Shown here one piece after another: positions 1-64,000 of a stretch of 64,000 bases of DNA (position 1 is the first letter of the stretch; each line of letters opens with the position of its first letter). The notes under the pieces were generated by a model that saw only the letters and a list, made by a program, of their open reading frames with translations, was not told the origin of the DNA and searched no databases. The translations under genes were made by a program, and so were the position numbers. This stretch comes from Candidatus Woesearchaeota archaeon (GTDB taxonomy: Archaea; Nanobdellota; Nanobdellia; Woesearchaeales; JAHWIC01). The stretch is from positions 9,871 through 73,870 of the forward strand of contig JAHWIK010000027.1 of the NCBI GenBank assembly GCA_019322485.1, given 5' to 3'.

Positions 1-1236
1 GTTAAAGCTGAATATGGCGGCTCAACAGTAGACAGCACAACTACCGATGGAACAGGGGCATATACATTAAGTGTAGTTGATAGCCAGACTTATGATGTAA
101 TTGCTTCAGAAACCGGATTTATCTCTGAAACCAAGCAGATTACAATGAGTGGAAATGGTGTGCTTGATTTTAACCTGACATCTGCACCAACAGACGGAAT
201 TGTTGAAGGATATGTCTTGAATTCAACCAGTGGTGCTGTTTTACCTGGCGCTACTATCAGGCTTATGTTTGGCGGCGGAACAGTTGACTCAGATACATCT
301 GATGGGACTGGATATTATTCAATAACTGCAGTTGGTGGAACATATGATATGGAAGCCTCATTAACTGGCTATAATTCTGATACTGAGAATGGCGTTGTAA
401 TCACAAATGGAGATACAACAGCTGTTAACTTTAGCTTAATAGAATCACCATCCTGCACAGATAGTGATGGAGACGGCTATTCAGTTGAGGGAGGCTTATG
501 CGGAGCAATAGACTGTGATGACAGCAACCCTTCTGCTTATCCTGGAGCAGCTGAGACGTGCAACGGAGTAAATGATGATTGTGATGGTTATGTTGATGAA
601 GGATGCAGCACTGGCGGCAATGGAGGTGATAGTGGCGATGATGACGATGATGATGGAAGCAACTATAGAAGAAGAACATCCAGCAGCCGTAATGGTTTCT
701 ACCAGGTTCCAGTAGACTATACTGCAGAATTCGATGAAAACGGAGAGATAGAGTATTTACTTCATAGGATAAGTAGATTAATATTTGAAATTGAGGATGA
801 AGAGCATGTTTTAGAAGTAGGCAATGTATATGTTGACAAGGTTACTTTGATGATTAGTTCAACTCCAATCTCATTTACCCTTGCTGCAGGAGAGACAAAG
901 GAATTTGACTTGACTGGTGACGGGGTGGAAGATGTAGCAGTTACTCTTATAGAGCGTATTTATTCAAGGATTAAGGTTAGACTAAAGCTTCTTGAACAAC
1001 CAGTCCAGCAACAGCAGTTTACAATAATAACACCTGCAGGGCAAGGAGAAACAGAGGGGCAAGGGGTCAACGTAGGGGTAATAACAACAGCTGCTGCAAC
1101 AATAGTTAGAGGAAACTTTGCTTCAGATTTAATCAAAGCAGCAAAGGGCGGCTTATTCCTGACCTTTGGTATTGTTTTAAGCGGCTTGGCTGTCTATTTT
1201 GCTTTCTTCAGGTCTAAGGTGCTTGCGGGATATTAA
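1..1236 (+). CDS. Cell-surface protein, 5'-truncated at window edge (CarboxypepD_reg-like beta-sandwich repeats, MopE-like Cys motif, poly-Asp linker, C-terminal TM anchor)
   Basis: Frame 1 is open from nt 1 (VKAEYGGSTVDSTTTDGTGAYTLSVVDSQTYDVIASETGF...), so the Met at 145 in the ORF track is internal and the gene starts upstream of the window. Repeats of the pattern TDG-TG-YY/YT...G-TYD-..AS-TG(Y/F) resemble carboxypeptidase-regulatory-like domains. DCDDSNPSAYPGAAETCNGVNDDCDGYVDEG resembles the MopE-type Cys motif. There is a poly-D stretch, and the C-terminal helix is LFLTFGIVLSGLAVYFAFF. Confidence 0.8.
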   Translation, partial: VKAEYGGSTVDSTTTDGTGAYTLSVVDSQTYDVIASETGFISETKQITMSGNGVLDFNLTSAPTDGIVEGYVLNSTSGAVLPGATIRLMFGGGTVDSDTSDGTGYYSITAVGGTYDMEASLTGYNSDTENGVVITNGDTTAVNFSLIESPSCTDSDGDGYSVEGGLCGAIDCDDSNPSAYPGAAETCNGVNDDCDGYVDEGCSTGGNGGDSGDDDDDDGSNYRRRTSSSRNGFYQVPVDYTAEFDENGEIEYLLHRISRLIFEIEDEEHVLEVGNVYVDKVTLMISSTPISFTLAAGETKEFDLTGDGVEDVAVTLIERIYSRIKVRLKLLEQPVQQQQFTIITPAGQGETEGQGVNVGVITTAAATIVRGNFASDLIKAAKGGLFLTFGIVLSGLAVYFAFFRSKVLAGY

Positions 1237-2491
1237 TCTTAATATCCACATTTAAATTTTTGATTTCTTTTTCAAGGCTTGACTTTAATTTGCTGATGTC
1301 TATCTTTTCAAGCTCCTGTTTTGAGTAGGCTATATCTTTATTTTTTGTTTCTATATCTGACTTTATTTTCTCTATCTTTTTGTTTGACTCCATTAATTTT
1401 TCTTCAGCCTTGTTGTTGTGCAGCTGGTTATTTATTTCATCAAATTTATTTTTTAGCTCAGCATATTTATCCAAGAAACTAATGAAGAAATCTTTGCTGA
1501 GTTCTCTTATTTCAGCAATTGTTTTATCTTTCTTTTTATCCTTGAGATCAAGTTTATCATTCCTGGCATTGTGTTCGAGTTTGTTTAGAATGCCAATAAT
1601 CCTCAATTCATTATCCTGTTCCAAGGCTGCTACTGGATTTTGTATGTAGCTCTCAATAAGCTTTTCATCTTCAAAAGCAATGCGCTGGAATTTTTTTAAT
1701 GCTCTCTCTAAAACAGCAAATGAATGAAGGAGTTGTTTTTTATGTTCTTCCAGATTTGCGGCTGCTTTCTCCTTTTCATTTTTTAATTTTTCGTAATCCA
1801 GAAATTCATTACTTTCTTTGAATTTTTTTATTTCTGCCTCACTTTCATCCTTTGAGTTTTTTAGGTCTTCAATATTCTTTTGAGCTTGTTTTACTTCAGA
1901 GTCATATTGTTTTTTTTGAGCAATTGTTCTCACTAAATGCTCGATGGCTTCTTTTATCTTTTCAACCCGGTCCAAACCAGCAGTTTTTATTGTTTCCCTA
2001 AGCTCTTTCATATGCTTGTCAAGGTTCTTGATGTTAAGCGCTACTTCTCTTGATTCGTTCCCGAAGAATTCCTGCAGGATATGATACGGCCTTGCAGTTG
2101 ATTTTCCAAAGCTCTGCAGTTCTTTATCAAAACTTGTGCAGTGGGAAAGAATCTCTTTGGGGCTGTTTGGCAATACTATCCTATCAACAAAGATATTAAC
2201 CCTCCTGGTATAAGCCTCGCGGTTGCCTTGCATAAATTGTTTCTCCCTTAAGGTTATGTTTGGATTTCTTAATTCTGCTGAAGCCAATTTTTTTAGGTTG
2301 TCTTTTGTTGATTCTATTTCCTGTTTTATCTTATTTTTTATCAGATTGAGCTTATCGTTCAATTCGCTGGAGATAGATTCAGATTTATTATAGACCCAGT
2401 TTGGAAGTTCATTTATTGATACTGTTTCTGGTTTTATTTCTTCTTTTGTTTCTTCCTTGAATATGCTTTTAATAAAGTCTAAAAATCCCAT
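1214..2491 (-). CDS. Coiled-coil protein, function unknown
   Basis: 425-aa ORF with an ATG start (cat at 2489-2491). K/E/L/N-rich with heptad-like periodicity throughout (e.g. KLNLIKNKIKQEIESTKDNLKKL) and no TM segment. It converges on the upstream gene and overlaps its 3' end by 23 nt. No family recognised. Confidence 0.7.
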   Translation of the reverse strand: MGFLDFIKSIFKEETKEEIKPETVSINELPNWVYNKSESISSELNDKLNLIKNKIKQEIESTKDNLKKLASAELRNPNITLREKQFMQGNREAYTRRVNIFVDRIVLPNSPKEILSHCTSFDKELQSFGKSTARPYHILQEFFGNESREVALNIKNLDKHMKELRETIKTAGLDRVEKIKEAIEHLVRTIAQKKQYDSEVKQAQKNIEDLKNSKDESEAEIKKFKESNEFLDYEKLKNEKEKAAANLEEHKKQLLHSFAVLERALKKFQRIAFEDEKLIESYIQNPVAALEQDNELRIIGILNKLEHNARNDKLDLKDKKKDKTIAEIRELSKDFFISFLDKYAELKNKFDEINNQLHNNKAEEKLMESNKKIEKIKSDIETKNKDIAYSKQELEKIDISKLKSSLEKEIKNLNVDIKINIPQAP

Positions 2492-2548
2492 TTTAATTGG
2501 AAATTAGAAAAAGACATAGTTTTAATACTTTTGTATGCTGTTTTCAAT

Positions 2549-2590
2549 CTAGTAGCAGAATAATGCATTATTACTAATGTCTGCTACTAG
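2549..2590. promoter_or_regulatory. Perfect 11-bp inverted repeat (CTAGTAGCAGA / TCTGCTACTAG) enclosing palindrome ATAATGCATTAT, in a divergent intergenic region
   Basis: Read directly: 2549-2559 and 2580-2590 are exact reverse complements, and 2560-2571 is self-complementary. The site lies between the starts of the coiled-coil gene (2491, -) and rnp4 (2641, +). Confidence 0.6.
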
Positions 2591-2640
2591 AAATTGAAAA
2601 GGTTATTAAAGATTTGTAATTTAAGTATATTATAATTAAA

Positions 2641-2967
2641 ATGAAGAAGAAATATATTAAACAATTAAAATCGCAGAAAAAAATAGCTAAAGAAAGGATT
2701 GCTATATTATTTGAGCAAGCTGAGAAGGCTTTCAAGAAAGAACCAAAGCTGTCAAACAGGTATATTAAGCTAGCAAGAACAATAGGGATGAAGTGCAAGG
2801 TTAGGATTCCTACTAAGCTAAAAAGAAGATTCTGCAAACATTGTTATTGTTACCTTGTTCCTGGAAAAAACTGCAGGGTTAGGACTCATGAAGGCAAGGT
2901 TGTTTATTACTGCTCTAATTGCAAGAAATATATGAGATTTCCCTATGTTGAAAAAAAGAGGGGATAA
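2641..2967 (+). CDS. rnp4: RNase P protein component 4 (Rpp21/Rpr2 family)
   Basis: 108-aa basic protein. An N-terminal helical part IAKERIAILFEQAEKAFKKEPKLSNRYIKLARTIGMKCKVRIP is followed by the zinc ribbon RRFCKHCYCYLVPGKNCRVRTHEGKVVYYCSNCKKYMRFPY (CxxC...CxxC). Motif order and spacing match archaeal Rpp21 as I remember it. Confidence 0.9.
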   Translation: MKKKYIKQLKSQKKIAKERIAILFEQAEKAFKKEPKLSNRYIKLARTIGMKCKVRIPTKLKRRFCKHCYCYLVPGKNCRVRTHEGKVVYYCSNCKKYMRFPYVEKKRG

Positions 2968-3004
2968 ATGTCAATATACTAATTTGTATATTAGTATCCT
3001 AAAA

Positions 3005-3019
3005 CGAAAGATTTAAATA
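3005..3019 (+). promoter_or_regulatory. BRE/TATA-like promoter element (CGAAAGATTTAAATA)
   Basis: Matches the CGAAAG-N-TTTA(T/A)ATA pattern that recurs before several genes in this window. It lies 34 nt upstream of the ATG at 3053, with a GAGGT ribosome-binding site in between. Confidence 0.55.
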
Positions 3020-3052
3020 GGGGTTATACAAGAGACTATTAAGAGGTTCGGA

Positions 3053-5656
3053 ATGAAAAAAGAGATGTTTATAGTGTTGATAGTCAGCTTTTCCTTATTA
3101 ATCCCTCTTATTTTTGCTGAGGTGGAAACACCAATAGGGCAATTTGTGGTTGGTAATGACCCGCCGCCAACACCATATGCTTGGACTCCAACAACTACTC
3201 ATGATAAAAACCAGAATTTCTCATGGACACAAGATCCTGATGGTAACGGTGATCCAATCCAAACCTATGTTTGTGTTACAAATGATACTGACACAGATGA
3301 TTGTTCTGTTGTGGATACCCTCAACAGCAATGATGTGTTTTGGTATGCTTTTGACCAAAGCGAGCAAAACTGGGATTATGCATGGGGGTCAGCCTCAAGG
3401 AATTATTATGTTAAATTAACTCCATACGATGGAAATGGTAATGGAACAGCAAATGATACAATCTCATTCACACTAACAGATGCTATTCCAACAATATCCG
3501 GCCAGACATCTGATGCAAGCAATGATGGTGACAAGGATGTTGGAGAAACAATTTCATTCTCAATGACTTCACATTCTGACACAGATGCAACTGATAATCA
3601 TTCAGTAAGGGTTTGCCAAACAGACTCAATCAACACAAGCGGCGAGTGCCCTGGCGGGGAGTATTGTAACGAGTATGGGGGCATATATAGTGATGATGCA
3701 AGTTTAGGTTGTAATTATGTTGCGCAGCAGTCAGATGGAACCAGCAATACAGCATATTTCTTTGTATGCGACTGTCCTCCAAATGATAATGACTGCCCAG
3801 GACAGTGTTCCTCAAGCTACAGCCATACATTCTATGTGAACCATGCTCCTTCAGCAAGCTCAGTTGATATAACTCCGAATAATCCAACATCTGCACAAAC
3901 ATTAACCTGCGGTTATAGTTTCTCTGATGCAACAGATGGCGACTCAGAAGGAACATCAACATTCAAATGGTATAACTGGAGTGGAAGTGTATGGATAGAA
4001 ACTGCATATACAGCTTCAACTTTGGCAGATTCTAATATCCACAAAGGAGAGACCTGGATGTGTGAGGTAACCCCTGTTGATGAACACAGCTTTGCCGGTG
4101 CACCAGTTAATTCAACAAATGAAACCATAGGAAATACAGCTCCTGACCAACCAACCACATTCAGGGCACAAGACGGAGCAGCAAGCTATGACAATACAGA
4201 CCCATGGGATACGCATGATGTAACCCCTTACATAGACTGGTCAACATCTGATAATGATGGGGATACTGTTACCACATATGTATGCATTGCAACAAGTGCT
4301 GCAAACAGAGATGCTGAAAATTGTGATGCAAGTTATACTGAGACTGTAACTGATTCTGTTGCTTCTGTTTCTGGTTTAGCTTATTCAGGAACAAGCAGAG
4401 TTTATCACATCAGATTAACTCCAGGTGATGGAACTGAGAATGGAACTGCTTTGGATACTAATATTACTCTAATCAATAACATTCCAAGCGCACCATCTGG
4501 TTTAAGCCCTATATCAACCCATGACCAAACACCAACACTAAGCTGGACTGCAACTGATGCAGATGACGGCAGTGTAGATGGCTGGCCAGCAGATAGCTTG
4601 ACTTATTATATAAGGGTTGGAACCAGTTATGGAGACGGCAGTTATGAAAATAACAATAATGCAAATAAGGATGGAGAGGTTGTTGACAGTGCAATTCCAT
4701 GGGGTGCTCCTGGAGAGGTATGGGCAAATAATACTGTTTATGTGATGACCTGGACCTCAGACGGCAATGGGCCTAATTCAACTTCTTATAATACAACATT
4801 CGTATTATATGATTATCTTCCAAATATAACAAATGTTGAAATGACTGATGCTGGTTCATCGTATTCAAGCTGTACATCTGCAAGCTGTGCTTTAAATCCT
4901 ATTGAGCATTCTAATGCGAGTGTTGCTGCAAGGGTCACCACAATAGATACTGATAATGATTGTGATGTGGCTGGCAGTAATACCTATCTCTACCTATGCC
5001 TTGACACTGGTTCTTGCAGCCCTTCAACAGGCGATTACAGCTGGGAGGTTGATTCTGTATCAAGGTCTGGTTCAACCTGCACATATATATTTACTTCAAA
5101 CAAAACAGCTGCAGACAACACACCAGAGTTTTTCAGACTTCCAGATTCAGGCTATAAGCTGTATGTAAATGCAACAAGCCAGGGAGGACAAAGAACAACT
5201 GACGCAGAAAGAACTGCAGATTGGACCTATGGAACTGTTAAAGCAGTAGATTATCCATCATTAGTCACTCTTGGAGACGGCACCCCCACTTTAGGGCAGT
5301 GGAATGATGGCACCAGCTTAGCAACAATGACTAACTGGGGAAATGATATTCTAAACCTAGTCTGGAATGCAACAGACCCGATCTCTGGTTCAGATGACTG
5401 GCCTTTGAACGGCACAGACTTCCAGATTGATGATGATAACTCATATTCAAGTGAAGCAGGAGGAGAGATTGCCCCTGTATTCCTAAACGGCACCCAAAGG
5501 ACCTTTGAGCCTGCATCAGGACTGCAGGTTTGCAGTGCATATGACTGCAATGATGCAGCATTAAACGAAACTTTAAGTACTTATTATCATATATTCCCTC
5601 CATTAGGGCTGACAGCAGGAACCTATAACACTACAATACTAATAACAATTTCATAA
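3053..5656 (+). CDS. Secreted Thr/Asp/Asn-rich repeat protein (surface glycoprotein candidate)
   Basis: Signal peptide MKKEMFIVLIVSFSLLIPLIFA. Internal repeats end in ...YYVKLTPYDGNGNGTANDTISFTL / ...YHIRLTPGDGTENGTALDTNITL. One ~100-aa unit (VDITPNNPTSAQTLTCGYSF...FKWYNW...GETWMCEVTPVDE) recurs twice in the giant at 6816 (about 10950-11530). Many N-x-S/T sequons and no C-terminal TM. Confidence 0.75.
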   Translation: MKKEMFIVLIVSFSLLIPLIFAEVETPIGQFVVGNDPPPTPYAWTPTTTHDKNQNFSWTQDPDGNGDPIQTYVCVTNDTDTDDCSVVDTLNSNDVFWYAFDQSEQNWDYAWGSASRNYYVKLTPYDGNGNGTANDTISFTLTDAIPTISGQTSDASNDGDKDVGETISFSMTSHSDTDATDNHSVRVCQTDSINTSGECPGGEYCNEYGGIYSDDASLGCNYVAQQSDGTSNTAYFFVCDCPPNDNDCPGQCSSSYSHTFYVNHAPSASSVDITPNNPTSAQTLTCGYSFSDATDGDSEGTSTFKWYNWSGSVWIETAYTASTLADSNIHKGETWMCEVTPVDEHSFAGAPVNSTNETIGNTAPDQPTTFRAQDGAASYDNTDPWDTHDVTPYIDWSTSDNDGDTVTTYVCIATSAANRDAENCDASYTETVTDSVASVSGLAYSGTSRVYHIRLTPGDGTENGTALDTNITLINNIPSAPSGLSPISTHDQTPTLSWTATDADDGSVDGWPADSLTYYIRVGTSYGDGSYENNNNANKDGEVVDSAIPWGAPGEVWANNTVYVMTWTSDGNGPNSTSYNTTFVLYDYLPNITNVEMTDAGSSYSSCTSASCALNPIEHSNASVAARVTTIDTDNDCDVAGSNTYLYLCLDTGSCSPSTGDYSWEVDSVSRSGSTCTYIFTSNKTAADNTPEFFRLPDSGYKLYVNATSQGGQRTTDAERTADWTYGTVKAVDYPSLVTLGDGTPTLGQWNDGTSLATMTNWGNDILNLVWNATDPISGSDDWPLNGTDFQIDDDNSYSSEAGGEIAPVFLNGTQRTFEPASGLQVCSAYDCNDAALNETLSTYYHIFPPLGLTAGTYNTTILITIS

Positions 5657-5657
5657 A

Positions 5658-6218
5658 ATGAGAAAAATAATATTATTAATGCTTGGAATGTTGATTATAT
5701 CACAAATAGCTTATGCAGGAGTTACAAATCCTCTGCCAACTGAATTAAATCTCTTTAAAGGAGAAAGCGGGAGATTTAAGTTTCAAATCCAGACAGTAGC
5801 AAGCAACAGGGAAGTGGAATGCAATTACAGGTTAGCTAAAGAATCTCCTTTGGTAGTAGAATTTGACCCAGCTGGAATAACTGTGCCGGCAGGCACTGTG
5901 AGAGAGGTTCGCGGTACTGTTAGTGTTCCTGAAGAAGTAGATTTTGGAACTTATGAGGAGAAATTCTGTATTTCCTGCAGACCAACTGCAGGCCAAACAG
6001 GCACATCAGTTGCAATAGATACCTGCGACCTGCCAATAAAGGTTAATGTTGTTTCTGAAAGAGCAAGAGATAATATGTTCGTTGCTCCAAAACCAAGTGT
6101 ATTTCCTTGGCAAGCAGCAGTAATGGTATTATTAGTGCTAGCGGTTATTATAGCGCTAGTCGTTGTTTACGTGTTTGGAAAAAGACGTCTATTAAGAAAG
6201 CTTGAAAAGAAACGCTAA
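5658..6218 (+). CDS. Small membrane-anchored beta-sandwich protein
   Basis: ATG lies 2 nt after the upstream stop. Signal peptide MRKIILLMLGMLIISQIAYA, a ~120-aa body, a C-terminal TM AAVMVLLVLAVIIALVVVYVF and a basic tail GKRRLLRKLEKKR. Confidence 0.7.
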   Translation: MRKIILLMLGMLIISQIAYAGVTNPLPTELNLFKGESGRFKFQIQTVASNREVECNYRLAKESPLVVEFDPAGITVPAGTVREVRGTVSVPEEVDFGTYEEKFCISCRPTAGQTGTSVAIDTCDLPIKVNVVSERARDNMFVAPKPSVFPWQAAVMVLLVLAVIIALVVVYVFGKRRLLRKLEKKR

Positions 6219-6333
6219 GATTTTTCTTTGGATTAATTATTCTTAAAATTAAGAACAACAATAGAAATAAAAAAATAAACAGGGATCAAAGATTCCTTAG
6301 TTGCGCTCGTTCCACTCGGCAACAATCTGAAAA

Positions 6334-6456
6334 TTCCTCTTTACCTTATGCTAAAGGAATTTTCATCCGCTTACCTTCCTTTAAGCTAGGGAAAAAAAGG
6401 AACTAAAGCGGATGATTTTTGCTTTAAGGGATGGAAGAAGGCAAAAATCAGATTTT
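6334..6456 (-). repeat. Three-hairpin intergenic element, copy A (inverted orientation)
   Basis: The reverse complement reads TGATTTTTGC(C)...GCAAAAATCA / CATCCGC..TTCCTTT...AAAGGAA..GCGGATG / GAAAATTCCT...AGGAATTTTC, bounded by AATCTGA...TCAGATT. This is the same order of stems as copies C and D. The flanking ATATCAAAAATAAAAAATCTG matches the ATATCAATAAAAA(N)AAATCTG flank of C and D. Confidence 0.8.
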
Positions 6457-6570
6457 TTATTTTTGATATTGATTATCTTCTAATGATTTTTCTTAATACT
6501 GATTTCTTTTTATTGATCCTTAATTTTGATTTTGACAAATTGATTTCTAATATTTTAGACTCTAGATTTC

Positions 6571-6585
6571 CGAAAGCTTTATATA
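6571..6585 (+). promoter_or_regulatory. BRE/TATA-like promoter element (CGAAAGCTTTATATA)
   Basis: Same consensus as the other promoters in the window, 67 nt upstream of the RHH gene start at 6652. Confidence 0.55.
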
Positions 6586-6611
6586 GTAATTTGTATACTG
6601 ATGTACATATC

Positions 6612-6652
6612 TGTAACAAATCATATTATATTTGTTACAAATTTGTAACAAA
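6612..6652. promoter_or_regulatory. Operator-like triple half-site: TGTAACAAA (6612-6620), TTTGTTACA (6631-6639), TGTAACAAA (6644-6652); 6631-6652 is a perfect 22-bp palindrome
   Basis: Read directly. TTTGTTACAAA|TTTGTAACAAA is self-complementary. The last half-site abuts the ATG (6652) of the RHH gene, and the whole site lies downstream of the TATA box. Confidence 0.65.
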
Positions 6653-6819
6653 TGGCTAAGAGAGTATCAATTTCACTTGATAGAGAACAGATTGAGTTAC
6701 TTAGTTCTGTGAAGGGTTTTGGCAGCAAAGATGCTGAGAAAGTAAAGAACATACTTATGGCATATCTATCTGAGAAGGGCTACTTAGAGGAATTCAATAA
6801 GAAAAAGGTGCGTAGATGA
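6652..6819 (+). CDS. Ribbon-helix-helix (CopG/MetJ-like) DNA-binding protein, 55 aa (not in the ORF track)
   Basis: Hand translation: MAKRVSISLDREQIELLSSVKGFGSKDAEKVKNILMAYLSEKGYLEEFNKKKVRR*. It has the N-terminal beta-strand pattern (RVSISLD) followed by two helices, typical of RHH proteins. The stop TGA (6817-6819) overlaps the ATG (6816-6818) of the 1977-aa gene. Confidence 0.7.
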   Translation: MAKRVSISLDREQIELLSSVKGFGSKDAEKVKNILMAYLSEKGYLEEFNKKKVRR

Positions 6820-9800
6820 AGAAGAAGGTAATGATTGGACTGCTTTGTATCATCTTTATAGCACTAATTGTACCTACCAAAGGTTTCAATATAATAACAG
6901 GTTCGCTTGTCCGCACATCAGGCGGTTCCTTTGATGTAGCTAATTTCCCGCCTGTAATTGAGGCTGATGAATTTATTGGAGATGCTGGTGACTTAGTAAC
7001 AATAAATGTTAATGCATATGATCCAAATGGAGGGAGCGTGACAGTTAATTTCACTTCTCCTTTGAACAGTTCTGGCCAATGGCAGTCTACAGTTAATGAC
7101 AGCGGTACCTCTTATACTGATATCTTTGCTTCAGATGGAACATTAGAATCAAACCTCACTGTGGCTATTAAATTAAGGCCGTATTGCGGGGACGGCAACT
7201 GCAGCAGTGGAGAAACATGCTCAACATGCGTCGTAGATTGTGGAACCTGCAATACCCCATCGGGTGGCGGAGGAGGCGGCAGGAGGCCTCAAATTATGTG
7301 CATAGAAGATTGGGTATGCACTGACTGGTTTGGGTGTGCTTTAAATGAAAGCCAAACAAGAAGGTGCACAGATAGAAGCGCATGTGGAACAACTGAATAC
7401 AAACCAGTGGAAATAAAGTCTTGTATATATGTATACCCAAAACTTAAGGAAGAGGTTACAGAAGAAGAAATTCCATTGGAAGAAGAGCCGAAGAAACTTA
7501 TTTCTGCTATAACAGAAAAGATTACTGGAGGGGCAGTAAGAAAGATTTCATTCAAGTCACCGCATTACTTGGTTCTAATAGCCTTATTATCAATGATACT
7601 CTGGGTGGTATTATTCCTCTCAAGAGAAGAACAAAGAAAAAAGAAGATGAAGGAAGTCATTATTATACTCCTAATAATATCCATCCTATTTGCAGGGATT
7701 TATTTCTTAGGCTCAGGATTGGTTGGCTTGTTTATTGCCAAAGAAGGGCTGATAATGTACGAGCAGGACGTAAGCTGGAAAATTAATGCTGACCAAGAGT
7801 TTGATTTTGTGATAACAGAGCATCCTGAGGTATTTAATTTGAGAACATTAAGGCTAAGCGGAAGTTATGTCGGAAATGGAATGTTCAGGGCTTATCTTAA
7901 AACCAAAGATGGAACAAAATATCTGATATTGGATGATGAAGCAGTAACAAAGCCAGGATTAGCTAAAATAACAGGATTGTTTGTGGAGGAATGTGATGAA
8001 GATGGATGTTCTATCAAAGAATCTAAAGAGAAAAAGCCTAAAGAGGCGAAAGTAAAAGTAGATGAGAAAGAGGAAGAGAAGGAAGAGAAGAAAGAAGAGA
8101 AAGAGGAGGAAAAAGAGGAAAAGAAAGAAGAGAAGAAAGCCAAGAGAAAGAAGGAAAATAAAGTTGAAGAAAAGATAATGAGGATTAAGTTGTTCGAAGA
8201 TGAATGTAAAGAGAATTGCTTGTTGCCTCCTGGATTAGATGATACTGAGTATAAGATTGCTTTTGAGGTTGAGTCGGGATTGTTAAGGATAGACGAGATT
8301 AACTATGTGTTAAAGGACTTAACAACAGCTGCAAATATGACTAATACCATGAGGATCTATACAAAGATAAATGATGATCCAAGCTTTGATGCAGTAATTG
8401 ATTCTGTTGTTTTGGAAGATGGTACTTTAACTGTTATACTACATCATGATTCTAGCCAAGAACAAGAGATTAATGTTGAGGGGCACATTAGCTATGAGCT
8501 AAGCCATGAAGAAGCTAAGGCCGGAGAAAAGGTTAGCTTGGTTGTTTATGGCTGGGACAATGATTACTTCAGGATAAAGATTGGCAGGGAAGAGATATTT
8601 GCATTTGGAATGCAGGAAGAATTTGGATTTAATCCTGAGATTAAGAATGCGAATAATGACCTTGTTGAATATGATATTGAATTTGAGGATGTTGATACCA
8701 GGGATATTGAGAAAACCAGGAAAATAAGAAAACCAACTGGCCTGGTGATTGCCTCTGCGCCAGGATTTAAGATTAAACAAGGGAAATATGACATTAAGGT
8801 CAAACCAAGAGAACATCCAATCAAATCAGTTGTTATTCATAAGGTTGATATTAGCTCGAACATAACTGAGTTTATTGGTGTTGATGATGCTCCTGAGACT
8901 GGCGAGTTTATTGAGGTCTATGCAATTGACCCAACCAGATTTAATTTCACCAAAGCAACTGTTACTGTAGTTGCTAAGGGAGATACCTTGTATAAATGCA
9001 AGGACTGGAACTTTGGAGCTCAGAGTTGCGGGGGAAGCTGGGAATTGTTCAAAACCGGATTAATTCCAGGAGAAGAATATACATTTGTGTTGACACCTGA
9101 TGACCCAGGTTTTGCTGAGATTAATGTGAGTGCTGTTGAAGATAGTTTTGTTAATGAAGGTTCTCCTACCACAAATTATGACGAAGACACCAATAGCCTG
9201 TCAGTCGGACGTTTAGGCGCAGCTGGAAATCGTCTTTGGACCTTTATCAAGTTCAGTACATCTGGCATTAATGGAGATTTTGTTGCCAATGCAACCCTTA
9301 GGCTGTATGCTGAGTCTATGGAAGGCTCATCATTTGCTGTTGAAGTCTATGAAGTGGGTGATGACAGCTGGAATGAGACTACCCTGATTGGGAATAACAT
9401 GCCTTCTTGCGGTAGTTTAGTAGCTAGCGCAACACCAACAGCAGGAAATTGGGCAGATTTTGATGTTTCTTCTTTTGTAAGCGAAACACTTGAAAACGAA
9501 TCTGATGACACAGTCAGCTTCTGCATAAAAGGAAATGCAGCAACAATAGGCTCAAGCAATTACTATAGATTCGAGGACCATGAAAACACAAGAGGAAGCG
9601 GCAATACTCCTGAACTAAACATTGTGACCGGAGCCATTGATATAAAGACTATCTGGCCAGCAAACAACAGCCAGCATGGAGATGGAAGTATAATAATTTC
9701 CTATAATGTAACTTCTGATAATGAGATTGACAGCTGCTCTTTGATTAATGCCAAGAACGGCGGCAATATTATAGATACAGATGATACCATCACTAGAAAT

Positions 9801-12749
9801 ATTCTCCAAACATTTGTGAATGAAATACAAAATGAAGGCAACTATAGCTTCTATATAAATTGCACAGACATATTTGGGAATTTAGAGACAAGTGAAACAA
9901 CTAGTTTCTATGTAAATGAATCTAAGGTTGATGTTTATGCAAAGATTAAGGACTCTAATTCTTCTGCTATAGATGTCAATATATCATTTTCACAAAGTGG
10001 CGAGGTAAAATATTCAAGCAGTGGAATCTTGCATATGCTAGTCATGGATGATGGACTTTATGATATCTCTGTTCTTTTATCAAGTCATCTTGTCCAAAGC
10101 ATTGATTTTATGGATGTAAATCTCACAACAAGCAGGATAAAGGTAGTGGATATTGATAATTTTGTAGATAATGATGGTTATGATGAACTTTATTCAATAG
10201 ACCCAACTGCAATCAGTTTCACAAATGCAACTGTCACAATTACTGCTGCTACTAATGATTGGCTGTATAAATGCAAGGATTGGAACTTTACAACCCAGAC
10301 ATGCTATGGCAACTGGAGTATTCTTAAAACAGACCTTGTTCCTGGACAGCCATATAACTTTACCATAACAGCTGATGACCCGGGATTTGCAGAACAGCCT
10401 GGCTCTGAGGGCAAGGATACACATATAAGGGGTGGCTACCCAAATAGGAATTACGGAGCTGAAGGAGAGATTCAAGTAAAAGGGGACCAAAGCCAAAGGA
10501 GCTTAATAGAATTCAATTTATCAGATATTCCTTCTTCATCACTAATAGAAAATGCTACTTTGGAATTGTATGTAACAGGTAAAGGTACTGGAAGTCCGGT
10601 AATTAACATTTATAGAATTAACAACAGCTGGACAGAAGGAACAGGAACTGGTGAGGTTACAGATGATGGAGCAACATGGAACAGCAGGAATGGAAGTGTG
10701 GATTGGGACGACCAAGGAGGAGATTATGATGAAACCATATGGGCTAATTACACACTCGTTGATAGATATATATGGGTCTCATTTAATATAACAGAACTTG
10801 TGCAAAAGTGGGTTAATGGCAGTTATCCAAACCAGGGACTTATGTTAAAAAGTGTTACATCAGGCACTAATATTTGGAAATTTGCATCAAGCGATAACAT
10901 AAACTCAACAATACGCCCAAAAATAGATATAAACTATATTGCGTCTATACCTCCAAATGTAACCTCTATTCAAATAACTCCTGCAACAGCTTACACTAAT
11001 GATAACCTAAACTGCTCATTTGTAGTTGTAGATGAAGATGCAGGGGATAATCTTAGTGTAAATTATACGTGGTATAATGGAACCTCTGCAATAATAACAG
11101 GAACATTAAATGTTACAAATGGAACTCAGGAATCAATAGTTCTCGGCAGCGGGAATACATCAAAGAATGATGTATGGAACTGCTCTGTGCTTCCTTATGA
11201 TGAAACAGTTTATGGAACTGAAAGAAAGGCAGCTAAAACAATACAAAACTCGCTGCCTACTGCGCCTGGGGTTGATGTACTGCCCAATTCGCCGGAAGAT
11301 GATGATGACTTGGTTGCAAGCATAACAACACCAAGCTCAGATGCTGATGATGATGCTATAACCTATTCCTATCAGTGGTATAAAGATGAGGTGCTGCAGC
11401 CAGGACAAACCACAAGCACATTGTCTAATTTATTAACATCTCCTGGAGAGGTATGGAAATGTGTCATTACTCCAAATGATGGTGAAGGGGAGGGTACAGC
11501 AGGAGAGGATAATGTAACAATCAATGGAGGTATTCCAGAACAAACATCATCTGTAAAATTAATCTCTCCCTCAAATGCTTCTACATGGACAACCTCAAAT
11601 ACTGTAACCTTCCAGTATAATGTATCTAATAATGTAACAAACTGTTCTTTGGTAATTAACAATGCTGTAGACCAGACAGACATAGATGTCACTCCAAATG
11701 CAACACAATCGTTTACAAAAACATTAAGCAATGGTGGTTATGGCTGGTCTGTGAACTGCACTAATCTCGATAATTCAACAAACAGCTCGGTAACATGGCA
11801 ATTAACAGTAGATTATGACAGCAGTGGAGGCACTCCAAGCAGCGGCGGTGGAGGAGGCGGAGGTGCTAGAAGACAATGCTATGACCGCTTAGACAATGAT
11901 GGTGATGGATTGATAGATTGGCCTGATGACCCTGGCTGTGTGAGCAGTTATGATGATGACGAAATAAACATTATTGAGGGATGTAGCGAGTATTGGATTT
12001 GCTCTGGATGGGGAGAGTGTGTAGACAGCGCACAGCTAAGAGTCTGCACAGATGTAAACAATTGCGGAACAATAGATAACAAACCATCAGAAACTAGAGG
12101 CTGTACTGTTGAAGAGATTCCTGAAACAGAGAATGTTACACAAATTCCCGAAGTCATTCCAAAGGTCACTGGAAAAACAATAGAGGTCCTTCCATATCAG
12201 CCTCCAAACCCAGTTTATTTTGTTCCAACAATACTGTTATTGGTAACCTTGATTGCAATAATAGCATTAAGGAAGACCAAGCTTCCTGACAAAATAAAGA
12301 ATTCAATTGCACTGCTCCATATCCTGCTTATTATTACGATTGTGATGCTTCTTTTAGTATCATTCCTAGGCACAACAATAACAGGGCTTGTTCCTCTGGA
12401 AGGCATAAACGCGACAAATGTAGGCGACATCACCATAGGCGACCCAATAAATACGTTTGTTGTGTTAGCAGCAGTAATTATTATTGTGATATCACTTATC
12501 TTATTTTCAAACAAAGTAATCAAAGGGTTTAAACCCAGCGAGTATAAATTATATGCTGGCTTAATTTTATATAAAATAACTAAAATGTTCAAGCATCGCG
12601 GGCATAAAATATCCTTTGCCCGGTTCTTAGATAAGATAATCAATAAGGTTGAGCATAACTTGTGCAAAATAGTTGAAAAATTTAAACAAGGCATATGTAA
12701 AAAAGGAAAAATAACCAAAAAAATTAAAAATCGGAGGAGTAAAAAATGA
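6816..12749 (+). CDS. Giant surface protein 1 (1977 aa), multi-module, membrane-anchored
   Basis: N-terminal part: signal peptide, Ig-like domain, CGDGNCSSGETCSTCVVDCGTC motif, W/C module at 7299-7424, and a TM hairpin with an in-frame Met at 7647. Middle part: the split membrane-proximal module shared with 12746/14659/20082, a K/E-rich insert (about 8020-8170), two copies of the YAIDPT...LYKCKDWNF...DPGFAE module, and two DNRLRE-like domains. C-terminal part: a second W/C module at 11984-12106, several C-terminal TM helices and a basic tail. Confidence 0.85.
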   Translation: MKKKVMIGLLCIIFIALIVPTKGFNIITGSLVRTSGGSFDVANFPPVIEADEFIGDAGDLVTINVNAYDPNGGSVTVNFTSPLNSSGQWQSTVNDSGTSYTDIFASDGTLESNLTVAIKLRPYCGDGNCSSGETCSTCVVDCGTCNTPSGGGGGGRRPQIMCIEDWVCTDWFGCALNESQTRRCTDRSACGTTEYKPVEIKSCIYVYPKLKEEVTEEEIPLEEEPKKLISAITEKITGGAVRKISFKSPHYLVLIALLSMILWVVLFLSREEQRKKKMKEVIIILLIISILFAGIYFLGSGLVGLFIAKEGLIMYEQDVSWKINADQEFDFVITEHPEVFNLRTLRLSGSYVGNGMFRAYLKTKDGTKYLILDDEAVTKPGLAKITGLFVEECDEDGCSIKESKEKKPKEAKVKVDEKEEEKEEKKEEKEEEKEEKKEEKKAKRKKENKVEEKIMRIKLFEDECKENCLLPPGLDDTEYKIAFEVESGLLRIDEINYVLKDLTTAANMTNTMRIYTKINDDPSFDAVIDSVVLEDGTLTVILHHDSSQEQEINVEGHISYELSHEEAKAGEKVSLVVYGWDNDYFRIKIGREEIFAFGMQEEFGFNPEIKNANNDLVEYDIEFEDVDTRDIEKTRKIRKPTGLVIASAPGFKIKQGKYDIKVKPREHPIKSVVIHKVDISSNITEFIGVDDAPETGEFIEVYAIDPTRFNFTKATVTVVAKGDTLYKCKDWNFGAQSCGGSWELFKTGLIPGEEYTFVLTPDDPGFAEINVSAVEDSFVNEGSPTTNYDEDTNSLSVGRLGAAGNRLWTFIKFSTSGINGDFVANATLRLYAESMEGSSFAVEVYEVGDDSWNETTLIGNNMPSCGSLVASATPTAGNWADFDVSSFVSETLENESDDTVSFCIKGNAATIGSSNYYRFEDHENTRGSGNTPELNIVTGAIDIKTIWPANNSQHGDGSIIISYNVTSDNEIDSCSLINAKNGGNIIDTDDTITRNILQTFVNEIQNEGNYSFYINCTDIFGNLETSETTSFYVNESKVDVYAKIKDSNSSAIDVNISFSQSGEVKYSSSGILHMLVMDDGLYDISVLLSSHLVQSIDFMDVNLTTSRIKVVDIDNFVDNDGYDELYSIDPTAISFTNATVTITAATNDWLYKCKDWNFTTQTCYGNWSILKTDLVPGQPYNFTITADDPGFAEQPGSEGKDTHIRGGYPNRNYGAEGEIQVKGDQSQRSLIEFNLSDIPSSSLIENATLELYVTGKGTGSPVINIYRINNSWTEGTGTGEVTDDGATWNSRNGSVDWDDQGGDYDETIWANYTLVDRYIWVSFNITELVQKWVNGSYPNQGLMLKSVTSGTNIWKFASSDNINSTIRPKIDINYIASIPPNVTSIQITPATAYTNDNLNCSFVVVDEDAGDNLSVNYTWYNGTSAIITGTLNVTNGTQESIVLGSGNTSKNDVWNCSVLPYDETVYGTERKAAKTIQNSLPTAPGVDVLPNSPEDDDDLVASITTPSSDADDDAITYSYQWYKDEVLQPGQTTSTLSNLLTSPGEVWKCVITPNDGEGEGTAGEDNVTINGGIPEQTSSVKLISPSNASTWTTSNTVTFQYNVSNNVTNCSLVINNAVDQTDIDVTPNATQSFTKTLSNGGYGWSVNCTNLDNSTNSSVTWQLTVDYDSSGGTPSSGGGGGGGARRQCYDRLDNDGDGLIDWPDDPGCVSSYDDDEINIIEGCSEYWICSGWGECVDSAQLRVCTDVNNCGTIDNKPSETRGCTVEEIPETENVTQIPEVIPKVTGKTIEVLPYQPPNPVYFVPTILLLVTLIAIIALRKTKLPDKIKNSIALLHILLIITIVMLLLVSFLGTTITGLVPLEGINATNVGDITIGDPINTFVVLAAVIIIVISLILFSNKVIKGFKPSEYKLYAGLILYKITKMFKHRGHKISFARFLDKIINKVEHNLCKIVEKFKQGICKKGKITKKIKNRRSKK

Positions 12750-13360
12750 AGGAAGTTAGTGCACATACATTTGCAAAAATCAAGATTGGTGTAGCTGTAA
12801 CCGCAGTTTTGGCTTTAAGTTTCTATCTATTCAGCAATCCAAATATCACTGGATACGTATCTATAGACTTTATTATGCAGGATTTGGATATTACCCTAAC
12901 CCAAAGCCAGGTCTTTACAATGGGTGCAACTAACCCCCAACCGTTTACCCTGACATCATTTAAGCTGTCAGGAGAGGTTATTGGAGACGGAAGAGTAGAA
13001 ATCTATCTGGAAAACCGTCAGGGCCAGCAGCTTCTGATTTACAGGAATATAAAATCAAAGGACAGGGGCATAAGTGCTATAACAGGGCTTGCTGTTGAAG
13101 GGGGAGAACCAACTGGGAAAGCAGAGGAAGGAACTTATTTTGTAATCACACCCGGCCAAGTAATACAAAATCCTGGATTAATGGAATTATCCGGAAAAGA
13201 GGAAACAATCAGCGGCCCTTTCAGCGATGAATGTGTCGATACATGCTTCATAAGGATGGAATTGTCCAGCAGCACAACATACGGCCTGGTCTTTAAGGTA
13301 GAGCCAGGCACAACGCTGAAGATTGACAGGATATTTTACACAATTGATACAGATGAATGA
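12746..13360 (+). CDS. Stand-alone copy of the membrane-proximal split module (204 aa, N-terminal TM)
   Basis: ATGA overlap with the upstream stop. TM IKIGVAVTAVLALSFYLF, followed by FKLSGEVIGDGRVEIYLENRQGQQLLIYRN ... FSDECVDTCFIRMELSSSTTYGLVFKVEPGTTLKIDRIFYTI. This is paralogous to the N-terminal regions of the three giants. Confidence 0.75.
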   Translation: MKEVSAHTFAKIKIGVAVTAVLALSFYLFSNPNITGYVSIDFIMQDLDITLTQSQVFTMGATNPQPFTLTSFKLSGEVIGDGRVEIYLENRQGQQLLIYRNIKSKDRGISAITGLAVEGGEPTGKAEEGTYFVITPGQVIQNPGLMELSGKEETISGPFSDECVDTCFIRMELSSSTTYGLVFKVEPGTTLKIDRIFYTIDTDE

Positions 13361-13417
13361 TAAAAATGGATAGCAAATGTTTATATACGCTGAAAACATA
13401 AATAGATGTGTGTTTAA

Positions 13418-14254
13418 ATGGTATTAGAGCTGTTAATCAACCCGAAAAAGGTCCAGGGAAAGCCTTGGGAGATGTTTTTCATAGGTTTTGTATACTCATT
13501 CATAGCTGTATTCCTAAGCATGTGGATATTCAAGGGGTATGCAAGCATAGTGATGGTAACCTTAACAGTTGTTGCCTCTGTGCCTTTTGTCCACAGGGTG
13601 ATTGAGCTAGAGGAGAAGAAGGATATTGCCATAAAAAAGGAGCGCAACTTATTGAAAGAGCACGGCAAGGCTATATCAATATTCATGTTTCTGTTCTTAG
13701 GGTTTGTTGCTTCCTTCTGCCTGTTGTATCTAATCCTTCCTGGGGAGACAATCCAGAATGTGTTTAGCGCTCAGATTGAGACAATAATCAGTGTTAATCC
13801 AAATTCACCTGTTGGGAATTTCATCGCCAGCTTTAATGCATTAAGCGCAATATTCTTCAATAACCTCAAGATATTGTTTTTCTGCATCGCGTTTTCCTTC
13901 TTTTATGGTGCAGGGGCGATATTTATCCTGACATGGAATGCTTCTGTGATGGCAACAGCAATTGGTTCATTTATAAAGAATAATCTGCTGGGTGTTGCAG
14001 GTGCAGCAGGCTATCTGCACGTAACTTCTTTAGGTTTGCTGCAGTACTTGATTCATGGCATCCCAGAGATAGTTGCTTATTTTATTGGCGGCTTAGCAAG
14101 CGGGATAATATCGTTTGCTGTCATAAATCATGATTTTATGGGCAAGAAGTTTAAGCATATCCTGCTTGATGCAAGCGACCTGATTTTGATTGCAATAGTT
14201 ATCTTGGTTATCGCAGCACTGCTGGAGGTATTTTTGGTTCCAATCATTGTATGA
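13418..14254 (+). CDS. Polytopic membrane protein, SpoIIM/DUF95-like
   Basis: 278 aa with about 6 TM segments. FFNNLKILFFCIAFSFFYGAGAIFILTWNASVMA and LIHGIPEIVAYFIGGLASG (HG-x-x-E) match my memory of the stage II sporulation protein M family. Confidence 0.5.
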   Translation: MVLELLINPKKVQGKPWEMFFIGFVYSFIAVFLSMWIFKGYASIVMVTLTVVASVPFVHRVIELEEKKDIAIKKERNLLKEHGKAISIFMFLFLGFVASFCLLYLILPGETIQNVFSAQIETIISVNPNSPVGNFIASFNALSAIFFNNLKILFFCIAFSFFYGAGAIFILTWNASVMATAIGSFIKNNLLGVAGAAGYLHVTSLGLLQYLIHGIPEIVAYFIGGLASGIISFAVINHDFMGKKFKHILLDASDLILIAIVILVIAALLEVFLVPIIV

Positions 14255-14317
14255 TTAATAATATTATAGTTGGTAGATTTCTTTTCTCAAGTTAAGTTTC
14301 TAACATCCTAAAAATCA

Positions 14318-14447
14318 ATCTGATTTTTGCTCAAAAAATCAATTTCAGAAAAATAATAAATATGATTTTTGCCTTATTCCTATCTATAAAGCAAAAATCA
14401 TCATCTGTTCTCCTTTATATCCTAGCTTAAAGGAAGGTATGCGGATA
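14318..14447 (+). repeat. Three-hairpin element, copy B (rearranged and 3'-truncated)
   Basis: AATCTGATTTTTGC at 14318-14331, then a second TGATTTTTGCC...AAGCAAAAATCA hairpin (14363-14400). The hairpin-2 remnant TCCTTTA...TAAAGGAAGGTATGCGGAT is nearly identical to copy A. Hairpin 3 is absent and the element runs straight into the TACTTACA array. Confidence 0.65.
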
Positions 14448-14644
14448 CTTACAATTAGGCAAAAATTTGTGCTTGAATACTTACATTAGAGTATAAATTA
14501 ACTTACAAAATACGACATTTACTCATAAAAATTAGAATATTACTTACATTATTGTTCCTATTTACTTACATTAAATGACGAATATACTTAAAAAATAGTA
14601 ATATTTATATATGATTACTTACATTTATGTATAGTATTACTTAA
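14446..14644 (+). repeat. Array of 8 direct TACTTACA(T)/TACTTAA motifs upstream of giant gene 2
   Basis: Motif starts read at 14446, 14478, 14500 (AACTTACA), 14541, 14563, 14585 (TACTTAA), 14616 and 14638 (TACTTAA). Spacings are 32, 22, 41, 22, 22, 31 and 22 nt. All copies are in the same orientation, and the last lies 21 nt before the ATG at 14659. Confidence 0.8.
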
Positions 14645-14658
14645 TTTTAAGAAGATTT

Positions 14659-17600
14659 ATGGAAAATAGGGATTTGAGAGTTAAAAAACCGCAGAAATCA
14701 AGAGAATTAACTAGTTCTAAATTTGTTCAAAAGGTAAAAGCTCCTCTTATTAATGTATTAATCTTGTTGGTTTTATTTGGGGGAATCTACTTCCTAGGGC
14801 CAGGCTTATCTGGTTTTTTTATCGCAGAGCCTGGTATAGTGAGCTATGAACAGGACATCAGTATAAGCGCTGTTGAAGACAAAACAGAGATATGGAGCTT
14901 AGAACAGTATCCTGAACAGTTTGAACTAAGAACAGTACAGCTTAGCGGAAATTATACTGGGGATGGAACATTTAAGGTTTATTTAGAGGGTGAAGAAGGA
15001 ACTAGATATTTGATTTTGGATAATTCTGCAATTGAAACAGAAACATTAGCTGGTGTTACTGGCTATGTGGTAGCAGTTAATGCTTCTGAAGAGGAAATTG
15101 AGGAGGAATTAGTTATAACTTTTGAAGCTGAAGAAGAAAATGAGACTGAGGAGCAGGGAGATGTAATATTTGGGGAGCCTGAGGAAGAAATAATTGAAGA
15201 GGTTAATGAAAGTGAAGAAGTTCTTGAAGAAGTAAACGTAACTGAAGAGATTAATGTTACAGAAGAAGAGGCTGAAGAGGAAGTAGAAGAGATTATTGAA
15301 GAGGAAATTGAGGAAGAGATAACAATTGATTTAGCTTATAATTCTGATACAAACTTTGACTCAAATAATGATGGTATTGAGGATGTTGACGGTGCTGTTG
15401 ACTTTAGTGTTGCTGGTTCTGGGTTTAACTGGGGTGTCGATAGTTCAAAGCTTTGCACAAGATGGCAGGTTTATCCTGTTGGAAGCGAAGAAGCAACCAT
15501 AGTTTGTTATGGCAATGAAGCCTGCTGCAATTTTGTTGGACTGCAGCCTTATATGGATGATTGGGATGACAGCTTTGTGTTGACTTATGCTGCTCATGGT
15601 TCTGATTATGATAACATCGTTTCTGCGCAGGTTATCTATGCTGATATCGATACTGCAGAGATTTATTATTCAAGTTGGGATGAATTGAGCGCCAGATTCA
15701 TATCTGAATTTGTTGCGTTTGAGGATGTTTGTGCTGAAACATGCTTATTGCCTTCTGGTTTGGATTCAACGAGTTATAAGCTTGTGTTTGAGGTTGATTC
15801 TGGTGTATTGAATATTGATAAGATTAGCTATGTTGCTAGAAACTTAACACAGGTCATTGAAGCAGAAGAGTTTGAATTTAATTCTGATATCAAGAATGCA
15901 GGGAATGAGTTAGTTGAGTATGATATTGAATTTGAAGATGTTGACACCAAACAGATTAAGAAAAGTGAACAAATAAGACAAGCAAAAGGCCTGGTAATTG
16001 CTTCTGCACCAGGATTAAGCATTAAAGAAGGAAAATACAACATCAGGATTAAACCAAGAGAACATCCAATCAAATCCATTGTTGTTCACGACGTTAACAT
16101 TAGCTCAAACATAACTGAGTTTATTGATATTGATGATGTTCCTGAATTTGGCGATTATGTTGAAGTCTATGCCATTGACCCAACCAGGTTTAATTTCACA
16201 AATGCAACTGTTACTGTAACAGCAACTGGAAATGAGTTGTACAAATGCAAAGACTGGGATTTCGAAGCACAAAACTGCCAAGGAAGCTGGGAATTGTTCA
16301 AAACAGATTTAGTCCCGGGACAGAATTATACATTTACATTAACTCCAGAGGATCCAGGATTTGCTGAGATTCTAATAACAAAAGCTATACACCTTGATGA
16401 AAATCAAAACTTGATTTCTGATATTTATGACGAAGTTTACCAACTTGATAATGTATGGTCAGAGCCAATCTATGAAAATGAATATGTAAGAGTTACTTTT
16501 GAAGAAGAGCTTGATTCTTCAAAAGATATAACCCTTTATGCAAGAAATAACCAGGGTTTGAATACTAATGTCGAGGTTTATTACTTTAACAGCACAGAGA
16601 AAATAACAGAATTCCCAGTAATAACAGATGAAGATTATTACAAGATTTATTTAACTGATATGCAAGGAAGCCAGGATACATTTGATTTAAAGATTGTCAA
16701 TACTGATTCTGAAACAGCTTATCTTGAATTTGAGCATATAATTGATCCAACAATTGTACAAAGATATTATCTTAGAGGAGCAGGTGGTTCTGGAGCTGGC
16801 CTTAAAGATAAATTAGAAACAACAATAGGGGGTGCGTCAGCTAGCTGGTCACCAACAGCTGATTTACAGACAGCCCTATTTGTTTTTGACACTGCTTATG
16901 CTCAAAATACAATTATAGAGAACCAATCATTTTATCTCTCTGTATGGTGTGATAAAACTGCAAGCCTTGGTGGGGATAATCCTGATATTAGTGCTTATAC
17001 TTTGTATGATTGTGATACAGATAATACCTGCACTTCCCCTGCTCCTGTTCAAATTTGTACAGCTACTGGACTAAGTCTAGATTGTGATTCTACTACAATT
17101 ATAGAGGCAACTTCATCTGCATGCATTAGGGCTACAAATTACACAATGCATCAAGGAGATTATTTAGCATTAGAACTTACAGTTGATTCTAACAAAGCAT
17201 CTTGGCCAAGAATATGGTATAATAGTTCATTATATCCCTCTTATATTAATATTACAGAATTTACAGAAGAAGCACCAGACACAGCAGCTCCTGCAACAGT
17301 AACAAACTTAGCTAATCAGTCTGCTGGCTACACATGGATTTACTGGAACTGGACAAATCCAAGCGATACTGACTTCAACCACACAGAGGTCTGGATAAAT
17401 GGAACATTCTATGCAAATGTCAGTGCCCCTGACAATTTCTATAATGCAACTGGTTTGACAACAGATACTTGGTATGAAATACAAACAAGAACTGTTGACA
17501 ATAATGGAAATATCAACACAACTTGGGTGAATGATAGTGCCAAGACATTAGCTGATACAACAGCTCCTACAACCACACAATTATACCCTCCAGCTGGTTA

Positions 17601-18600
17601 CTGGAATGGTAGTTCTGACCCTTATTCTATCACATTTAATTGTTCTGCAACTGACAATTACAACCTGACAAATATCAGCTTTTACATAACCAATAATCAA
17701 AACATTTCCTTTGCTCTAAACCAAACAACAGATGTTTCAGGAACATCAGCTTATGCAAACTGGACTTTAAGCTTAGCTAATGGAAATTATACCTGGAACT
17801 GTCTGGCTTATGATGCTAGTGGGTTATATGATTGGGGTGATAACAGAACTGTGTTGATTAATTACACAACACCTCCAATAACATTGAATATCACCTCAAT
17901 CCAAATAACCCCAGATGATGATGGAGTAACACCTGGAGCACAGATTAATCCATTAGAAGCGAGCAATGTAAGTGTAAACCTGATTGCTAATATAACAAAT
18001 TCTTCTGCAATGGATGCATGCAAAATAAGGATATGGAACGGCTCTGGAAGCTATACTGTTCCTACTCTTGCCATTGTTACAGGCGAGATACAGGAATTAG
18101 CAGGAGTTACAATATGTAATGCAACCTGGAACATGAGCTACTGGAGAAATCCAGGTGATTGGAATCTAAGTGTTGATGTTAATCAAACTGATGGAGCTAA
18201 GGACCAGGAGAATTCAAGCTATTATTACAATGTATTGACTTCGCATTCGATTAATGTCAGCTACATCAACTTCACTGGTGTGCCTGGGCAGACCATAAAC
18301 AGTTCTACTGCTTATCCATTATCAATCAAGAACACTGGAAACAAGGTCATCAACATCAGCATTAATGGAACAGACTTCATTGGTGTTCAATTCCCTTCCT
18401 ATAACTTCAGCGTTACTAACGCAAGCTATTCTGATACCGAACTTGGTGCTTACACTTCTATCACAACAGTTTATGTGCAAATTACTGACCTGGACAATCT
18501 AGCTCCTACTTCAACTGCCTACCTGTACTTTAGAGGCACGATTCCTGCTGGAACAAAATCACAAACCTATCAGAACACTATTAACATAAAAAGTGATTAA
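14659..18600 (+). CDS. Giant surface protein 2 (1313 aa), N-terminally anchored
   Basis: N-terminal TM LINVLILLVLFGGIYFLGPGLSGFF, then the split module with a long Glu-rich insert (about 15090-15330). A 492-nt segment (15880-16371) is collinear with 8631-9122 of giant 1. An FN3-like unit carries GYTWIYWNWTNPSDTDF (the PGF-pre-PGF-like motif known from methanogen and haloarchaeal surface proteins). At least 30 N-x-S/T sequons occur in the last ~430 aa. Confidence 0.85.
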   Translation: MENRDLRVKKPQKSRELTSSKFVQKVKAPLINVLILLVLFGGIYFLGPGLSGFFIAEPGIVSYEQDISISAVEDKTEIWSLEQYPEQFELRTVQLSGNYTGDGTFKVYLEGEEGTRYLILDNSAIETETLAGVTGYVVAVNASEEEIEEELVITFEAEEENETEEQGDVIFGEPEEEIIEEVNESEEVLEEVNVTEEINVTEEEAEEEVEEIIEEEIEEEITIDLAYNSDTNFDSNNDGIEDVDGAVDFSVAGSGFNWGVDSSKLCTRWQVYPVGSEEATIVCYGNEACCNFVGLQPYMDDWDDSFVLTYAAHGSDYDNIVSAQVIYADIDTAEIYYSSWDELSARFISEFVAFEDVCAETCLLPSGLDSTSYKLVFEVDSGVLNIDKISYVARNLTQVIEAEEFEFNSDIKNAGNELVEYDIEFEDVDTKQIKKSEQIRQAKGLVIASAPGLSIKEGKYNIRIKPREHPIKSIVVHDVNISSNITEFIDIDDVPEFGDYVEVYAIDPTRFNFTNATVTVTATGNELYKCKDWDFEAQNCQGSWELFKTDLVPGQNYTFTLTPEDPGFAEILITKAIHLDENQNLISDIYDEVYQLDNVWSEPIYENEYVRVTFEEELDSSKDITLYARNNQGLNTNVEVYYFNSTEKITEFPVITDEDYYKIYLTDMQGSQDTFDLKIVNTDSETAYLEFEHIIDPTIVQRYYLRGAGGSGAGLKDKLETTIGGASASWSPTADLQTALFVFDTAYAQNTIIENQSFYLSVWCDKTASLGGDNPDISAYTLYDCDTDNTCTSPAPVQICTATGLSLDCDSTTIIEATSSACIRATNYTMHQGDYLALELTVDSNKASWPRIWYNSSLYPSYINITEFTEEAPDTAAPATVTNLANQSAGYTWIYWNWTNPSDTDFNHTEVWINGTFYANVSAPDNFYNATGLTTDTWYEIQTRTVDNNGNINTTWVNDSAKTLADTTAPTTTQLYPPAGYWNGSSDPYSITFNCSATDNYNLTNISFYITNNQNISFALNQTTDVSGTSAYANWTLSLANGNYTWNCLAYDASGLYDWGDNRTVLINYTTPPITLNITSIQITPDDDGVTPGAQINPLEASNVSVNLIANITNSSAMDACKIRIWNGSGSYTVPTLAIVTGEIQELAGVTICNATWNMSYWRNPGDWNLSVDVNQTDGAKDQENSSYYYNVLTSHSINVSYINFTGVPGQTINSSTAYPLSIKNTGNKVINISINGTDFIGVQFPSYNFSVTNASYSDTELGAYTSITTVYVQITDLDNLAPTSTAYLYFRGTIPAGTKSQTYQNTINIKSD

Positions 18601-19128
18601 ATGAAAATAAAAAAGCGAACAAGGACAGAGAAAAAGGATCTGATTAGGTCCAAGTTTGCTAGAGATGAAGATGTACAGTTATTCAAGATAATCCTAAATA
18701 GATTAAAGAAGAAGTATGATGTTTCCTCAACAGAGGTTCTAAGTATAATCAGAGAGGAGATTATGATTCCAAGCACTATCTTTACAAAGATACTAAGTCC
18801 ATTAGAAACTGATGTCAAGTACCTAAAAGAGAACCTGGACCTTGATTATTCAACAATTGCAAAGCTGTTGAAGAGAAACAGAAGAGCAGTCTGGCAGGCT
18901 TATAAGAATGCTGTTAAGAAGTACTCAGAAAAGCTCAAGCCAGAAGAAACAGAATTCAATATCCCTGTCTCTGCACTTAAAGCTGAGTTAAGCATCCTTG
19001 AAGCAACTGTTGCTTATCTGAAAGATGAATACAGGCTTTCCTATCATGAGATTGGCGAGTTACTGCAGAGAGATGAGAGAACTATATGGACTGTTTACAG
19101 CAGGGCTATGAAGAAGTTAAGGAGGTGA
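18601..19128 (+). CDS. Tandem HTH protein (two sigma-70 region-4 / LuxR / HTH_10-like modules)
   Basis: ATG immediately follows the giant-2 stop (18598-18600). Two ~52-aa repeats: IPSTIFTKILSPLETDVKYLKENLDLDYSTIAKLLKRNRRAVWQAYKNAVKK and IPVSALKAELSILEATVAYLKDEYRLSYHEIGELLQRDERTIWTVYSRAMKK. The pattern LS-x-LE...YLKE..LS..EI..LL.R..RTIW..Y.RA.KK resembles region-4-type HTHs. Confidence 0.65.
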   Translation: MKIKKRTRTEKKDLIRSKFARDEDVQLFKIILNRLKKKYDVSSTEVLSIIREEIMIPSTIFTKILSPLETDVKYLKENLDLDYSTIAKLLKRNRRAVWQAYKNAVKKYSEKLKPEETEFNIPVSALKAELSILEATVAYLKDEYRLSYHEIGELLQRDERTIWTVYSRAMKKLRR

Positions 19129-19150
19129 GCCGCGTTTATTCGTTTTCTTA

Positions 19151-19463
19151 AATAATATGTATAAAATACTTACATAATGTGTTGAAATATCAATTCTAGT
19201 TTGTTTTATTCTTATATAATCTGTATAAATACTTACATAATGTGATTAGGATATTAATTCCAGTCTTTATCTGAGCTACATAATATGTATAAATACTTAA
19301 ATAGTGAGTATAAAATACTTACATAATATGTATAAATACTTATATTTATACTGAGATTTATTACATAATATGTATATTTACCTACATATCATGTCTATAG
19401 GTATACTAATCTGTATACTAGTTTCCAAATAAAGCGAAAGATTTATATAAATGCTACTTACTT
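19151..19463 (+). repeat. Iteron-like array of TACTTACAT cores within a ~21-22-nt unit (TACTTACATAATATGTATAAA)
   Basis: Core starts read at 19167, 19230, 19273 (GAGCTACAT), 19294 (TACTTAA), 19316, 19337 (TACTTATAT), 19359 (TATTACAT), 19379 (TACCTACAT) and 19455 (TACTTACT). Spacings are 63, 43, 21, 22, 21, 22, 20 and 76 nt. The unit contains the partial palindrome TACAT-AAT-ATGTA. Confidence 0.8.
19435..19449 (+). promoter_or_regulatory. BRE/TATA-like promoter element (CGAAAGATTTATATA)
   Basis: Consensus match 37 nt upstream of the ATG at 19486. The last TACTTAC copy (19455) sits between the TATA box and the start codon. Confidence 0.55.
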
Positions 19464-19485
19464 AGTATGTAATTAGTCTCACAAA

Positions 19486-20085
19486 ATGGGAAAAAGAGGC
19501 AAAAAAGAGGTTTCAGCAACAGATTTGACTACAGCACATACTGAATTCCTAAAGAGTTTTTTTGCTGGCAAAGGCAAATCAGAACTTCTTGATCTCTTTG
19601 TCAAACACCTCCGAGAAGAACATAAACTAAGTATCGAAGATGTAAATAGGTTGGTGGGGGGGAAGGAGAAGGACATCCTTCTGCCAATCTCTATCTTCGA
19701 TAACAAAAAGCTTAGTGCTTTGGAAGCCATTACAAAATATCTAAAGGAAAACAAAGAACTTAGTTTTCATCAAATTGGTGTTATTCTCAATAGAAACGAG
19801 AGATGCATCTGGACAACTAATAATAATTCTAAGAAAAAAATGAAAGAGGGTTTTGTGCTTAAGCCCTCAAGGTTCCTTATTCCTGCTGACATCTTCACTA
19901 ACCGCAAGCTGAGTGTGCTTGAGAACCTTGTAAAGTATATGAAAGAAAGTTTGGAGCTTAGCCTGCATGAGATTGCTGAACTGCTGCATAGGGATGATAG
20001 AACTATCTGGACTGTTTACAGCAGAGCCACGAGAAAGCAAAAGCTTTCTGGGGTTTCAAACAAGTCTGAAACAAAGAAAAAATGA
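19486..20085 (+). CDS. Tandem HTH protein, paralog of 18601..19128
   Basis: Two modules: LPISIFDNKKLSALEAITKYLKENKELSFHQIGVILNRNERCIWTT and IPADIFTNRKLSVLENLVKYMKESLELSLHEIAELLHRDDRTIWTVYSRATRK. The 3' end is closely similar at nucleotide level to the 3' end of 18601..19128. The stop overlaps the ATG of giant 3 (ATGA, 20082-20085). Confidence 0.65.
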   Translation: MGKRGKKEVSATDLTTAHTEFLKSFFAGKGKSELLDLFVKHLREEHKLSIEDVNRLVGGKEKDILLPISIFDNKKLSALEAITKYLKENKELSFHQIGVILNRNERCIWTTNNNSKKKMKEGFVLKPSRFLIPADIFTNRKLSVLENLVKYMKESLELSLHEIAELLHRDDRTIWTVYSRATRKQKLSGVSNKSETKKK

Positions 20086-23000
20086 CTAAAGGGTATTGGC
20101 TTAGGAGAACTGTATTTGTTTTGATAGCTTTGCTTATGTTTGCCGGCCTGGTTAAGCTAGGTTTGTCAACGATTGTAAAGTCCTCCAGGCCTGATGTTGA
20201 CTTTAACTTAGTTGTTGATAAAGATTCAAGCCTGATGCTGAAGTTTGAAAGAGAAGTCAGGCTAAAATCACTAAGGGTGAGCGGCTCTATTGCCGGGAAT
20301 GGAACAGCCAGGATTTATGTTGAAAATGATGGAAAGAAGTATTTGGTTCTTGACAGCGAAAGACTGGATGAAGCGAATAGCTTAGACATCAGTGATTTAG
20401 AATTTAATGATGGCGAGAATATTGTTGGAGCTGCAGTTAATGAGCTGCCAAAGAAAGATGAGGATAGTAAAGAATCTTTTGACTTATATGCCAGCCCTAC
20501 AATAAACGAAGCCTTGGACAGCTCTGATTTGAATTCTGCCTATGACAGAAGCGGTCATATTATAGAAGAGATGGATTCCAAGTCAAAAGGTTTTGCTGAG
20601 GATGCTGAGGCATCAATGCAGCCTAGTTGCAGTATTGAAGAATCAGCAGGAGATGTCTCCAAGAGTGTAGATAGCTCGGAAAGCGCAGTCTTGTTCAAGG
20701 AGGCGTGTATTGAAACATGCAGTTTGCAAGGATTTGGCAAGCATTCTTACAGGATGGTATTTGAAGTTGATAATGCTGTTATTAATATAGACAAAATAGA
20801 GTATGCTTTCAGAAGGATATGGGAAAAGGAAGAGATAAGACCAGAGCTTGATGTCAGAGACAGTGATGGAAAGACCATTACTTCTTCCATAAAAATCAAA
20901 GATAAAGATGGCATGGTTGTTTCAGAAGAATCTATAGAAAAAGGATTGTATGATGTTGATGTGGAACTATATGCTGGGCCTGTAAAGAGCATTAAGATTG
21001 AGAATATTGATTTGGATGAGAGTGTTACAGATTTTGTAAATGTAGATGATGTGCCTAAAGAAAAAGAAGGAAGATTTGTTGAGGTTTATGCGATTGACCC
21101 CACAGATGTTGAGTTTACACAGGCAACTGTAACTGTAACTGCAAAAGGAAGCTCGCTGTACAAGTGCAAAGGATGGAACTTTACTGAACAAAGATGCTAT
21201 GGTGAATGGGAACTTTTCAAAGCAGACCTTATTCCTGGAAAGGAATACAGCTTTATCCTAACCCCGGAAGACCCTGGTTTTGCTGAGATAAACATAATTG
21301 ATGCTGAACATCTTGATAAGAATAGGGACTTCATTTCCAATATATTTAATGAAACAAATGAACAAGATAATATCTGGTCAGAACAGATTAATCACAGAGA
21401 ATATATAAGGGCAACATTTGAAGAACCGCTGACAAATGGAAATGTAATCAATCTTTATTTAAGGAATACCCAGGGTTTGAATACATTTGTTGAGATATAT
21501 GAGCAAGATGGTTCTGTTGTTGTTGGTTCAACACCTGTAATAGGCTCAACTGGCATGTATAATATTGAATTGGCCGGGTTAAGCGGCTATAATGACATAT
21601 TTGACTTGAATGTAGTCAACCAACAAAACACGCCAAGTGCTTACTTAGAGTTTGATTATATACATGATGCTGCAGATAATGTCTCTCCAGTTATATCAGG
21701 ACTAAATATTAATCCTTCGTTAGAAATAAGCTTCTTTGGAAGCTATAACTTCACTGTAAATGTTACTGATAATAATACTATAGACTTAGTAAACTTAAGT
21801 TACAAAGGAATTAATGCTGAAGGAGGCTCTTGCTTCCAGTATTATGTAAATGGAAGCTGCGAAAATGATGAATATTATACAACAAATATGACTTTAGGGG
21901 ATGCGCCAGAGTATTATAAGAGGGATGTAAGGCCCGATATGATATACCCCCAAATAGAGTTTGCAGATGATGAAATTTATTGGTATAATAGCAGGAAAGG
22001 ACTTGACATATACAAAGACAAATATCACATATTCAAGTTTGTAAATAATTATACAATAAATGCAAACACAAGCTTCTGGATAGAGGTTGATGCTCTTGTC
22101 AAAAGCCAAACCACAAGGGGGCTTAGGGTTTATTTGTTTGACAGAACAACTACAATAACTGATTTCCAAAGCGACTGGACAAACAGCGCTAAAGGAGAAT
22201 TAGTTGCAGAGATAGACAACAATGCTGCAAAAAACCATGCACATACAGATGATAACTCAAGCCATCATTTAATTGCTCTTACAGCTAATTCTGATGGGAC
22301 AATTGGAACCAAGAATCTCAATTTGACTGACTCATTCTTTATTGCATTGTATAACTTAGAGGGCAATGTAAACAAAGCATGGAATATGAGTTATAGAAAT
22401 ACAAGCTTATGCAATACATCTAACTGGTGGCTTGGAGAGGATTCTGGATGGACTACCACACAACAAGAGGGATGTCCTGATACGCATGTACATCTAGCAA
22501 GGTATAATTTAAGCGGTTCAAGTGATGGTGTAAGTGCAACAAGCTGTGCAGAAGACAACTCAAGCAACAGCAACTGTACAACAATAAGCTCCTTCTTTGG
22601 AGCAATATCTAACTTAGCGCCTGTTTCAAATGCTATAAATGTTCCTGAGCCAAGTGGAGTTTATAAGTGCCCTATAAACATATCATGGAATGAGTTTAGT
22701 GATCCAAATGGGGATACAGTAACTTATAATGTTAGTTTGTTAAATGCTGACGAAACATTTAACCAAATAATAAATGATTCTGAATCAAGCACATATTATG
22801 TCTGGAGTTGCGGTTCTATCCCTGATGGAGAATACAGCTTAAAGGTAGAAGGAAGAGACCCTGACAACTTAAGCTCATATTCCACTTTAGGCGGGAACTT
22901 TAGCATAGACAACACACCACCAGCATGGTCAAATAACAACACCTACCCTGCATCAGGAATTCAATACGCTTCTGGGGTGGATTACCAGTTTAATATTACC

Positions 23001-26000
23001 TGGATTGATGCCAGGGCTGGTGTTGATGCAGTATTGTTTGAACATAACTTCACAGGAACATTGAATAATTATTCTTCTAGTGGAAACATAAGCAATGAAC
23101 ATTATTATAATTCCACTAACCTAAGTGCTGGAACTTATGTATGGAGAAGTTACGCAAACGACACACTTGGGTTCACTAATTACACAGAGCAATGGACATA
23201 CATTGTCCAGCCAGATTCAACAGCACCTTCAGTGATAAATGTTACAGCAACACCTTCTTCTATAAACCAGACGCAAACAACAAATATAACAGCAAACATA
23301 ACTGATAGTGGTGGATTAAGCGAGAACGATATTCTTGCGAGGATTGTAAACTCAAATAGCGATATTAATGAATACAATATGAATCAGGATGGAGATATAT
23401 GGTACTATGAGTTTACAACAACCAGCTCACACCCAGGCGGAGTTTATAATATAACCATAAGAGCCAGGGATACTAATAATAACTGGAATGAATCTGAGGG
23501 AACTACACTTACTGTTAATGATATAACGACTCCAAGTGTAACTAATGTACAGCCTGATAATGCTGTCCGTGACTTTGGGAGCGTTGTTGAGATAACTGCT
23601 AATGTAACAGATGAAACTGCTATCAGTGCTGTCAGGGCAAATGTAAGCTGGAGTGGTGTTTATAGCTTTGTTGATATGCATCTGCAGGAAGATAATGTAA
23701 CATATTCTGGGAACTTTTCTCTTACAAATTATATCGATACCTTCACTGTGCAGATACTCGCCAATGATACAAGCAATAACCTAAATAATTCAGAAACATC
23801 TACATTTAATGTTACTGACGAATCTGCGCCGGGATATTATAATATAACTGCCTGGCCTAGCTCTGCAGCATACAGCCCAGGGGCTGCGTACCAATTCAAT
23901 GTAACCTGGACAGATAATTATGCTGTTGATGTTGTTCTGATTGAGCACAATTTTACAGGAAGCTTGCAGAACTACAGCATGAACAACATAAGTTCCGAGT
24001 ATTATTATAATTACACTAACCTGGCTGTTGGCAGTTATGTGTGGAGAAGTTATGCTAATGATACCTCTGACAATAGAAACAAAACCACACAGCAGAGTTA
24101 TACTGTAGATAAGGTTAACTCAACATGCAGCCTTGTGTTCTCGCAAACATCACCGCAGGATTATGGAACAGCAATTAATGCAAGCTGCAGCTGCACAAAC
24201 CTGGAAGTAAGCGCTGTGCTGTACAGAAATGGAACAGATGCAAGTTCTGAGAACAACCAGCTTGTTATTTTAGCTGTTGGAGACCACCTGTATAACTGCA
24301 CAACCTCTGCTACGCAGAATTACACCTCTGCTCAGAATTCTTCAACATATACAATAAACAAGGTAACATCTACAGTAAACCTAACCTTGAATGGCTATGA
24401 CAGCAACATCACAATAAACCAGACTCAGTCAGTGACTATTAATGCAACCTTGGTGACCCCAAGCAGCGGATATATTGAGCTTTACCAGGACAGCGGGCTT
24501 ATCAACAGCGGCCAGTCACCATTAACAAACACAACAACCTATAATGATTACGGCACATTCAACATTACTGTTACTTATTCGGAAACTCAAAACTACAGCT
24601 CAAGCTTTGAAACGCATTTCATAAGTGTGCAGGATGTTATTTCTCCTGGTTCTGTAACAAACCTGGAGGAGACTGCAGTTGGTTATACATGGATATACTG
24701 GAACTGGACAAACCCAGGCGATACTGACTTTGATGAAGCTATCGTATATATAGATGGAGTCAATGAAGTGAACACATCAAACAGTTATTACAATGCAACT
24801 GGATTAACATCAAACACAAACCACACAATCTCTATAAGAACCAAAGATACCTCGGGGAATATAAACACCACATGGGTTAATGACACAGCAGCAACACTGG
24901 CTGATACTACAGTTCCACAGATAACGTCCTATGCAGTAACGCCGAGGGTAGTGATAATTGATAGGGATGTCTCAATAACAGCTAATGCAACTGATGATGT
25001 TGATACTCCTTCAACATACGCAAATATAACGCTGCCTAACAGCACAGTTCTTACTTTGGCATTGCAGTCAAATTACACTGCGCAGATATCAGGAAGGCAT
25101 AATGTAACAATAATAGCAAATGACTCGTCAGGAAATACAGCAACTGAAACTGATTACTTTATTGCTGCAGGACCTGTTAATTTCACAGTCTTTAGCGAAG
25201 GGCCTAACTCCAGCAGCCTGGAAATGAACCTAACCTTATTCTTCCCTGGAACAGATGAAGAGCTTAATGAGCATGTGATTACAGGCAACATGTCCAATGA
25301 ATACGCTGGCTATCTTTATGATTTGGAATTTGCAGCATTAAACAGAACAATTGTTGTAGAGTTGGGAAGCTCAAACCTGACAACAAACAACAATAAAACA
25401 ATGGGCTTTGACAAACTGCCAAGCCCTGTCAGCGGGTACTTGATATCTTATGGAATCTATTCAACATTTAGCTTTGGCAGCGCAGTTGTAACATTATCCT
25501 ATGAGGGTATAAACTATACTACTGAAAGTAATCTAAGGGTATTTAGATGTGATAATTGGGACTTCGATAACAGGGCATGCTCCAGTTCATTTGAGAGTAT
25601 TAGCGGTGTACAGAGCACCTCTGCAAACAAATTTACATTAACTGTATCCAGCTTCTCAGGATTTTCAATCAGAGAGGTTACGCCTGCAGCTGCAGCTGAG
25701 GAAGAAGAGGAGGGGGAAGAGGTGTGGAGAAGGTCAAGAGGTTGCTTCTTCAGCTGGGAATGCGGCAATTGGAGCGAGTGCTCTATAAACGAAACAGAGA
25801 GGAGGGACTGCACAAATGCAGGAACCTGCCCAGATACTTTCAAGGCTCCTGAAACAGAGAGGCCATGCAATTACACGCCTTCATGTGATGATGGTGTAAA
25901 GAATGGCGATGAAGAAGGCATTGACTGCGGTGGTTCTTGTGCAGAGTGTGTTGAGTGTATTAATGATACTGATTGTGAGGAAGATTATCAATGCATGGAA

Positions 26001-26732
26001 AATGTCTGTGTAGCTCCACAGCCAGCACCTGAAGAACCGATGCCTGAACCAGATGTCACGCAGATAGATGGTTATGTCCTTCTTTTAGCGCTCTTAGTTT
26101 TTATCCTGACTGTTTATCTAATATTCAGCTCTATAAAGTGGTATGCGACTAAATATATGATGGAGGAAGAGAAAGGAGAGGGGGCAGAGAAAGCAGCGAA
26201 ACCAAAGAAGAGAATGAGAATACTAAGGCACAGAAAAAAGATTGAACCAAAGGAAACTATCAAGAAGGAAATAAAAGAAAAAACTGAAGAAAGCAAAAAA
26301 GAGAGGCCGAAAACAGAAGAAAAGAAGGAAGAGGAGAAGAAAAAAGAAGAACAGCCGAAAACAGAGGAGAAGAAAGAAACAGCTCCTGCTCCAGAAAAAG
26401 AAAAAACCCCAAAAACCCCTGCTAAAAAGAAAAAAGAAAAAGTAATTGGAGGGTTAAAAGAGACCTACACCAATAGTGGAGATATATATGTTAACGCCTT
26501 CAGAAAAAGGCAGGAAGAAAATGAGTTGGCTAAGGAAGATGAAGAGACAGAGCCAATCAAAGGCATTAGGACCAATAAAGAAGATGTTCTCAATCAATTA
26601 AAGGATGCTTACAAATTAGACAGCTTAGGCCCAAAATCCAGTATCAGGATAGAGCCAAGGCAAAGTCTGCAAGATATTATTAAGGAAAAAACAGATGAAG
26701 ATGAATCAAAAAACAATGAGGTGTTCAAATGA
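20082..26732 (+). CDS. Giant surface protein 3 (2216 aa) with single C-terminal TM and ~225-aa K/E-rich cytoplasmic tail
   Basis: N-terminal TM, the split module (VRLKSLRVSGSIAGNGTARIYVENDGKKYLVLDSE ... FKEACIETCSLQGFGKHSYRMVFEVDNAVINIDKIEYAF) and the YAIDPT...LYKCKGWNF...DPGFAEI module (about 20955-21289). Also many Ig-like units delimited by D-x-T-x-P, an FN3-like GYTWIYWNWTNPGDTDF unit, a W/C module at 25744-25868, a CDDGVKNGDEEGIDCGGSCAEC motif, the TM YVLLLALLVFILTVYLIF and a Lys/Glu-rich tail. Confidence 0.85.
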   Translation: MTKGYWLRRTVFVLIALLMFAGLVKLGLSTIVKSSRPDVDFNLVVDKDSSLMLKFEREVRLKSLRVSGSIAGNGTARIYVENDGKKYLVLDSERLDEANSLDISDLEFNDGENIVGAAVNELPKKDEDSKESFDLYASPTINEALDSSDLNSAYDRSGHIIEEMDSKSKGFAEDAEASMQPSCSIEESAGDVSKSVDSSESAVLFKEACIETCSLQGFGKHSYRMVFEVDNAVINIDKIEYAFRRIWEKEEIRPELDVRDSDGKTITSSIKIKDKDGMVVSEESIEKGLYDVDVELYAGPVKSIKIENIDLDESVTDFVNVDDVPKEKEGRFVEVYAIDPTDVEFTQATVTVTAKGSSLYKCKGWNFTEQRCYGEWELFKADLIPGKEYSFILTPEDPGFAEINIIDAEHLDKNRDFISNIFNETNEQDNIWSEQINHREYIRATFEEPLTNGNVINLYLRNTQGLNTFVEIYEQDGSVVVGSTPVIGSTGMYNIELAGLSGYNDIFDLNVVNQQNTPSAYLEFDYIHDAADNVSPVISGLNINPSLEISFFGSYNFTVNVTDNNTIDLVNLSYKGINAEGGSCFQYYVNGSCENDEYYTTNMTLGDAPEYYKRDVRPDMIYPQIEFADDEIYWYNSRKGLDIYKDKYHIFKFVNNYTINANTSFWIEVDALVKSQTTRGLRVYLFDRTTTITDFQSDWTNSAKGELVAEIDNNAAKNHAHTDDNSSHHLIALTANSDGTIGTKNLNLTDSFFIALYNLEGNVNKAWNMSYRNTSLCNTSNWWLGEDSGWTTTQQEGCPDTHVHLARYNLSGSSDGVSATSCAEDNSSNSNCTTISSFFGAISNLAPVSNAINVPEPSGVYKCPINISWNEFSDPNGDTVTYNVSLLNADETFNQIINDSESSTYYVWSCGSIPDGEYSLKVEGRDPDNLSSYSTLGGNFSIDNTPPAWSNNNTYPASGIQYASGVDYQFNITWIDARAGVDAVLFEHNFTGTLNNYSSSGNISNEHYYNSTNLSAGTYVWRSYANDTLGFTNYTEQWTYIVQPDSTAPSVINVTATPSSINQTQTTNITANITDSGGLSENDILARIVNSNSDINEYNMNQDGDIWYYEFTTTSSHPGGVYNITIRARDTNNNWNESEGTTLTVNDITTPSVTNVQPDNAVRDFGSVVEITANVTDETAISAVRANVSWSGVYSFVDMHLQEDNVTYSGNFSLTNYIDTFTVQILANDTSNNLNNSETSTFNVTDESAPGYYNITAWPSSAAYSPGAAYQFNVTWTDNYAVDVVLIEHNFTGSLQNYSMNNISSEYYYNYTNLAVGSYVWRSYANDTSDNRNKTTQQSYTVDKVNSTCSLVFSQTSPQDYGTAINASCSCTNLEVSAVLYRNGTDASSENNQLVILAVGDHLYNCTTSATQNYTSAQNSSTYTINKVTSTVNLTLNGYDSNITINQTQSVTINATLVTPSSGYIELYQDSGLINSGQSPLTNTTTYNDYGTFNITVTYSETQNYSSSFETHFISVQDVISPGSVTNLEETAVGYTWIYWNWTNPGDTDFDEAIVYIDGVNEVNTSNSYYNATGLTSNTNHTISIRTKDTSGNINTTWVNDTAATLADTTVPQITSYAVTPRVVIIDRDVSITANATDDVDTPSTYANITLPNSTVLTLALQSNYTAQISGRHNVTIIANDSSGNTATETDYFIAAGPVNFTVFSEGPNSSSLEMNLTLFFPGTDEELNEHVITGNMSNEYAGYLYDLEFAALNRTIVVELGSSNLTTNNNKTMGFDKLPSPVSGYLISYGIYSTFSFGSAVVTLSYEGINYTTESNLRVFRCDNWDFDNRACSSSFESISGVQSTSANKFTLTVSSFSGFSIREVTPAAAAEEEEEGEEVWRRSRGCFFSWECGNWSECSINETERRDCTNAGTCPDTFKAPETERPCNYTPSCDDGVKNGDEEGIDCGGSCAECVECINDTDCEEDYQCMENVCVAPQPAPEEPMPEPDVTQIDGYVLLLALLVFILTVYLIFSSIKWYATKYMMEEEKGEGAEKAAKPKKRMRILRHRKKIEPKETIKKEIKEKTEESKKERPKTEEKKEEEKKKEEQPKTEEKKETAPAPEKEKTPKTPAKKKKEKVIGGLKETYTNSGDIYVNAFRKRQEENELAKEDEETEPIKGIRTNKEDVLNQLKDAYKLDSLGPKSSIRIEPRQSLQDIIKEKTDEDESKNNEVFK

Positions 26733-27535
26733 GCGGTAAAATTGTTGGTATAATAGCTATAAAAGGCGGTGTTGGCAAGACAACTACTGTATCAAACCTT
26801 GGAGCTGTTTTAGCTAAAGAATTTGGCAAAAAGGTTTTGCTTGTTGATGCGAATTACACTGCACCAAACCTGGGGCTGCATTTAGGGATTGTAAAGCCAG
26901 AGGTTACTCTGCACGATGTTATGCGCAATAAAGTGCCTGTCAGCCAGGCAATACATGAGCATGAGCTTGGTTTTCATATAATTCCCTCTGCACTTGCCGG
27001 AAGAAAGGTCAATGCGTTTAAGCTTAAGGAGAAGATATCACACTTAAAGGAACTCTATGATGTTATCCTGATAGATTCCTCTCCTGCGCTTAATGAGGAG
27101 ATACTTTCCACAATGATAGCCTCTGATGAACTGTTTGTTGTAAGCAGCCCAGACTATCCTACACTAAGCTGTACAATGCATGCTGTAAGAATTGCCAAGC
27201 GCAAAAGAACACCAATAACAGGAATTATACTCAACAAAAGCAGGAACAAAAAATTTGAATTAAATGTTGGTGAAATAGAGGATGCTACTGGGGTTCCTGT
27301 GCTGGCTACACTGCCTGATGATGTCAAGGTTTTGGAGGCCCTGTCAGAGATGAAACCTGCCTCGATAAGAAGCCCAAAGCGTGATGTCTCTGTCGAATAC
27401 AAGAAACTAGCTGCTTCACTGATTGGAGAGAAATACATTGACAAAAGGCTTAAAGCAAGAATCAAGAGATTCATCTTTGTGGAAGAGCCTGATAAGATGG
27501 ATATCAACCGGTTATTAGCACCAAAGGACAAGTAG
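26729..27535 (+). CDS. MinD/ParA-family P-loop ATPase
   Basis: Deviant Walker A AIKGGVGKTTTVSNLG, then VLLVDAN and VILIDSSPAL (Walker B-like). Length is 268 aa. The ATG overlaps the stop of giant 3 (ATGA at 26729-26732), preceded by GAGGTG. Confidence 0.85.
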   Translation: MSGKIVGIIAIKGGVGKTTTVSNLGAVLAKEFGKKVLLVDANYTAPNLGLHLGIVKPEVTLHDVMRNKVPVSQAIHEHELGFHIIPSALAGRKVNAFKLKEKISHLKELYDVILIDSSPALNEEILSTMIASDELFVVSSPDYPTLSCTMHAVRIAKRKRTPITGIILNKSRNKKFELNVGEIEDATGVPVLATLPDDVKVLEALSEMKPASIRSPKRDVSVEYKKLAASLIGEKYIDKRLKARIKRFIFVEEPDKMDINRLLAPKDK

Positions 27536-27583
27536 CCCCCTAAAATAACAATCTTTTTAATATTGTTTCATTAATTCTTTTGT

Positions 27584-28402
27584 ATGAAGGACAGAATAAT
27601 TGATTTACTCAGAAAACTCAGCAGCCACTCATCTATTGAGCTGACTTCCAGAGGGAATACTGCGATATTTGCTGCTTTGTACTGCGCCCGCAAACTGCAG
27701 CTTGATAAGAAAAACGTTCTGATTCCTGAGCAGGGAGGCTGGTTTACCTACAAGAAATACCCTAAAATGCTTGGGTTGAATCCGATTGAAATTAAAACTG
27801 ATTATGGTGTTATTGATGTTAGTGATTTGAAGAAGCAGTCCAAGAATGCAAATTGTCTGCTTTACTCGAGTCCAGCTGGTTATTTTGCTGAGCAGCCTGT
27901 TAAGGAGATTTATTCAGTCTGCAAGAGGAACAAGTGCATGGTTATTCTTGATATAACCGGCTCAATTGGCGCTAAAGATCATGGAAGGTTCTGTGATTTT
28001 ATTGTCTGCAGTTTTGGGGAATGGAAACCAATCAACCTTGGCTATGGCGGCTTTGTTTCTAGCCGCGAGAAAGAATTTTTTGAAAAACCAAAAGAGATAT
28101 TCAATACGACCAGTTTTGACGAGAAGTATAGTAAGGATTTAATCAATAAATTAGAATCATTAAAAAAAAGATACCAATTATTTGAAAAAATAAATAAAAA
28201 AATTAAAAAAGACTTGAAGGATTTTGAGATTTTGCATCCAGATAAAGATGGAATTAATGTTGTTGTAAGATTTGGTAATGATACAGAAAAGGAAAGAATT
28301 ATAAAGTATTGTAAGGAGAATAATTTAGAATTTACCTTATGCCCTCGGTACATAAGAGTTAATGAGAGGGCAGTTAGTATTGAGGTTAAGAGATTAGAGT
28401 GA
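27584..28402 (+). CDS. Short fold-type-I PLP-dependent enzyme-like protein (DegT / class V aminotransferase-like)
   Basis: GNTAIFAAL, VILDITGSIG (candidate Asp) and CSFGEWKPINLGYGGF (candidate PLP-Lys in an SF..K....GG context). At 272 aa it is shorter than typical family members. Assignment is tentative. Confidence 0.4.
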   Translation: MKDRIIDLLRKLSSHSSIELTSRGNTAIFAALYCARKLQLDKKNVLIPEQGGWFTYKKYPKMLGLNPIEIKTDYGVIDVSDLKKQSKNANCLLYSSPAGYFAEQPVKEIYSVCKRNKCMVILDITGSIGAKDHGRFCDFIVCSFGEWKPINLGYGGFVSSREKEFFEKPKEIFNTTSFDEKYSKDLINKLESLKKRYQLFEKINKKIKKDLKDFEILHPDKDGINVVVRFGNDTEKERIIKYCKENNLEFTLCPRYIRVNERAVSIEVKRLE

Positions 28403-28428
28403 AACTATTGAAAGGAAGGTGATTAATA

Positions 28429-28821
28429 ATGGCTTTACAAGAACCGCAATCAATGGATGAAATAATCTATTTCACAAGACGTGCTATCGGCAGCGGCAAG
28501 GTTATGGCCTGGGTTTACAGGAAAGAGTGCCCTAAATGCCACAAAGCCAAGATGGGCAAGCCTGTTGAAAAGGGCCATGTTAAGATTCGCGCTAAAGAGT
28601 TTAAATGTCCTGGATGCGGCTATACCGAAGAAAAGGCAGAGCATGAGGAAAGCCTTACACTTGAAGCAAAATATACCTGCCCTCATTGCGGCAAGGAAGG
28701 TGAATCAACTACACTCTACAAAAGAAAAACCTTTGAAGGCGTTCCCTCTTATGTTGTTGAATGCCAGCATTGCGGCCAAAAGATTGGCATAACAAAGAAG
28801 ATGAAGGAAGGTAAGAAATAG
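28429..28821 (+). CDS. Zinc-ribbon protein (four CxxC pairs)
   Basis: CPKCHK, CPGCGY, CPHCGK and CQHCGQ spaced as two zinc ribbons. RBS AAGGTGAT lies upstream. No family name recognised. Confidence 0.65.
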   Translation: MALQEPQSMDEIIYFTRRAIGSGKVMAWVYRKECPKCHKAKMGKPVEKGHVKIRAKEFKCPGCGYTEEKAEHEESLTLEAKYTCPHCGKEGESTTLYKRKTFEGVPSYVVECQHCGQKIGITKKMKEGKK

Positions 28822-28840
28822 TTATTTTTTTGTTTTTTCT
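28822..28840 (+). terminator. Oligo-T transcription terminator candidate
   Basis: TTATTTTTTTGTTTTTTCT lies directly after the stop at 28819-28821. Archaeal RNA polymerase terminates at T-runs. Confidence 0.5.
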
Positions 28841-28866
28841 GATTAGTTGTCAGGCTTAATTCTACA

Positions 28867-28880
28867 GCAACTTATATAAA
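28867..28880 (+). promoter_or_regulatory. TATA-like promoter element for metG (GCAACTTATATAAA)
   Basis: AT-rich TATA-like box ending 23 nt before the ATG at 28903, implying a leaderless or very short-leader transcript. Confidence 0.45.
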
Positions 28881-28902
28881 TACCAACTTCTGACTATGCC
28901 TT

Positions 28903-30972
28903 ATGACAAAAATACTAGTTACATCAGCACTGCCATATGCAAACGGCCCTATACATATTGGGCATTTGGTGGAGTATATACAGACTGACATATTTGTAAG
29001 ATTCTTAAGGTCGATTGGTGAGGATGTTATATATTGCTGTGCTGATGACACCCACGGAACTCCAATCGAGATAGCTAGCCAGAAAGAAGGGATAATTCCT
29101 GAGGAACTTATTGGAAAGTACCACAAAGAACATCTGCGTGACTTTACAAACTTTCACATTAAATTTGATTCTTATTATTCTACCAACAGCTCTGAGAACA
29201 AGCAGTTTAGTGATTTGATTTTTACAAAAGCCAAGGAGAAAGGTTTAATCTACCAGAAGGATGTTGAACTGACTTTTTGCGAGAAATGCAAGAGGTTTTT
29301 GCCAGACAGGTACATAAAGGGCAAATGTCCTAATCCTCAATGCGGCGCTGAAGACCAATATGGTGATGTCTGCGAGTTCTGCAATACAGCTTATAAGACA
29401 ACAGATTTGATTAATCCTTACTGCACAATATGCGGCAAACCGCCAGTTAGAAAGATTTCAAAGCATTATTTCTTCAAGCTTAGCTCAGTCTCTGATAAGC
29501 TGAAGAAGTGGCTTAATGGAAACAAGAGATTGCAGCCAGAGATTAAGAATTACGTCTTGAACTGGATAAAAGGGGGTCTGCAGGACTGGGATATCTCGCG
29601 TGATGGACCTTATTTCGGGTTTAAGATTCCTGGCGAAGAAAATCTGTATTACTATGTTTGGTTAGATGCTCCTATCGGGTATATTGCTTCTAACCAGAAT
29701 TACTGCAAAGAGAATAAATGCGATGCTCTTAAGGATTACTGGCAGAGTGATAAGTCTGAGATAATCCACTTTATTGGCAAGGACATTACCTATTTTCACT
29801 TTCTCTTCTGGCCTGCAATGCTGATGGCAGCCGACCTTAAGGTTCCTGACAATATTGTTGTGCATGGCTTCTTGACTGTAAACGGCGCAAAGATGAGCAA
29901 AAGCCGCGGAACATTCTTTACAGCAGAGGAGTTTGCAAGCAAGTATAATCCAGAGTATCTTCGTTTCTATTACAGCAAGGTCCTTAGCAAGAAAATGGCT
30001 GATATTGACCTTGACTTTAATGATTTCAAGGATACTGCAAATAATGAAATAGTTGGAAATCTAGGTAATTTTTGCTATAGGGTGCTTAGCTTCCTGAATA
30101 AGTTCTTTGATTCCAAGGTTGGTGGTGTGGAAGAGGATAATGAATTAATTGGCAAGATAAACAAGAAGATTGAGAAAGTAAGGGACGCTTACCTTAACTG
30201 CAACTCTAATGAGGCTGTTAAGGAGATAATGGCTATAAGTGATTTAGGAAATAGATATTTCCAGAACAATGAGCCATGGAAGCTTGTTAAAACTGATAAG
30301 GAAAAAGCCCACAAAGTCTTAGGTCTTTGTGCTAATATTGTTAAGAATTTGAGCATATTAATAGAGCCGGTTTTGCCTAAGTTTTCTGCTGGGATACAGA
30401 AGCAGCTTGGTGTGAATGAATTAGGATGGAAATATCTTGGTTATGGGTTTGCTAATAGCAAGATAAAACCAGCAAAGATAATAATTAATAAGCTTGAGGA
30501 AGTTGAAAAGAAAACATTTCCTCTTGACCTTAGGGTTGGCAAAGTAGTTTCAGTTAAAGAACATCCTGAAGCTGACAAGCTATATATACTTGAGGTTGAC
30601 CTTGACAGAGAAAAAAGACAGCTTGTTGCTGGGCTGCGTGAGTATTATAAAAAGGAAGAGTTAACTGGTAAGAAGGTAGTTGTTGTCTGCAATCTAAAGC
30701 AGGCAAAACTGCGCGGAGTAGTCAGCCAGGGGATGCTGCTTGCTGCTGAAAAAGGCAAGGAAGTAAAGATTCTGGAGGCTGATAAGTCAGCCCTTGGCAG
30801 CGCTGCTGTCTTTGAAGGTTTGGAAAGCTCCAGCACTGAGATAACAATTGACCAATTTAGTAAAATAAAGCTTAAGATTAAGGATAAAAAAGTGGTTTAT
30901 GATAAGCTAGTTCTCAGAACAGACAAGGAAGAGATTAAGGCAGATATAGGCAATGGTGCCGTAGTGGGATGA
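28903..30972 (+). CDS. metG: Methionyl-tRNA synthetase with C-terminal tRNA-binding (Trbp111/EMAPII-like) domain
   Basis: SALPYANGPIHIGHL (HIGH) and KMSKSRG (KMSKS). Zinc knuckles CEKCKRF...CPNPQCG...CEFCN...CTICG. C-terminal LDLRVGKVVSVKEHPEADKLYILEVDLD. Confidence 0.95.
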   Translation: MTKILVTSALPYANGPIHIGHLVEYIQTDIFVRFLRSIGEDVIYCCADDTHGTPIEIASQKEGIIPEELIGKYHKEHLRDFTNFHIKFDSYYSTNSSENKQFSDLIFTKAKEKGLIYQKDVELTFCEKCKRFLPDRYIKGKCPNPQCGAEDQYGDVCEFCNTAYKTTDLINPYCTICGKPPVRKISKHYFFKLSSVSDKLKKWLNGNKRLQPEIKNYVLNWIKGGLQDWDISRDGPYFGFKIPGEENLYYYVWLDAPIGYIASNQNYCKENKCDALKDYWQSDKSEIIHFIGKDITYFHFLFWPAMLMAADLKVPDNIVVHGFLTVNGAKMSKSRGTFFTAEEFASKYNPEYLRFYYSKVLSKKMADIDLDFNDFKDTANNEIVGNLGNFCYRVLSFLNKFFDSKVGGVEEDNELIGKINKKIEKVRDAYLNCNSNEAVKEIMAISDLGNRYFQNNEPWKLVKTDKEKAHKVLGLCANIVKNLSILIEPVLPKFSAGIQKQLGVNELGWKYLGYGFANSKIKPAKIIINKLEEVEKKTFPLDLRVGKVVSVKEHPEADKLYILEVDLDREKRQLVAGLREYYKKEELTGKKVVVVCNLKQAKLRGVVSQGMLLAAEKGKEVKILEADKSALGSAAVFEGLESSSTEITIDQFSKIKLKIKDKKVVYDKLVLRTDKEEIKADIGNGAVVG

Positions 30973-30987
30973 TTAATAAGCCAAAAT

Positions 30988-31003
30988 AGAAAAGTATTTA
31001 AAT
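30988..31003 (+). promoter_or_regulatory. BRE/TATA-like element (AGAAAAGTATTTAAAT) upstream of family A1 gene
   Basis: Purine-rich BRE-like run plus TATTTAAAT, 55 nt upstream of the ATG at 31058. Confidence 0.4.
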
Positions 31004-31057
31004 CAAAGTTATAAAAAAGAGTGTATACATAGTTATTAGTATAAAACAGTATAAAAA

Positions 31058-34000
31058 ATGGTGATTTTGATTAAATTTAAACACCTTCAGATGATTGCTA
31101 TTTTCCTTTGTACCTTAATAATAACTATACCTTTCTACACCAGCTCTGTTTATGCTGCAGTGAGCGGGCATATCAAAAGGTATCCAGTTGCTTATGGAAA
31201 CAGTGACGGATTCCCAGGTGCTGCAAGACAATATGATACTATCACTGTCGAAGCACTAGCCAGGATTGATGTAGATGGGGAGTCCCAGCCAGTAAGTGCA
31301 AACCAGGTAAAGCTCTATAATGAAGGCATGGATTTTGATTACTGCGACCCAGACGCAGGCGGGTATTATTTATGTTCGCTTGAGAACTATCCTTACCCTA
31401 CTGGGGGTTTCCAAGGTATAAAAAAATTTGATATAGGCCTTTACCATGAGGGCACCAGGATTGCCGTGGGCCGTGCAAGTGTTGTTCCTGATTTCAAGCC
31501 GCCAAGAATTGAGAGTTTAGCTATAACGCTGCCTAGCGAGGACGCTGTGAAAGGTATTTCAACAACAGGTACAGTCAGCGTGGATTATATTGTCAAAGAT
31601 TATGGCTATCTAAATAGCTGGAGAGACAAGGAATGTTCTGGGATATCTAAGGTTGAATTTTATCTTAACGGATTTACTGGCGGTCCTTTCAAGACTGAAA
31701 ATATAGATACTGGAGATTGTGACTATTCTGACAGTTTCAGTTTTAATGTTCCATCTAATATCATGGTGGGCACAGTAAAGGTCTGTGCAAAAGTCTATGA
31801 CAGGTTTAACCAAGCGTCTTCTGAAGAGGAAGCAAGCCCAAACTGCGTATCCTTTGGTATAGACAGGGAAGGCCCTGGCATCCAGGGAGGCAGCTTTAGG
31901 GTTGTTGATGAAGATGACAGAGATGTCTATTTCTACCACCCTAGAGGAAAGGATGTTGATGTCGTTTTTGTGATAGATGCTGAGGATTTAAACCTAGGCC
32001 AGGGATTAGGTTCAATTAGAATTGATTTAACTACCCTTGATTCTAGTAAGTTAACCAGCAGTAACCTTAACAGCGGCCAGTGCCTAAGGGCCCCAAATTC
32101 AAACCTAACTAATTGTGTAGTATCCATTAATCTTGATTCAGAGGGTGGACTTGTTACCATAACATCTACAGACAGGTATGATAATGTTGATGAGGAGTTT
32201 CTAACAGCAATCTTCACCCTTGATGAAACCGGACCGATTGTTGCGCAGTTTGTCTCTGATAGTATTTTTATGGATGGACTCTATGCCAAGCAATATGGAA
32301 ATAATTTTAGCGCCTTGATTAGCGACGGCGGCGGGATTGGTGTTGATTCTGATGATGTAAAACTGGTTTTCTATGATGGATTTTCTTATGACAGCTCACA
32401 AGACCTCAATGTAGTAACTAATTGTACTGGCACGCCTGGAGCTACAGCATGCCTTTGGGAGGGGGTTGATTTGAGTCCTGGTTCAGATATGGCTGTCAAA
32501 GCGCGAATTGAAGGAAATGACATGCTTGAGAATGCTATTGCTGCTAATGAATTTAATGTAACTGTTGATATAACACCCCCTTTGGTCACTGAGGCTGATA
32601 TCTCAATTGAAGCGCTAGGAAGTCTTACTGGAGACTTAACTAGCGGAGGCGGGATAAATATCACAGCCAGGATAAAAGATTTCACCCAGATATTTGCTCA
32701 TGCTGATCTTTCCAGGTTTATTACAGGTGGGGAGAGGGTTCCTGCTGACAGCTGCATTAAAGTTAGTGATGAATGGGCTGATGAAACTGAATGGGTATGT
32801 TCATGGCTCCGTATGATAGAAGCCCCTGGGCCTGATTCTGGCATAGATATGGATATTGAGTTTGAGGATGTTCCTGGCAATATAGTAACAGTGACAAAAA
32901 CAGGATTAGAGCTTTATGAGCGGGTTGTGGAGGAGGTTCCTGACTATTATGACCTAGATATCAGAGAGGATTTACTTGAGCTCATTCCCATTGATATGGA
33001 GGTTATTGAAAGCCTGACTACACAATTCTATTACCAACTTGTACCTTTTGAGTTATTATATAATGGCCGATGTTCTGGAGATGAGATTGAAATTACGAAT
33101 ATCAGGCTTTTTGGGTGCGAGGGGTATGCTTATCATGCTCCACGTTCCGATGACCCCAGGAGTTATACTGGCTTTATCCAGTTTGCATTAGACACAAATG
33201 AAATTATTAATTATGATGACTATGTAGAGATAGGGGTTGATTCAACCTGCCAGATAGAATTTAATGTGAAATGCCATCAAAAATCTTACTTGCAGCCTGA
33301 GCCAGAAGAGATAAGGCTCAACATACCTATAGTGGTTGGCGATGATGTTGGAGATGACCTAACAGACGATATAGAAGATTTGAAAGACTGGGCTGAAACA
33401 GATTTCTGGGCAATGTGGGAATTCATGGACCAAGTGGTGACTATACTGAAGAATATATGCAAGATAAGGCAGCATATATACCTGATAGCAACGACAATAG
33501 CGCTTATTGGAGCTATTTTCGCTAATTGTTGTGAAAAAGGTGCTGCAGCATCTGCATACTGCTGCCCAGCTGAGATTACTTCAAGCGGGATACATATAAC
33601 ATTTACTGAACCTCAGGAGGCTGGAGCACCAGGAACTACTTTTGAAGATAAGATGAAAAAACTTTGTGCCTTTGTTGGCTGCCAGAAAAAAGACGAGCCA
33701 GGCCTTAGAGCAGAAGACCTCCCTAGCGATACTGCTGGTGCCGGTGATGATGCTCCTGACCCAACACCTAGGGAACTACTTTGCAACAAGCTTGCAAAGC
33801 TAGGCAAAAATTGGATTACTGAATATGACTTTGGTAGTTCCGGCGCTGCACAAGGTGCGGAAACTTATGTAGATGCTGCATGGTCAACATCTGTCTTACA
33901 ATTATCAATGAAAAGCCTTATTTTTGCATCAATCTGCTTATGTCTTCCAGGGATAGTATATAATGTAAGGAAATATAGAGAGCTTGTATGCTGGAAAGCT

Positions 34001-34378
34001 ATCTGTTACAGAGACCTTGTTACACTTGGTCTGCCAAAAGATGAATGCGATAAACAGTATGAATACCATATGTGTGTTTATGTCCTAGGTGATGCTATTG
34101 GATGGCTGTTGTTTAATTTTATTGGAGCTGCGATACAGGCAATAGTACAAATGTTGATTAATCCTGTTGCAGCCCTGTGGGCATGGACTCGTACTGGGCT
34201 GCTTAGGAAGTGCCATACATCTCTTTCAAAAACAGTAAAATGGAGTACATGGTGCGCTGCGTATGCAGTCTGGCAATTGCTCACAAACATCGCAGAAATT
34301 GCAGAGCTTGAAGAGACCTATGAGAATATGAAGTGGGACCATGAAACAAACATGTGCGAAGAGCTTTTAGATGATTGA
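31058..34378 (+). CDS. Family A1: signal peptide + Ig-like array + Cys-rich polytopic C-terminal domain (1106 aa)
   Basis: Signal MIAIFLCTLIITIPFYTSSVYA. Units are delimited by DFKPPRI, DREGPGI, DETGPIV and DITPPLV. C-terminus: IYLIATTIALIGAIFANCC ... ICLCLPGIVYNVRKYRELVCWKAICY ... ECDKQYEYHMCVYVLGDAIGWLLFNFIGAAIQAIV. Paralogous to 43343 and 50680. Confidence 0.8.
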   Translation: MVILIKFKHLQMIAIFLCTLIITIPFYTSSVYAAVSGHIKRYPVAYGNSDGFPGAARQYDTITVEALARIDVDGESQPVSANQVKLYNEGMDFDYCDPDAGGYYLCSLENYPYPTGGFQGIKKFDIGLYHEGTRIAVGRASVVPDFKPPRIESLAITLPSEDAVKGISTTGTVSVDYIVKDYGYLNSWRDKECSGISKVEFYLNGFTGGPFKTENIDTGDCDYSDSFSFNVPSNIMVGTVKVCAKVYDRFNQASSEEEASPNCVSFGIDREGPGIQGGSFRVVDEDDRDVYFYHPRGKDVDVVFVIDAEDLNLGQGLGSIRIDLTTLDSSKLTSSNLNSGQCLRAPNSNLTNCVVSINLDSEGGLVTITSTDRYDNVDEEFLTAIFTLDETGPIVAQFVSDSIFMDGLYAKQYGNNFSALISDGGGIGVDSDDVKLVFYDGFSYDSSQDLNVVTNCTGTPGATACLWEGVDLSPGSDMAVKARIEGNDMLENAIAANEFNVTVDITPPLVTEADISIEALGSLTGDLTSGGGINITARIKDFTQIFAHADLSRFITGGERVPADSCIKVSDEWADETEWVCSWLRMIEAPGPDSGIDMDIEFEDVPGNIVTVTKTGLELYERVVEEVPDYYDLDIREDLLELIPIDMEVIESLTTQFYYQLVPFELLYNGRCSGDEIEITNIRLFGCEGYAYHAPRSDDPRSYTGFIQFALDTNEIINYDDYVEIGVDSTCQIEFNVKCHQKSYLQPEPEEIRLNIPIVVGDDVGDDLTDDIEDLKDWAETDFWAMWEFMDQVVTILKNICKIRQHIYLIATTIALIGAIFANCCEKGAAASAYCCPAEITSSGIHITFTEPQEAGAPGTTFEDKMKKLCAFVGCQKKDEPGLRAEDLPSDTAGAGDDAPDPTPRELLCNKLAKLGKNWITEYDFGSSGAAQGAETYVDAAWSTSVLQLSMKSLIFASICLCLPGIVYNVRKYRELVCWKAICYRDLVTLGLPKDECDKQYEYHMCVYVLGDAIGWLLFNFIGAAIQAIVQMLINPVAALWAWTRTGLLRKCHTSLSKTVKWSTWCAAYAVWQLLTNIAEIAELEETYENMKWDHETNMCEELLDD

Positions 34379-34421
34379 GGTGAATATTAAATATCAATAA
34401 AAACAAATCATTAAAAAAATA

Positions 34422-34546
34422 TGATTTTTGCTTGATGCAAACGTTAAAGCAAAAATCATCCGCAGTGTTCCTTTATGCCTCAGCCTAAAGGAAAGCAAGC
34501 GGATGAAAATTCCTTTATACTAAGGAAGAAGGGAATTTTCAGATTT
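34422..34546 (+). repeat. Three-hairpin intergenic element, copy C
   Basis: H1 is TGATTTTTGCTT/AAGCAAAAATCA (12 bp). H2 is CATCCGC/GCGGATG with inner TTCCTTTA/TAAAGGAA. H3 is GAAAATTCC/GGAATTTTC. All arms checked by hand as exact reverse complements. Confidence 0.85.
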
Positions 34547-34580
34547 GATTGTCATAATTAACAATAAATCAAGAACAAAA

Positions 34581-36224
34581 ATGTCAGAACAATCAGCCAT
34601 ATCAAAAGTAACCTTTATCCTAGTGTTTGTTGTAATTGCTATGCTGACTGCCAGCTGGTCTGGCTTGAAGAATATGGGCAGTGCAGCAAGTATTACTGGT
34701 GCAGTAACTTATTCTGATGGAGATATAATGGTTGTAGGTTATGATGATGGTACTACCTTCACATATCAGTATGATGATGGAAATTGGTACGGCACTCATT
34801 CCGGGCCGGATGCCCCCCCAGCTAATATGGACGCAATAATAGACCGTGCTAGTGGACGTGATGACTTTGATGTTACATTGAATTCTGGTGGAGAAATAAC
34901 AAAAATGGACGATGATAGTGGAGCAGGAGATGATGGCGGCGCTGGAGGAGGAGATGACGGTGGTGGTGACGCAACAGCTGGAGCAGGAGATGCTGGAGGA
35001 GATAGTAGTGGCGCTGGAGGAGATACACCTGCTACACCAGACCCCTATGAAGTAGACACCGATGGGGATGGGTTTAGTGATGGACAGGAAGCTGAGCATC
35101 AGACTGACCCTAATAACCCGGATTCCCATGGTGAAGGTATGGGCGATATAGAAGCTATGAGTGATGATGACGAGGATGCAGAGGAGCAAGACGACGCAGC
35201 ATCCGATGCAGCTGACAGGGGATGGGGTGCAGCAGAACAAGCTTACGCAACAATGCATCCTGGTGCTGGTGACCTGGCATGGCAGGGATATTGGGAAGAT
35301 ATAGTTGGACAGGATTTGTCCTTTGTTAATGCTGAAGACCTGCCTGACTGGGCAGCTTATTCCTTAGAAGGGTATGAAGGCTATATATGCGAGCGGATGC
35401 TTGGTTTTGAAACATCAGATTATTTCGTACAGGATTATCCTGGGCATTACCAGGGGGGTGATTTCCCTTCTATTACTAATATTATCTATGCTACTGGTGA
35501 AAGGACGCATTATCCCGTACAACAATTTACAGAATGTACTGGGAATAGTGATTATTATGATGGAGAATGGTTCCCTAAGATTACTGCAACTGGTGCAACT
35601 GCCCCTACTGCTGCGGATGCACTAGGTTACTTGTATAAGTTTTCATGGTATGTTGGCCATCCTTTCAGCGAAGACCAGATTGATGAGATGCAGGGGTGGG
35701 AGATTGATGATGAAGGTCTTGACCACAATGGGAATCTGTCATATAAGATATACTTGTTTACTTATCAGTGTGATGACCCAGATGCGTTGGATGTAGACGT
35801 CCCTACACTATCTGATGGGGCAAAAGCTTATATCCTGCCTAGTGAGGCAACATCCTTTAAGGTGAACCCAGGAGCATATCATTCATATACTCATTCATTT
35901 TATGACAAAGCATATATTTATAAGATTTGCATTAGATTTGACAATGACTATGGATGGTCACATGATGGAGATATTGAGGGTTCATGGCCTCCAGAATGTA
36001 AACCAAGCGATATAGATGGTGATGGTGGGTTGGTAGTTGAGTCAACTTCAACTCTTAGCATGCCTCCTGGATTTAATTTCTTCCCGCCAGATACAACCAG
36101 CGCGGGAAGCACTGATGACGGGGTGACATCTACAACAACAAGCGGCAGTGATGGTGACCCTCAGGACTGCACTAGTTGTCCTGCCGGGTTGCAGGGCGGC
36201 GGCGATGTTTGGGAAACTGGATAA
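34581..36224 (+). CDS. Family B1: N-anchored acidic protein with TSP type-3-like Ca-binding repeat and shared C-terminal domain
   Basis: The track start at 34545 is a TTG inside the repeat element, and the first ATG is 34581 (MSEQSAISKVTFILVFVVIAMLTA...). D/G-rich region; DTDGDGFSDGQEAEHQTDPNNPDS resembles a thrombospondin type 3 / bacterial Ca-binding repeat. The C-terminal GYLYKFSWYV and YIYKICIRFDND match B2. Confidence 0.75.
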   Translation: MSEQSAISKVTFILVFVVIAMLTASWSGLKNMGSAASITGAVTYSDGDIMVVGYDDGTTFTYQYDDGNWYGTHSGPDAPPANMDAIIDRASGRDDFDVTLNSGGEITKMDDDSGAGDDGGAGGGDDGGGDATAGAGDAGGDSSGAGGDTPATPDPYEVDTDGDGFSDGQEAEHQTDPNNPDSHGEGMGDIEAMSDDDEDAEEQDDAASDAADRGWGAAEQAYATMHPGAGDLAWQGYWEDIVGQDLSFVNAEDLPDWAAYSLEGYEGYICERMLGFETSDYFVQDYPGHYQGGDFPSITNIIYATGERTHYPVQQFTECTGNSDYYDGEWFPKITATGATAPTAADALGYLYKFSWYVGHPFSEDQIDEMQGWEIDDEGLDHNGNLSYKIYLFTYQCDDPDALDVDVPTLSDGAKAYILPSEATSFKVNPGAYHSYTHSFYDKAYIYKICIRFDNDYGWSHDGDIEGSWPPECKPSDIDGDGGLVVESTSTLSMPPGFNFFPPDTTSAGSTDDGVTSTTTSGSDGDPQDCTSCPAGLQGGGDVWETG

Positions 36225-36242
36225 TTATCAATTAGAAAAAAA

Positions 36243-38609
36243 ATGAAAAAAAGAGGTGTAGCCTTTAAAAAAGGCCAGATAACTGTATTTATAATAATTG
36301 GGATTCTCTTATTAGTTTCTATTTCTACAGTGGTATATTTTAGAGGGAGGGCAGTCAAGGATATACCTATAGAAGAATTTGTTGAGGTGCCAGAGGTTGC
36401 AGCAGAGCTTGTGCCTATTGATTTGTTTGTGAAATCATGCATTAGAAGAAAGATTGAGGGGCCTGATGGTCCTCTTAAAGGCGCCCTTAGGATAGCTGAA
36501 GAGCATGGCGGCTATATCTACCAGGAAGAATTACAGCCCGATTATATGTCCCCAACAGAAGGCAATGCTATTGAGTATCTGCCTAACTCTGGTATACTAA
36601 TACCCTACTGGTATTATATGAAAAGCCCGAATTATTGCCAAAGTAACTGCAAATTTGACACAATGATGCCGCCATTATGCAAGCCTTCACCAAGAGAGTG
36701 TGTCAATGAAGGCCAGGGCTCAATTGAAGAGCAGCTGGAGCGGTATTTATTAGAAAATATTGATGAATGCTTGGCTGGTTTTGCGGAAACAGAGAAACAG
36801 GGCTTTGAGGTGACTGAGCTTGGTGAGCCCCAGGCTAATGTGATAATAAGGGACAGGGATGTGCTAGTCAGGCTTTACTATCCCTTAAGCATAGAAAAGG
36901 AAGGAGCTACTGGCGGGATAGATGATTTTGTAGTGACAATAAGAAGCGACATAAAAGAGCTGTATACAATGGCTTATGAGATGGCTAAATATGACATGAA
37001 TAACTGCTTTATTGGCAAACATATACAAAACCATATTTCATACTCTGCAGGGCTAGGGGCTGGTAAACTGCCTCCAATCTATGAGCTTACTATAGGAGAG
37101 CCTTCCATGCAAATATGGTCTTTAGAGAATGTCAAGCAGCTTTTGAAATATAGAATAGTTGGAGCTGTTCAGTTAATTGGCGTGTTTTACACAAAAGGGT
37201 TTACCTGGCCAACATACCATGACCCAAATGACCCATATTACTCAACAAGACAGGGAATCCTTGACAATCAGGTTTTCAGGCCATTTGATACCTTCCATGA
37301 TGCTACTGTGATTTTTAATTACCTTCCGTGGTGGGATATCTATCTTGACATAAAACCAAGCAGTGGCGGTGTACTAATGCCTTCTGACTTTGGCATGGAT
37401 GCAGGAAGTTTCGCTACATTAATAGGTACAATATCACAGACAAAGACCTACAAATTCTCTTATCAATACTCATTCCCTACAGTGGTTGATATAAGAAAAC
37501 TGGATTATAGGAATGATGAGCATGTTTTCAGGTTTGCGCTTGAGGCAAATGTCAGGGCTAACAGATGCTTCAGTCCAAACATTACCATGACTTACACCAG
37601 GGATGCCTTTGCCACAGGATTATGCGATTATGTACAGGCTAGAAGGAATGCCACTATTAATGTAAAGGAGATTACGCGCGAATTTGGAAATTATGTCCAA
37701 CATCCAGTGGATGAGGTTAAGGTTACTTTCTTTGCAGGCACTACCTGCTTGCTAGGATTCACTGATGAAAATGGTATTATTGAAGCCAAATATCCAGCTG
37801 CTTATGGCGCGCAAATGAAATTTGCTAAAAGAGGCTATGCTGAAAAGATTGTAGATGTCTCTGATATTAGTGATGGTGCAACAGTCATCATAAATAAACT
37901 AAGAACATACAATGCAACAGTAAAGCACTTTAAGATGAACCGCGACAGAAGCTTGCCTCAATCAGGGGTAGACCTTGAGCCAGGGGAAACTGTGGTAATC
38001 ATGCTAAAGAAAGCTGACTACCCAGAAATACCGAGCCAAGTAGTGTCATTTGATGGCAGCTCTGAAACAAATATGACCTTAGATCTGATTGAGGGTAATT
38101 ATGAGATTAGCGCGCAGTATTTTAAGCGCAGCCCCTTTAGTTTACCTCCAATGTGCATCCATATATGTAATCATGGAACATTTTCACAGCCAAGCACTGA
38201 TTCATGGGATGCTGTAAACAACGTGCCAACAAGCAAGTGCTTTGATGATGATTGTACTCCCGGAGGGGATTGTTATGGATATAGCACTGAACTTATTGAT
38301 TTAGGTGCTTATGTCGAATGTTGCAATCAGGCCAATGAATGGATTCCTGAAGATCCAGTTAATATTTCACTCATGGGCGGGGCTAAATTTGACCAAGATT
38401 TAGGTTACTGGACACTAACTGAAGGGCATTATTATGACCCAAGGGGCACAATAGAATTTAATGTGCTAAGCCAACCAGACCCTGACTGCGTTTCGGCTGA
38501 TGATTGTGTTGTACCTGACTGCATAGGCTATAGTGATGACCTTAGTGCTTTGGGTACCTATTATGAAACACACTGGAGTACACTTAGGCCAAGTTTAGTT
38601 TTTGGATAA
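36243..38609 (+). CDS. Family C1: 788-aa protein with class III (type IV pilin-like) signal-peptide-like N-terminus
   Basis: MKKRGVAFKKGQITVFIIIGILLLVSISTVVYF. The shared core FVKSCIRRKIEG...GGYIYQ...PTEGNAIEY...IPYWYYM... aligns with C2 and C3. Confidence 0.8.
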   Translation: MKKRGVAFKKGQITVFIIIGILLLVSISTVVYFRGRAVKDIPIEEFVEVPEVAAELVPIDLFVKSCIRRKIEGPDGPLKGALRIAEEHGGYIYQEELQPDYMSPTEGNAIEYLPNSGILIPYWYYMKSPNYCQSNCKFDTMMPPLCKPSPRECVNEGQGSIEEQLERYLLENIDECLAGFAETEKQGFEVTELGEPQANVIIRDRDVLVRLYYPLSIEKEGATGGIDDFVVTIRSDIKELYTMAYEMAKYDMNNCFIGKHIQNHISYSAGLGAGKLPPIYELTIGEPSMQIWSLENVKQLLKYRIVGAVQLIGVFYTKGFTWPTYHDPNDPYYSTRQGILDNQVFRPFDTFHDATVIFNYLPWWDIYLDIKPSSGGVLMPSDFGMDAGSFATLIGTISQTKTYKFSYQYSFPTVVDIRKLDYRNDEHVFRFALEANVRANRCFSPNITMTYTRDAFATGLCDYVQARRNATINVKEITREFGNYVQHPVDEVKVTFFAGTTCLLGFTDENGIIEAKYPAAYGAQMKFAKRGYAEKIVDVSDISDGATVIINKLRTYNATVKHFKMNRDRSLPQSGVDLEPGETVVIMLKKADYPEIPSQVVSFDGSSETNMTLDLIEGNYEISAQYFKRSPFSLPPMCIHICNHGTFSQPSTDSWDAVNNVPTSKCFDDDCTPGGDCYGYSTELIDLGAYVECCNQANEWIPEDPVNISLMGGAKFDQDLGYWTLTEGHYYDPRGTIEFNVLSQPDPDCVSADDCVVPDCIGYSDDLSALGTYYETHWSTLRPSLVFG

Positions 38610-38613
38610 AGAG

Positions 38614-39423
38614 ATGACATTGTTAAACAAAAAAAGGCTAATGGAAGTAAAGAAATCCTTGTTCTTTAAGAGCTTTAAAGATATTGACTTAAAGTTATTG
38701 TATGCAATTCTAATAGATGCAGGGTATTATCTCCTGGTATTTGGCATTATAATGTTAACCTATTCCATGCTGCAATACAACTTTACAGCATTAGATAATG
38801 TAATGCCTGTGTTAGAGAAGATTCAAACCCTTTCTATTGATGGCCCTGGCTTCAAGGCAGAGGCAGAAGAGGCTGTTGGGATGCTGCGCATGATGTTTAT
38901 GAAAGGGGTATTGATAGCAGTTGGAGCAGTTATTGTTTTGGTTCTTGTATCAGCGGTTTTAAGAAGCCTGGTTTGGAGCCAAATCCTGAGGATAAAGGTA
39001 GATAAACACTATCTAAAAAGGTTTTTCCTGCTCAAGGTTTTGTGGAGCCTTGCATGGCTGCTAGTAATTGCGCTGGGTTTTTTGTTGTTTAAGCCTAAAG
39101 TCAGTGTATGGATTTTGATAGTAACGTCTGTGATTTATGTTCATTTTACAGTAATCCTGCACTCCTTGTTTGATAAAAGAAAAGCAAATTTGGGGCTAAT
39201 AAAGAGCGCATTCTTAATAGGACTAAAAAAGATTTATTTGCTCATTGTGCCATATATCGTGGCTGGGGCTGTTTTTTATTTCCTTGGCTCATCCTGCTAT
39301 CTGGCATACCTGCTGAAAAAAAAGGTTGTTTTAATGAGCATTTATGCTATCTTGTTCATAGTATTTTCAGGATGGGTAAGGCTGTACATATCAATGATAC
39401 TTAAAAAGGCAGAAAAAGCTTAA
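38614..39423 (+). CDS. Family D1: polytopic membrane protein (~269 aa)
   Basis: The track start at 38602 is TTG, and the first ATG is 38614, 5 nt after the C1 stop. It has 5-6 hydrophobic helices. LIKSAFLIGLKKIYLLIVPYIV aligns with ILRKALMLGAKKAHIILLVYLI of D2. Confidence 0.7.
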   Translation: MTLLNKKRLMEVKKSLFFKSFKDIDLKLLYAILIDAGYYLLVFGIIMLTYSMLQYNFTALDNVMPVLEKIQTLSIDGPGFKAEAEEAVGMLRMMFMKGVLIAVGAVIVLVLVSAVLRSLVWSQILRIKVDKHYLKRFFLLKVLWSLAWLLVIALGFLLFKPKVSVWILIVTSVIYVHFTVILHSLFDKRKANLGLIKSAFLIGLKKIYLLIVPYIVAGAVFYFLGSSCYLAYLLKKKVVLMSIYAILFIVFSGWVRLYISMILKKAEKA

Positions 39424-40668
39424 TTATCCTCTAGGGCCAAGCTGCTGTAGTTCGTACAATTTTTCAAGCTGGTAGCAGTTCTGCTTAAGGAATGGCTGGG
39501 TTAGCTTATCACAAAGTTCGAATCTGCCAGCTGTTGCAAAGACCATATAACAATTATCGCGTATAGTGTCCTTTATAATCTTGGCGCACATGCCTGCGTC
39601 ATTAAGTTCCTTGGCAATACTCCTAATGCAGTTGTCTTCTGCTCGCTGATCCATAATGTCATCACAATATTGCTCATCAGTTGATGCCTGAGCAACCCTG
39701 CCATAACAGTCATCCCTGAATACCCTGTCTGTGATATCAGCGCATTGCTGGCCAGCTTTTGATGGGTTTGTGAATGCAGTTTGTTCTATATTGCTTAGCT
39801 TTTCCCATGTAGTCATAGTAGGGGTAATCGGTGCTGGTGGCGGCGGTGGAGGTGGTTTTGGGCAGTCATCTGAACATGTTGTATAAGTCTCTCCTGTCTC
39901 ACACTTCCCGTTACCGCAGCAGGGGATTATTGGCCTGGAAACACACTCATTTAACGCAAGAAAATCTGTAGTGCAAGGGTCGCCATCCTCACAAATAAGG
40001 TCTCCCTCCCTTTCTTCCTCTGTTGGAACCACAAATTCTTCCTCTCTAGGAATCTCTTCTTCCTCCTCAGGCAAGGTTGGCGGTGGGGTTGGTGCCTCAG
40101 CAACACTAAATGTTTCTACTGCAGTTGCAAGCTTTCCATTGTATCTTGCCAAAACCTTTAACTGGTAGTTTGCTGGCGCTAGGCTAGAAGGAATCCTTAT
40201 CTTGGCTTTTGTTGGAACCCCTGTTTCAATTGCTGCTGTTTCTTCCTTGTGTTGGACTACATTTTCATTTGCATCCATTATTAAATATCTCAGTGAAACA
40301 TCCTGCCTGCCAGCAGCTCCCAGGTCAAGCAGCTCTACATCAAATTCTAAATCATCACCCTGCATAGCTTCTGTTGTGGTTATGGTTGTCTCAAGGCCAA
40401 GAAGTTCTGCTGGTTCTCCTTTCATAAAGTTAAACGCCAGAATGCCTCCAAGGACAACAACAATAAAAACAGCAGTTAGCGCAATAATTGTTGTTGGAGA
40501 TATATGGACTGCAGGCTTGGCTGCCTGCGGCTGTGCATAAGCCTGCCTGATGGCTGCGTCAATTGCAGGCTGCTGATAGCCGTATTTAAGCAGCGCTGCT
40601 CGTATAGAATTGACATTATAGCCTGCTTTAAGCTGCTGCCTAATATAAGAAGCTAAATCCTGAGCCAT
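39424..40668 (-). CDS. Membrane-anchored Cys-repeat protein (414 aa)
   Basis: N-terminal LKAGYNVNSIRAALLKYGYQQPAIDAAI helix pair, TM TTIIALTAVFIVVVLGGILAF and a beta-sandwich-like region. Then a Glu/Pro linker, the CCGNGKCETGETYTTCSDDC motif, a poly-Pro run, and about 6 repeats of C-x(2)-I-x-D-x(3)-(R/E)D-x-CY-like units. Its stop codon abuts the D1 stop (TAATTA at 39421-39426). Confidence 0.75.
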   Translation of the reverse strand: MAQDLASYIRQQLKAGYNVNSIRAALLKYGYQQPAIDAAIRQAYAQPQAAKPAVHISPTTIIALTAVFIVVVLGGILAFNFMKGEPAELLGLETTITTTEAMQGDDLEFDVELLDLGAAGRQDVSLRYLIMDANENVVQHKEETAAIETGVPTKAKIRIPSSLAPANYQLKVLARYNGKLATAVETFSVAEAPTPPPTLPEEEEEIPREEEFVVPTEEEREGDLICEDGDPCTTDFLALNECVSRPIIPCCGNGKCETGETYTTCSDDCPKPPPPPPPAPITPTMTTWEKLSNIEQTAFTNPSKAGQQCADITDRVFRDDCYGRVAQASTDEQYCDDIMDQRAEDNCIRSIAKELNDAGMCAKIIKDTIRDNCYMVFATAGRFELCDKLTQPFLKQNCYQLEKLYELQQLGPRG

Positions 40669-40973
40669 TGGATTTATTTTAATTTGATATTATTTAAATG
40701 TTATTGTTTGCTGGATAGTCAATAAGAAAAAAATAATCACTAACTGCACAAACACTGTAGCCAACCAAAGGTTGGTTACTGTACAGAGTTTCACCTTATT
40801 TATTTTTAATTTGTTTTAATAATCTAAAATTAAAAAATATCAACACAACCATATGTACAACTAGTTCTGCATCTTTTTCTGCACCCAATGATAGATTCTT
40901 AGGGTGATAATTAAAATCAAGGTGCGCAAACAATTCTAATAAATTTTTTAGAAAGATTTAAATATATGCAAAG

Positions 40974-41065
40974 TTTAGTATAAATATAGTATATATAAAG
41001 TATAAAGTAGTCGACAAAAAAAGAGAAAGGTTTATATATTTATACATTATTTAGTATAAATATAG
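40974..41065 (+). promoter_or_regulatory. Two exact 16-nt direct repeats TTTAGTATAAATATAG (40974-40989, 41050-41065) bracketing the promoter of the second RHH operon
   Basis: Read directly. The two copies are 76 nt apart start to start and flank the BRE/TATA-like element at 41023-41037. Confidence 0.6.
41023..41037 (+). promoter_or_regulatory. BRE/TATA-like promoter element (AGAAAGGTTTATATA)
   Basis: Consensus match 47 nt upstream of the ATG at 41084. A second similar box, AGAAAGATTTAAATA, lies at 40950-40964. Confidence 0.5.
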
Positions 41066-41083
41066 GCTTAATTAAGCATAAAA

Positions 41084-41248
41084 ATGAGTGTACAGATACG
41101 AATTACAGTCTCTAAAGAGATAAACGAACTTCTCGAAAAGGTAGCTAAGAAACTCGGCAAAAAGAAGTCAATGCTAGCTAGAGAGCTGATGGAGCAGAAG
41201 CTATACGACTTAGAATTGATTCAAAAAAAATTTGGTGAGCTAAAATAA
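41084..41248 (+). CDS. Ribbon-helix-helix (CopG-like) protein, 54 aa (not in the ORF track)
   Basis: Hand translation: MSVQIRITVSKEINELLEKVAKKLGKKKSMLARELMEQKLYDLELIQKKFGELK*. It has a beta-strand (IRITVS) plus two helices. The stop TAA (41246-41248) overlaps the ATG (41248) of C2 as TAATG. Confidence 0.7.
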   Translation: MSVQIRITVSKEINELLEKVAKKLGKKKSMLARELMEQKLYDLELIQKKFGELK

Positions 41249-43341
41249 TGAATAAGAGAATGAACAAAAAATCCCAGATTACTTTGTTTATTATAATCGG
41301 AATAGTTATGCTAACCTCAGTTGGCACGTATATATACTTTAGAGCCTCTATCAGGAGGGCAGAGATAATGCCTGAACTTGTAGCTGCTGAGGAAGTGCCA
41401 AGGGCATTCAACCCAATACAGGTGTTCATAGAAAGCTGTGTGAGCAAGGTAGGTAAGGATGGGATGGAACTGCTTGGCAGCCAAGGGGGCTACATAAACA
41501 TTGAAAGAGCCGGTATTGGACCAGGCATAACACCTACTGAAGGAAATGCTGTAGCCTTTTCAAGAGGTTCTGGGTTAAATGTTCCCTACTGGTTCTATTT
41601 GGAGAGCGACAATAAATGCATTGGCAATTGTGTGTTTAGTACGCAAAAACCAGAACTGTACAAAGGCAGGCTGCTGTCAATCGAGGGGCAGCTTGAGGAG
41701 TATGTTAATGCCAATCTAAAGGAATGCTTTAATGAATTTAAGGTATTGAAAACAAGGGGCTACATAATTGAGGAGCTTGGAGATATTAATACAAAGGTTA
41801 GTGTAACAGAAGAAGAGGTTGTTGTTTTGGTAGAATACCCAATCAAGGCTAGGGCTCTTGATGCAGTGCTTGAGCTTGAAAGGTTTCCAGTGGTAATACA
41901 AGTTAATTTAAAGGACATTTATGAATTGGCTATGCTGATAACAAACCTCGAGGCTGAATACAGATATCTTGAAAAGGACGCGCTAAACCTCATAACCGGG
42001 TTTTCTGGCAAGGATATGGAAAAGCTGGCGCCAATGTCAGATGTTGGCCTGGAGTTTGGCAACAGACTTTACTGGAGAAGAGGCGCAATTATAGACAATC
42101 TAAAGGGCATGCTTTCAGCCTATATCCCTTTGCTGCAGGTAGAGGGTACGCGCAATTACAGGCCATTGAGCTTTCCTGGTGAAAGCCTGAAGGAATCATT
42201 ATACAATCAACAGATGCTGATTCCAAACAGTGAGCTGTATAACCTTGATGTTTACTTCACTTATCTTGGATGGGAGCCATGGTTTGACCTTAATTGCAGG
42301 GGGGAGATATGCCAGCCAGAATCTATTTCAAGCAGCATAATAACCCTGATGGGCTTGCAGCGATACAACTTTGTCTATGACCTTAGTTTCCCTGTGATGG
42401 TAGAGATACATGACCCAGACGCATTTAAGGGCCTAGGTTATGACTTTAGGTTTATGCTTGAGGCAAATATCCGAAATAACGAGCCTATGCCAGAGGTATT
42501 CAGCCCACTACAGGTTATTGAGCCACAGGTTTCTTTGCTGTGTGATTTAGAAAAGAGAAACAGCGGCTATATGGATATAGATATAACTGATATGATGACT
42601 GCTGAGCCAGTTGATGATGTGAGGGTTTCTTTCAGCTGCGCTGAGGAGAGCTGTTTTATGGGTATTGCGGAGGGAGGCAGCTTAGTAGAAAGATTCCCTG
42701 TTTGCCTTGGAGGGATTGTTTCCTTCCTTAAAGAAGGCTACCTGGGTTATTCTCAATTCCTGAACACAAAGCTTGACGAAAAAGCTGAGGTTAAGGTCAC
42801 CCTTAAACCATTGGTTGAGAAGCAGTTTATGATTAAGAAAAAGAGGGTTGTTAAAAATCCAGAAGGGTGGGTTTTCATTGATACTCCGTTTACACTTGGA
42901 AGAAAGGAAAGCGCATTCATAAGTCTTGTAAGAAAACCCGGCCCAGGCGAGGATGCATACCAGGCTGCTGCTGAATACAGCGGCGGTGTTGGAGAGATAA
43001 CCCTGGCGGATGGAGACTATGAGATTGATATACAGCTTTACACAAATGAAACAATTATTATTCCAGAAGAGGAGCGCTGCGAAGAGGTTGCGTTTATTGA
43101 GCAGTGCTATACAATTGAAGAGCTTAAGTTTAATGAAACCTTTCCAAATGGCGGCTTGAAGCTGAATCATACATTTACAGCTGATGACCTTAAGAGTGAT
43201 ATGATAACGTTTTATGTTGTAAATACCTACATAACAGGCATTCCTGAAGCTAACAGGGTTGTTGAAGACCTTGAGCAAATAGAAAAGGTAGAGGAATACT
43301 CTACAGCCCATGCTAATAGATTAAAACCAACAGTTGAATAA
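41248..43341 (+). CDS. Family C2: 697-aa protein with class III signal-peptide-like N-terminus
   Basis: MNKRMNKKSQITLFIIIGIVMLTSVGTYIYF. The core FIESCVSKVGKDGMELLGSQGGYINIE...PTEGNAVAF...VPYWFYL... is paralogous to C1 and C3. Confidence 0.8.
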   Translation: MNKRMNKKSQITLFIIIGIVMLTSVGTYIYFRASIRRAEIMPELVAAEEVPRAFNPIQVFIESCVSKVGKDGMELLGSQGGYINIERAGIGPGITPTEGNAVAFSRGSGLNVPYWFYLESDNKCIGNCVFSTQKPELYKGRLLSIEGQLEEYVNANLKECFNEFKVLKTRGYIIEELGDINTKVSVTEEEVVVLVEYPIKARALDAVLELERFPVVIQVNLKDIYELAMLITNLEAEYRYLEKDALNLITGFSGKDMEKLAPMSDVGLEFGNRLYWRRGAIIDNLKGMLSAYIPLLQVEGTRNYRPLSFPGESLKESLYNQQMLIPNSELYNLDVYFTYLGWEPWFDLNCRGEICQPESISSSIITLMGLQRYNFVYDLSFPVMVEIHDPDAFKGLGYDFRFMLEANIRNNEPMPEVFSPLQVIEPQVSLLCDLEKRNSGYMDIDITDMMTAEPVDDVRVSFSCAEESCFMGIAEGGSLVERFPVCLGGIVSFLKEGYLGYSQFLNTKLDEKAEVKVTLKPLVEKQFMIKKKRVVKNPEGWVFIDTPFTLGRKESAFISLVRKPGPGEDAYQAAAEYSGGVGEITLADGDYEIDIQLYTNETIIIPEEERCEEVAFIEQCYTIEELKFNETFPNGGLKLNHTFTADDLKSDMITFYVVNTYITGIPEANRVVEDLEQIEKVEEYSTAHANRLKPTVE

Positions 43342-43342
43342 G

Positions 43343-46300
43343 ATGTCAATCAAGCAATTAAAGTTAATCGCATTGTTCATGAGCAGCTTAATGATAATGA
43401 TACCTATGTATTCTGCTTCTATTCTTGCATATACCGGCATTAAGAGGATTGAGGCTAGCGGCCAGGATGGCATCGAGGGCTATATTAGAAATGAGGATGC
43501 TATTGACTTCAGGGTAATTGCTAATATTGATGATGATCTTGATGGGGTAACATCAGACCAGGTTAAGATTCCTGAGGCTGCTGTGGAGTTTAGCAGCTGC
43601 ATGCCTGGTTTGGAAGGCTATGAATGCGAACTCAGGCTTCCTGATACAGGAACCTGGACATACAGAGACCTAAACAGGATTCCAGTTCTATTATATGACG
43701 AAGGTGACAACCAGGTTGGCGGGCGCACTGCCACACTTGTTGTGGACAATAATGCCCCTGATGTCAGGTTTTTTAGTATCCTGCCTAAGCTGACTTCTTC
43801 GGGAGATATGACATTTACTTACTCTGTCGAGGATTATGCTTATAGAAAAGGTGATTCAAGCAGATGTGTCGGGCTTGACAGGATTGTATTTTATACCTTT
43901 GATTCATCCTTTGTCGAGCAGGTCAACATTGATACTGATGATTGCGATGTTTCAGGCAGTGTTTCAGTTGACAACAGTATCCTGCCTGAGGGAGGCAATG
44001 TGATTTATGTCAAGGCTGTTGACAAATTTGAGCAGGAATCAGAGCCTGAAGAGGATTCAATTGTTATTGACAGGACAGCGCCAGTAATAGGCAGCTTGAA
44101 GATTGTTGATACCAATGGAAACAGCATTGATTATATCGGCAGTGATACAATAAAAGGCGAGGTTATTGTTAACATAAGCGGGCCTGGCCTGGATACCAAC
44201 AGCGTGGCAGGTGATTTCTCTGAGCTGAACTATGAAAGGGGGAATTACAAAAACCTCAGAGCAGTTATATGCAATGTATTGCATGACACAGCCCTATGCA
44301 GCTGGTCTGTTGAGCTTAAGCTTGACAGCGGCGGTATGAAGTATATGACTATAAATGCATCTGATAATGTTGGGAATAAAGCAACAGTAAGCTTGTCCAA
44401 GGGATTTGTGTTTGATGATGCAGGGCCGGTTATAAACGGTATAACCACAGATAAAATACATGGCGGGATTAGCTATGCCTCTTCGCAGGACAATACATTT
44501 GTGGCTTCTATATCTGAGCCAGGTGTTGGAGTTGATGCAAGCAACGTATTCCTGCACATAGGATCTTTGTTCCTGCCAGCTGACAGCTGCGAGGCTGATG
44601 CCTGCTATTGGTATGAGGTTGGTATTGGCCAAGAGGGTAGTGTAAGAGTCTGGATTGGTGATGACACAACTGACAGGCTTGGAAATGCTGCAGAGGAATT
44701 TTCCACTGATATAATTGTTGATGCAACTAAGCCTGCATTAACTTCCCTGAATGTGAAAACAATCGGTGGTGTGCTGCCTGCTTACAGGTATGTAAAGACC
44801 TTTGACAGCCTGGAGATAACAGCTGAGATTGTTGAAGCAAATGTCATCACAGAAGCTTATGGTGATTTCTCATCAATAATTGACGGTGCTGATAAGGTTC
44901 TTGCTGATGAATGCACTAAAACAGACGGCACCTATACCTGCAAATGGACAACTGATCCAATAGATGTTGAGGGCTATATTGATAGTTCCATTGACTTTAG
45001 CTTTATTGATATATCAGGTAATGTCCTTACAGCAAGTGCTCCTGTTGAGGTTTACGAGCTAATCGATACTGAACTTGATTATTGGAAACATGATGTGAGT
45101 TGCTCGCCAGAGCTGATTGACAGGCAGACAACAGCACTTGTAAACCACAGGATTTACTGCCATATCGGCCTTTCAGGAAATGCTGAAACAATTGACATAA
45201 ATCTTGAGGGATGCGACGGACCTACTGAATATTTAGAAGAGGCGCCTGTGCTGTTTAATGATGAGATTGGCAGTACTGACCCTTACCTTAAGTTTACGCT
45301 CAGGGCTGAAGAGCTGACTATTAGTGAGCTGGAGTTTGACTGCAAGCTGAGGATTGTTTCAAAGATAAGTGAGCGCATAACAAGGTATCCAGAGGTGGAG
45401 AATGTTTCCATCCAAATCGGATTCTACAACCTGCCTCTTGGGGAGTATGGCGCTGGTGTTGACAAAAAGATCGAAGATGCCAAAGAGTTTGCGTGGTATA
45501 TTGGTGACTGGGTTGAGGATGTCAATGAGATACTGCACTATGGCCAGGCTATCTGCAATATGGCTAATTCGCTTATAAAGCTCTTTGGTGGTTTATCAGC
45601 AATTGGAAGTGCACTTTCCCTGCTTGGGACAACATCCAAAACAGCAGATGAGGTCAGGAAAGAGGTGCAGCGTGCACAACAAGGTGTGAGTGGACTGACT
45701 AAGGAGCAATGGGCTAAGAGCGAGGGTTTCAATAAATTCTGCAAATTCTTCTCATGCAGGCTTTACTATGATGATGCCTTCGAAGGTCCAACTGCCGAAG
45801 CAATAGGCAAGTGGCAGCGTACGGTTCTTGAGCGAGCTAACTGGGTATCTACTGGCGGCGGAAAGATTCGTGCAATAGAGGCATGGTCCAATAAAGAGAA
45901 CCGCAACAAGATGAACATCTACACTGGCAAGCTTAACCCCAAGGAAAGCATTGTGATTAGCACCCTGACATTATGCCTGCCTGGAATTGTTTACAATCTC
46001 AATAAGCTAAGGCAGATTCAATGCATGTATGTTGACTGCATGCAGACTTATGCTACACAAGGGCTTCCTTTGAAAGCCTGCGAAGACCAGAAGGAATACG
46101 CAACCTGCAAGTATTGGTGGGGGGAGATATTCCAGTTACTTCCATTTACTGGCTTGTGGAATGAGATGATTGGTATGGTTAAAAAAGCATTGTCAAGTCC
46201 ATTTGGTTTCATTGACATAGTTTTAGGCTATGTGTGCAGACCTCTGTATGAAAAAGACAAAATGGGAGGGCCAGCTGCTATATGCCTGATAAATGATATC

Positions 46301-46387
46301 GCTGGTCTGATTGCAGATGTTGCATCAGACCTTGAAGGTATTGGTGACCAGTGGGAAATAAAGGACGATTATTGTGATAATATTTGA
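43343..46387 (+). CDS. Family A2 (about 1014 aa)
   Basis: The track start at 43334 is TTG, and the first ATG is 43343, 1 nt after the C2 stop. Signal LIALFMSSLMIMIPMYSASILA. Units are delimited by DNNAPDV, DRTAPVI, DDAGPVI and DATKPAL. C-terminus: TLTLCLPGIVYNLNKLRQIQCMYVDC...ACEDQKEYATCKYWWGEIF. Confidence 0.8.
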   Translation: MSIKQLKLIALFMSSLMIMIPMYSASILAYTGIKRIEASGQDGIEGYIRNEDAIDFRVIANIDDDLDGVTSDQVKIPEAAVEFSSCMPGLEGYECELRLPDTGTWTYRDLNRIPVLLYDEGDNQVGGRTATLVVDNNAPDVRFFSILPKLTSSGDMTFTYSVEDYAYRKGDSSRCVGLDRIVFYTFDSSFVEQVNIDTDDCDVSGSVSVDNSILPEGGNVIYVKAVDKFEQESEPEEDSIVIDRTAPVIGSLKIVDTNGNSIDYIGSDTIKGEVIVNISGPGLDTNSVAGDFSELNYERGNYKNLRAVICNVLHDTALCSWSVELKLDSGGMKYMTINASDNVGNKATVSLSKGFVFDDAGPVINGITTDKIHGGISYASSQDNTFVASISEPGVGVDASNVFLHIGSLFLPADSCEADACYWYEVGIGQEGSVRVWIGDDTTDRLGNAAEEFSTDIIVDATKPALTSLNVKTIGGVLPAYRYVKTFDSLEITAEIVEANVITEAYGDFSSIIDGADKVLADECTKTDGTYTCKWTTDPIDVEGYIDSSIDFSFIDISGNVLTASAPVEVYELIDTELDYWKHDVSCSPELIDRQTTALVNHRIYCHIGLSGNAETIDINLEGCDGPTEYLEEAPVLFNDEIGSTDPYLKFTLRAEELTISELEFDCKLRIVSKISERITRYPEVENVSIQIGFYNLPLGEYGAGVDKKIEDAKEFAWYIGDWVEDVNEILHYGQAICNMANSLIKLFGGLSAIGSALSLLGTTSKTADEVRKEVQRAQQGVSGLTKEQWAKSEGFNKFCKFFSCRLYYDDAFEGPTAEAIGKWQRTVLERANWVSTGGGKIRAIEAWSNKENRNKMNIYTGKLNPKESIVISTLTLCLPGIVYNLNKLRQIQCMYVDCMQTYATQGLPLKACEDQKEYATCKYWWGEIFQLLPFTGLWNEMIGMVKKALSSPFGFIDIVLGYVCRPLYEKDKMGGPAAICLINDIAGLIADVASDLEGIGDQWEIKDDYCDNI

Positions 46388-46389
46388 AA

Positions 46390-48786
46390 ATGGATAAAGC
46401 AAGACTATTGAAGATTGGAATTTTGTTCGTGATAATTTTGGTAATCTGCAGTGGGATTGTTTATGCTGCTGATTCTACCACAAAGAAGGTCACTATAAAA
46501 GGTGTAGATTATTACTATTCTGAAGAAGACCGTGCGGCAAATAAGGGAACGAAATCAACTAGTGTATACCTTGACCCTAAGTTAGAGAATAAAGCAAAAA
46601 GCTGGATAAAAACAGATGGGTCATTTGAAAGGCAACCTGAAACTCCTGAAGAAAGTGCAGAGTGGGCCCAAGGCCAATATTATGTTAATCAATTCGGTAA
46701 AGCTGCAGAAAGCTTTGACCCGACCAAAGCAGAAACAGTTGTGACAGCAGCGCCTGCTGCGCCAGCAGCAGCTGAGCCGGCGGCGGCAGAACCTGCTGAA
46801 GAAGGTTTCAAGCGTGAGGGGCAGGTTGGTACAGGCAAGCCCAGCGGTACAGGAGCCACACCTTCTGGAAAGAAATATTATTTTGACACGAGTGGTGATG
46901 GCAGTGCATTCTATCTCTCAAAAGAAGCAGACCAAAACAAGGCTGATGGATTAGACCATTTAGAATCAGTCACGAAAGAACAATACGATGCAATCAGAGG
47001 AGCGCCCAAAGGCTCAACCTTTACTTATGATGACAGTAAACCAGATGATAAGATAGTTTCTATAACGCATGAATCAAAAGGTACTACAACAACAACCAGA
47101 GTAAGTGGAAGCGGAAGCAAAACCAAAGAGACCAAAATAACAAGAGAAGGGAAGTCTTTCACAACTACTACAGATGTAAAAGGAAAGACTGTAGCAGTAA
47201 AATATGAAGGGATGGAACTAAGCCCATCAACAGAATGGAAAGTAAACAAAGATGGCCAACTAACCTATGATGGCCAGGTTGCAGAAAGCAAGGGTGGCAC
47301 CCTAGGAGAAACATTTGTGCTTAAGGATGGAAGGATGATTATAGCTTACTCAGCAGACCCTGGAAAGGACGAGCCAGGTGCAACAGTCGAGATATCTGCT
47401 GATAAATCGAGTATAAATGTTGCAGTCCCAGGAAGGAAGGACCAGCCGATAACCACAGCGGACTGCAAAAGGGTATTAGGATTTAGCATGGAAACAATTC
47501 TCAAGATGGCAGATGCTGAACTGATTGCTGATGAACTCCATAGGGCAGGTATACTTACCAACATAGGCTCTGTTTTCGAAATCCTTGAAAATGAAGGAAT
47601 AGGCTTAAGTGATATCATCAGTGGAAACGTGAAAGATGGAGTTTATACTTCGGGGAATGTAAAGATTGAATTTAAACCAGACGGCACAGTAGAAATCCAA
47701 AGAGTAACCAGCCCTGGAGCAAGATTTGATGAGAAAGGAAAACTGCCAGAAGGAACCGAATATGAAAGGGTTATAAAAAATGATGATAAGAGGGTAACTG
47801 AGATAGTCACTGTAACTGCAGGCAAAGAAGGAGCAACTGAAGAAGATGAAGAAACAAGGGCTAAATGGAATTATGTAGAGGGAAAGACTACTGGAACTGC
47901 CACGATTCCTGGTGTGGGGGAGGATGTTGAATTTGAATATAATGAAAATACTGGAAACATCATCTGGTACAAAGTCGATGATAAATATTACAGAGTAGAA
48001 GATGGAAGATGGTTTGAGGATGACAAGTTCACAAAACCGTGCACAGAGGGCTGCCCAAGTGCAGAGGCAACAGGCGCTCTAAGAACTACAGATGATAAAA
48101 AAGCATCTGCAGAGAACAGGATTACATCAACTGGGAGGTACATCCAAAGGTTCTGGGGTGCCTTAGAAACAGCTGCCAGGGGCGGTATTGGGAGGTTCTT
48201 AAGCCTTTTCATGGACGATGAAGATCTTAGAGAATGGAGAGAGGGAGTTGACGATTTCCTCTGCTCAACAGTTATTGCTGGCGGCACTGAATGCTGGACT
48301 TCTGGGATATGCGGCAAATGGATTGATGACAGGTTTGGCGGCGGGATAGCATATGTGGAAATACCGGGTGGAATGCTCAATATTGCAGCTCATATTGAAG
48401 GAGAACGAACAGTGGTAGAGTCCCCAGAAAAAACACAATACCTGTATAAATTCACTTATGTTATAAACAACCCTCTCAAGGAAGGGCTTGGCTTTAATGT
48501 CTATTTTTATGGTGATAGAACAACTAGTTTATACAGCGAAGATATGAAATTAGAAAAAGGAGCATCTACCTCAAGGATAGGAAACTCTGCTGTTGTCCAA
48601 TATTCTGATTATTATTACACCAGGGCATGCATTGTATTTAACAGACCAATAAAGGTTGCTGGCGACACAATAACACAGTTATGCAACAAGATAACAGAGT
48701 ACCACGGCCCAGCACTTAGTATCAAATCAATTGGGGAGCGACAAGATAAACTGGAAGAGGAAGGAATAGTAGAAAACCAGATATAA
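46390..48786 (+). CDS. Family B2 (about 798 aa)
   Basis: The track start at 46384 is TTG, and the first ATG is 46390, 2 nt after the A2 stop. N-terminal anchor LLKIGILFVIILVICSGIVYA, an Ala/Pro linker, a Thr/Lys-rich region, and a C-terminal domain with QYLYKFTYVI and YYTRACIVFNRP. Confidence 0.75.
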   Translation: MDKARLLKIGILFVIILVICSGIVYAADSTTKKVTIKGVDYYYSEEDRAANKGTKSTSVYLDPKLENKAKSWIKTDGSFERQPETPEESAEWAQGQYYVNQFGKAAESFDPTKAETVVTAAPAAPAAAEPAAAEPAEEGFKREGQVGTGKPSGTGATPSGKKYYFDTSGDGSAFYLSKEADQNKADGLDHLESVTKEQYDAIRGAPKGSTFTYDDSKPDDKIVSITHESKGTTTTTRVSGSGSKTKETKITREGKSFTTTTDVKGKTVAVKYEGMELSPSTEWKVNKDGQLTYDGQVAESKGGTLGETFVLKDGRMIIAYSADPGKDEPGATVEISADKSSINVAVPGRKDQPITTADCKRVLGFSMETILKMADAELIADELHRAGILTNIGSVFEILENEGIGLSDIISGNVKDGVYTSGNVKIEFKPDGTVEIQRVTSPGARFDEKGKLPEGTEYERVIKNDDKRVTEIVTVTAGKEGATEEDEETRAKWNYVEGKTTGTATIPGVGEDVEFEYNENTGNIIWYKVDDKYYRVEDGRWFEDDKFTKPCTEGCPSAEATGALRTTDDKKASAENRITSTGRYIQRFWGALETAARGGIGRFLSLFMDDEDLREWREGVDDFLCSTVIAGGTECWTSGICGKWIDDRFGGGIAYVEIPGGMLNIAAHIEGERTVVESPEKTQYLYKFTYVINNPLKEGLGFNVYFYGDRTTSLYSEDMKLEKGASTSRIGNSAVVQYSDYYYTRACIVFNRPIKVAGDTITQLCNKITEYHGPALSIKSIGERQDKLEEEGIVENQI

Positions 48787-48787
48787 A

Positions 48788-50683
48788 ATGTTAATAAAAA
48801 AAGGGGTGAAAGTTAGAAAGAGAGGGCAGGTTACCTTATTTATAATACTGGGAATAGTTCTGCTCTCAGCCCTTGGGATGTATGTTTATTTTACGGTTGC
48901 TGCTCAAGAAGAAGCAGAGGTGATATCTGCAGAAGCTTCACCAGTTATAGTATTTGTAGAAAGCTGTATGATGGATATTGCAAGAGAGGGTATAACAACC
49001 TTGGGCTTTAATGGAGGGTATATAACCTTTCCTGCAAAGATAGAAAGGAATCCTATGACCTATCTAGCTGGTTCGCCGATAAAAGACCTAATGAATCCAT
49101 ACTGGTGGTATGACGGCATAGAAGCTATACCAACAGAGGGGTTCATAAAAATCCAGCTAGGAGACTATGTGTCAAGAGAGCTAAGAACATGCCTGAACAA
49201 TTTTGAGGATTTAAAGGATTATGAGATAAGAGAGCTTGGTCCTGTAAGCACTGTTGTCGAGCTTACTGTAGAGGATGTTGTGGTCAAGGTGGACTATCCA
49301 TTGGTTATCAAGAAGGGCGAGGATTTGATGAGGAAGGAGGACTTTAGGGTTGAGGTCCCAGTAAGACTGAAAAAAACCTATGAGCTTGCCAAAAGAATAA
49401 TGGAGCGCGAGAATAGAGATACATTCCTGGAAAAGAAAACAATTGACCTTATCTCAATGGACCCTGAAATACCAATCTCTGACATTGCATTTACATGCGA
49501 GCCAAGGAAATGGCTGCTAGAAGATGTCAAAGCCAAGATTCAGAGGCTGCTTAGGGTAAATCTTCCGTACATAAGGATTGAAGGGACAAGGTACGGCAAC
49601 ACATATGTCCCGAACCCGTATGGTGACAGATACAACACCTCCTACTATAACTACCATTATATCTGGGATGTTGAGGTTGAAGAGCTTGAAGACTTCAGGG
49701 TAAGCTTTACCTATGATGATAAATGGCCTATGGCTGTTTTTGCAAGACCAAGCAGAAATGGCATATTATCCAGCAATGCTGAGAAAGGCCAGGAGATGCT
49801 AGCATTTTTCTGCATGCATATCTGGCATTTTACTTATGATATTATCTACCCAGTTATGGTGGATATTGTTGATGAAAGAACAAGGGAGCATGACAGATTC
49901 AGGTTTAGGTTTCCTTTCAAGGTTTCTGTAAACCACAACCAGCCTTACAGGAAAAGATTCGGGCATATGCTTCTTGAAGGCAGTGAAAAGGCAGAGTCAG
50001 AGGAATACTGCACAGAAGCGCGCAATGAGGTAACGATTTACACCTCTGATAAAGCCACACAAGAGCCGGTTGCTGATGTGGACATAACATTGGTTTGCGG
50101 CAGGTTTAGATGTGACATTGGCAAAAGTGAATGGGTTGGTTATGGTGCAGGGGCTGGCCTTACAAAAAGGATGCCTTACTGCACACAAGCTCTTTTGATT
50201 GGAAGCAAGGAAGGTTATGCTGAAAGCAAGACATTCATACAGACTGACCTGCAGGGTAAAACCTATAATCTTGATATGGTTCCTATAAAAGAGATTGATG
50301 AGTATTATATAGAAAAACATCCATCATCGGTTCCTGCATTAGGAGATATTTTCAGAGAAGGTGAGAAAGCAGTGATTACAATAAGCGTGCCTGAGAAAAA
50401 TTTTGAAAGCTATGGTGTTTATCCAATAACAGGAAATGTTCCATTGAAATTCCTATCAAAGGAAGACAATACCTATAAGGTCTCTATCTATGTCACAAAA
50501 GGGGAGGACCTCCTTGGCGGTTATATAGGTGATTGGACTGTAACCAAAGAGCAGCTAGCTGGTGCTGAAAGGGCAGTATTCCATACAATTATAAGTGATG
50601 CAAAAACAGAGGATGAGAGATTCCTCTTCCTTAGCGGCTTAGAATCATATTCAGAACAAGTTCCAGGGCCTGAGTTAAGATGA
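48788..50683 (+). CDS. Family C3: 631-aa protein with class III signal-peptide-like N-terminus
   Basis: MLIKKGVKVRKRGQVTLFIILGIVLLSALGMYVYF; FVESCMMDIAREGITTLGFNGGYITF...NPYWWYD. ATG lies 1 nt after the B2 stop. Confidence 0.8.
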   Translation: MLIKKGVKVRKRGQVTLFIILGIVLLSALGMYVYFTVAAQEEAEVISAEASPVIVFVESCMMDIAREGITTLGFNGGYITFPAKIERNPMTYLAGSPIKDLMNPYWWYDGIEAIPTEGFIKIQLGDYVSRELRTCLNNFEDLKDYEIRELGPVSTVVELTVEDVVVKVDYPLVIKKGEDLMRKEDFRVEVPVRLKKTYELAKRIMERENRDTFLEKKTIDLISMDPEIPISDIAFTCEPRKWLLEDVKAKIQRLLRVNLPYIRIEGTRYGNTYVPNPYGDRYNTSYYNYHYIWDVEVEELEDFRVSFTYDDKWPMAVFARPSRNGILSSNAEKGQEMLAFFCMHIWHFTYDIIYPVMVDIVDERTREHDRFRFRFPFKVSVNHNQPYRKRFGHMLLEGSEKAESEEYCTEARNEVTIYTSDKATQEPVADVDITLVCGRFRCDIGKSEWVGYGAGAGLTKRMPYCTQALLIGSKEGYAESKTFIQTDLQGKTYNLDMVPIKEIDEYYIEKHPSSVPALGDIFREGEKAVITISVPEKNFESYGVYPITGNVPLKFLSKEDNTYKVSIYVTKGEDLLGGYIGDWTVTKEQLAGAERAVFHTIISDAKTEDERFLFLSGLESYSEQVPGPELR

Positions 50684-53600
50684 ACCACAATAAATTTATT
50701 GCTATGTTGTTGATTAAGCTAATCCTAGTTATGCCTCTATACACTGCTTTGGTATTTGCACAGCCCCAGCAGCAGGGGCCTTCTATAAGTGTGACTATAC
50801 CTAGGTATTACAATAAAAGGGTGATTGATATTACTGGCGGGGTAAGCCCTTATTCGATTGTTCGGCTTTATGTTGACAACAACCTCCTAATGAGCTTACC
50901 CCGCCCAGAAACTGAAGACAGCGTATTCGAGTTCAACAATATTAACCTTGGCAGCCACGGCACTACAAGGACAATAAAGATTGTTGCAGAAGACCAGGCA
51001 GGAAATACAAACGAAGAGGAATTTCTTATAACAGTTGATGAGGAAAAACCAGAGATTAGTGTCAGAGGCATACCGGAATATGCTTTCGAATCCAGGATAA
51101 GGCTCAATGGCTCTGTAAACAAGGAGGTAACAATAAATGCCTATGTTGTCCCAGCTGTAATTGACACAGTGGAACCAGCAAAGATTTATGGACTTGAGAA
51201 TAAGTCTGTGCGGCCAAACCTTGTAGAGCTTGGATGGCACCAGGCAAATGAAACAGATTTTGATAAGTATATTATTTACAGGAGTGATGTCGGGGTTATA
51301 GCAGCAGTATCTCCTGTTGATTATAATGCATACAATGATGTCTTGGTTAATTCAAATGAAACATACACTTATAGGGTTGCTGCTATGGACCTTGCAGGCA
51401 ACGTTGGCGGGCAGTCAGACCCATTAACAGTCACAGTTCCTCAGGGAGGCAGGACAGGCATCAAGAAACCAGAGGCAATAGACCCAAGCAAGGACAGAGG
51501 CCTGCAAAAAACCATCACTGCAACAGAAGATTTCAACTTTGAGATTGAGCTTGGTGAAGACGGACCTTATAATATAAGATTAGAGGCAACCGACGCTGCT
51601 GGAAACACACTAATAATTGAAAACCACACTATCCTTGATACAAAACCACCAGAATTTGAGGAGATACTGCCAAGAACAAGCACAAGGATATATGAAACCT
51701 ATGCAAAAGAGGTTGATATTGAGGGAAGGACAAAACCATTCACAAAGGTAAAAATCTATTTGAATGAGATTAGTGGTGTAGAAGATTTCTCAACAATCTC
51801 TGACTCAACTGGATTTTTTAGGTTAAATGATGTTGATATTACCTCTTACTTTAGAGGAAGCCTTATGCCAGAGCATGTTGGGGTTGGAGAGCTGGAAAGC
51901 AGGTATGGTGTTGTTGAAGAGGAATCAGGAAGGCATGCAAGAAAGGTAACGATTTACTTTGTTGCTGAGGACAGGTTTGGAAGAACAGCAGAGGCGACAG
52001 TCATATACAACATTGTAACATGCTGGGAAGGGAAGTTTGAGTGGAATGCAAGGCCACTGCTTGAATACCAAAGCCCATCGTGGTTAAGTGTTGAACGATT
52101 GGGGGAGGGAACTGAATCAATATACTTCTTCTTTAATTTCACTTATCTGGGAGAGGGCAGAGATGCAAGGATTGAAGGTATAAATTTCCAGAGAGCCTGT
52201 GATGACTACATCATGAAAGACCCAAGATACAATATAAGCTGCCAGATTATGCCAAGCTCCTGCACTGCAAAAGGAAATGATGACAATACAATGCAGTATG
52301 TTGCCTGTGACCTGGGGCAGTATGATGGATTTAATGATTTTGGCGAGGATGACTGGGTGGATTTCTTTGGAGCAATAAACAATGAGATGATATTCCCGTT
52401 CAGGGTAACGATAAGATACAGCCATATCATAGGCAATAACAGGACACGGGGGCATCAGACCTTTTGTGAGCCCGTAACCTTTGTTGTTGATTCAAGCAAA
52501 GTTGATTTTAGGGATGTCCTGCCTGACTGGCTGCTTTATGATGCAGTTGATTCAATAAATGAAACAATAACAACCCTAAATGAATGGCAGGAGCAGATAA
52601 AGAATGTGTTGGAATACCTGGGCATTGGCTGTGTGATTGCTTTTGGCCTCAAAACTGTTGCAACTATCTACCGAAGGTTTGTGTGCTATTGGGAAGGCTT
52701 CCAGGAAGAAACAAAGAAAATGTTTGACAAAGGGGTAGAGTCAGGAGAATATGAGGCAAAAGAGGGTGAGGAAGCGTGCAAGGCTAAACAGGATGAAAGA
52801 AACAAGCTTTCTGATGCGGACTTAGAGACAGACTGCACTCAATGTCATGGTGCATGGGACTTTGAGGAAAACCTTTACATTGCTTACAGGACTTTATGTG
52901 ACAGAGTTTTTTGCCATGATTCACCAGCAAGATGGACTGAGAATAAGCCGGATGCTGAGCTTTATGAAGCAGCTATTAAAGAGGTAAACCAATGCGGAGG
53001 TGATGACCGTGGCGTAAAGGGGCAGCCTTTAACACAAATATCATGCGCTCCATTAAGAAAGGCAGGTGCTCTTGACACACCTACAATAGACAAGAATAAT
53101 GCCGGAGATGAGTGCTACCAGGCCAGGGTGATGCTTCGTGATAAAATACCCGATATTGTGGTGTTTGTAAAAGAAAAAGATTCTGAAGAAGGTAAAACAG
53201 GAATTCATCATTTTACAAGCGTTTCTCTCCAGGCGCCCAGGGCTGGGTTCAAGCCAGACATCAATTTTTATGCTAAAGAGGTAGAAGGCTCTCTAAAGAA
53301 TTCTTATTATACTGCAAATGTAAAAACCTGTGAAGAGGTTTGCGGCAAGGAGTCAAAGCACCTGCGATGCATTCCATCAGAGCAGTGTCTTGCACTAAAT
53401 GCTCCTGAAAGTGAAGATAAAAAGAAAAAGATTAGGGAGATGAATATAGGCTTAGACCCTGATAAAGCGAAATACAGCAGCAAGCGTGCTGGCTATACAA
53501 GGGATTGTGTTTTTGGCAATCCAAGCGGATATTTACCTGACAAGATAAACTATATGAATGTTGAACCTGATACCGAATTCCCAGGAGATACTCTAAAAAA

Positions 53601-56475
53601 TACAAAAGAGTGCTGCTGTGTTTATGAAAGCGAGAAAGCGCCATCAAAGTTTTATATGGACGGGGACTATGGAATCAAAGCACATAAAGAAACAGGCTAT
53701 CCGGAATGGAGCTATAGGTATGACCAGATTAAGTTCAAAACAGGCCCTGACTCAGATGAGGCTAGAAAGCCTACGCACAGGGACCATACTGGATACAATC
53801 CAGACAGATACATAGCAGAGCGTGATTTTGCTGGCTGCTTTGGGCAGAATTATGTGCTTGACTTGAAAGGCACCAGTAAAATGAAGCTTGATCCTTTCAA
53901 GGATCACATTGCGACATTCCAATGCTTATGTGTGAGTGGGGTATACAACAGGCTGCAGTTAATCAAGAACATACTTACTGCTATGCAGAACTGCCTTGTT
54001 ACTGTAAGAACAACAGGTACTGCTGATACTGGTGTCTGTAAGGAATTGTTTTCGCAGTATGTTTGCTCATTAGTGTGGTACCTTATTTCTTTCCTGGAAA
54101 CTGGCTGCCTGCCATGGGGCGGAAAAGGAATTGACTTATCAAAATCAAACGATAATATATTAAATGCTGTCAAGGGCGGCACAAGTGCCATATTTGGAGG
54201 AATTGCAGAATCAGCAGCTGACTTAGCCTCAGATTATGGGAATGCACAGCTAAACAATTTGATTGGAGCTGGCGAAGGAGCAATTGTAAGGAAGATTTGC
54301 ATGGCTGCTTTTGGTTTTGACTGGGATTTTGATATTGAGGATTTGATGGATGTTGCTTACTCAACTCCTTATGCAACGTTGGTGCAGGCTGTAGCGCCAA
54401 GAAGGGAATATCTAACCTATGACCCAGTCAGTGGCCAGTCAAAATATGAGTACAGGGGCTCATGGATAATCAATCCTGGCTGTGATTTAGACAACTATAA
54501 TGTTTACCTAAGCTGTGTTTCAAGGAATGAGATGGACAAATACCCTGGAATTAACTGCGATGCTGTTAATGACCCTGAGGGAGTTAACTGCGACTGCTTA
54601 AATCTTAACAAAGAAGAAGTAAAGCTGTTCTATGACGGCAGGGGCTTAAAACAAAGTATTCTTGAAGATACTGACAAACATGACATCATAACATCAAGGA
54701 ACAGGTTTGACCATCTTAAGTTTGAACTAAAGCCAGCGCATGATATACCCCAGCGTACAAGGGAAAGGTGCTTCCCTGAGGGGCATGAAAATGGTGTATT
54801 CTATTTCCCAATAATGGATAAGACTGCAACTGATGTAGCCGCATGTTATGTTGATATTGCTACTGGCACATTTAACTGCCTTGTAGGGCTGCCTTTCTTC
54901 AAAGCCAAGGGAACTGGCTACTTTGTTGACTTAAAGCTAAACGAACAAAAAGCAGAAGACCTTAAACAGCTTCAGGTTGGTCAGCAGCTGGTCTTAACCC
55001 CAAGTGTATGGAAAGCTGCTGGGCCTGACCTTTGCCTTTATGTTGAATATCTAAGTTCAGGCAAATATAATGAGGAAGGCTCGCCATTTATTGTTCCTGT
55101 AGAGCAGCTTGGAACCAGAGAATACCCTCCAATTATAATTAGTGATGGTGTTTCTATGCGTGGTGTCCGGAGGTTCAACTTAAAGACCAGCAATCCTCCA
55201 GGAGGGGATATCATCCCAAGAACTCCTGAAATGGGGGCAAGGTTTGTTGCCGGAGAAACAATGGTCGTTCATTTCTATGACAAAGGCAAACAAGGAGGCG
55301 GGCAAGGAGCTGATGGTATAATAACAATAAACAGGAATAGCCTTGATGAGGTAATGGTTGAGAGGGTAGACGGAAGCCCAATTGCAATAAAAGACTCTGG
55401 TTACTTGGATAAGGATAAGAATAAGTTCGTACTCAAGAAAGGAGGGATTGTGTTCTTGGTTGATACTGTTACATTGCCGACTGTTGATGGGAAGAAGGTT
55501 GAGCAGGTTGCCTTCACAATAGCCTCAGAAGAAAGGACTGTTGCTGCAGAGCAGGAAACAAAAACATTAAAGGTTTCCCTGGTTTATCTAAAGGGGGATA
55601 ATTCAACAAAGTATATCGGTGCTCAAAACTGCAATACTGCTGATAAAGTAAAGTACCAAGGAAAAACGCAGGAAAGGGAATACAGGATTACTGTAAAAAC
55701 AGAGGTTGAGAGCGGGGTATGTCATTTTAACAGCACTGCTCCTGTTCCAAGGGCCTGTAAATGCGACGCCAGCACAAATAACTGCGGTTTAGATGCTGAC
55801 TATAGATACTGCTATGCTAAAGAGGGAGAAGATAAAAGAAGCTGCCGTGCGTATCCAAAATGCCCGGATGAAGTAAAAGGACTGAGTATTGCCTGTGACT
55901 GTGATGGAGACGGCGCAATAAACAATATCACTGCCCTGGCAGAGATAAAGAAGATGAACAACACCTGCGAAGGGGGGCCTGCGGAAAATAAATATTGTTG
56001 GAGTAAAGGTGGCGGGAAAAAGGGATGTCATGCAGATGCTAGTGGAGCTGCTCCTCCTGCGCCAGCTGCTGTGGGAGCTGCTGCTGGACCTGGTGCTGAG
56101 CCTCCTCCTGAACCTCCTGTTGTGGAAGTGTATACTTTCAGAAATGAACTTGTAGACAAAAATCTGCGTTGGCGCAGGGACGGAAGCAATGAGTATGTAG
56201 GAACTTTTAGTAAAAAGGATGATTCAGTTAATATTGAACTTTATGAGGGATTTATGCAAAGAGTTAAACCCAGAACCCAGGAAATAAATGAGGATAATGC
56301 AAGGTCAATAATCTGCGATAGTGTGATACAGCTTCAGCATGAAGTGCATGGACTTACTAGTTATTATCCTGTTGTTTTATATGATAAGGGAGCTATTACT
56401 TATCCCACTCCAGGCCAACAAAAAGAGGCCTATAAGCATTTATGCGAACCAGGGGCAAGCGGTGGAGCAGATTAA
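50680..56475 (+). CDS. Family A3, expanded paralog (1931 aa)
   Basis: ATGA overlap with the C3 stop. Signal FIAMLLIKLILVMPLYTALVFA, Ig-like units (DEEKPEI, DTKPPEF) and an FN3-like unit. TM LGIGCVIAFGLKTVATIY, a ~430-aa Cys-rich insert, then the family core FQCLCVSGVYNRLQLIKNILTAMQNCL...VCKELFSQYVCSLVWYLISFLETGC. A further ~840 aa follows, including an Ala/Pro linker. Confidence 0.8.
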   Translation: MNHNKFIAMLLIKLILVMPLYTALVFAQPQQQGPSISVTIPRYYNKRVIDITGGVSPYSIVRLYVDNNLLMSLPRPETEDSVFEFNNINLGSHGTTRTIKIVAEDQAGNTNEEEFLITVDEEKPEISVRGIPEYAFESRIRLNGSVNKEVTINAYVVPAVIDTVEPAKIYGLENKSVRPNLVELGWHQANETDFDKYIIYRSDVGVIAAVSPVDYNAYNDVLVNSNETYTYRVAAMDLAGNVGGQSDPLTVTVPQGGRTGIKKPEAIDPSKDRGLQKTITATEDFNFEIELGEDGPYNIRLEATDAAGNTLIIENHTILDTKPPEFEEILPRTSTRIYETYAKEVDIEGRTKPFTKVKIYLNEISGVEDFSTISDSTGFFRLNDVDITSYFRGSLMPEHVGVGELESRYGVVEEESGRHARKVTIYFVAEDRFGRTAEATVIYNIVTCWEGKFEWNARPLLEYQSPSWLSVERLGEGTESIYFFFNFTYLGEGRDARIEGINFQRACDDYIMKDPRYNISCQIMPSSCTAKGNDDNTMQYVACDLGQYDGFNDFGEDDWVDFFGAINNEMIFPFRVTIRYSHIIGNNRTRGHQTFCEPVTFVVDSSKVDFRDVLPDWLLYDAVDSINETITTLNEWQEQIKNVLEYLGIGCVIAFGLKTVATIYRRFVCYWEGFQEETKKMFDKGVESGEYEAKEGEEACKAKQDERNKLSDADLETDCTQCHGAWDFEENLYIAYRTLCDRVFCHDSPARWTENKPDAELYEAAIKEVNQCGGDDRGVKGQPLTQISCAPLRKAGALDTPTIDKNNAGDECYQARVMLRDKIPDIVVFVKEKDSEEGKTGIHHFTSVSLQAPRAGFKPDINFYAKEVEGSLKNSYYTANVKTCEEVCGKESKHLRCIPSEQCLALNAPESEDKKKKIREMNIGLDPDKAKYSSKRAGYTRDCVFGNPSGYLPDKINYMNVEPDTEFPGDTLKNTKECCCVYESEKAPSKFYMDGDYGIKAHKETGYPEWSYRYDQIKFKTGPDSDEARKPTHRDHTGYNPDRYIAERDFAGCFGQNYVLDLKGTSKMKLDPFKDHIATFQCLCVSGVYNRLQLIKNILTAMQNCLVTVRTTGTADTGVCKELFSQYVCSLVWYLISFLETGCLPWGGKGIDLSKSNDNILNAVKGGTSAIFGGIAESAADLASDYGNAQLNNLIGAGEGAIVRKICMAAFGFDWDFDIEDLMDVAYSTPYATLVQAVAPRREYLTYDPVSGQSKYEYRGSWIINPGCDLDNYNVYLSCVSRNEMDKYPGINCDAVNDPEGVNCDCLNLNKEEVKLFYDGRGLKQSILEDTDKHDIITSRNRFDHLKFELKPAHDIPQRTRERCFPEGHENGVFYFPIMDKTATDVAACYVDIATGTFNCLVGLPFFKAKGTGYFVDLKLNEQKAEDLKQLQVGQQLVLTPSVWKAAGPDLCLYVEYLSSGKYNEEGSPFIVPVEQLGTREYPPIIISDGVSMRGVRRFNLKTSNPPGGDIIPRTPEMGARFVAGETMVVHFYDKGKQGGGQGADGIITINRNSLDEVMVERVDGSPIAIKDSGYLDKDKNKFVLKKGGIVFLVDTVTLPTVDGKKVEQVAFTIASEERTVAAEQETKTLKVSLVYLKGDNSTKYIGAQNCNTADKVKYQGKTQEREYRITVKTEVESGVCHFNSTAPVPRACKCDASTNNCGLDADYRYCYAKEGEDKRSCRAYPKCPDEVKGLSIACDCDGDGAINNITALAEIKKMNNTCEGGPAENKYCWSKGGGKKGCHADASGAAPPAPAAVGAAAGPGAEPPPEPPVVEVYTFRNELVDKNLRWRRDGSNEYVGTFSKKDDSVNIELYEGFMQRVKPRTQEINEDNARSIICDSVIQLQHEVHGLTSYYPVVLYDKGAITYPTPGQQKEAYKHLCEPGASGGAD

Positions 56476-56494
56476 GTAATTACTAAAATCCAAA

Positions 56495-57319
56495 ATGTCA
56501 AACCTAATAACAACTTCTCTAAAACAATCCTTTAAACTGGTAAAAAAACACAAAAGGATAGTTTTAGGATTATTAATCCTGCAGATAATATTTCTCAGCC
56601 TGATGATTGGCTTGCAGATGCATTATCAGATGAAGGCATTTGAGGTTGCTGAAGTGGTGATGGAATATCTCGACCAGCAGGACCTGAGTGATATTGAGGT
56701 TGCAAAAAACATTGTTACTGGCAGCAATATACTGGGGGATGACCCCTTGATGATTTACAGAAACTACAGAAAGATAGCTGGCTTTATGGTTAGATTAAGT
56801 ATTTACAGCCTTGTTGTTTATCTCGTTTTTGGAAGCCTGAACTGGGCCCTAACAGACCAGTTGATTTATGGGAAGAACAAAAAGAGATTCCTGGCTTATA
56901 TTGGGAAGTTCTGTTTGCTTGCCATGGGTTTTTTGGCATTAATTTTCCTGCTTGCATATTCCAGCCTTAAAGGGGTGATTGGAGGGCTTATTTTAGAAAC
57001 ATTAACTTCTGGGAATTTTGTTTATCTGATTTTGGGGTTAGCATTGCTCTATTTCATGTTTATCTCATTTGCATTGATATCAAGGATTAAATTCAAGGAG
57101 ATATTAAGAAAGGCATTAATGCTCGGAGCAAAGAAAGCGCATATAATTCTGCTTGTGTATTTGATTAATTTAGTAATTATAGTTTTACTTGTTAGGCTGG
57201 TGCATTTCCTGAGCACAAAAAGTATTTTCCTGTTATCACTAGCTTTATTATTGCTGCTCTTTAGTATTGTATGGACAAGAATATTCCTGGTTTTGGTCGT
57301 TGACAAGTTAAAGATTTAG
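56495..57319 (+). CDS. Family D2: polytopic membrane protein (274 aa)
   Basis: Same length class and hydropathy layout as D1, with the shared motif ILRKALMLGAKKAHIILLVYLI. It is the last gene of the operon. Confidence 0.7.
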   Translation: MSNLITTSLKQSFKLVKKHKRIVLGLLILQIIFLSLMIGLQMHYQMKAFEVAEVVMEYLDQQDLSDIEVAKNIVTGSNILGDDPLMIYRNYRKIAGFMVRLSIYSLVVYLVFGSLNWALTDQLIYGKNKKRFLAYIGKFCLLAMGFLALIFLLAYSSLKGVIGGLILETLTSGNFVYLILGLALLYFMFISFALISRIKFKEILRKALMLGAKKAHIILLVYLINLVIIVLLVRLVHFLSTKSIFLLSLALLLLLFSIVWTRIFLVLVVDKLKI

Positions 57320-57324
57320 TTTTG

Positions 57325-57873
57325 TTATTTTACAGGTTCTCCATAAGGAAACTCTGGTTCTTTACCATAGTTACTCCATCCACTGCGTTCATATTGCTTA
57401 AGGGATGTTTCAAGCTCTTCTTTAGAAAATTCTCCTCTAAAAGTGTCAGTGTCCATGTGCACCCAAACACCATCAGCAGAAGACTCACTTATTGTGGGAT
57501 CTGGAAAAGCTTTTTTGAACCCTTCTGAGGAGAATGAATCTATTGTAGGGTAAAGTGACCAAACACGATAATTTGTTGTATTTACGAGAGCATCCCTGTG
57601 CGATTGCCCACTTCTCCACCAATACATCAATACTTGTCCGCAAGCGTCCTCTAATGAAACATCGTTTGCTTCTGCAATATTCTTTACATATTCAACTGCT
57701 CCTTTTTCAACCTTATATTTTCCAATCTGTGAGTAATCTGAGTTAATTGGTCTAACTAGATTTGAATCATCTTCTGCTCCACGAAAACATCCACCTAGAA
57801 AGCGAAGTACTAGATATCCAGCTCCAGCTCTTGCAGAACTTCTTAAGAAATCTCTTCTTGATTCATCTATCAA
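57325..57873 (-). CDS. Putative Tat-exported lipoprotein, weak SCP/CAP-like C-terminal motif
   Basis: Start is TTG (57871-57873), preceded by GAGGT at suitable spacing. The twin-arginine motif SRRDFLR is followed by AGAGYLVLRFLGGC (lipobox-like LGGC). WWRSGQSHRDALVN is reminiscent of the CAP/YkwD W..S..HR.N motif (weak). Confidence 0.5.
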   Translation of the reverse strand: MIDESRRDFLRSSARAGAGYLVLRFLGGCFRGAEDDSNLVRPINSDYSQIGKYKVEKGAVEYVKNIAEANDVSLEDACGQVLMYWWRSGQSHRDALVNTTNYRVWSLYPTIDSFSSEGFKKAFPDPTISESSADGVWVHMDTDTFRGEFSKEELETSLKQYERSGWSNYGKEPEFPYGEPVK

Positions 57874-57898
57874 TTTAAAGTACCTCTTCTACTCCTCG

Positions 57899-59080
57899 TC
57901 ATTGCTCTCCATCAGCTTCTTCGCTGCCTGCATCAGGTTCAGCGCTTTCATCGTCAGCATCTGGTTCTTCTTCTGAGTTAGGTTCTCCTTCAGCATCAGC
58001 TTCGTCAGCATCTGGCTCCCCATCATCAGTTTCATTTGTTTTAGCATAATCAGCTTCTTTTTCTGACTCTTCTTTAAGCTCTTCTTCTACCATTGCTTTT
58101 GCATAATCAACAGCATCCTCATAATCAAGGCCTTCTTCCTCAATTGCTTGTCTGATATAGGCTTCTAATCTAGCACCCAAACTTTTAATAAAACCATAAT
58201 TTTCTCTAACCTCTCCAAGCCTTGTTTCAGCTATCCTAGCTAAATCAAGGTATAACTGGCGCTTAGATGACTCTGTTCTTGGAACAGTTAATGCGTGCCC
58301 CCTAGGCTCTTTCTCAGCAAGTTTTTTGAAGAATTCATGAATATGAGCCTCTAGCTCAGATTCGCTGTGAATCTTAAGCGCACCATGAGCAGCCATCTCA
58401 TGCGCCATAATAAAATACATATCAAGAGTCTCAGGGTCCATATCATAGTAATCTGCTAATGCTTTAATCATTGCAGTGTAATCTTTGTTAACAGCCAGGG
58501 TTTTTCCATCAGTGGTTATTGCAGCAATATCTTGACCTGGCATAACCTCTCCAGCGATTATATTGATTGCAATCTGCTCAATATTCAATTCTTTTCCTTT
58601 AGATAATGCCTTATACTCTTCTGTAGCCATATAATTCTTAATTTTTTGCCTTACAGTTTCAAGCATTGAGACTGCTTTTCCCACATCCTTAAGAGGAACA
58701 AGCATCAGCTCGTCATGGACATATTTGTTTAAGTAAGCAACAGCCAATCTCTGGTGCATAGTCTGGACAGCTCCAATAAAAGGCATTCGGTTATCAGTTT
58801 CAATTGCATGAGAGCCTTCAAGCCAGCCTTCAAGGCTGCGTTCAATCATAACTGTACGGTCAGCAAATAAGGCGTTATATCGGTCTAAATCAATACGCTG
58901 CTCTTGGTTATGCCTCTGCAAAGGGCTGGAAAGAACTGAAACTGATTTGCCATCAGCAATCCTGAAACTTCCCTGGTATACCCCTACTAAAGGAACGCTT
59001 ACTGGTTTTGGCATTTCATAGCCTGCTCTAGCTAAACCTTCAACAGTAGGATACACCTCTATATTGCATAACATAGTCAT
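57899..59080 (-). CDS. HExxH-motif protein with polyacidic C-terminal tail (putative metallopeptidase-like)
   Basis: 393 aa with an ATG start. Contains FIMAHEMAAHG (HExxH). The last ~50 aa are D/E-rich (EPDADEADAEGEPNSEEEPDADDESAEPDAGSEEADGEQ). No family recognised. Confidence 0.55.
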   Translation of the reverse strand: MTMLCNIEVYPTVEGLARAGYEMPKPVSVPLVGVYQGSFRIADGKSVSVLSSPLQRHNQEQRIDLDRYNALFADRTVMIERSLEGWLEGSHAIETDNRMPFIGAVQTMHQRLAVAYLNKYVHDELMLVPLKDVGKAVSMLETVRQKIKNYMATEEYKALSKGKELNIEQIAINIIAGEVMPGQDIAAITTDGKTLAVNKDYTAMIKALADYYDMDPETLDMYFIMAHEMAAHGALKIHSESELEAHIHEFFKKLAEKEPRGHALTVPRTESSKRQLYLDLARIAETRLGEVRENYGFIKSLGARLEAYIRQAIEEEGLDYEDAVDYAKAMVEEELKEESEKEADYAKTNETDDGEPDADEADAEGEPNSEEEPDADDESAEPDAGSEEADGEQ

Positions 59081-59110
59081 TTGTAACTATTAAAGAGTGG
59101 TAAAACTAGT

Positions 59111-59125
59111 ATATAAAGGTTTCGG
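59111..59125 (-). promoter_or_regulatory. BRE/TATA-like promoter element (minus strand CCGAAACCTTTATAT)
   Basis: The reverse complement of 59111-59125 matches the window's promoter consensus, about 30 nt upstream of the start at 59080. Confidence 0.5.
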
Positions 59126-59176
59126 TTTTTAAAGAGGAAATGCTAAGAACTTGCTAAATAAAATTATGAGAAAAAG

Positions 59177-59917
59177 CTATTCTTTGCTGTACTCTGTTTG
59201 CATATCTTTAAAGTTTTTAAAGTGCTTTTTGTTTAGAGTTACGTGTTCAGCTGTTTTTGCTGCGCCAGTCCAATTTGCTTCAACATGAGTTAAATAATCA
59301 TCGTTCTCTAGTCCTTTTGCCCACTCTGCTTTTGGATGAATAGCCTGGGCTTTCTTTTCTAAAGCACTCAGGTGCTCTTTATTATGGGTTATAGCTGAGC
59401 GATATTCACTCCTTATGTCTGTTGCTACGATCTCTCCACTTTTTTCTATTAAATCTTTCAGAGGTTTACTCTTATAGATATCCTCATAAGCATCCTCAGC
59501 AAGATGTTTTATTAATCCAAGACTATCTGCGCCAAGCGGTCTAAGATATTTGTCCAGGTAACTAAGAAGTACGTCTTCTGGCATACCTTCAACAGCCTTT
59601 TTTGTATGCCTCTTACCCACCACTGATTTTGCAATCTGTAAAACAATAGCTCTTGCATGATTGTAATTGCCTTTAAGGTCCTGTTTTCCGATAGAGAATT
59701 CAGCTGGCATGCCAGTATCTTCATCCTTGGCGTGGCCAAGGCCTTTCTTGCTTGTTAAATACTTATTAATGCCCGCTTTGATTTCATCTCCAAGGGTACT
59801 CCTTATACGATCCAGTTTCTTAGTCCCAGCCTGACCTGGAACTGAATAATTTCTTAATGATTTGAGAAGTGAAGTAAGATCTCTTTCATGCAATGATTTT
59901 TCGCCCTCGCCAGTCAT
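59177..59917 (-). CDS. Hypothetical protein (246 aa)
   Basis: Long ORF with an ATG start and its own upstream BRE/TATA-like box. It is soluble and Lys-rich, with no motif recognised. Confidence 0.6.
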   Translation of the reverse strand: MTGEGEKSLHERDLTSLLKSLRNYSVPGQAGTKKLDRIRSTLGDEIKAGINKYLTSKKGLGHAKDEDTGMPAEFSIGKQDLKGNYNHARAIVLQIAKSVVGKRHTKKAVEGMPEDVLLSYLDKYLRPLGADSLGLIKHLAEDAYEDIYKSKPLKDLIEKSGEIVATDIRSEYRSAITHNKEHLSALEKKAQAIHPKAEWAKGLENDDYLTHVEANWTGAAKTAEHVTLNKKHFKNFKDMQTEYSKE

Positions 59918-59950
59918 TTTTAATCAAAGACATTCCATGTAGCTCTCAAA

Positions 59951-59965
59951 TATAAACCTTTCGGT
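59951..59965 (-). promoter_or_regulatory. BRE/TATA-like promoter element (minus strand ACCGAAAGGTTTATA)
   Basis: The reverse complement matches the consensus, 34 nt upstream of the start at 59917. It is divergent from the + strand promoter at 59997-60012. Confidence 0.5.
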
Positions 59966-59996
59966 TTTCACTATGAAAGAATGGATATAAGTTTCA

Positions 59997-60012
59997 GCAA
60001 AAACTTTATATA
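59997..60012 (+). promoter_or_regulatory. BRE/TATA-like promoter element (GCAAAAACTTTATATA)
   Basis: Ends 27 nt before the ATG at 60039, implying a leaderless-type arrangement. Confidence 0.5.
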
Positions 60013-60038
60013 CTACGCAGATAACTTTTTGACTTAAG

Positions 60039-61895
60039 ATGGCTAATAAAGAAAAACAACCTAAAAAAGAGGAAAAACCTAAAGCTCCTGAAGGTGCAAA
60101 GGCAAAAGAACAGGAGATTCTTTCTAAGCTTCCAAAAGAAGCGCAGGAAAAGCTTAAAGAGATAAAGTCAAAGCTGGATAAATTCCAGAAAAGGGTAATT
60201 GAGAAGTTTGATAAGTATATTATGGGTATTGCTCTGCTGCCTCCACCAAAGCCAAAAAAGGAAGGTGAAAAGGTAGACAAGGACAAGATAAATGTTCTGG
60301 TGCTTGTTGATGATTCTGACAGTAAAAAGATGGGTAAGGGTGAGCTGAAGAAGAAGCTCCTTACAATTATAGACGGCATTGCAGTTGACATCGACAAAAA
60401 CATCTTTCCTGATGTTGTTCTATTATCTGATTTATGGCAGTCATGCTATGACGGTAAATATGATTTACTGCAGTTAATTGCCTTATCAGCCCCTATATTT
60501 GACAAGGGAATGCTTTCAGCAGTTAAGATAGCTGAAGTCCATAAGACTATGGTTCTAAAGAAGTTTGAGAAGTATATTGTGAGCTATGTTTTGGCAGGGA
60601 GCCTTGTACAAGGAAGGGCAACAAAAGAAAGTGACATTGATGTCTGGATTGTGATTGATGATACTGATGTCAAAAAGATGACAAGGGCTGAGCTAAAGGA
60701 TAAGCTAAGGGCAATTATCATAGGAATGGGCATTGAGGCTGGTGATATTACAGGAATAAGAAACAAGATAAACATACAAGTGTATATCCTAACTGACTTC
60801 TGGGACAGCCTGAAAGAAGCAAATCCAATTATCTTCACCTTGTTAAGGGATGGTGTTCCATTCTATGACAGGGGCGTATTTATGCCATGGAAACTGCTGC
60901 TAAAGATGGGAAAGATAAAGCCGTCTGCAGAGGCAATTGATATGTTCATGAGTTCTGGGGACCAGATGATGAAGAGGGTAGAGTTCAAATTAAAGGACAT
61001 AGGGATGGAAGACATCTATTATGCATTATTAACTCCATCACAGGCTGCATTAATGCTTTATGGTGTTGCACCGCCTTCGCCAAGGGAAACAGCAGAGCTT
61101 ATGAGGGATATCTTTGTTAAAAAGGAGAAATTGATGGAAGATAAATTCATTAAGATACTTGAGAATATTATACAGGTAAGGAAAGACATTGAGCATGGAA
61201 CCAAAAAAGGACTAACAGGAAAAGAGGTTGATGAGCTATTGGGTGATGCGGATAAATACCTAAAAAGGATAAAGAGGCTTTTCTCACAGATAGAAAAAAC
61301 AAGGGAAGAAGAAGACATGGTTCATATCTATGACAGTATTGTTACAATAATAAGGGATGTCCTAAGGATGGAAGGTGTTGAACGTGTAAGTGATGTTGAG
61401 GTAGTGAAAATTTTTGAGGACGAGCTTATTGCGCAGGGAAAGATACCAGCAAAGTTCTTAAGAAGCCTGAATGAGATAATAAAAGCAAAGAAAGACTATG
61501 ACGATAAAAAGCTAACAAAACAGGAAGTTGAGAAGGTAAAGCAGGAAGCTGGAGCATTCGTTAAATTCCTGGTTGAGCACATGCAAAGAAAACGAGGCAG
61601 GGAATTGGAAAGAGCAAAGATAAGGGTAAAGCATGGCAACAGGTTTGGAGAGGTTCTTTTGCTTGGAGATGTTGCTTTTATCATACATGATATTGACAAG
61701 GAAGAAAAGGAAATGAGCAAGGCAAAGATTAATCCTGACGGCAGCTTAGGAACAACACACACCAGCTCATTAGAGGAATTGGAAAAATCTCTTGCAAAGG
61801 TTGAGATTCCGCCAAAGGTATTCATCAAGGAACCAATCTTTGAGGACTTGAAGAAGATATTTGGGAAGGATGTTGAAGTTCTGGTTAATTATTAG
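60039..61895 (+). CDS. Nucleotidyltransferase (Pol-beta superfamily) domain protein, 618 aa
   Basis: GSLVQGRATKESDIDVWIVIDD is the G-S...D-x-D minimal nucleotidyltransferase motif. An upstream degenerate copy INVLVLVDDSD has the same downstream layout. The N-terminus is Lys-rich and the C-terminal half is helical. Confidence 0.65.
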   Translation: MANKEKQPKKEEKPKAPEGAKAKEQEILSKLPKEAQEKLKEIKSKLDKFQKRVIEKFDKYIMGIALLPPPKPKKEGEKVDKDKINVLVLVDDSDSKKMGKGELKKKLLTIIDGIAVDIDKNIFPDVVLLSDLWQSCYDGKYDLLQLIALSAPIFDKGMLSAVKIAEVHKTMVLKKFEKYIVSYVLAGSLVQGRATKESDIDVWIVIDDTDVKKMTRAELKDKLRAIIIGMGIEAGDITGIRNKINIQVYILTDFWDSLKEANPIIFTLLRDGVPFYDRGVFMPWKLLLKMGKIKPSAEAIDMFMSSGDQMMKRVEFKLKDIGMEDIYYALLTPSQAALMLYGVAPPSPRETAELMRDIFVKKEKLMEDKFIKILENIIQVRKDIEHGTKKGLTGKEVDELLGDADKYLKRIKRLFSQIEKTREEEDMVHIYDSIVTIIRDVLRMEGVERVSDVEVVKIFEDELIAQGKIPAKFLRSLNEIIKAKKDYDDKKLTKQEVEKVKQEAGAFVKFLVEHMQRKRGRELERAKIRVKHGNRFGEVLLLGDVAFIIHDIDKEEKEMSKAKINPDGSLGTTHTSSLEELEKSLAKVEIPPKVFIKEPIFEDLKKIFGKDVEVLVNY

Positions 61896-61914
61896 AAAAT
61901 ATCAATAAAAAATA

Positions 61915-62044
61915 AATCTGATTTTTGCTTAAGGAGTATGTTAAAGCAAAAATCATCCACTGCAGTCCATTATATTCTAACTTAAAGGGAAGTAAGTGGA
62001 TGAAAATTCCTTTATAGTGGTTGTGAAGGGAATTTTCAGATTTA
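61915..62044 (+). repeat. Three-hairpin intergenic element, copy D
   Basis: H1 is CTGATTTTTGCTT(A)/(T)AAGCAAAAATCA. H2 is CATCCAC/GTGGATG, a compensated change relative to copy C. H3 is GAAAATTCC/GGAATTTTC. Closing AAATCTG/CAGATTT. Confidence 0.85.
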
Positions 62045-62120
62045 ATTGTTTTAATTAATAATAAATCAAAACAATAAATTTATATAATGGTTAGAATTAA
62101 CTTTTTTCTGGGGTGGTTAG

Positions 62121-62675
62121 ATGAAGACTGGTTATAAAGTTCTTGATGCAATGACTACAAAGCCTGTTACTGCGCTGCCAGATACCATGCTGCAGGAATG
62201 CGCTAAGATTATGGCAAAGGAGCATGTTGGTGCTTTGATAATAAGAAAGGACGGTATTCTTCTTGGTGTAATAACTGAACAGGATGTTGTAAGAAAGCTT
62301 GTTGCAGAAGGTATCAACCCGGTAAATGAAAAGGTAGAGGATTATATGGAGAAAAACATAGAAACAATTGGCCCTGAAGTTGATATCTATGAAGCGTTAA
62401 TCAAGATGAGGGATTTGAACATAAGGCATCTTCCTGTTGTTGATTCTGGAGAGATGGTTGGTTTATTGACCCTGAAAGATATCCTTAAGATTGAACCGCA
62501 GCTTTTTGACTTTTTGGTTGAGAGGTTTGTAATAAAGGAAGAGACAAGAAAGCCAATACATGAGGTAGCTAAAGAAGGAATCTGCCAGGGCTGCGGCACA
62601 TTTTCAGAAGAATTAATAGAAGTTAGCGATACCTTGCTCTGCAAGGTTTGCGCCAAGGAACAGAAAAAAGTATAG
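62121..62675 (+). CDS. CBS-pair domain protein with C-terminal zinc ribbon
   Basis: Two CBS units (VLDAMTTKPVTALPDTMLQECAKIMAKEHVGALIIRKDGILLGVITEQDVVRKL; ...IKMRDLNIRHLPVVDSGEMVGLLTLKDILK), then CQGCG...CKVC. RBS GGGGTGGT lies upstream. Confidence 0.85.
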   Translation: MKTGYKVLDAMTTKPVTALPDTMLQECAKIMAKEHVGALIIRKDGILLGVITEQDVVRKLVAEGINPVNEKVEDYMEKNIETIGPEVDIYEALIKMRDLNIRHLPVVDSGEMVGLLTLKDILKIEPQLFDFLVERFVIKEETRKPIHEVAKEGICQGCGTFSEELIEVSDTLLCKVCAKEQKKV

Positions 62676-62696
62676 CTTTTTCTAATTCGACTAATT

Positions 62697-62711
62697 CGAA
62701 AACTTTATATA
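62697..62711 (+). promoter_or_regulatory. BRE/TATA-like promoter element (CGAAAACTTTATATA)
   Basis: Ends 25 nt before the ATG at 62736. Confidence 0.5.
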
Positions 62712-62735
62712 GTGACTTGTCAATAAATTTGAGTA

Positions 62736-63296
62736 ATGAAAGCGAAGGATGTGTATGGAGGTATGGATACCCCTACAGTTTACATCAGATACAAAGGAAT
62801 CTGGGATATGCAGGATTTGTATCAATCAATGGTTGATTACTTTAGGCGCAAAAAATACAAGTTCTATGAGAGGGTTTACAAGCATAAGCATCCAAGCCCT
62901 TTTGGTATTGAGCGCCAGTATATGTGGAGAGCTACAAGAAAGGAATCTGAATACCTGCAGTTCCAGATTGACATTTACTATCATACCTACGATGCTCATG
63001 ACATTGAGGTTGTAATGGCTGATAGCACAAAGAAGACATTCACAAAAGGCAGGATATGGATGGAGTTTACAGGCAAGGTTATCTATGACTGGGAAAAAAG
63101 GTGGCAGGATAATGTGTTTTATGCAGAATTAAAGAATTTCTTCGATAAGTATATAATAAGAAAAAAGATGGAGCACATGTGGTGGGACCAGCTTTGGTAC
63201 AGGGAAATCCATAAGCTGCATGAGATCGTAAAGGAGAAGCTGAAAATGGAATCGCAGGAATATGAACACAGGTTCTGGACAGGGGTGCATGAATAA
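62736..63296 (+). CDS. Trp/Tyr/Lys-rich protein of unknown family, tandem paralog 1 (186 aa)
   Basis: VYIRYKGIWDMQDLYQSMVDYFRRKKYKFYERVYKHKHPSPFGIERQYMWRA... is nearly colinear with the next gene. No family recognised. Confidence 0.7.
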   Translation: MKAKDVYGGMDTPTVYIRYKGIWDMQDLYQSMVDYFRRKKYKFYERVYKHKHPSPFGIERQYMWRATRKESEYLQFQIDIYYHTYDAHDIEVVMADSTKKTFTKGRIWMEFTGKVIYDWEKRWQDNVFYAELKNFFDKYIIRKKMEHMWWDQLWYREIHKLHEIVKEKLKMESQEYEHRFWTGVHE

Positions 63297-63865
63297 TGCC
63301 AATAACTGTTAAAGATATTTACGATAAACCAGGAACACCTACTGCTTATATAAGGTATAAAGGAATCTGGAATATGCAGGATTTGTATCAGGTTATGGTT
63401 GATTTCTTTCGCAGGAGAAAATTTAAGTTCTATGAGAGGATATACAAGCATAAGCATCCAAGCCCTTTTGGTATTGAGCGGCAGTATGTCTGGAGGGCAG
63501 AGAGAAAGGAATCAGAGTACAGGCAGTTGATTGTTGATGTCTATTATCATGTATATGACGCGTATAATGTTGATGTTGTTCTGCCAGACGGTAAAAAGAA
63601 AACCATGGTTAAGGGCAGGCTTTGGATGGAGTTCAAAGGGAATATACAGTATGACTGGGAAAAGAGATGGCAGGATAATGTTTTTTGGGCAGAACTTAAG
63701 AACTTTTTTAATAAATATATAATAAGGAAAAAATGGGAGCAGATATGGTTCCACCAGCTGTGGACCAGAGAGATACACGGAGTTATTGCTGTGGTTAGAG
63801 AAAAGCTGAAAATGGAATCAAAGGGCCATGAGTATCGTTATAAGACTGGTGTGCATAAGCAATAA
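63296..63865 (+). CDS. Tandem paralog 2 (189 aa)
   Basis: TAATG overlap with paralog 1. AYIRYKGIWNMQDLYQVMVDFFRRRKFKFYERIYKHKHPSPFGIERQYVWRA... The stretch TACAAGCATAAGCATCCAAGCCCTTTTGGTATTGAGCG is identical in both genes. Confidence 0.7.
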   Translation: MPITVKDIYDKPGTPTAYIRYKGIWNMQDLYQVMVDFFRRRKFKFYERIYKHKHPSPFGIERQYVWRAERKESEYRQLIVDVYYHVYDAYNVDVVLPDGKKKTMVKGRLWMEFKGNIQYDWEKRWQDNVFWAELKNFFNKYIIRKKWEQIWFHQLWTREIHGVIAVVREKLKMESKGHEYRYKTGVHKQ

Positions 63866-63915
63866 TAGGAAAAATAGAAAAGAATATAAGCTTATCATTC
63901 GTTAAATAAGATAAA

Positions 63916-64000
63916 ATGTCTGATTTAAGGATAATAGTTGACCATATACAATTTGAGTATTCTGGATTGTTTGACCTAAATAATCTTTTCAAGATGGTGG
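63916..64000 (+). CDS. Probable third, more divergent paralog, 3'-truncated by window end
   Basis: ATG at 63916, open to the window end: MSDLRIIVDHIQFEYSGLFDLNNLFKMV. The pattern (I/V)-x-(F/Y)-x-Y-x-G-(I/L)-(W/F)-D-(M/L)-x-(D/N)-L-(Y/F) parallels the N-termini of the two upstream genes. Confidence 0.45.
   Translation, partial: MSDLRIIVDHIQFEYSGLFDLNNLFKMV

What the first reader, a model, noticed from the sequence alone, without database searches (positions are those of the whole stretch)
19151..19463. Iteron-like tandem 21-22-nt repeats (TACTTACATAATATGTATAAA) in a 357-nt AT-rich intergenic region
Nine cores have spacings of 63, 43, 21, 22, 21, 22, 20 and 76 nt, mostly one, two or three units of about 21 nt. 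Three to four units are head-to-tail (19294-19380). Each unit contains TACAT-AAT-ATGTA, a short palindrome. The last core (19455) lies between the TATA box (19435-19449) and the ATG of the tandem-HTH gene, a position suited to autorepression. The architecture also resembles plasmid-type iterons, and a ParA/MinD gene lies 7 kb downstream, so a replication or partition role is a weaker alternative.
Basis: partly seen in the sequence, partly recalled or inferred. Interest (0 to 1): 0.65.

Follow-up and report, generated by a model that had tools for sequence, protein, structure and literature searches.

The report
Operator array of a DPANN tandem-HTH regulator
The repeats are a row of binding sites in the promoter of a gene for a DNA-binding regulator found only in tiny symbiotic (DPANN) archaea, and the same site-plus-regulator pairing recurs in dozens of related genomes, so this is most likely the self-controlled switch for a giant surface-protein operon and not a replication origin.

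Summary
The 357-nt gap 19129-19485 (23% GC) holds 10 same-strand copies of a 17-nt dyad site (TACTTACATAATATGTA), plus two degenerate or variant units. Spacings are 21, 22, 42 and 43 nt, and part of the array grew by a 64-nt tandem duplication.

It is not an iteron origin. The same motif lies upstream of homologues of the flanking tandem-HTH gene in 72 of 80 Woesearchaeota/Nanoarchaeia loci. It is 98-fold enriched over the rest of those loci and about 11-fold over other intergenic DNA. One copy starts 12-14 nt after the first T of the TATA box in 32 of 57 scored promoters (13 nt here). Spacings are phased at 10.5-10.6 bp. Half-site changes track changes in the recognition helix of one or the other HTH module.

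Best reading: this is the operator array of a DPANN-specific regulator made of two sigma-70-region-4-like HTH modules. The regulator controls its own operon (HTH2, giant surface protein, MinD), most likely by repression at the TATA-proximal site. A second array (14446-14640) serves the paralogous giant2-HTH1 operon.

Binding and the sign of regulation are inferred, not shown.

The parts
14446..14640 (+). Sister array A1: about 9 phased TACTTACA(T) half-site-dominated units upstream of the giant2-HTH1 operon. One unit (14616) starts 12 nt after the first T of TATA 14604-14611.
   Evidence: Exact TACTTACA at 14446, 14478, 14541, 14563 and 14616; spacings 32, 22, 41, 22, 22.
14659..18600 (+). Giant surface protein 2 (1313 aa, N-terminal anchor, rich in N-glycosylation sequons), paralog of giant 3.
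   Evidence: 45% identity over 348 aa.
18601..19128 (+). HTH1 (175 aa): two tandem sigma-70-region-4-like HTH modules (helices RNRRAVWQAY and RDERTIWTVY), placed directly after giant 2.
19129..19149 (+). T-rich tract (GCCGCGTTTATTCGTTTTCTT) right after the HTH1 stop. Probable oligo-T terminator of the upstream operon (inferred). It overlaps the first unit.
   Evidence: Sequence; inference from known archaeal oligo-T termination.
19145..19161 (+). Site 1, TTCTTAAATAATATGTA (PWM 13.2).
19167..19183 (+). Site 2, TACTTACATAATGTGTT (PWM 17.6).
19209..19225 (+). Site 3, TTCTTATATAATCTGTA (PWM 14.0). Start of the second 64-nt block.
19230..19246 (+). Site 4, TACTTACATAATGTGAT (PWM 15.7).
19273..19289 (+). 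Site 5, GAGCTACATAATATGTA (PWM 9.7).
19294..19310 (+). Site 6, TACTTAAATAGTGAGTA (PWM 15.2).
19316..19332 (+). Site 7, TACTTACATAATATGTA (PWM 21.6, the best site and the family consensus).
19337..19353 (+). Degenerate unit, TACTTATATTTATACTG. In register, but below the PWM threshold.
19358..19374 (+). Site 8, TTATTACATAATATGTA (PWM 11.3). Position -128 from the ATG is conserved in four orthologs.
19379..19395 (+). Site 9, TACCTACATATCATGTC (PWM 12.8). Position -107 is conserved in the window, L002 and L003.
19401..19418 (+). Variant palindromic unit GTATACTAATCTGTATAC, 54 nt upstream of the proximal site and nearly invariant in four orthologs.
   Evidence: The 53 +/- 1 nt pair that brackets the TATA box is the commonest spacing family-wide.
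19435..19449 (+). BRE-like purine run plus TATA box (GCGAAAGATTTATATA; TTTATATA = 19442-19449).
   Evidence: Invariant in four orthologs. TATA-to-site rule.
19455..19471 (+). Proximal operator O1, TACTTACTTAGTATGTA. It is the most symmetric site (PWM 18.2 on +, 15.1 on -) and starts 13 nt after the first T of TATA. It therefore covers about -17 to -1 of the predicted start site.
19486..20085 (+). HTH2 (199 aa): tandem sigma-4-like HTH regulator (helices RNERCIWTTN and RDDRTIWTVY). Its stop overlaps the giant 3 start.
20082..26732 (+). Giant surface protein 3 (2216 aa), co-transcribed target.
26729..27535 (+). MinD/ParA-type ATPase, translationally coupled to giant 3. Last gene of the presumed operon.

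Best explanation
The repeats are a helically phased array of operators for a DPANN-specific family of transcription regulators. Each regulator is a single chain with two sigma-70-region-4-like HTH modules, represented here by HTH2 (19486-20085) and its paralog HTH1 (18601-19128). One protein molecule reads one 17-bp dyad site. The family consensus is TACTTAC-N3-GTAAGTA; the version here is TACTTAC-ATAAT-ATGTA. The C-terminal module reads the left half and the N-terminal module reads the right half. The proximal site O1 (19455-19471) lies between the TATA box and the predicted transcription start. Occupancy there should block RNA polymerase recruitment, giving negative autoregulation of the HTH2-giant3-MinD operon. 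The roughly 11 upstream units all lie on one face of the DNA at 2-turn steps. They would load protein cooperatively, sharpening the response and holding a local pool of regulator. A sister array does the same for the giant2-HTH1 operon.

Shown here: the array, its conservation, its fixed promoter geometry, its phasing, the motif-regulator association and the covariation.

Inferred: that the HTH proteins are the binders, the one-protein-per-site stoichiometry, the start site, and that the net effect is repression.
For: 1. Specificity within the window. PWM hits of 11 or more fall only in the two gaps upstream of the two HTH-containing operons, apart from one isolated coding hit at 43224. All 8 exact TACTTACA copies are in those gaps.

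2. Orthologs. Three loci have an 80%-identical HTH2 but a different upstream gene (Rpr2). They keep the array, with sites at -128 and -31 from the ATG in all four loci and at -107 in three. They also keep an invariant BRE/TATA, and they differ in copy number: 6, 7 and 9 sites against 10 here.

3. Family-wide enrichment. In 75 usable loci the unbiased 7-mer test puts TACTTAC first, with 121 copies against 1.2 expected (98-fold) and presence in 47 loci. A PWM finds at least one upstream site in 72 of 80 loci, at more than 100 times the density of the rest. Against other intergenic DNA of equal GC the density is 5.11 against 0.48 per kb.

4. Promoter geometry. The distance from the first T of the TATA box to the start of the site is 12-14 nt in 32 of 57 scored promoters. 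In many loci the site ends at the start codon, which suggests leaderless transcripts.

5. Phasing. Rayleigh R is 0.64 at 10.5-10.6 bp for 142 spacings, against a null maximum of 0.25.

6. Covariation. Loci whose module-2 helix is RDERNIW lose the left half TACTTAC (1 of 12 against 26 of 33, p = 3e-5) and use TACATAT, while keeping the right half. Loci whose module-1 helix is RxERNIWH keep TACTTAC but lose (A/G)TAAGTA (0 of 7 against 22 of 33, p = 0.0017) and use A(A/C/T)(T/C)GTA. The window's HTH2 has RNERCIW in module 1 and the matching ATGTA right half.

7. Structure. The AlphaFold model (pLDDT 82) shows two 3-helix modules. Each superposes on ECF sigma region 4, the -35-binding domain, at 0.8-0.9 A over 47 residues. 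Both recognition helices are nearly identical, which fits a dyad site.

8. Known precedent. Archaeal repressors that bind between TATA and the start site block RNAP recruitment (own knowledge of MDR1, LrpA and Phr). Cooperative, regularly spaced autoregulatory sites are documented for Ss-LrpB (PMC4046817).
Against: There is no binding, footprint or expression data. No RNA run holds the locus, so the start site is only predicted from the TATA box.

The PWM was trained on the same upstream regions, so its enrichment figures are partly circular. The k-mer test is not.

The covariation classes are probably single clades, so the Fisher p-values overstate independence.

Ten to twelve sites is far more than simple autorepression needs. 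A conserved site about 53 nt upstream of O1 sits where archaeal activators bind, so the sign could be dual or positive.

The size of the regulon in this organism is therefore unknown.
Confidence: 0.75

Rival explanations
1. The same proteins bind the same sites, but the array is mainly an upstream activating sequence. In the extreme form the two-sigma-4 protein acts as a promoter-specificity factor. Bound protein on the face of the DNA upstream of BRE/TATA recruits TBP/TFB or RNAP, and O1 only tunes the output, giving dual concentration-dependent control as in Ss-LrpB.
For: A conserved site lies about 53 nt upstream of O1, ending about 17 nt before BRE, where archaeal activators such as Ptr2 bind. 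This pair is the commonest spacing. Ss-LrpB shows both positive and negative autoregulation from regularly spaced sites. The modules are sigma-region-4 folds. Castelle et al. found no anti-sigma partner and left the role of these genes open (PMC8204110).
Against: The most rigidly placed and most widely conserved site is the one between TATA and the start codon, which is the classic repressor position. The proteins have no sigma region 2 or other RNAP-binding part.
Confidence: 0.15
2. The sites are real operators, but they are bound by a different, unlinked regulator. The HTH genes are merely its targets.
For: No binding data exist. The association rests on gene position only.
Against: The half-sites change in step with the recognition helix of the adjacent HTH protein, module by module. 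The dyad site fits a protein with two near-identical helices. The motif follows the HTH gene even where neighbouring genes differ.
Confidence: 0.05
3. The repeats are iterons of a replication origin, or a centromere-like partition site served by the MinD/ParA ATPase 7 kb downstream.
For: The repeats are tandem, about 21 nt long and same-oriented in an AT-rich gap, and a ParA/MinD gene sits in the same operon. The archaeal pNOB8 AspA-ParB-ParA system also starts from a palindrome upstream of its own operon (own knowledge).
Against: The context is chromosomal housekeeping (MetRS at 28903, Rpr2 at 2641). No Rep, Orc1/Cdc6 or ParB domain was found among the window ORFs scanned. Cumulative GC skew rises steadily through 19 kb and genes run the same way on both sides. 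The motif occurs at two or more promoters per genome, always oriented with the downstream gene and locked to the TATA box. No MinD lies within 4 kb downstream in 80 loci, and the fully seen operons in L004 and L009 lack it. There is no similarity to any plasmid record.
Confidence: 0.03
4. The repeats are functionless, made by replication slippage in AT-rich spacer DNA.
For: The 64-nt higher-order period and the differing copy numbers among orthologs show recent duplication and loss.
Against: The core motif is conserved across proteins only 40-55% identical. Position relative to TATA is fixed and spacing is phased. Slippage explains how copy number changes, not why the motif is kept.
Confidence: 0.02

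Closest known systems
Ss-LrpB control region of Sulfolobus solfataricus (Lrp/FFRP family)
   Same: [quoted passage not shown] It deforms or wraps the DNA and autoregulates in a concentration-dependent way (PMC4046817).
   Different: Ss-LrpB is an Lrp-type wHTH plus RAM-domain dimer with three 15-bp boxes. Here the protein is a single chain with two sigma-4-like HTH modules and no effector domain, there are 10-12 sites of 17 bp, and one site lies between TATA and the start site.
Bacterial sigma-70 / ECF sigma region 4 (the -35 binding domain)
   Same: Each module has the same 3-helix fold (rmsd 0.8-0.9 A to SigR, SigL and SigW region 4), and Pfam and NCBIfam hit only region 4. These are probably the 'sigma-70' genes reported as prevalent in Woesearchaeota (PMC8204110); that identity was not checked.
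   Different: There is no region 2, 3 or 1.x, so the protein is not a sigma factor. Region 4 is duplicated in tandem. It works in an organism with a TBP/TFB promoter, and its sites sit downstream and upstream of a TATA box, not at -35.
Plasmid iterons (e.g. pPS10, RK2, F)
   Same: Tandem, same-oriented repeats of about 21-22 bp spaced at two helical turns in an AT-rich gap. They are bound (there) by a protein that also autorepresses its own gene.
   Different: There is no Rep initiator, no origin context and no plasmid. The repeats are tied to a TATA box and recur at several promoters.
Archaeal repressors acting between TATA and start site (MDR1, LrpA, Phr, NrpR)
   Same: The operator overlaps the region from about -17 to +1. 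The expected mechanism is a block of RNAP recruitment after TBP/TFB binding (own knowledge).
   Different: Different protein families, and usually one to three sites rather than a long phased array.

Membership tests
Autoregulatory operator array of a helix-turn-helix transcription factor | The motif lies in the promoter of the regulator's own gene and overlaps core promoter elements. | tested here: met
   O1 at 19455-19471 starts 13 nt after the first T of TATA. The distance is 12-14 nt in 32 of 57 scored promoters.
Autoregulatory operator array of a helix-turn-helix transcription factor | The motif travels with the regulator gene across genomes, whatever the neighbouring genes are. | tested here: met
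   72 of 80 loci; 98-fold k-mer enrichment; different upstream genes (Rpr2, KaiC-like ATPase, HTH1).
Autoregulatory operator array of a helix-turn-helix transcription factor | DNA specificity co-varies with recognition-helix residues. | tested here: met
   Reciprocal changes of module and half-site. Caveat: few independent clades.
Autoregulatory operator array of a helix-turn-helix transcription factor | The protein physically binds the sites and changes transcription. | not testable with these tools
Plasmid-type iteron origin | Adjacent gene for a Rep initiator, or Orc1/Cdc6 with ORB boxes in archaea. | tested here: not met
   Pfam scans of most window ORFs found none; the giant surface-protein ORFs at 31058-34378 and 50680-56475 were not scanned. 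The neighbours in 9 fetched loci are Rpr2, Spt5, L11 and a KaiC-like ATPase.
Plasmid-type iteron origin | Location on an extrachromosomal replicon, or a strand-bias switch at the site. | tested here: not met
   MetRS and Rpr2 on the contig; cumulative GC skew is monotonic; genes are co-oriented. No plasmid match.
ParABS-type partition centromere | The repeats are linked to a conserved parA plus centromere-binding-protein cassette. | tested here: not met
   MinD/ParA is present here, but absent within 4 kb downstream in 80 loci and absent from the complete operons of L004 and L009. No ParB was found. Limit: the 4-kb flanks often end inside the giant gene.
Sigma-70 family sigma factor (for the flanking proteins) | Region 2 (-10 recognition and core binding) present together with region 4. 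| tested here: not met
   Only region-4 models hit, all far below the whole-protein cut-offs of the sigma-factor families. The model shows two region-4-like modules plus an N-terminal helical part.

The most novel reading that the evidence does not exclude
The two-sigma-4 proteins are not plain repressors. They are sigma-like promoter-specificity factors grafted onto an archaeal TBP/TFB promoter. The site locked 12-14 nt after the TATA box would then be part of promoter recognition for a dedicated surface-protein regulon. Paralogs with diverged half-site codes (HTH1 against HTH2) would select which giant adhesin operon is expressed, giving a switch between alternative host-contact proteins in an episymbiont.
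Probability: 0.08. Interest if true: 0.9.

Novelty: new variant of a known kind. Interest (0 to 1): 0.6.

Why it matters
DPANN archaea are uncultured or hard to culture, and almost nothing is known about how they regulate genes. 'Sigma-70-like' genes were reported as common in Woesearchaeota, with the mechanism left open (PMC8204110). This work gives that family a concrete, testable role. It supplies a defined 17-bp operator, a fixed promoter geometry, a half-site-to-module recognition code, and a target set centred on giant surface proteins, the likely host-contact molecules of these symbionts. The regulator-operator pair can be tested with recombinant protein and synthetic DNA, without culturing the organism. 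The PWM can also be used to map the regulon in hundreds of metagenome-assembled genomes.

Tried and rejected
- Extending the contig through edge proteins: not on record.
- Exact 17-mer scan of metagenome contigs. Only one hit (L147) carried an HTH homolog, so the scan was uninformative.
- Rfam and tRNA scans of the window: nothing, so there is no support for a structured-RNA reading.
- RNA-seq evidence for a start site: no RNA run holds the locus; only marine-sediment DNA runs do.
- Plasmid and phage similarity for the array and the protein: none.
- Origin or partition reading: rejected on context, skew and lack of conserved ParA.
- Whole-protein fold search: no full-length structural relative, only per-module sigma-4 matches.
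- L064 shows a giant protein and an HTH in one frame. I considered a membrane-tethered factor but did not accept it, because no transmembrane segment separates the parts. A lost stop codon is as likely.

Full report
**The observation**

The gap between the stop of a 175-aa gene (18601-19128, HTH1) and the ATG of a 199-aa gene (19486-20085, HTH2) is 357 nt at 23% GC. Tandem Repeats Finder reports a 21-nt period over 19277-19388 and a 64-nt period over 19145-19317. The expected number is 0.61 and no shuffle reaches 7.

A position weight matrix built later places ten sites at 19145, 19167, 19209, 19230, 19273, 19294, 19316, 19358, 19379 and 19455. All are on the + strand, with spacings 22, 42, 21, 43, 21, 22, 42, 21 and 76. 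A degenerate unit at 19337 and a variant palindrome at 19401-19418 (GTATACTAATCTGTATAC) fill two of the gaps.

The three aligned 64-nt blocks show that part of the array grew by tandem duplication.

**Context**

The window is archaeal chromosome, not a plasmid. It carries MetRS (28903-30972) and the RNase P subunit Rpr2 (2641-2967), and most of the rest is giant surface-protein genes, nearly all on the + strand. Homologues of its proteins come from Woesearchaeota/Nanoarchaeia (DPANN) assemblies.

HTH1 and HTH2 are paralogs, 38% identical. Each has two tandem modules that hit only sigma-70 region 4 models. The giants next to them are paralogs too. This gives two operons:
- array A1 (14446-14640), giant2, HTH1;
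- array A2 (this finding), HTH2, giant3, MinD/ParA.

All 8 exact TACTTACA copies in the window lie in these two gaps. Apart from one isolated coding hit at 43224, all PWM hits of 11 or more lie there as well.

**Close relatives**

Three contigs encode an HTH2 about 80% identical, followed by a giant gene. Their upstream gene is Rpr2, not HTH1. They still carry the array.

The last 160 nt align at 77% identity. AAAGCGAAA and TTTATATA are invariant and only the two bases between them vary. The proximal site sits in the same place in all four loci, and sites lie at -128 and -31 from the ATG in all four and at -107 in three. The distal part differs in copy number: 6, 7 and 9 sites against 10 here.

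**Distant relatives**

Homologues only 52-56% identical sit in a different neighbourhood: Spt5, L11, a KaiC-like ATPase, then a gap, then HTH, a small ORF and a giant. They also have 5-7 copies of TACTTACA-N-(T)AAGTA in a 270-360-nt gap, one of them just after the TATA box.

I then fetched 80 loci from species-representative genomes. Of 471 pattern matches, 447 encode a relative.
- An unbiased 7-mer comparison of the 350 nt upstream of the HTH gene against the other 477 kb puts TACTTAC first: 121 copies against 1.2 expected, present in 47 of 75 loci.
- The aligned sites give a 17-bp dyad, TACTTACATA(A/G)TAAGTA, that is TACTTAC-N3-GTAAGTA. The left half is the stronger. The window's best unit, TACTTACATAATATGTA, matches the aligned-site consensus TACTTACATAATAAGTA at 16 of 17 positions and is the window's top-scoring PWM site.
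- The PWM finds an upstream site in 72 of 80 loci, at more than 100 times the background density.
- Against other intergenic DNA of the same GC content, the density is 5.11 against 0.48 per kb.
- The other intergenic hits are themselves clustered in front of further HTH paralogs, giant genes and small membrane or secreted proteins. The motif therefore marks a small regulon.

**Geometry**

The distance from the first T of the TATA box to the start of the proximal site is 12-14 nt in 32 of 57 scored promoters and 13 nt here. The site often ends at the start codon, which implies leaderless transcripts. With a TATA box centred near -26, the site covers roughly -17 to -1.

Spacings between neighbouring sites cluster at 21, 32, 42, 53 and 63 nt. 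Rayleigh R is 0.64 at a period of 10.5-10.6 bp for 142 spacings, against a null maximum of 0.25. All sites therefore face one side of the helix. A pair 53 +/- 1 nt apart that brackets the TATA box is the commonest arrangement. In the window that pair is the variant unit at 19401 and O1 at 19455.

**Who binds**

The AlphaFold model of HTH2 (pLDDT 82) has two 3-helix modules after an N-terminal helical part. Each module superposes on the -35-binding domain of ECF sigma factors at 0.8-0.9 A. No full-length structural relative was found. Both recognition helices read R(D/N)(D/E)RTIWT across the family, which fits a dyad site.

The strongest argument is covariation.
- In 12 loci the module-2 helix is RDERNIW. 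There the left half TACTTAC is lost (1 of 12 loci against 26 of 33) and replaced by TACATAT, while the right half stays.
- In 7 loci the module-1 helix is RxERNIWH. There TACTTAC stays, but (A/G)TAAGTA is absent (0 of 7 against 22 of 33) and is replaced by A(A/C/T)(T/C)GTA.
- The window's HTH2 has RNERCIW in module 1 and, fittingly, ATGTA as its right half.
- HTH1 has a divergent module 1 (RNRRAVWQ). The array in front of its operon keeps only the left half.

These classes are probably few clades, so the p-values overstate independence. The reciprocal pattern is nevertheless what direct reading by one chain per site predicts.

**Mechanism**

I commit to an operator array for these regulators. 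Occupancy of O1 between TATA and the start site blocks RNAP recruitment, giving negative autoregulation of HTH2, giant3 and MinD. The phased upstream units load protein cooperatively on one face of the DNA.

The sign of regulation is inferred from the site's position, following known archaeal repressors. Ss-LrpB shows that regularly spaced autoregulatory sites can give both activation and repression, so I keep a dual or positive mode as the main rival.

**Rejected readings**

An origin or iteron function is not supported.
- No Rep or Orc1/Cdc6 gene was found among the window ORFs scanned.
- Cumulative GC skew is monotonic.
- Genes are co-oriented on both sides.
- The motif occurs at several promoters per genome and is locked to the TATA box.
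- There is no plasmid similarity.

A partition role is not supported either. MinD/ParA is not a conserved partner, although the 4-kb flanks limit that test. Pure slippage explains copy-number change but not conservation of the motif.

**Comparison with what is known**

Castelle et al. reported 'sigma-70' genes as prevalent in Woesearchaeota, found no anti-sigma factor, and left the mechanism open (PMC8204110). The proteins here fail the sigma-factor test because they have no region 2. I found no description of their operator, of the two-module architecture, or of the link to giant surface proteins.

The kind of element, autoregulatory operators, is ordinary. The regulator family, the one-chain two-sigma-4 reading of a dyad, the long phased arrays and the target genes are new.

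**Limits**

No RNA data exist. Binding was not tested.

Noticed in passing
window 2968-19128 compared with L001 5654, L002 5747, L003 5577: In the three closest relatives, Rpr2 sits directly in front of the array and HTH2. In the window about 16 kb lies between Rpr2 and the array: an 867-aa and a 186-aa protein, giant 1, a 204-aa protein, a SpoIIM-like protein, giant 2 and HTH1. This is a lineage-specific insertion or deletion of a whole surface-protein block.
   Followed up: partly
L064 185-4471: A giant surface protein and a tandem-HTH regulator are read in one frame with no stop between them (1428 aa). This is either a gene fusion or a lost stop codon. No clear transmembrane segment separates the two parts.
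   Followed up: partly
L082 3640-3720; L081 upstream of the HTH start: A conserved hairpin-forming element (CTAAATTTrGGyTTGCAG ... CTGCAA..GGGGATTT) lies between the operator-bearing promoter and the HTH start codon in some lineages. It could be a leader RNA structure or a small mobile repeat.
   Followed up: no
L082 2457-3931; L058 7695-8435: Non-coding AT-rich stretches of 0.7-1.5 kb carry extra TACTTACA clusters. They lie next to a conserved minus-strand 157-aa winged-helix-like gene and a small gene encoding PISRKFHDWLKTKGMKGESYE..., which looks antitoxin-like.
   Followed up: no
window 19401-19418: The palindrome GTATAC-TAATCT-GTATAC is nearly invariant in four orthologs. It may be a variant operator or the site of a second factor.
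   Followed up: partly
L074 3908-4967: Two HTH paralogs sit in tandem after a 695-aa giant-like gene, with two TATA-plus-operator units 55 nt apart in front of the giant gene. The in-gene TACTTACA at 4662 is simply the codons of the conserved KYLHEN motif.
   Followed up: partly
record titles of L011, L012, L014, L015 and others: Many species-representative assemblies titled 'uncultured Methanosarcinales archaeon' carry this Woesearchaeota/Nanoarchaeia-type locus and are probably mislabelled.
   Followed up: no
window 26729-26732: The MinD/ParA start overlaps the giant 3 stop (ATGA). The ATPase is therefore made together with a surface protein that has a long Lys/Glu-rich cytoplasmic tail.
   Followed up: no

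What the first reader, a model, noticed from the sequence alone, without database searches (positions are those of the whole stretch)
31058..57319. Duplicated operonic module of four uncharacterised membrane/surface protein families (A-B-C-D): candidate novel envelope apparatus
Ten + strand protein genes, arranged as two sets on either side of one minus-strand gene, fall into four paralogous families that I cannot assign to any named system. Their order is A1(31058)-B1(34581)-C1(36243)-D1(38614), then RHH(41084)-C2(41248)-A2(43343)-B2(46390)-C3(48788)-A3(50680)-D2(56495). The second set is one translationally coupled operon: TAATG at 41246-41250, stop/start pairs 43341/43343, 46387/46390 and 48786/48788, and ATGA at 50680-50683. 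Family A has a conserved signal peptide (..(I/M)P(F/M/L)Y(T/S)(S/A)...A), Ig-like units delimited by D-x-x-x-P-x-(I/V), and a Cys-rich polytopic C-terminus. Family B has an N-terminal anchor, an acidic or Thr-rich linker and a shared C-terminal domain. Family C has a pilin-like N-terminus and a shared core (F(V/I)(K/E)SC...GGYI...PYW(Y/F/W)). Family D is ~270 aa with 5-6 TM helices. No ATPase, secretin, sortase or glycosyltransferase lies inside the block. A fixed set of a membrane-embedded giant, pilin-like subunits and a small polytopic protein, duplicated and diverged, looks like a dedicated surface structure for attachment, host contact or a fibre rather than unrelated adhesins. That functional reading is inference only.
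Basis: partly seen in the sequence, partly recalled or inferred. Interest (0 to 1): 0.9.

Follow-up and report, generated by a model that had tools for sequence, protein, structure and literature searches.

The report
Conserved Woesearchaeota surface-protein gene supercluster
This block is one copy of a gene cluster conserved across dozens of uncultivated Woesearchaeota (DPANN) archaea; it encodes only exported or membrane proteins from families with no known relatives, so it probably builds a still-undescribed structure on the cell surface.

Summary
All genes, coordinates and stop/start overlaps are as described. A1~A2 and C1~C2~C3 align directly (E 1e-27 to 1e-65). A3 and the D1/D2 pair join their families through profiles (E 2e-13, 2e-9). 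B1/B2 share a C-terminal domain (hhalign 86-92%).

The arrangement recurs in related genomes. Among 81 related loci, nearly all labelled Woesearchaeota or Nanoarchaeota, the recurring order is MetRS | A-b-D-C | M< | (RHH) C-A-B-D-C-A(giant)-D. An A gene directly follows 67 of 87 scorable C genes, and the median gene overlap is 4 nt. The paralogs are therefore ancient cognate subtypes, not a recent duplication. The minus-strand gene M and the RHH gene also belong to the cluster.

Pfam, NCBIfam, PHROGs, PADLOC, PDB profile searches and Foldseek gave no match to a described system. The hits were only Ig-like or beta-sandwich domains.

- The Cys-rich C-terminus of family A is not convincingly polytopic.
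- Family C's N-terminus matches the archaeal class III (pilin-type) signal motif in 153 of 225 proteins, but no pilus machinery lies nearby.

Best reading: a lineage-specific, membrane-anchored, multi-subunit surface complex. Its function, envelope or attachment, is inferred only.

The parts
28903..30972 (+). MetRS-like gene. It is a conserved left-hand neighbour and marks the locus as chromosomal housekeeping context. It is not a component of the system.
   Evidence: The N-terminus is typical of methionyl-tRNA synthetase. Homologues lie directly upstream of the module in about 20 related loci.
31036..31047 (+). Promoter-like box TTAGTATAAAAC, 22 nt before the A1 ATG. It is shared with the second gene set.
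   Evidence: The motif TTAGTATAAAWA has 6 matches in the window against 1.6 expected. Three of the six lie upstream of the two gene sets.
31058..34378 (+). A1: Sec-type signal peptide, about five Ig-like (Big_3-type) units, then a beta region and a Cys-rich helical C-terminal domain.
34379..34580 (+). Structured intergenic spacer with three hairpins. It belongs to a repeat family with four copies in the window.
   Evidence: MFE -53.5 kcal/mol, z -6.6. Copies lie at 61901-62074, 6324-6458 and 14355-14446.
34581..36224 (+). B1: N-terminal anchor, acidic Gly/Asp linker with one TSP3 repeat, and the B-family C-terminal domain.
36243..38609 (+). C1: class-III-signal-like N-terminus (KKGQITVFIIIG), alpha/beta core, beta-sandwich domains.
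38614..39423 (+). D1: membrane protein of about 270 aa with 5-6 TM helices and no invariant polar residue.
39424..40668 (-). M: conserved fifth family. It has a cytoplasmic N-terminal helical domain, one TM helix, an extracellular CARDB-like domain, a Pro-rich linker and Cys-rich repeats.
   Evidence: 24 homologues lie at the same position, between the two gene sets or beside C2.
40975..41062 (+). Two exact copies of TTAGTATAAATA (40975-40986 and 41051-41062) in the M/RHH divergent intergenic region. They are a probable promoter and/or RHH operator.
   Evidence: Parts of this spacer are conserved in L001, L054, L059 and L068.
41084..41248 (+). RHH-type small DNA-binding protein, translationally coupled to C2. 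It is the probable operon regulator.
   Evidence: The strand-helix-helix pattern can be read from the sequence. There is a weak DUF6290 hit. Homologues 72-96% identical lie directly upstream of C2 in 8 loci.
41248..43341 (+). C2: proximal C subtype. The AlphaFold2 model is high-confidence.
   Evidence: pLDDT 91.2: helix 7-40, alpha/beta domain about 50-430, beta-sandwiches 440-660, C-terminal helix 672-687.
43343..46387 (+). A2: cognate partner of C2.
46390..48786 (+). B2: N-terminal anchor, long Thr/Lys-rich linker region, and the B-family C-terminal domain (about 640-780).
   Evidence: 33 homologues in the loci. hhalign links it to B1 and to the small b proteins.
48788..50683 (+). C3: distal C subtype.
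50680..56475 (+). A3: giant distal A subtype (1931 aa). The family's Cys-rich domain is internal (about 610-1215) and carries large insertions, followed by a C-terminal extension of about 700 aa.
   Evidence: Comparable giants of 1863-2712 aa appear, and a 1962-aa one in L081.
56495..57319 (+). D2: second D-family membrane protein, following A3 as in L071 and L080.

Best explanation
WHAT IT IS. The block is one copy of a chromosomal gene supercluster found throughout Woesearchaeota-type DPANN archaea. Its order is MetRS | A1-B1-C1-D1 | M (minus strand) | RHH-C2-A2-B2-C3-A3-D2. It encodes only exported or membrane proteins, from five lineage-specific families.

MOST LIKELY MECHANISM. It builds a multi-subunit structure on the outer face of the cytoplasmic membrane.
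- Each C subunit is held in the membrane by a class-III (type-IV-pilin-like) N-terminal helix. It carries an alpha/beta head and a beta-sandwich stalk.
- The cognate A subunit is translated from the overlapping next gene and exported through Sec. It binds through its disulfide-rich helical C-terminal domain and projects about five Ig-like domains outward.
- B has an N-terminal anchor, a flexible low-complexity linker and a small C-terminal domain. D has 5-6 TM helices and no conserved catalytic residue. Both serve as membrane-side scaffold or assembly partners.
- M is a further anchored partner.
- RHH regulates the second operon.
- Three cognate C-A pairs give three versions of the projection, one of which carries a giant A of about 1900 aa.
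- Export and processing would use Sec and a prepilin peptidase encoded elsewhere in the genome.
- The structure serves as an envelope or attachment (surface or host contact) device.

SHOWN: the families, their ancient subtypes, conserved synteny and translational coupling, exported or membrane character, the fold class of C, and the absence of known homologues.
INFERRED: physical C-A-B-D interaction, signal processing, regulation by RHH, and the function.
For: - Paralogy.
- 409 C relatives were found in the species-genome collection. The 80 best loci are almost all from Woesearchaeota or Nanoarchaeota MAGs.
- Gene-order maps: C-A-B-D-C-A in dozens of loci; A-b-D-C-M< in about 10; L068 and L072 mirror the window. 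JGI locus L081 reads C703-A1031-B677-D257-C651-A1962, none with a Pfam hit.
- 67 of 87 scorable C genes are followed directly by an A gene. Median gap is -4 nt for C>A, A>B and B>D. Window junctions agree.
- The C N-terminus K[KR][GAS]Q[IV]TxFII[ILV]G occurs in 153 of 225 sequences, near residue 6.
- C2 model: pLDDT 91, with an N-terminal helix, an alpha/beta domain and beta-sandwiches. The beta-sandwich part resembles stalks of pilins, adhesins and SlaB.
- A: Big_3_3 Ig units in 20 of 30 members and about 11 invariant Cys in the C-terminal domain.
- The A C-terminal domain has 1446 representative clusters (741 at E<=1e-10), nearly all with the same architecture.
- D has no invariant residue.
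- Recurrent neighbours are housekeeping genes: MetRS, ThrRS, Pth, S6e-like.
- RHH is conserved upstream of C2, and the two gene sets share a promoter-like box.
Against: - There is no direct evidence that the proteins interact or are expressed.
- No prepilin peptidase, PilB/FlaI-type ATPase or PilC/FlaJ platform lies in 1.2 Mb of neighbourhoods.
- Pfam's Class_IIIsignal model is not significant on C (E 7.4).
- In the model, C's N-terminal helix is only about 34 residues and is separated from the head by a lower-confidence linker. That fits a simple membrane anchor as well as a pilin.
- The A C-terminal domain could not be modelled (pLDDT 38), so its docking role is a guess.
- B homology is only about 90% probable, and B is missing or replaced by a small b protein in many loci.
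- D is absent between B2 and C3 in this window.
Confidence: 0.5

Rival explanations
1. Pilus-tip or minor-pilin module. C proteins are large minor pilins that prime or cap a type-IV-pilus-like filament. The filament would be built by machinery and small major pilins encoded elsewhere. A is the non-pilin adhesin carried at the tip, working like the bacterial minor-pilin/PilY1 operon or GspK-type tip complexes.
For: - Positions +1 to +9 of the C N-terminus are very strongly conserved (Q, T, F, I, I, G), as expected for a helix that must pack into a filament core.
- Small K[KR]GQ-type pilin-like genes lie 3-5 genes upstream of C2 in L009, L014, L016, L019 and L046.
- Archaellin (flaB) is among the most expressed Woesearchaeota genes in Lake Dziani Dzaha, so class III processing exists in the lineage (PMC11606122).
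- Ultrasmall groundwater cells carry pili-like appendages that reach into hosts (PMC7906910).
Against: - No ATPase, platform protein or peptidase lies near any of 81 loci.
- The small pilins' mature N-termini differ from C's.
- The C model does not show the long continuous alpha-1 helix packed on a beta-sheet.
- There is no homology to any pilin or to PilY1.
- The window itself contains no small pilin gene.
Confidence: 0.2
2. Two-component S-layer-like lattice. A forms the outer canopy and C the membrane-anchored stalk, in the manner of Sulfolobales SlaA/SlaB. B, D and M act as anchoring accessories.
For: - The locus is core, vertically inherited and embedded in housekeeping genes.
- C and A are strictly paired and translationally coupled.
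- Foldseek lists SlaB (8qox_B) among the top hits for C2, E 1.2e-5.
- A is a large multi-Ig exported protein with no anchor of its own.
Against: - The SlaB match is a generic beta-sandwich array (TM 0.13-0.19).
- SlaB is anchored by a C-terminal helix, whereas C is anchored at its N-terminus.
- Three conserved cognate pairs, including a 1900-aa A3, are not what a single lattice needs.
- There is no sequence homology to any solved S-layer protein.
Confidence: 0.12
3. Host-membrane-active device. The Ig part of A binds a host surface, and its Cys-rich helical domain, with several moderately hydrophobic helices, inserts into or fuses with the host membrane to open the cell-cell connection that DPANN symbionts need. 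C, B and D hold and trigger it.
For: - Helices of moderate hydrophobicity (mean 1.0-1.4) occur at conserved positions, about 745-756, 873-880 and 930-963 in A2. Only some members reach transmembrane-like values, a pattern seen in proteins that are soluble before insertion.
- The lineage is thought to be host-dependent (PMC8204110).
Against: - This is argued purely from composition.
- The hydrophobic segment at 745-760 has no conserved residues.
- There is no usable structure.
- There is no similarity to fusexins or to any fusion or pore-forming family.
Confidence: 0.08
4. Co-located but independent surface proteins. This would be a lineage-specific 'adhesin island' whose order is kept by inheritance, with no joint structure. 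A mobile or viral origin is a sub-variant.
For: All domains that can be recognised are generic adhesin-type modules: Ig-like, CarboxypepD_reg-like, CARDB and TSP3. The window also holds other, unrelated giant surface proteins.
Against: - Four-nucleotide overlaps are preserved at 25-45% protein identity.
- Cognate subtypes occupy fixed positions.
- The small polytopic D and the b/B proteins are not adhesin-like.
- Genes inserted inside the cluster are toxin-antitoxin-type pairs, while the module itself stays intact.
- There is no match in 50,697 phage records, PHROGs or PADLOC.
- The flanks are housekeeping genes.
Confidence: 0.1

Closest known systems
Archaeal class III signal-peptide (type IV pilin-like) surface proteins, including the Sulfolobus 'bindosome' sugar-binding proteins
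   Same: C proteins begin with a short basic stretch, [GAS] at -1 and Q at +1, followed by a conserved hydrophobic helix. This is the pattern used to recognise archaeal prepilin-peptidase substrates. As in the bindosome, the helix carries a large globular extracellular protein rather than a small pilin domain (the bindosome comparison rests on my own knowledge).
   Different: - No assembly ATPase, membrane platform or peptidase is linked.
- There is no significant match to Pfam Class_IIIsignal.
- The head domain is not a substrate-binding-protein fold among the reported Foldseek hits.
- Each C is paired with a Sec-exported partner A.
Bacterial type IV pilus minor-pilin / PilY1 tip-adhesin operons
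   Same: A pilin-like protein is encoded next to, and probably co-translated with, a large (about 1000 aa) Sec-exported non-pilin surface protein.
   Different: There is no sequence or fold homology. A is built from Ig-like repeats and a Cys-rich helical domain, not a vWA domain and beta-propeller. The organism is an archaeon. No filament is known.
Sulfolobales SlaA/SlaB two-component S-layer
   Same: A large exported protein and a smaller membrane-anchored beta-sandwich protein are encoded side by side. SlaB appears among the Foldseek hits for C2.
   Different: The structural match is generic (TM <=0.19). The anchor is at the opposite end of the protein. There are three pairs plus the B, D and M families. 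There is no sequence homology.
Module 98 of Castelle et al. 2021 (PMC8204110): 51 mostly unknown protein families shared by Woesearchaeota and Pacearchaeota
   Same: Same lineage and the same kind of lineage-specific hypothetical proteins. Families A-D may well be among them.
   Different: That paper lists families by presence or absence only. I found no description of this operon, its order, its subtypes or its coupling. I did not open the supplementary family tables.

Membership tests
Archaeal type IV pilin-like / class III signal peptide proteins (family C) | N-terminal [KR]-[GAS] cleavage-type motif followed by a hydrophobic helix within the first ~30 residues | tested here: met
   K[KR][GAS]Q[IV]TxFII[ILV]G occurs in 153 of 225 C sequences, with the putative cleavage site near residue 6. 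C1, C2 and C3 all carry it, and they are the only window ORFs with a genuine match (one further hit, inside D1, is spurious).
Archaeal type IV pilin-like / class III signal peptide proteins (family C) | Significant match to a curated pilin or class III signal model | tested here: not met
   Pfam Class_IIIsignal gives E 7.4 on C1 and no hit on C2 or C3. None appears among 33 members or in NCBIfam.
Archaeal type IV pilin-like / class III signal peptide proteins (family C) | Genetic linkage to PilB/FlaI ATPase, PilC/FlaJ platform or PibD/FlaK peptidase | tested here: not met
   No T2SSE Walker-A motif and no convincing peptidase motif occur in the ORFs of 80 loci, 1.2 Mb in all. No such Pfam family appears in the annotated locus L081 or in the window. 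The rest of the genomes could not be read.
Archaeal type IV pilin-like / class III signal peptide proteins (family C) | Cleavage by prepilin peptidase and assembly into a filament | not testable with these tools
   This needs N-terminal proteomics, a PibD/FlaK cleavage assay and imaging.
Archaeal type IV pilin-like / class III signal peptide proteins (family C) | Pilin fold: one long N-terminal helix whose C-terminal half packs on a beta-sheet | tested here: inconclusive
   The model has helix 7-40, a linker of lower confidence, and then a separate alpha/beta domain that starts with helix 52-78.
SlaA/SlaB-type S-layer | Sequence or specific fold similarity to SlaA/SlaB; C-terminal membrane anchor in the stalk protein | tested here: not met
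   PDB profile searches found nothing. The Foldseek hit on SlaB gives E 1.2e-5 but TM 0.13/0.19 and rmsd 33 A, limited to beta-sandwiches. C is anchored at its N-terminus.
Sortase-assembled Gram-positive pili (SpaC, BcpA, SpaA hits) | LPXTG-type sorting signal and a sortase gene | tested here: not met
   No sortase domain occurs in the block or its neighbours. The fold hits have TM <=0.26 and reflect CnaB/transthyretin-like domains only.
Bacterial Ig-like domain, group 3 (Pfam Big_3_3), N-terminal part of family A | Match to the Pfam model | tested here: met
   20 of 30 family members match, best E 3e-8. In A2 itself the hit is below threshold (E 0.007).
   Family-mean hydropathy is 1.0-1.4 at the candidate helices. 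45 of 93 representatives have no window >=1.6 in the last 330 aa, and only 4 have three or more.
Ribbon-helix-helix (CopG/Arc/MetJ) regulators (41084-41248) | Match to an RHH model; N-terminal beta-strand followed by two helices | tested here: inconclusive
   Only a weak DUF6290 hit was found (E 0.011, 16 bits against a cut-off of 27). The sequence pattern fits by eye, and the protein is highly conserved in 8 loci.
Membrane-embedded processing enzymes (archaeosortase, rhomboid or CPBP type) for family D | Invariant catalytic residues; match to the family model | tested here: not met
   There is no invariant column in 31 D sequences. No Pfam family recurs among the members, and nothing was found in NCBIfam or the PDB.

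The most novel reading that the evidence does not exclude
The cluster encodes the long-sought host-contact machine of Woesearchaeota-type DPANN archaea. Three cognate C-A projections would bind a host cell through their Ig-like arrays. The Cys-rich, partly hydrophobic helical domain of A would then breach or fuse with the host membrane, with B, D and M as the membrane base. This would be a new class of cell-cell connection apparatus with no homologue among pili, secretion systems or known fusogens.
Probability: 0.1. Interest if true: 0.95.

Novelty: categorically new. Interest (0 to 1): 0.72.

Why it matters
Woesearchaeota and their relatives are among the most widespread uncultivated archaea. 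They are thought to depend on other cells, yet nothing is known about their envelope or how they attach. This analysis defines a concrete and testable set of genes:
- five families;
- three cognate C-A pairs;
- a fixed gene order beside MetRS;
- 1446 representative clusters for the A domain alone.

These genes are core to the lineage, entirely extracytoplasmic, and invisible to current annotation. If they build the envelope or the host-contact structure, they provide handles for several lines of work: antibodies, cryo-ET assignment, host-range prediction from the variable Ig parts, and expression markers in metatranscriptomes. Even if the structure proves to be only an unusual surface layer, four or five new protein families with one high-confidence new fold region (the C head domain) would be added to the map of archaeal cell surfaces.

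Tried and rejected
- MAFFT --auto on all family members timed out. I replaced it with phmmer/hmmsearch iteration.
- The search for homologous proteins with A2 alone and with a 30-sequence A alignment returned only two true relatives, because Ig-repeat proteins crowded the word filter. The A model therefore rested on 5 sequences and failed (pLDDT 38). I did not run a fold search on it.
- Foldseek of the good C2 model against the PDB and BFVD gave only generic beta-sandwich arrays. Nothing specific to the head domain appeared in the 50 rows shown.
- PDB profile searches for A, C and D found nothing.
- Pfam, NCBIfam, PHROGs and PADLOC gave nothing beyond Ig-like, CARDB or TSP3 pieces.
- The viral-contig scan with the 33-sequence C alignment could not be run because no stretch was conserved enough. 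tblastn of C2 against phage records found no match.
- The look-up of encoding contigs for window proteins returned 'not on record', so I could not read the rest of the 90.6-kb source contig.
- I rejected a defence-system, virus or mobile-element origin, and an enzyme role for D (reasons under the rival explanations and membership tests).
- All-against-all profile comparison showed that A, B, C, D and M are mutually unrelated families.
- Literature searches found no description of this cluster.

Full report
1. WHAT IS IN THE SEQUENCE

| Gene | Coordinates | Strand |
|---|---|---|
| A1 | 31058-34378 | + |
| B1 | 34581-36224 | + |
| C1 | 36243-38609 | + |
| D1 | 38614-39423 | + |
| M | 39424-40668 | - |
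| RHH | 41084-41248 | + |
| C2 | 41248-43341 | + |
| A2 | 43343-46387 | + |
| B2 | 46390-48786 | + |
| C3 | 48788-50683 | + |
| A3 | 50680-56475 | + |
| D2 | 56495-57319 | + |

A methionyl-tRNA-synthetase-like gene (28903-30972) precedes them. The junctions in the second set are exactly as described: TAATG for RHH/C2, spacers of 1-2 nt for C2/A2, A2/B2 and B2/C3, and ATGA for C3/A3. The window has about 40% G+C and no tRNA or Rfam match.

2. ARE THE FOUR FAMILIES REAL?

Direct BLASTP supports two families. A1~A2 gives E 2e-65. The three C pairs give 1e-27 to 1e-56.

The other links are not significant pairwise. D1/D2 gives E 1.9, A2/A3 gives E 0.03, and B1/B2 gives two collinear HSPs at about 0.01.

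I therefore fetched 80 related loci using the C alignment, called their ORFs and built profiles from them.
- A profile made only from A1's direct hits finds A3 at 2e-13.
- A profile made only from D1's direct hits finds D2 at 2e-9, and the reverse search gives 3e-17.
- B1 has one close homologue only. Profile-profile comparison of B1 and B2 gives 86-92% probability, E 6e-7 to 5e-6, over the C-terminal 140-200 columns.
- The same domain makes up the small (150-220 aa) signal-peptide proteins found between A and D in other genomes.
- A, B, C, D and M are otherwise mutually unrelated.

All four families are therefore real. B is the least secure.

3. THE DECISIVE TEST: CO-OCCURRENCE

The C family has 409 confirmed relatives in the collection of one genome per species. 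The 80 best are almost all MAGs labelled Woesearchaeota, Nanoarchaeota or Nanoarchaeia. The rest are third-party bins labelled 'uncultured Methanosarcinales' that share the same MetRS-linked synteny, so I suspect those labels.

Gene-order maps show two recurring arrangements:
- (MetRS) (M<) C-A-B-D-C-A, in dozens of loci;
- A-b-D-C-M<, in about ten loci.

L068 and L072 join the two arrangements exactly as this window does. L071 and L080 end with C3-A3-D2 as here. An independently annotated JGI contig reads C703-A1031-B677-D257-C651-A1962, none with a Pfam hit.

Of 87 full-length C genes with enough downstream sequence, 67 are followed directly by an A gene. The median gap is -4 nt for C>A, A>B and B>D.

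Best-hit typing shows position-specific subtypes. The proximal pair is C2/A2-like (76 and 69 loci). The distal pair is C3/A3-like (28 and 18 loci) with a giant A. The paralogs are therefore old, cognate pairs maintained across the lineage, not a recent local duplication.

Two further genes belong to the cluster:
- M has 24 homologues at the same position.
- The 54-aa RHH protein is 72-96% identical directly upstream of C2 in 8 loci, far more conserved than C2 itself.

Genes that interrupt the cluster in some genomes are HEPN/nucleotidyltransferase-type pairs and similar insertions. Recurrent outside neighbours are housekeeping genes: MetRS, a Zn-ribbon protein and a DegT-like protein as in this window, plus ThrRS, Pth and S6e-like genes. 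The locus is chromosomal and vertically inherited.

4. WHAT THE PROTEINS LOOK LIKE

Family C.
- The N-terminus K[KR][GAS]-Q-[IV]-T-x-F-I-I-[ILV]-G is present in 153 of 225 sequences, near residue 6. This is the pattern of archaeal class III (prepilin-peptidase) signals, but Pfam's model is not significant.
- The AlphaFold2 model of C2 (104-sequence alignment) has mean pLDDT 91. It shows helix 7-40, an alpha/beta domain at about 50-430, beta-sandwich domains at 440-660 and a C-terminal helix.
- Foldseek against the PDB and BFVD returns only tandem beta-sandwich proteins, with TM <=0.26. These include B. anthracis TIE, SlaB, the Gram-positive pilins SpaC/BcpA/SpaA, CarboxypepD_reg-like domains and phage tail proteins.
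- No match specific to the head domain was reported.

Family A.
- It has a Sec-type signal peptide with a conserved Pro.
- It has about five Ig-like units with invariant D-x3-P boundaries and one Cys pair each. Big_3_3 matches 20 of 30 members.
- These are followed by a beta region and a helical domain with about 11 invariant Cys. The core of that domain is the block C-x-PGIIYNL-x-K-x-RQI-x-C...C...C...GEIF...PF.
- The candidate helices are only moderately hydrophobic. 45 of 93 representatives have no TM-strength window in the last 330 aa. I therefore do not accept the 'polytopic' description.
- An exhaustive profile search finds 1446 representative clusters for this domain, 741 of them at E<=1e-10. 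Almost all are proteins of 1000-1100 aa with the domain at the C-terminus. The rest are giants of 1.9-2.7 kaa with the domain internal, like A3.

Family B. It has an N-terminal anchor, a variable low-complexity linker and a C-terminal domain of about 130 aa. The linker is acidic with a TSP3 repeat in B1 and Thr/Lys-rich in B2.

Family D. It is about 270 aa with 5-6 TM helices. No column is invariant in 31 sequences, which argues against an enzyme.

M. It has a cytoplasmic helical N-domain, one TM helix, a CARDB-like domain, a Pro-rich linker and Cys-rich repeats.

No family matches anything in Pfam, NCBIfam, PHROGs, PADLOC or PDB sequences beyond these generic pieces.

5. REGULATION AND SMALL FEATURES

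The box TTAGTATAAAWA lies 22 nt before the A1 start. It occurs twice, exactly, in the M/RHH spacer, with the nearer copy 33 nt before the RHH start. The window has 6 matches against 1.6 expected. It is a plausible shared archaeal promoter box and/or RHH operator.

The 202-nt A1-B1 spacer folds into three hairpins with z -6.6. It belongs to a repeat with three more intergenic copies in the window. The stems are conserved and the loops vary.

6. MOST LIKELY MECHANISM

Everything encoded here is exported or membrane-bound. The genes are translationally coupled, and the C and A subtypes are cognate and position-fixed. The simplest reading is a multi-subunit structure on the outer face of the membrane.
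- C is anchored by its pilin-like helix.
- A docks through its Cys-rich domain and projects Ig-like repeats.
- B, D and M form the membrane-side base.
- RHH acts as the regulator.

My confidence is about 0.5 for 'joint surface complex'. The interactions, the processing and the function are all inferred.

More specific or alternative versions, each with arguments for and against given in the rival explanations:
- a pilus-tip module (0.2);
- an S-layer-like A/C lattice (0.12);
- a host-membrane-active device (0.08);
- merely co-inherited independent surface proteins (0.1).

No pilus ATPase, platform protein or peptidase lies within about 10 kb in any locus. Processing, if it occurs, would depend on genes elsewhere in the genome. 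Archaellin expression in Woesearchaeota (PMC11606122) shows that the lineage has class III processing. Cryo-TEM of ultrasmall groundwater cells shows pili-like appendages contacting hosts (PMC7906910). The identity of those cells is unknown.

7. COMPARISON WITH WHAT IS KNOWN, AND NOVELTY

The nearest analogies are archaeal class III signal proteins (bindosome-like), bacterial minor-pilin/PilY1 operons, and SlaA/SlaB. For each, at least one defining feature was tested and not met (see the membership table). They are analogies for how the cluster might work, not families it belongs to.

The literature searches found no description of this cluster. The closest is a list of 51 mostly unknown families shared by Woesearchaeota and Pacearchaeota (Module 98, PMC8204110).

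Within the reach of these libraries, the cluster is a new kind of system built from new families. Its recognisable pieces are ordinary surface-protein modules, and its function is unproven. That is why I set interest at about 0.7 rather than higher.

Noticed in passing
window 34379-34580; copies at 61901-62074 (+), 6324-6458 (-), 14355-14446 (+, partial): A repeated intergenic element of about 170 nt folds into three consecutive hairpins (MFE -53.5 kcal/mol, z -6.6). Stems are conserved between copies while the loops of hairpins 1 and 2 differ freely. There is no Rfam match. It could be a MITE/REP-like repeat or a terminator or processing element. One copy separates A1 from B1.
   Followed up: partly
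window 31036-31047, 40975-40986, 41051-41062: The box TTAGTATAAA(A/T)A lies upstream of both gene sets, twice and exactly in the M/RHH divergent spacer. The window has 6 matches against 1.6 expected. It is a probable shared promoter box and/or binding site for the RHH protein.
   Followed up: partly
window 41084-41248 and L001, L002, L007, L011, L017, L054, L059, L068: The 54-aa RHH protein is 72-96% identical across loci in which the adjacent C2 protein is only 35-49% identical. This is an unusually strong constraint for a small regulator.
   Followed up: partly
window 6816-12749, 14659-18600, 20082-26732: Three giant proteins (1977, 1313 and 2216 aa) are paralogous, sharing blocks up to 73% identical, and are unrelated to families A-D. 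Near them lie a small related protein (12746-13360) and a SpoIIM-like membrane protein (13418-14254). A 300-aa family found directly upstream of C2 in 13 other loci is weakly similar to their N-terminal regions (E 6e-5 to 1e-3).
   Followed up: partly
window 18601-19128 and 19486-20085: Two paralogous HTH proteins (38% identity) lie just upstream of the giant gene 20082. Of the two, only 18601-19128 was scanned against Pfam, and it matches bacterial Sigma-70 region 4. Castelle et al. 2021 noted sigma-70-like genes in Woesearchaeota.
   Followed up: no
window 26729-27535: A MinD/ParA-type P-loop ATPase gene overlaps the stop of the 2216-aa giant gene by 4 nt (26729 against 26732). This suggests coupling between a cytoplasmic ATPase and a giant surface protein.
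   Followed up: no
window 62736-63296 and 63296-63865: Two tandem paralogs are 68% identical (186 and 189 aa) and abut each other. They were not scanned against any family library.
   Followed up: no
L009, L014, L016, L019, L046 (e.g. L016:6513-6989 and 7064-7789): Small (158-256 aa) pilin-like genes with K[KR]GQ N-termini lie between ThrRS and the module in one clade, 3-5 genes upstream of C2. The window has none.
   Followed up: partly
record titles (e.g. L002, L004, L010, L014, L016): About two dozen third-party MAGs carrying this Woesearchaeota-type cluster and its MetRS synteny are labelled 'uncultured Methanosarcinales archaeon'. The labels are probably wrong, or the bins are mixed.
   Followed up: no

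What the first reader, a model, noticed from the sequence alone, without database searches (positions are those of the whole stretch)
33370..34378. Family A C-terminal domain: conserved Cys-rich, multi-helix membrane module with invariant C-(L/V)-(P/S)-G-(I/V)-(V)-Y-N core
A1 has ICLCLPGIVYNVRKYRELVCWKAICY...ECDKQYEYHMCVYVLG (33935-), A2 has LTLCLPGIVYNLNKLRQIQCMYVDC...ACEDQKEYATCKYWWG (45971-), and A3 has FQCLCVSGVYNRLQLIKNILTAMQNCL...VCKELFSQYVCSLVWY (53923-). In each protein this core is preceded by a TM helix and a variable loop, and followed by further hydrophobic helices (e.g. AIGWLLFNFIGAAIQAIVQMLINPVAALWAW). A large external Ig array attached to a conserved polytopic, Cys-studded membrane domain is not a simple anchor. 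It could be a pore, a scaffold or an oligomerisation platform.
Basis: seen in the sequence. Interest (0 to 1): 0.7.

Follow-up and report, generated by a model that had tools for sequence, protein, structure and literature searches.

The report
Disulfide-rich helical domain of DPANN surface proteins
The conserved cysteine-rich C-terminal module is real and defines a large, undescribed protein-domain family found so far only in tiny symbiotic (DPANN) archaea, but it looks like a disulfide-stapled soluble helical bundle outside the cell, not a multi-pass membrane domain.

Summary
The module exists at the stated coordinates. A1 (31058-34378) and A2 (43334-46387) are full-length paralogues. Their last ~320-350 residues belong to a family with 1384 cluster representatives (E<=1e-3), typically ~1000-1100 aa proteins with the module at the C-terminus. 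Every organism-labelled genomic locus comes from Woesearchaeota or Nanoarchaeota genome bins. A3 shares only the ~65-residue core, with marginal support. Pfam, NCBIfam, PDB sequences and Foldseek (PDB, viral) gave no match.

A confident AlphaFold2 model (pLDDT 81.5) is all-alpha. The helices are amphipathic and about 20% charged. Their insertion energies match the soluble ectodomain, not the true membrane helices encoded in the same operon, so the polytopic-membrane reading is not supported.

Eleven cysteines are near-invariant. The module's cysteine count is odd in 126 of 130 members. A twelfth cysteine co-occurs with an extra loop cysteine (Fisher 4e-27). This implies disulfides plus one unpaired cysteine.

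The genes sit in a conserved, translationally coupled operon with pilin-like proteins. My best reading is an extracytoplasmic docking or oligomerisation hub that holds a secreted, probably Ig-like, domain array on the cell. The function is inferred, not shown.

The parts
31058..34378 (+). A1 gene (1106 aa; public databases use the start at 31091, giving 1095 aa = P0010). Sec-type signal peptide, beta-rich ectodomain, C-terminal module.
31058..31156 (+). A1 predicted cleavable signal peptide (…TSSVYA|AVSG), with a short h-region containing Pro.
   Evidence: sequence; N-termini of family members have median KD 2.18
33320..34375 (+). A1 C-terminal Cys-rich all-alpha module (aa 755-1106). This is the finding itself. 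Conserved Cys codons start at 33458, 33665, 33680, 33941, 33989, 34004, 34046, 34073, 34211, 34253 and 34355.
   Evidence: HMM match aa 758-1105; Cys map
33920..34090 (+). A1 core (…KSLIFASICLCLPGIVYNVRKYRELVCWKAICY…CDKQYEYHMCVYVLG). Across A2 orthologues the equivalent stretch is the most conserved part of the protein.
43334..46387 (+). A2 gene (1017 aa), the typical family member and the orthologue of all 12 genome loci found. Its start overlaps the stop of the upstream B gene by 8 nt.
45425..46384 (+). A2 C-terminal module (aa 698-1017). AF2 model: pLDDT 81.5, nine main helices including one of 66 residues. Conserved Cys codons start at 45554, 45740, 45755, 45974, 46022, 46037, 46079, 46106, 46235, 46283 and 46373.
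46022..46024 (+). A2 Cys897 (HMM column 224, in K-x-R-Q-I-x-C). Candidate for the single unpaired cysteine (inference).
   Evidence: A family has an odd Cys count; the A3 family lacks this Cys and has an even count
50680..56475 (+). A3 gene (1931 aa), a distant relative. The module is split by a ~420-aa Cys-rich insert and followed by an ~800-aa extension.
52531..52674 (+). A3 counterpart of the module's first helix and first conserved Cys (…DWLLYDAVD…EYLGIGCVIAFGL…). Support is weak.
   Evidence: P 0.062, correct register
53872..54078 (+). A3 core (…DPFKDHIATFQCLCVSGVYNRL…NCL…GVCKELFSQYVC…).
41248..43341 (+). B-family gene (697 aa) with an archaeal class III (prepilin-like) N-terminus, KKSQITLFIIIGIVML. 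It lies immediately upstream of A2 in the window, and a B gene precedes the A2 orthologue in all 10 loci that include the upstream region.
48788..50683 (+). B-family paralogue (631 aa). Its stop overlaps the A3 start by 4 nt.
36243..38609 (+). B-family paralogue (788 aa) in the A1 copy of the cassette.
46384..48786 (+). X gene (800 aa, N-terminal signal or anchor). Its start overlaps the A2 stop. Orthologues follow A2 orthologues in other genomes and have odd Cys counts.
34545..36224 (+). Gene downstream of A1 (559 aa, N-terminal TM helix, TSP3-type repeat).
38602..39423 (+). Polytopic membrane protein (273 aa, ~6 strongly hydrophobic helices) closing the A1 cassette. Homologues occur in the cassettes of other genomes.
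56495..57319 (+). Polytopic membrane protein (274 aa, ~5 TM helices) after A3.
39424..40668 (-). Divergently transcribed Cys-rich single-TM protein (414 aa). It is conserved upstream of the B-A2 pair in 7 loci.

Best explanation
The C-terminal ~320-350 residues of A1 and A2 are an undescribed, lineage-specific protein domain. I read it as a compact or elongated all-alpha bundle of amphipathic helices that lies outside the cytoplasmic membrane. It is locked by about five conserved disulfides, with more in members that carry extra loop cysteines, and it keeps one conserved unpaired cysteine.

The proteins are exported by a cleavable Sec signal peptide and have no convincing membrane anchor of their own. 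The module's core is the most conserved part of the protein. I therefore infer that it is the docking and oligomerisation hub that fixes the variable, probably Ig-like, ectodomain to the cell surface.

It would do this by binding the co-translated operon partners, which do have real membrane helices. These are the pilin-like B proteins, the downstream X protein and the small polytopic protein. The free cysteine may form an intermolecular disulfide.

Shown: domain homology, family size and distribution, absence of known relatives, helical amphipathic character, cysteine parity and co-occurrence, conserved synteny.
Inferred: extracytoplasmic location, disulfide pairing, the docking/oligomerisation role, the identity of the free cysteine.
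For: - Homology and family size.
- Architecture: members are ~1000-1100 aa with the module at the extreme C-terminus.
- Structure: AF2 with a 79-sequence alignment gives pLDDT 81.5 and pTM 0.76, all-alpha, with a 66-residue first helix.
- Amphipathic helices: periodicity 95-105 degrees for seven of the nine helices, mean KD about 0, about 20% charged.
- Not TM-like by two scales, with internal positive and negative controls.
- Conserved charged positions (E258, D/N270, K/R277, D/N282) and prolines (P264, P283) lie inside the 'hydrophobic' stretch.
- Eleven Cys columns are >=98% conserved.
- Cys count in the module is odd in 126/130. In full-length mature proteins it is odd in 98/113 (p 4e-16).
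- Cys299 co-occurs with an odd number of variable-loop Cys: 78/79 against 6/51, Fisher 4e-27.
- Acidic C-terminal tails: 30% D+E against 12% K+R.
- The core is the most conserved region: 53% identity against 31-34% for the ectodomain and 20% for the loop.
- Conserved B-A2-(small)-X-TM6-B'-A3 synteny in Woesearchaeota/Nanoarchaeota genomes, with overlapping start and stop codons.
- B proteins always have even Cys counts. A2 orthologues are odd in 9/10 and X orthologues in 6/6.
Against: - I could not obtain model coordinates, so no Cys-Cys distance or helix packing was inspected.
- No oligomer or A-B complex prediction could be run.
- In A1 itself three segments are markedly more hydrophobic (KD 2.03, 1.90, 1.83; Hessa sum +0.3 for the first). 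A single membrane-embedded helix in A1 is not excluded.
- 2-12% of family members have a first segment near the TM threshold.
- The TM analysis used simple window sums with scale values recalled from the literature, not a trained predictor.
- Many DPANN archaea live in anoxic water, where extracellular disulfide formation needs explaining.
- No assembly ATPase or platform for pilin-like proteins was seen in the loci examined.
- Function is inferred from architecture and synteny only.
Confidence: 0.5

Rival explanations
1. The module is a membrane-embedded (polytopic or re-entrant) helical domain that anchors the domain array directly in the archaeal membrane and may form a channel or platform there.
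For: - Three moderately hydrophobic segments recur in every member. 23-32% of members exceed KD 1.6 in each.
- A1 has a 31-residue uncharged stretch and a first segment with a Hessa sum of +0.3.
- The proteins have no other anchor after signal-peptide cleavage.
- The top non-significant Foldseek hits include ABC-exporter TM domains.
Against: - Median insertion energies of +5.6 to +9.9 kcal/mol equal those of the soluble ectodomain.
- Conserved charges and prolines lie inside the segments.
- The helices are strongly amphipathic.
- With segments 1 and 2 spanning the membrane, the invariant C126/C131 and the variable Cys-rich loop would be cytoplasmic. Yet loop cysteines co-vary with C299 as if disulfide-bonded.
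- The tails are acidic.
- Foldseek E-values are all >=0.8 and TM-scores <=0.26.
Confidence: 0.17
2. The module is the stalk of a lattice or spike, analogous to the Sulfolobales S-layer stalk protein SlaB or to tetrabrachion. The long first helix would form a parallel coiled coil in trimers or tetramers, presenting the beta-rich arms outward as part of the cell envelope.
For: - Beta-rich N-terminal domains plus a C-terminal helical region with a 66-residue helix whose hydrophobic periodicity is 105 degrees, close to a heptad.
- The operon is conserved in every related genome examined, like an envelope component.
Against: - There is no C-terminal TM helix, which SlaB has.
- The module is a multi-helix bundle rather than one long helix.
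- Nanoarchaeota S-layer proteins are reported as MSTP-like beta-sandwich proteins (bioRxiv 10.1101/2024.05.28.596244).
- There is no sequence or fold similarity to SlaB.
Confidence: 0.15
3. The module is a weapon or bridge-builder. A soluble helical bundle would rearrange on contact and insert into the host cell's membrane, acting as a pore, fusogen or cytoplasmic bridge of the DPANN symbiont.
For: - DPANN archaea depend on host contact.
- Moderately hydrophobic helices are shielded in an amphipathic bundle, and the module is lineage-specific.
- Three paralogues in one genome suggest diversification.
Against: - Five or more conserved disulfides would hinder the unfolding such toxins need.
- No hydrophobic hairpin has a favourable insertion energy.
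- Foldseek finds no match to colicin, Cry, Bcl-2-like or fusogen folds.
- The core is the most conserved part and the putative binding array the more variable part, which fits a cell-proximal docking role better.
Confidence: 0.08
4. The resemblance of A3 to A1/A2 is convergent or compositional. Only A1 and A2 carry the module.
For: - A1 against A3 gives no BLAST alignment at the motif.
- The full-module HMM scores A3 at only 8.4 bits.
- hhalign probability is only 36%.
- Most A3-family members have C-[LI]-A-I-S-Q-I instead of C-x-P-G-I.
Against: - The same register is recovered by BLAST (A2 against A3), HMM and two hhalign runs.
- Four A3-family loci carry an exact C-L-P-G-I.
- A second, co-linear match covers the first helix and its Cys.
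- Both kinds of gene follow a B-family gene with overlapping stop and start codons.
Confidence: 0.25

Closest known systems
SlaB, the membrane-anchoring stalk of the Sulfolobales S-layer
   Same: Sec-exported archaeal surface protein with N-terminal beta-sandwich domains followed by a long C-terminal alpha-helical region that mediates oligomerisation and attachment (PMC10903991).
   Different: SlaB has a single 132-aa helix plus a genuine C-terminal TM helix. Here there is a nine-helix, 11-Cys bundle with no TM helix. There is no sequence or fold similarity.
PilY1/PilC-type non-pilin adhesins of type IV filament systems
   Same: A large Sec-exported protein without its own anchor, encoded next to genes with prepilin-type N-termini. 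A conserved C-terminal domain would dock on the pilin-like partners, and a variable N-terminal part would bind targets. The logic is inferred. An archaeal PilY-like adhesin is mentioned in bioRxiv 10.64898/2026.04.22.720090.
   Different: The PilY1 C-terminal domain is a beta-propeller, whereas this one is all-alpha and disulfide-rich. The B partners are 630-790 aa, far larger than pilins. No assembly ATPase or platform gene is in the neighbourhood.
Sulfolobus 'bindosome' proteins (large globular proteins with class III signal peptides); recalled from established knowledge, not tested here
   Same: Large extracytoplasmic proteins carrying pilin-type signal peptides that assemble near the membrane rather than into long filaments. 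This is a possible model for the B family.
   Different: Bindosome subunits are solute-binding proteins. The B family has no detectable domain, and nothing resembling the A module is part of that system.
Helical-bundle pore formers (colicin pore domain, Cry toxin domain I)
   Same: Soluble bundles of amphipathic helices that include more hydrophobic helices.
   Different: There is no buried hydrophobic hairpin with favourable insertion energy. The bundle has many locking disulfides. Foldseek finds no match.

Membership tests
Any curated protein family (Pfam-A, NCBIfam) | Score above the family's curated threshold | tested here: not met
   No hit on A1 or A2 over the module. None of 14 modules hits any Pfam family convincingly (best E 0.0095, to an unrelated beta-propeller).
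Any protein of known structure | Significant sequence-profile or fold match | tested here: not met
   PDB profile search: best E 0.026, to a designed coiled coil. Foldseek against PDB: best E 0.8, TM <=0.26. Foldseek against BFVD: best E 0.34.
Polytopic membrane domain | Two or more conserved segments of ~19-23 residues hydrophobic enough for translocon insertion | tested here: not met
   Median best KD about 1.4 and median Hessa sums of +5.6 to +9.9 kcal/mol. Fractions with a sum below 0 are 0.02, 0, 0 and 0. Operon TM helices score -0.5 to -4.5. These are simple scales, not a trained predictor.
Polytopic membrane domain | Loops alternate between compartments; basic residues on the cytoplasmic side | tested here: not met
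   Loop Cys and C299 co-occur as a disulfide pair would. The C-terminal tail is acidic.
SlaB-type S-layer stalk | C-terminal transmembrane helix after the helical stalk | tested here: not met
   The sequence after the last helix is a 3-55 residue acidic or polar tail.
SlaB-type S-layer stalk | Trimeric coiled coil | not testable with these tools
   No multimer prediction was available. There is only a 66-residue helix with near-heptad periodicity.
Archaeosortase substrates (PGF-CTERM and relatives) | C-terminal sorting motif followed by a TM helix and a basic tail | tested here: not met
   No C-terminal TM helix. The tails are acidic, and 19 of 155 end in G-G-[LIF]-F without a following helix.
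PilY1-like tip adhesin | C-terminal beta-propeller domain | tested here: not met
   The AF2 model is entirely helical.
PilY1-like tip adhesin | Encoded with (minor) pilin genes | tested here: met
   B-family genes with K-K-x-Q-x-T-I-F-I-I-x-G-I N-termini directly precede A2 and A3 in the window and precede the A2 orthologue in all 10 loci that include the upstream region. The class III signal peptide is assigned by motif only.
Type IV filament locus | Assembly ATPase and platform protein nearby | tested here: not met
   None in the window or among the locus neighbours scanned. Only part of each genome was seen.
Bacterial/archaeal Ig-like domain arrays (for the N-terminal part) | Repeated Ig-like domains above family thresholds | tested here: inconclusive
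   Big_3_3 at E 0.0074, below threshold, for A2. Big_13 at 27.6 bits (cut-off 27) for A3. A ~105-aa periodic VDxxxP / DxxGN motif is present. No PDB sequence hit. The ectodomain structure was not predicted.

The most novel reading that the evidence does not exclude
The conserved operon (B pilin-like, A, X, small polytopic protein, B', A3) would encode a previously unrecognised surface machine specific to Woesearchaeota/Nanoarchaeota-type DPANN archaea, for example their host-attachment organelle. In it the new-fold Cys-rich module would be a covalent hub. Its single unpaired cysteine (candidate: column 224, A2 Cys897) would form an intermolecular disulfide that links the A-protein ectodomain arms to each other or to the X protein on a base of pilin-like subunits.
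Probability: 0.2. Interest if true: 0.85.

Novelty: new variant of a known kind. Interest (0 to 1): 0.58.

Why it matters
DPANN archaea are abundant, mostly uncultured and depend on physical contact with hosts, yet the proteins that build their surface and contact sites are almost unknown outside a few cultured lineages. This analysis defines three things:
- a large domain family (over 1100 clusters at E<=1e-10) with no relative in Pfam, NCBIfam, the PDB or the viral structure library BFVD;
- a confident all-alpha fold prediction;
- a precise, testable biochemical signature of five conserved disulfides plus one free cysteine.

The family sits in an operon conserved in all 12 related genome loci recovered. 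That gives structural biologists and metaproteomics or cryo-ET groups a concrete target for how these cells hold and present their large surface proteins. It also corrects a tempting mis-annotation as a multi-pass membrane protein.

Tried and rejected
- The word-indexed homology search with the A1 module alone found nothing. A1 is a divergent member, and a 14-sequence profile was needed.
- An exact-sequence contig look-up of A1 with either start codon found nothing.
- The first AF2 run, with 7 sequences, was unusable (pLDDT 43.7). An alignment of 123 full-length proteins was too large to submit.
- Foldseek against PDB and BFVD, a PDB profile search, and Pfam and NCBIfam scans of the module gave no informative hits. 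Pfam and PDB profile searches of the B family, and a PDB sequence search of the A2 ectodomain, also found nothing.
- A viral-contig scan found no relative, so a phage or virus origin is rejected.
- The genome loci for A3 orthologues (L005, L007) ended before the core.
- The S-layer-protein reading was lowered, because Nanoarchaeota S-layer proteins are reported as MSTP-like beta-sandwich proteins.
- Metal or haem binding by the cysteines was considered from reading the sequences. No CxxCH motif was seen, and parity and co-occurrence point to disulfides. It is not formally excluded.
- Four literature searches found no description of this family.


Full report
**Context.** The window is a cellular genome, not a mobile element. 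It encodes methionyl-tRNA synthetase (28903-30972), a ParA/MinD ATPase, CBS-domain and nucleotidyltransferase proteins. Several proteins start with K-K-G-Q-I-T-V-F-I-I-I-G, the archaeal class III (prepilin-like) signal-peptide pattern. All 12 related loci recovered from species-representative genomes come from genome bins. Eight are titled Candidatus Woesearchaeota, Nanoarchaeota or Nanoarchaeia, and four carry the title 'uncultured Methanosarcinales archaeon'. A close homologue is named 'hypothetical protein [Nanoarchaeota archaeon]'. The organism is therefore a DPANN archaeon.

**Observation.** A1 (31058-34378, 1106 aa), A2 (43334-46387, 1017 aa) and A3 (50680-56475, 1931 aa) contain the quoted strings. 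A relaxed form of the motif occurs only three times in all six frames.
- A1 and A2 align over their full length (26% identity, E 3.5e-65).
- The A1 module spans aa 755-1106 (window 33320-34375), so the finding's coordinates are essentially right.
- No competing ORF longer than 70 aa lies on the opposite strand of the A1 gene.

**Family.** The A1 module alone retrieved nothing in the word-indexed search. A back-translated pattern scan found 12 genome loci encoding ~1020-1110-aa proteins with 25-31 cysteines. A 14-sequence profile found five metagenomic proteins. An exhaustive HMMER search of 1.84 billion cluster representatives found 1384 hits at E<=1e-3, 1127 at E<=1e-10 and 450 at E<=1e-30. 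Almost all listed hits are 1000-1100 aa with the module at the extreme C-terminus. One hit, P0010, is A1 itself with the start at Met12. No viral contig carries the module.

No hit came from any of these:
- Pfam;
- NCBIfam;
- a PDB profile search.

**Conservation.** Among A2 orthologues the core is the most conserved stretch:

| Region | Mean pairwise identity |
|---|---|
| Core | 53% |
| Ectodomain | 31-34% |
| Loop between the first helix and the core | 20% |

**A3.** Support for A3 is marginal but consistent.
- BLAST of A2 against A3 gives E 0.013 in the right register.
- A core-only HMM from 130 A-family members scores A3 at 13.4 bits and two A3 relatives at 16.8-17.9 bits. These are well separated from noise in a 157-sequence set.
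- With 25 further A3-family loci from metagenomes, profile-profile comparison gives P 3.8e-4, probability 36%, over 66 columns.
- A second, co-linear but weak match (P 0.062) covers the first helix and its cysteine.
- Four A3-family loci carry an exact C-L-P-G-I.
- A3, like A2, directly follows a B-family gene with overlapping stop and start codons.

I judge A3 a probable distant paralogue in which the variable loop has grown to ~420 residues and ~800 residues were added after the module. The claim of a 'C-terminal domain' does not hold for A3.

**Structure.** With seven sequences AF2 failed (pLDDT 43.7). With 79 sequences it gave pLDDT 81.5 and pTM 0.76. The model is entirely helical:
- a 66-residue first helix;
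- helices at residues 71-97, 99-108, 121-141, 184-211, 215-236, 239-256, 258-275 and 281-309;
- one disordered loop at 149-163.

Foldseek found nothing significant in the PDB (best E 0.8, TM <=0.26) or in BFVD (best E 0.34). I could not access the coordinates, so helix packing and Cys-Cys distances were not inspected.

**Membrane or not.** I tested that in four ways.

1. Kyte-Doolittle 19-residue windows. The three candidate segments have a median best score of about 1.4, and only 23-32% of members reach 1.6. For the family's own signal peptides the median is 2.18 and 92% reach 1.6.
2. Summed Hessa-type insertion energies (scale values recalled from the literature). Module segments have medians of +5.6 to +9.9 kcal/mol. 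That is indistinguishable from the best window of the soluble ectodomain (+8.6). N-terminal and polytopic helices encoded in the same operon score -0.5 to -4.5.
3. Character of the predicted helices. Their family-mean hydropathy is about 0, they are about 20% charged, and most have a strong 95-105 degree moment, so they are amphipathic. The 'hydrophobic' stretch after the core contains conserved E258, D/N270, K/R277 and D/N282, plus prolines P264 and P283.
4. C-terminal tails. They are acidic (30% D+E against 12% K+R), opposite to the usual basic cytoplasmic tail.

A1 is atypical. One membrane-embedded helix in A1 cannot be excluded.

**Cysteines.** Eleven columns are Cys in >=98% of members, and a twelfth (column 299) in 61%.
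- The number of Cys in the module is odd in 126 of 130 members (11, 13, 15, 17 or 19).
- In full-length mature proteins it is odd in 98 of 113 (binomial p 4e-16).
- Column-299 Cys is present almost exactly when the variable loop carries an odd number of Cys: 78/79 against 6/51 (Fisher 4e-27).

The simplest reading is that cysteines are gained and lost in disulfide pairs. Column 299 would bond to a loop cysteine, so the loop and the later turn touch in one oxidising compartment. The eleven near-invariant cysteines would form five disulfides plus one free thiol.

The A3 family lacks the column-224 Cys and has even counts (10 of 11 complete members, and A3 itself with 56). This makes column 224 (A2 Cys897, A1 Cys978) the candidate free cysteine. 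That step is inference.

Cys-count parity across the operon families:

| Family | Cys count |
|---|---|
| B proteins | Always even |
| A2 orthologues | Odd in 9 of 10 |
| Orthologues of the downstream X gene | Odd in 6 of 6 |

**Genomic setting.** In related genomes the order is: Cys-rich single-TM gene on the minus strand; B (~700 aa); A2-like (~1050 aa); in five loci a small N-terminally anchored gene; X; small polytopic protein; B' (~630 aa); A3-like (at least ~1350 aa). Identities to the window's proteins are 19-45%. In the window B/A2, A2/X and B'/A3 overlap by 4-8 nt, which suggests translational coupling. A1 heads a partial second copy: A1, a TSP3-repeat protein, B'' and a polytopic protein. 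Neighbours outside the cassette are housekeeping or unrelated genes, and none is a filament-assembly ATPase or platform.

**Mechanism.** A proteins have short, proline-containing, cleavable-looking signal peptides and no anchor. Their most conserved part is the module core and their most variable part is a surface loop. I therefore propose that the module is an extracytoplasmic, disulfide-stapled docking and oligomerisation hub. It would hold the ectodomain array on the cell by binding operon partners that do have membrane helices, possibly with a covalent link through the free cysteine. I put this at about 0.5.

Rivals:

| Rival reading | Confidence |
|---|---|
| True membrane-embedded domain | 0.17 |
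| SlaB/tetrabrachion-like coiled-coil stalk of an envelope lattice | 0.15 |
| Host-membrane-inserting device | 0.08 |

The stalk reading is weakened by the missing TM helix and by the report that Nanoarchaeota S-layer proteins are MSTP-like. The host-membrane reading is disfavoured by the locking disulfides and the lack of a hydrophobic hairpin.

**Comparison with known systems.** In logic the module resembles the docking domain of PilY1-type non-pilin adhesins, or the stalk of SlaB. It fails the defining structural features of both: a beta-propeller for PilY1, and a terminal TM helix for SlaB. It belongs to no curated family. I found no paper describing it.

**Verdict.** The sequence observation is real and far beyond chance for A1 and A2, and probable for A3. 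It is a new domain family of unknown function in a conserved DPANN surface operon, with a sharp, testable disulfide and free-thiol signature.

Noticed in passing
Family members outside the window (e.g. L004:5417-6028, L007:10001-10489, L012:3-434; P0001, P0014, P0087, P0118): About 12% of family members (19 of 155) end with an acidic linker followed by G-G-[L/I/F]-F(-G/S), for example …EESGGLFG. There is no following TM helix. From memory, this resembles the acidic tail plus GLF(G/D) end of ribosomal stalk P1/aP1 proteins. A1 and A2 in the window lack it. Its role (partner-binding peptide or sorting signal) is unexplained.
   Followed up: partly
window 46384-48786 and orthologues L001:11220-14093, L005:8241-10343, L006:7739-11272, L007:10493-13099, L008:2250-5015, L009:8681-10960: The X protein encoded just after A2 has an odd cysteine count in 6 of 6 orthologues. 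B-family proteins are always even. X is a candidate partner for the module's unpaired cysteine. In the window's own copy, one of its 9 Cys lies in the N-terminal hydrophobic segment.
   Followed up: partly
L003:10980-11450, L004:6028-6420, L005:7603-7995, L008:1077-1457, L011:11047-11424: In five related genomes a small (125-156 aa) N-terminally anchored gene follows the A2 orthologue. In four of the five it overlaps the stop codon. Three of the five are mutually 42-54% identical. The window has no such gene; there A2 runs straight into the X gene.
   Followed up: partly
window 6816-12749, 14659-18600, 20082-26732 (also 3053-5656, 12746-13360): This is a second set of giant paralogous surface proteins (1313-2216 aa) sharing blocks of 45-73% identity. 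One has CBM96, disaggregatase-repeat and TGF-beta-propeptide-like hits. Two of them (6816-12749, 20082-26732) have strongly hydrophobic C-terminal TM helices, unlike family A.
   Followed up: no
window 18601-19128 and 19486-20085: Two paralogous small proteins (38% identity) sit between the giant surface-protein genes. The first has a C-terminal sigma-70 region 4 / HTH domain, which is unusual for an archaeon. They may be local regulators.
   Followed up: no
window 62736-63296 and 63296-63865: Tandem duplicate genes, 68% identical over 186 aa, with no Pfam hit.
   Followed up: no
window 13418-14254: An eight-helix membrane protein with a SpoIIM-family hit (E 4e-10) lies among the surface-protein genes.
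   Followed up: no
L033:1249-1608, L034:4001-4363, L035:2453-2812, L037:4001-4363: A subgroup of the A3 family carries C-L-P-G-I (L035: C-L-T-G-I) at the core, like the A family. Most A3 relatives have C-[LI]-A-I-S-Q-I. The conserved Cys sits at either of two positions two residues apart, or at both (C-L-C, as in A1 and A3).
   Followed up: partly
L001, L005, L006, L011 (record titles): Four loci with clear orthologues of this DPANN operon come from genome bins titled 'uncultured Methanosarcinales archaeon'. These may be placeholder or wrong taxonomic labels on third-party assemblies, or contamination from host-associated bins. I did not resolve which.
   Followed up: no
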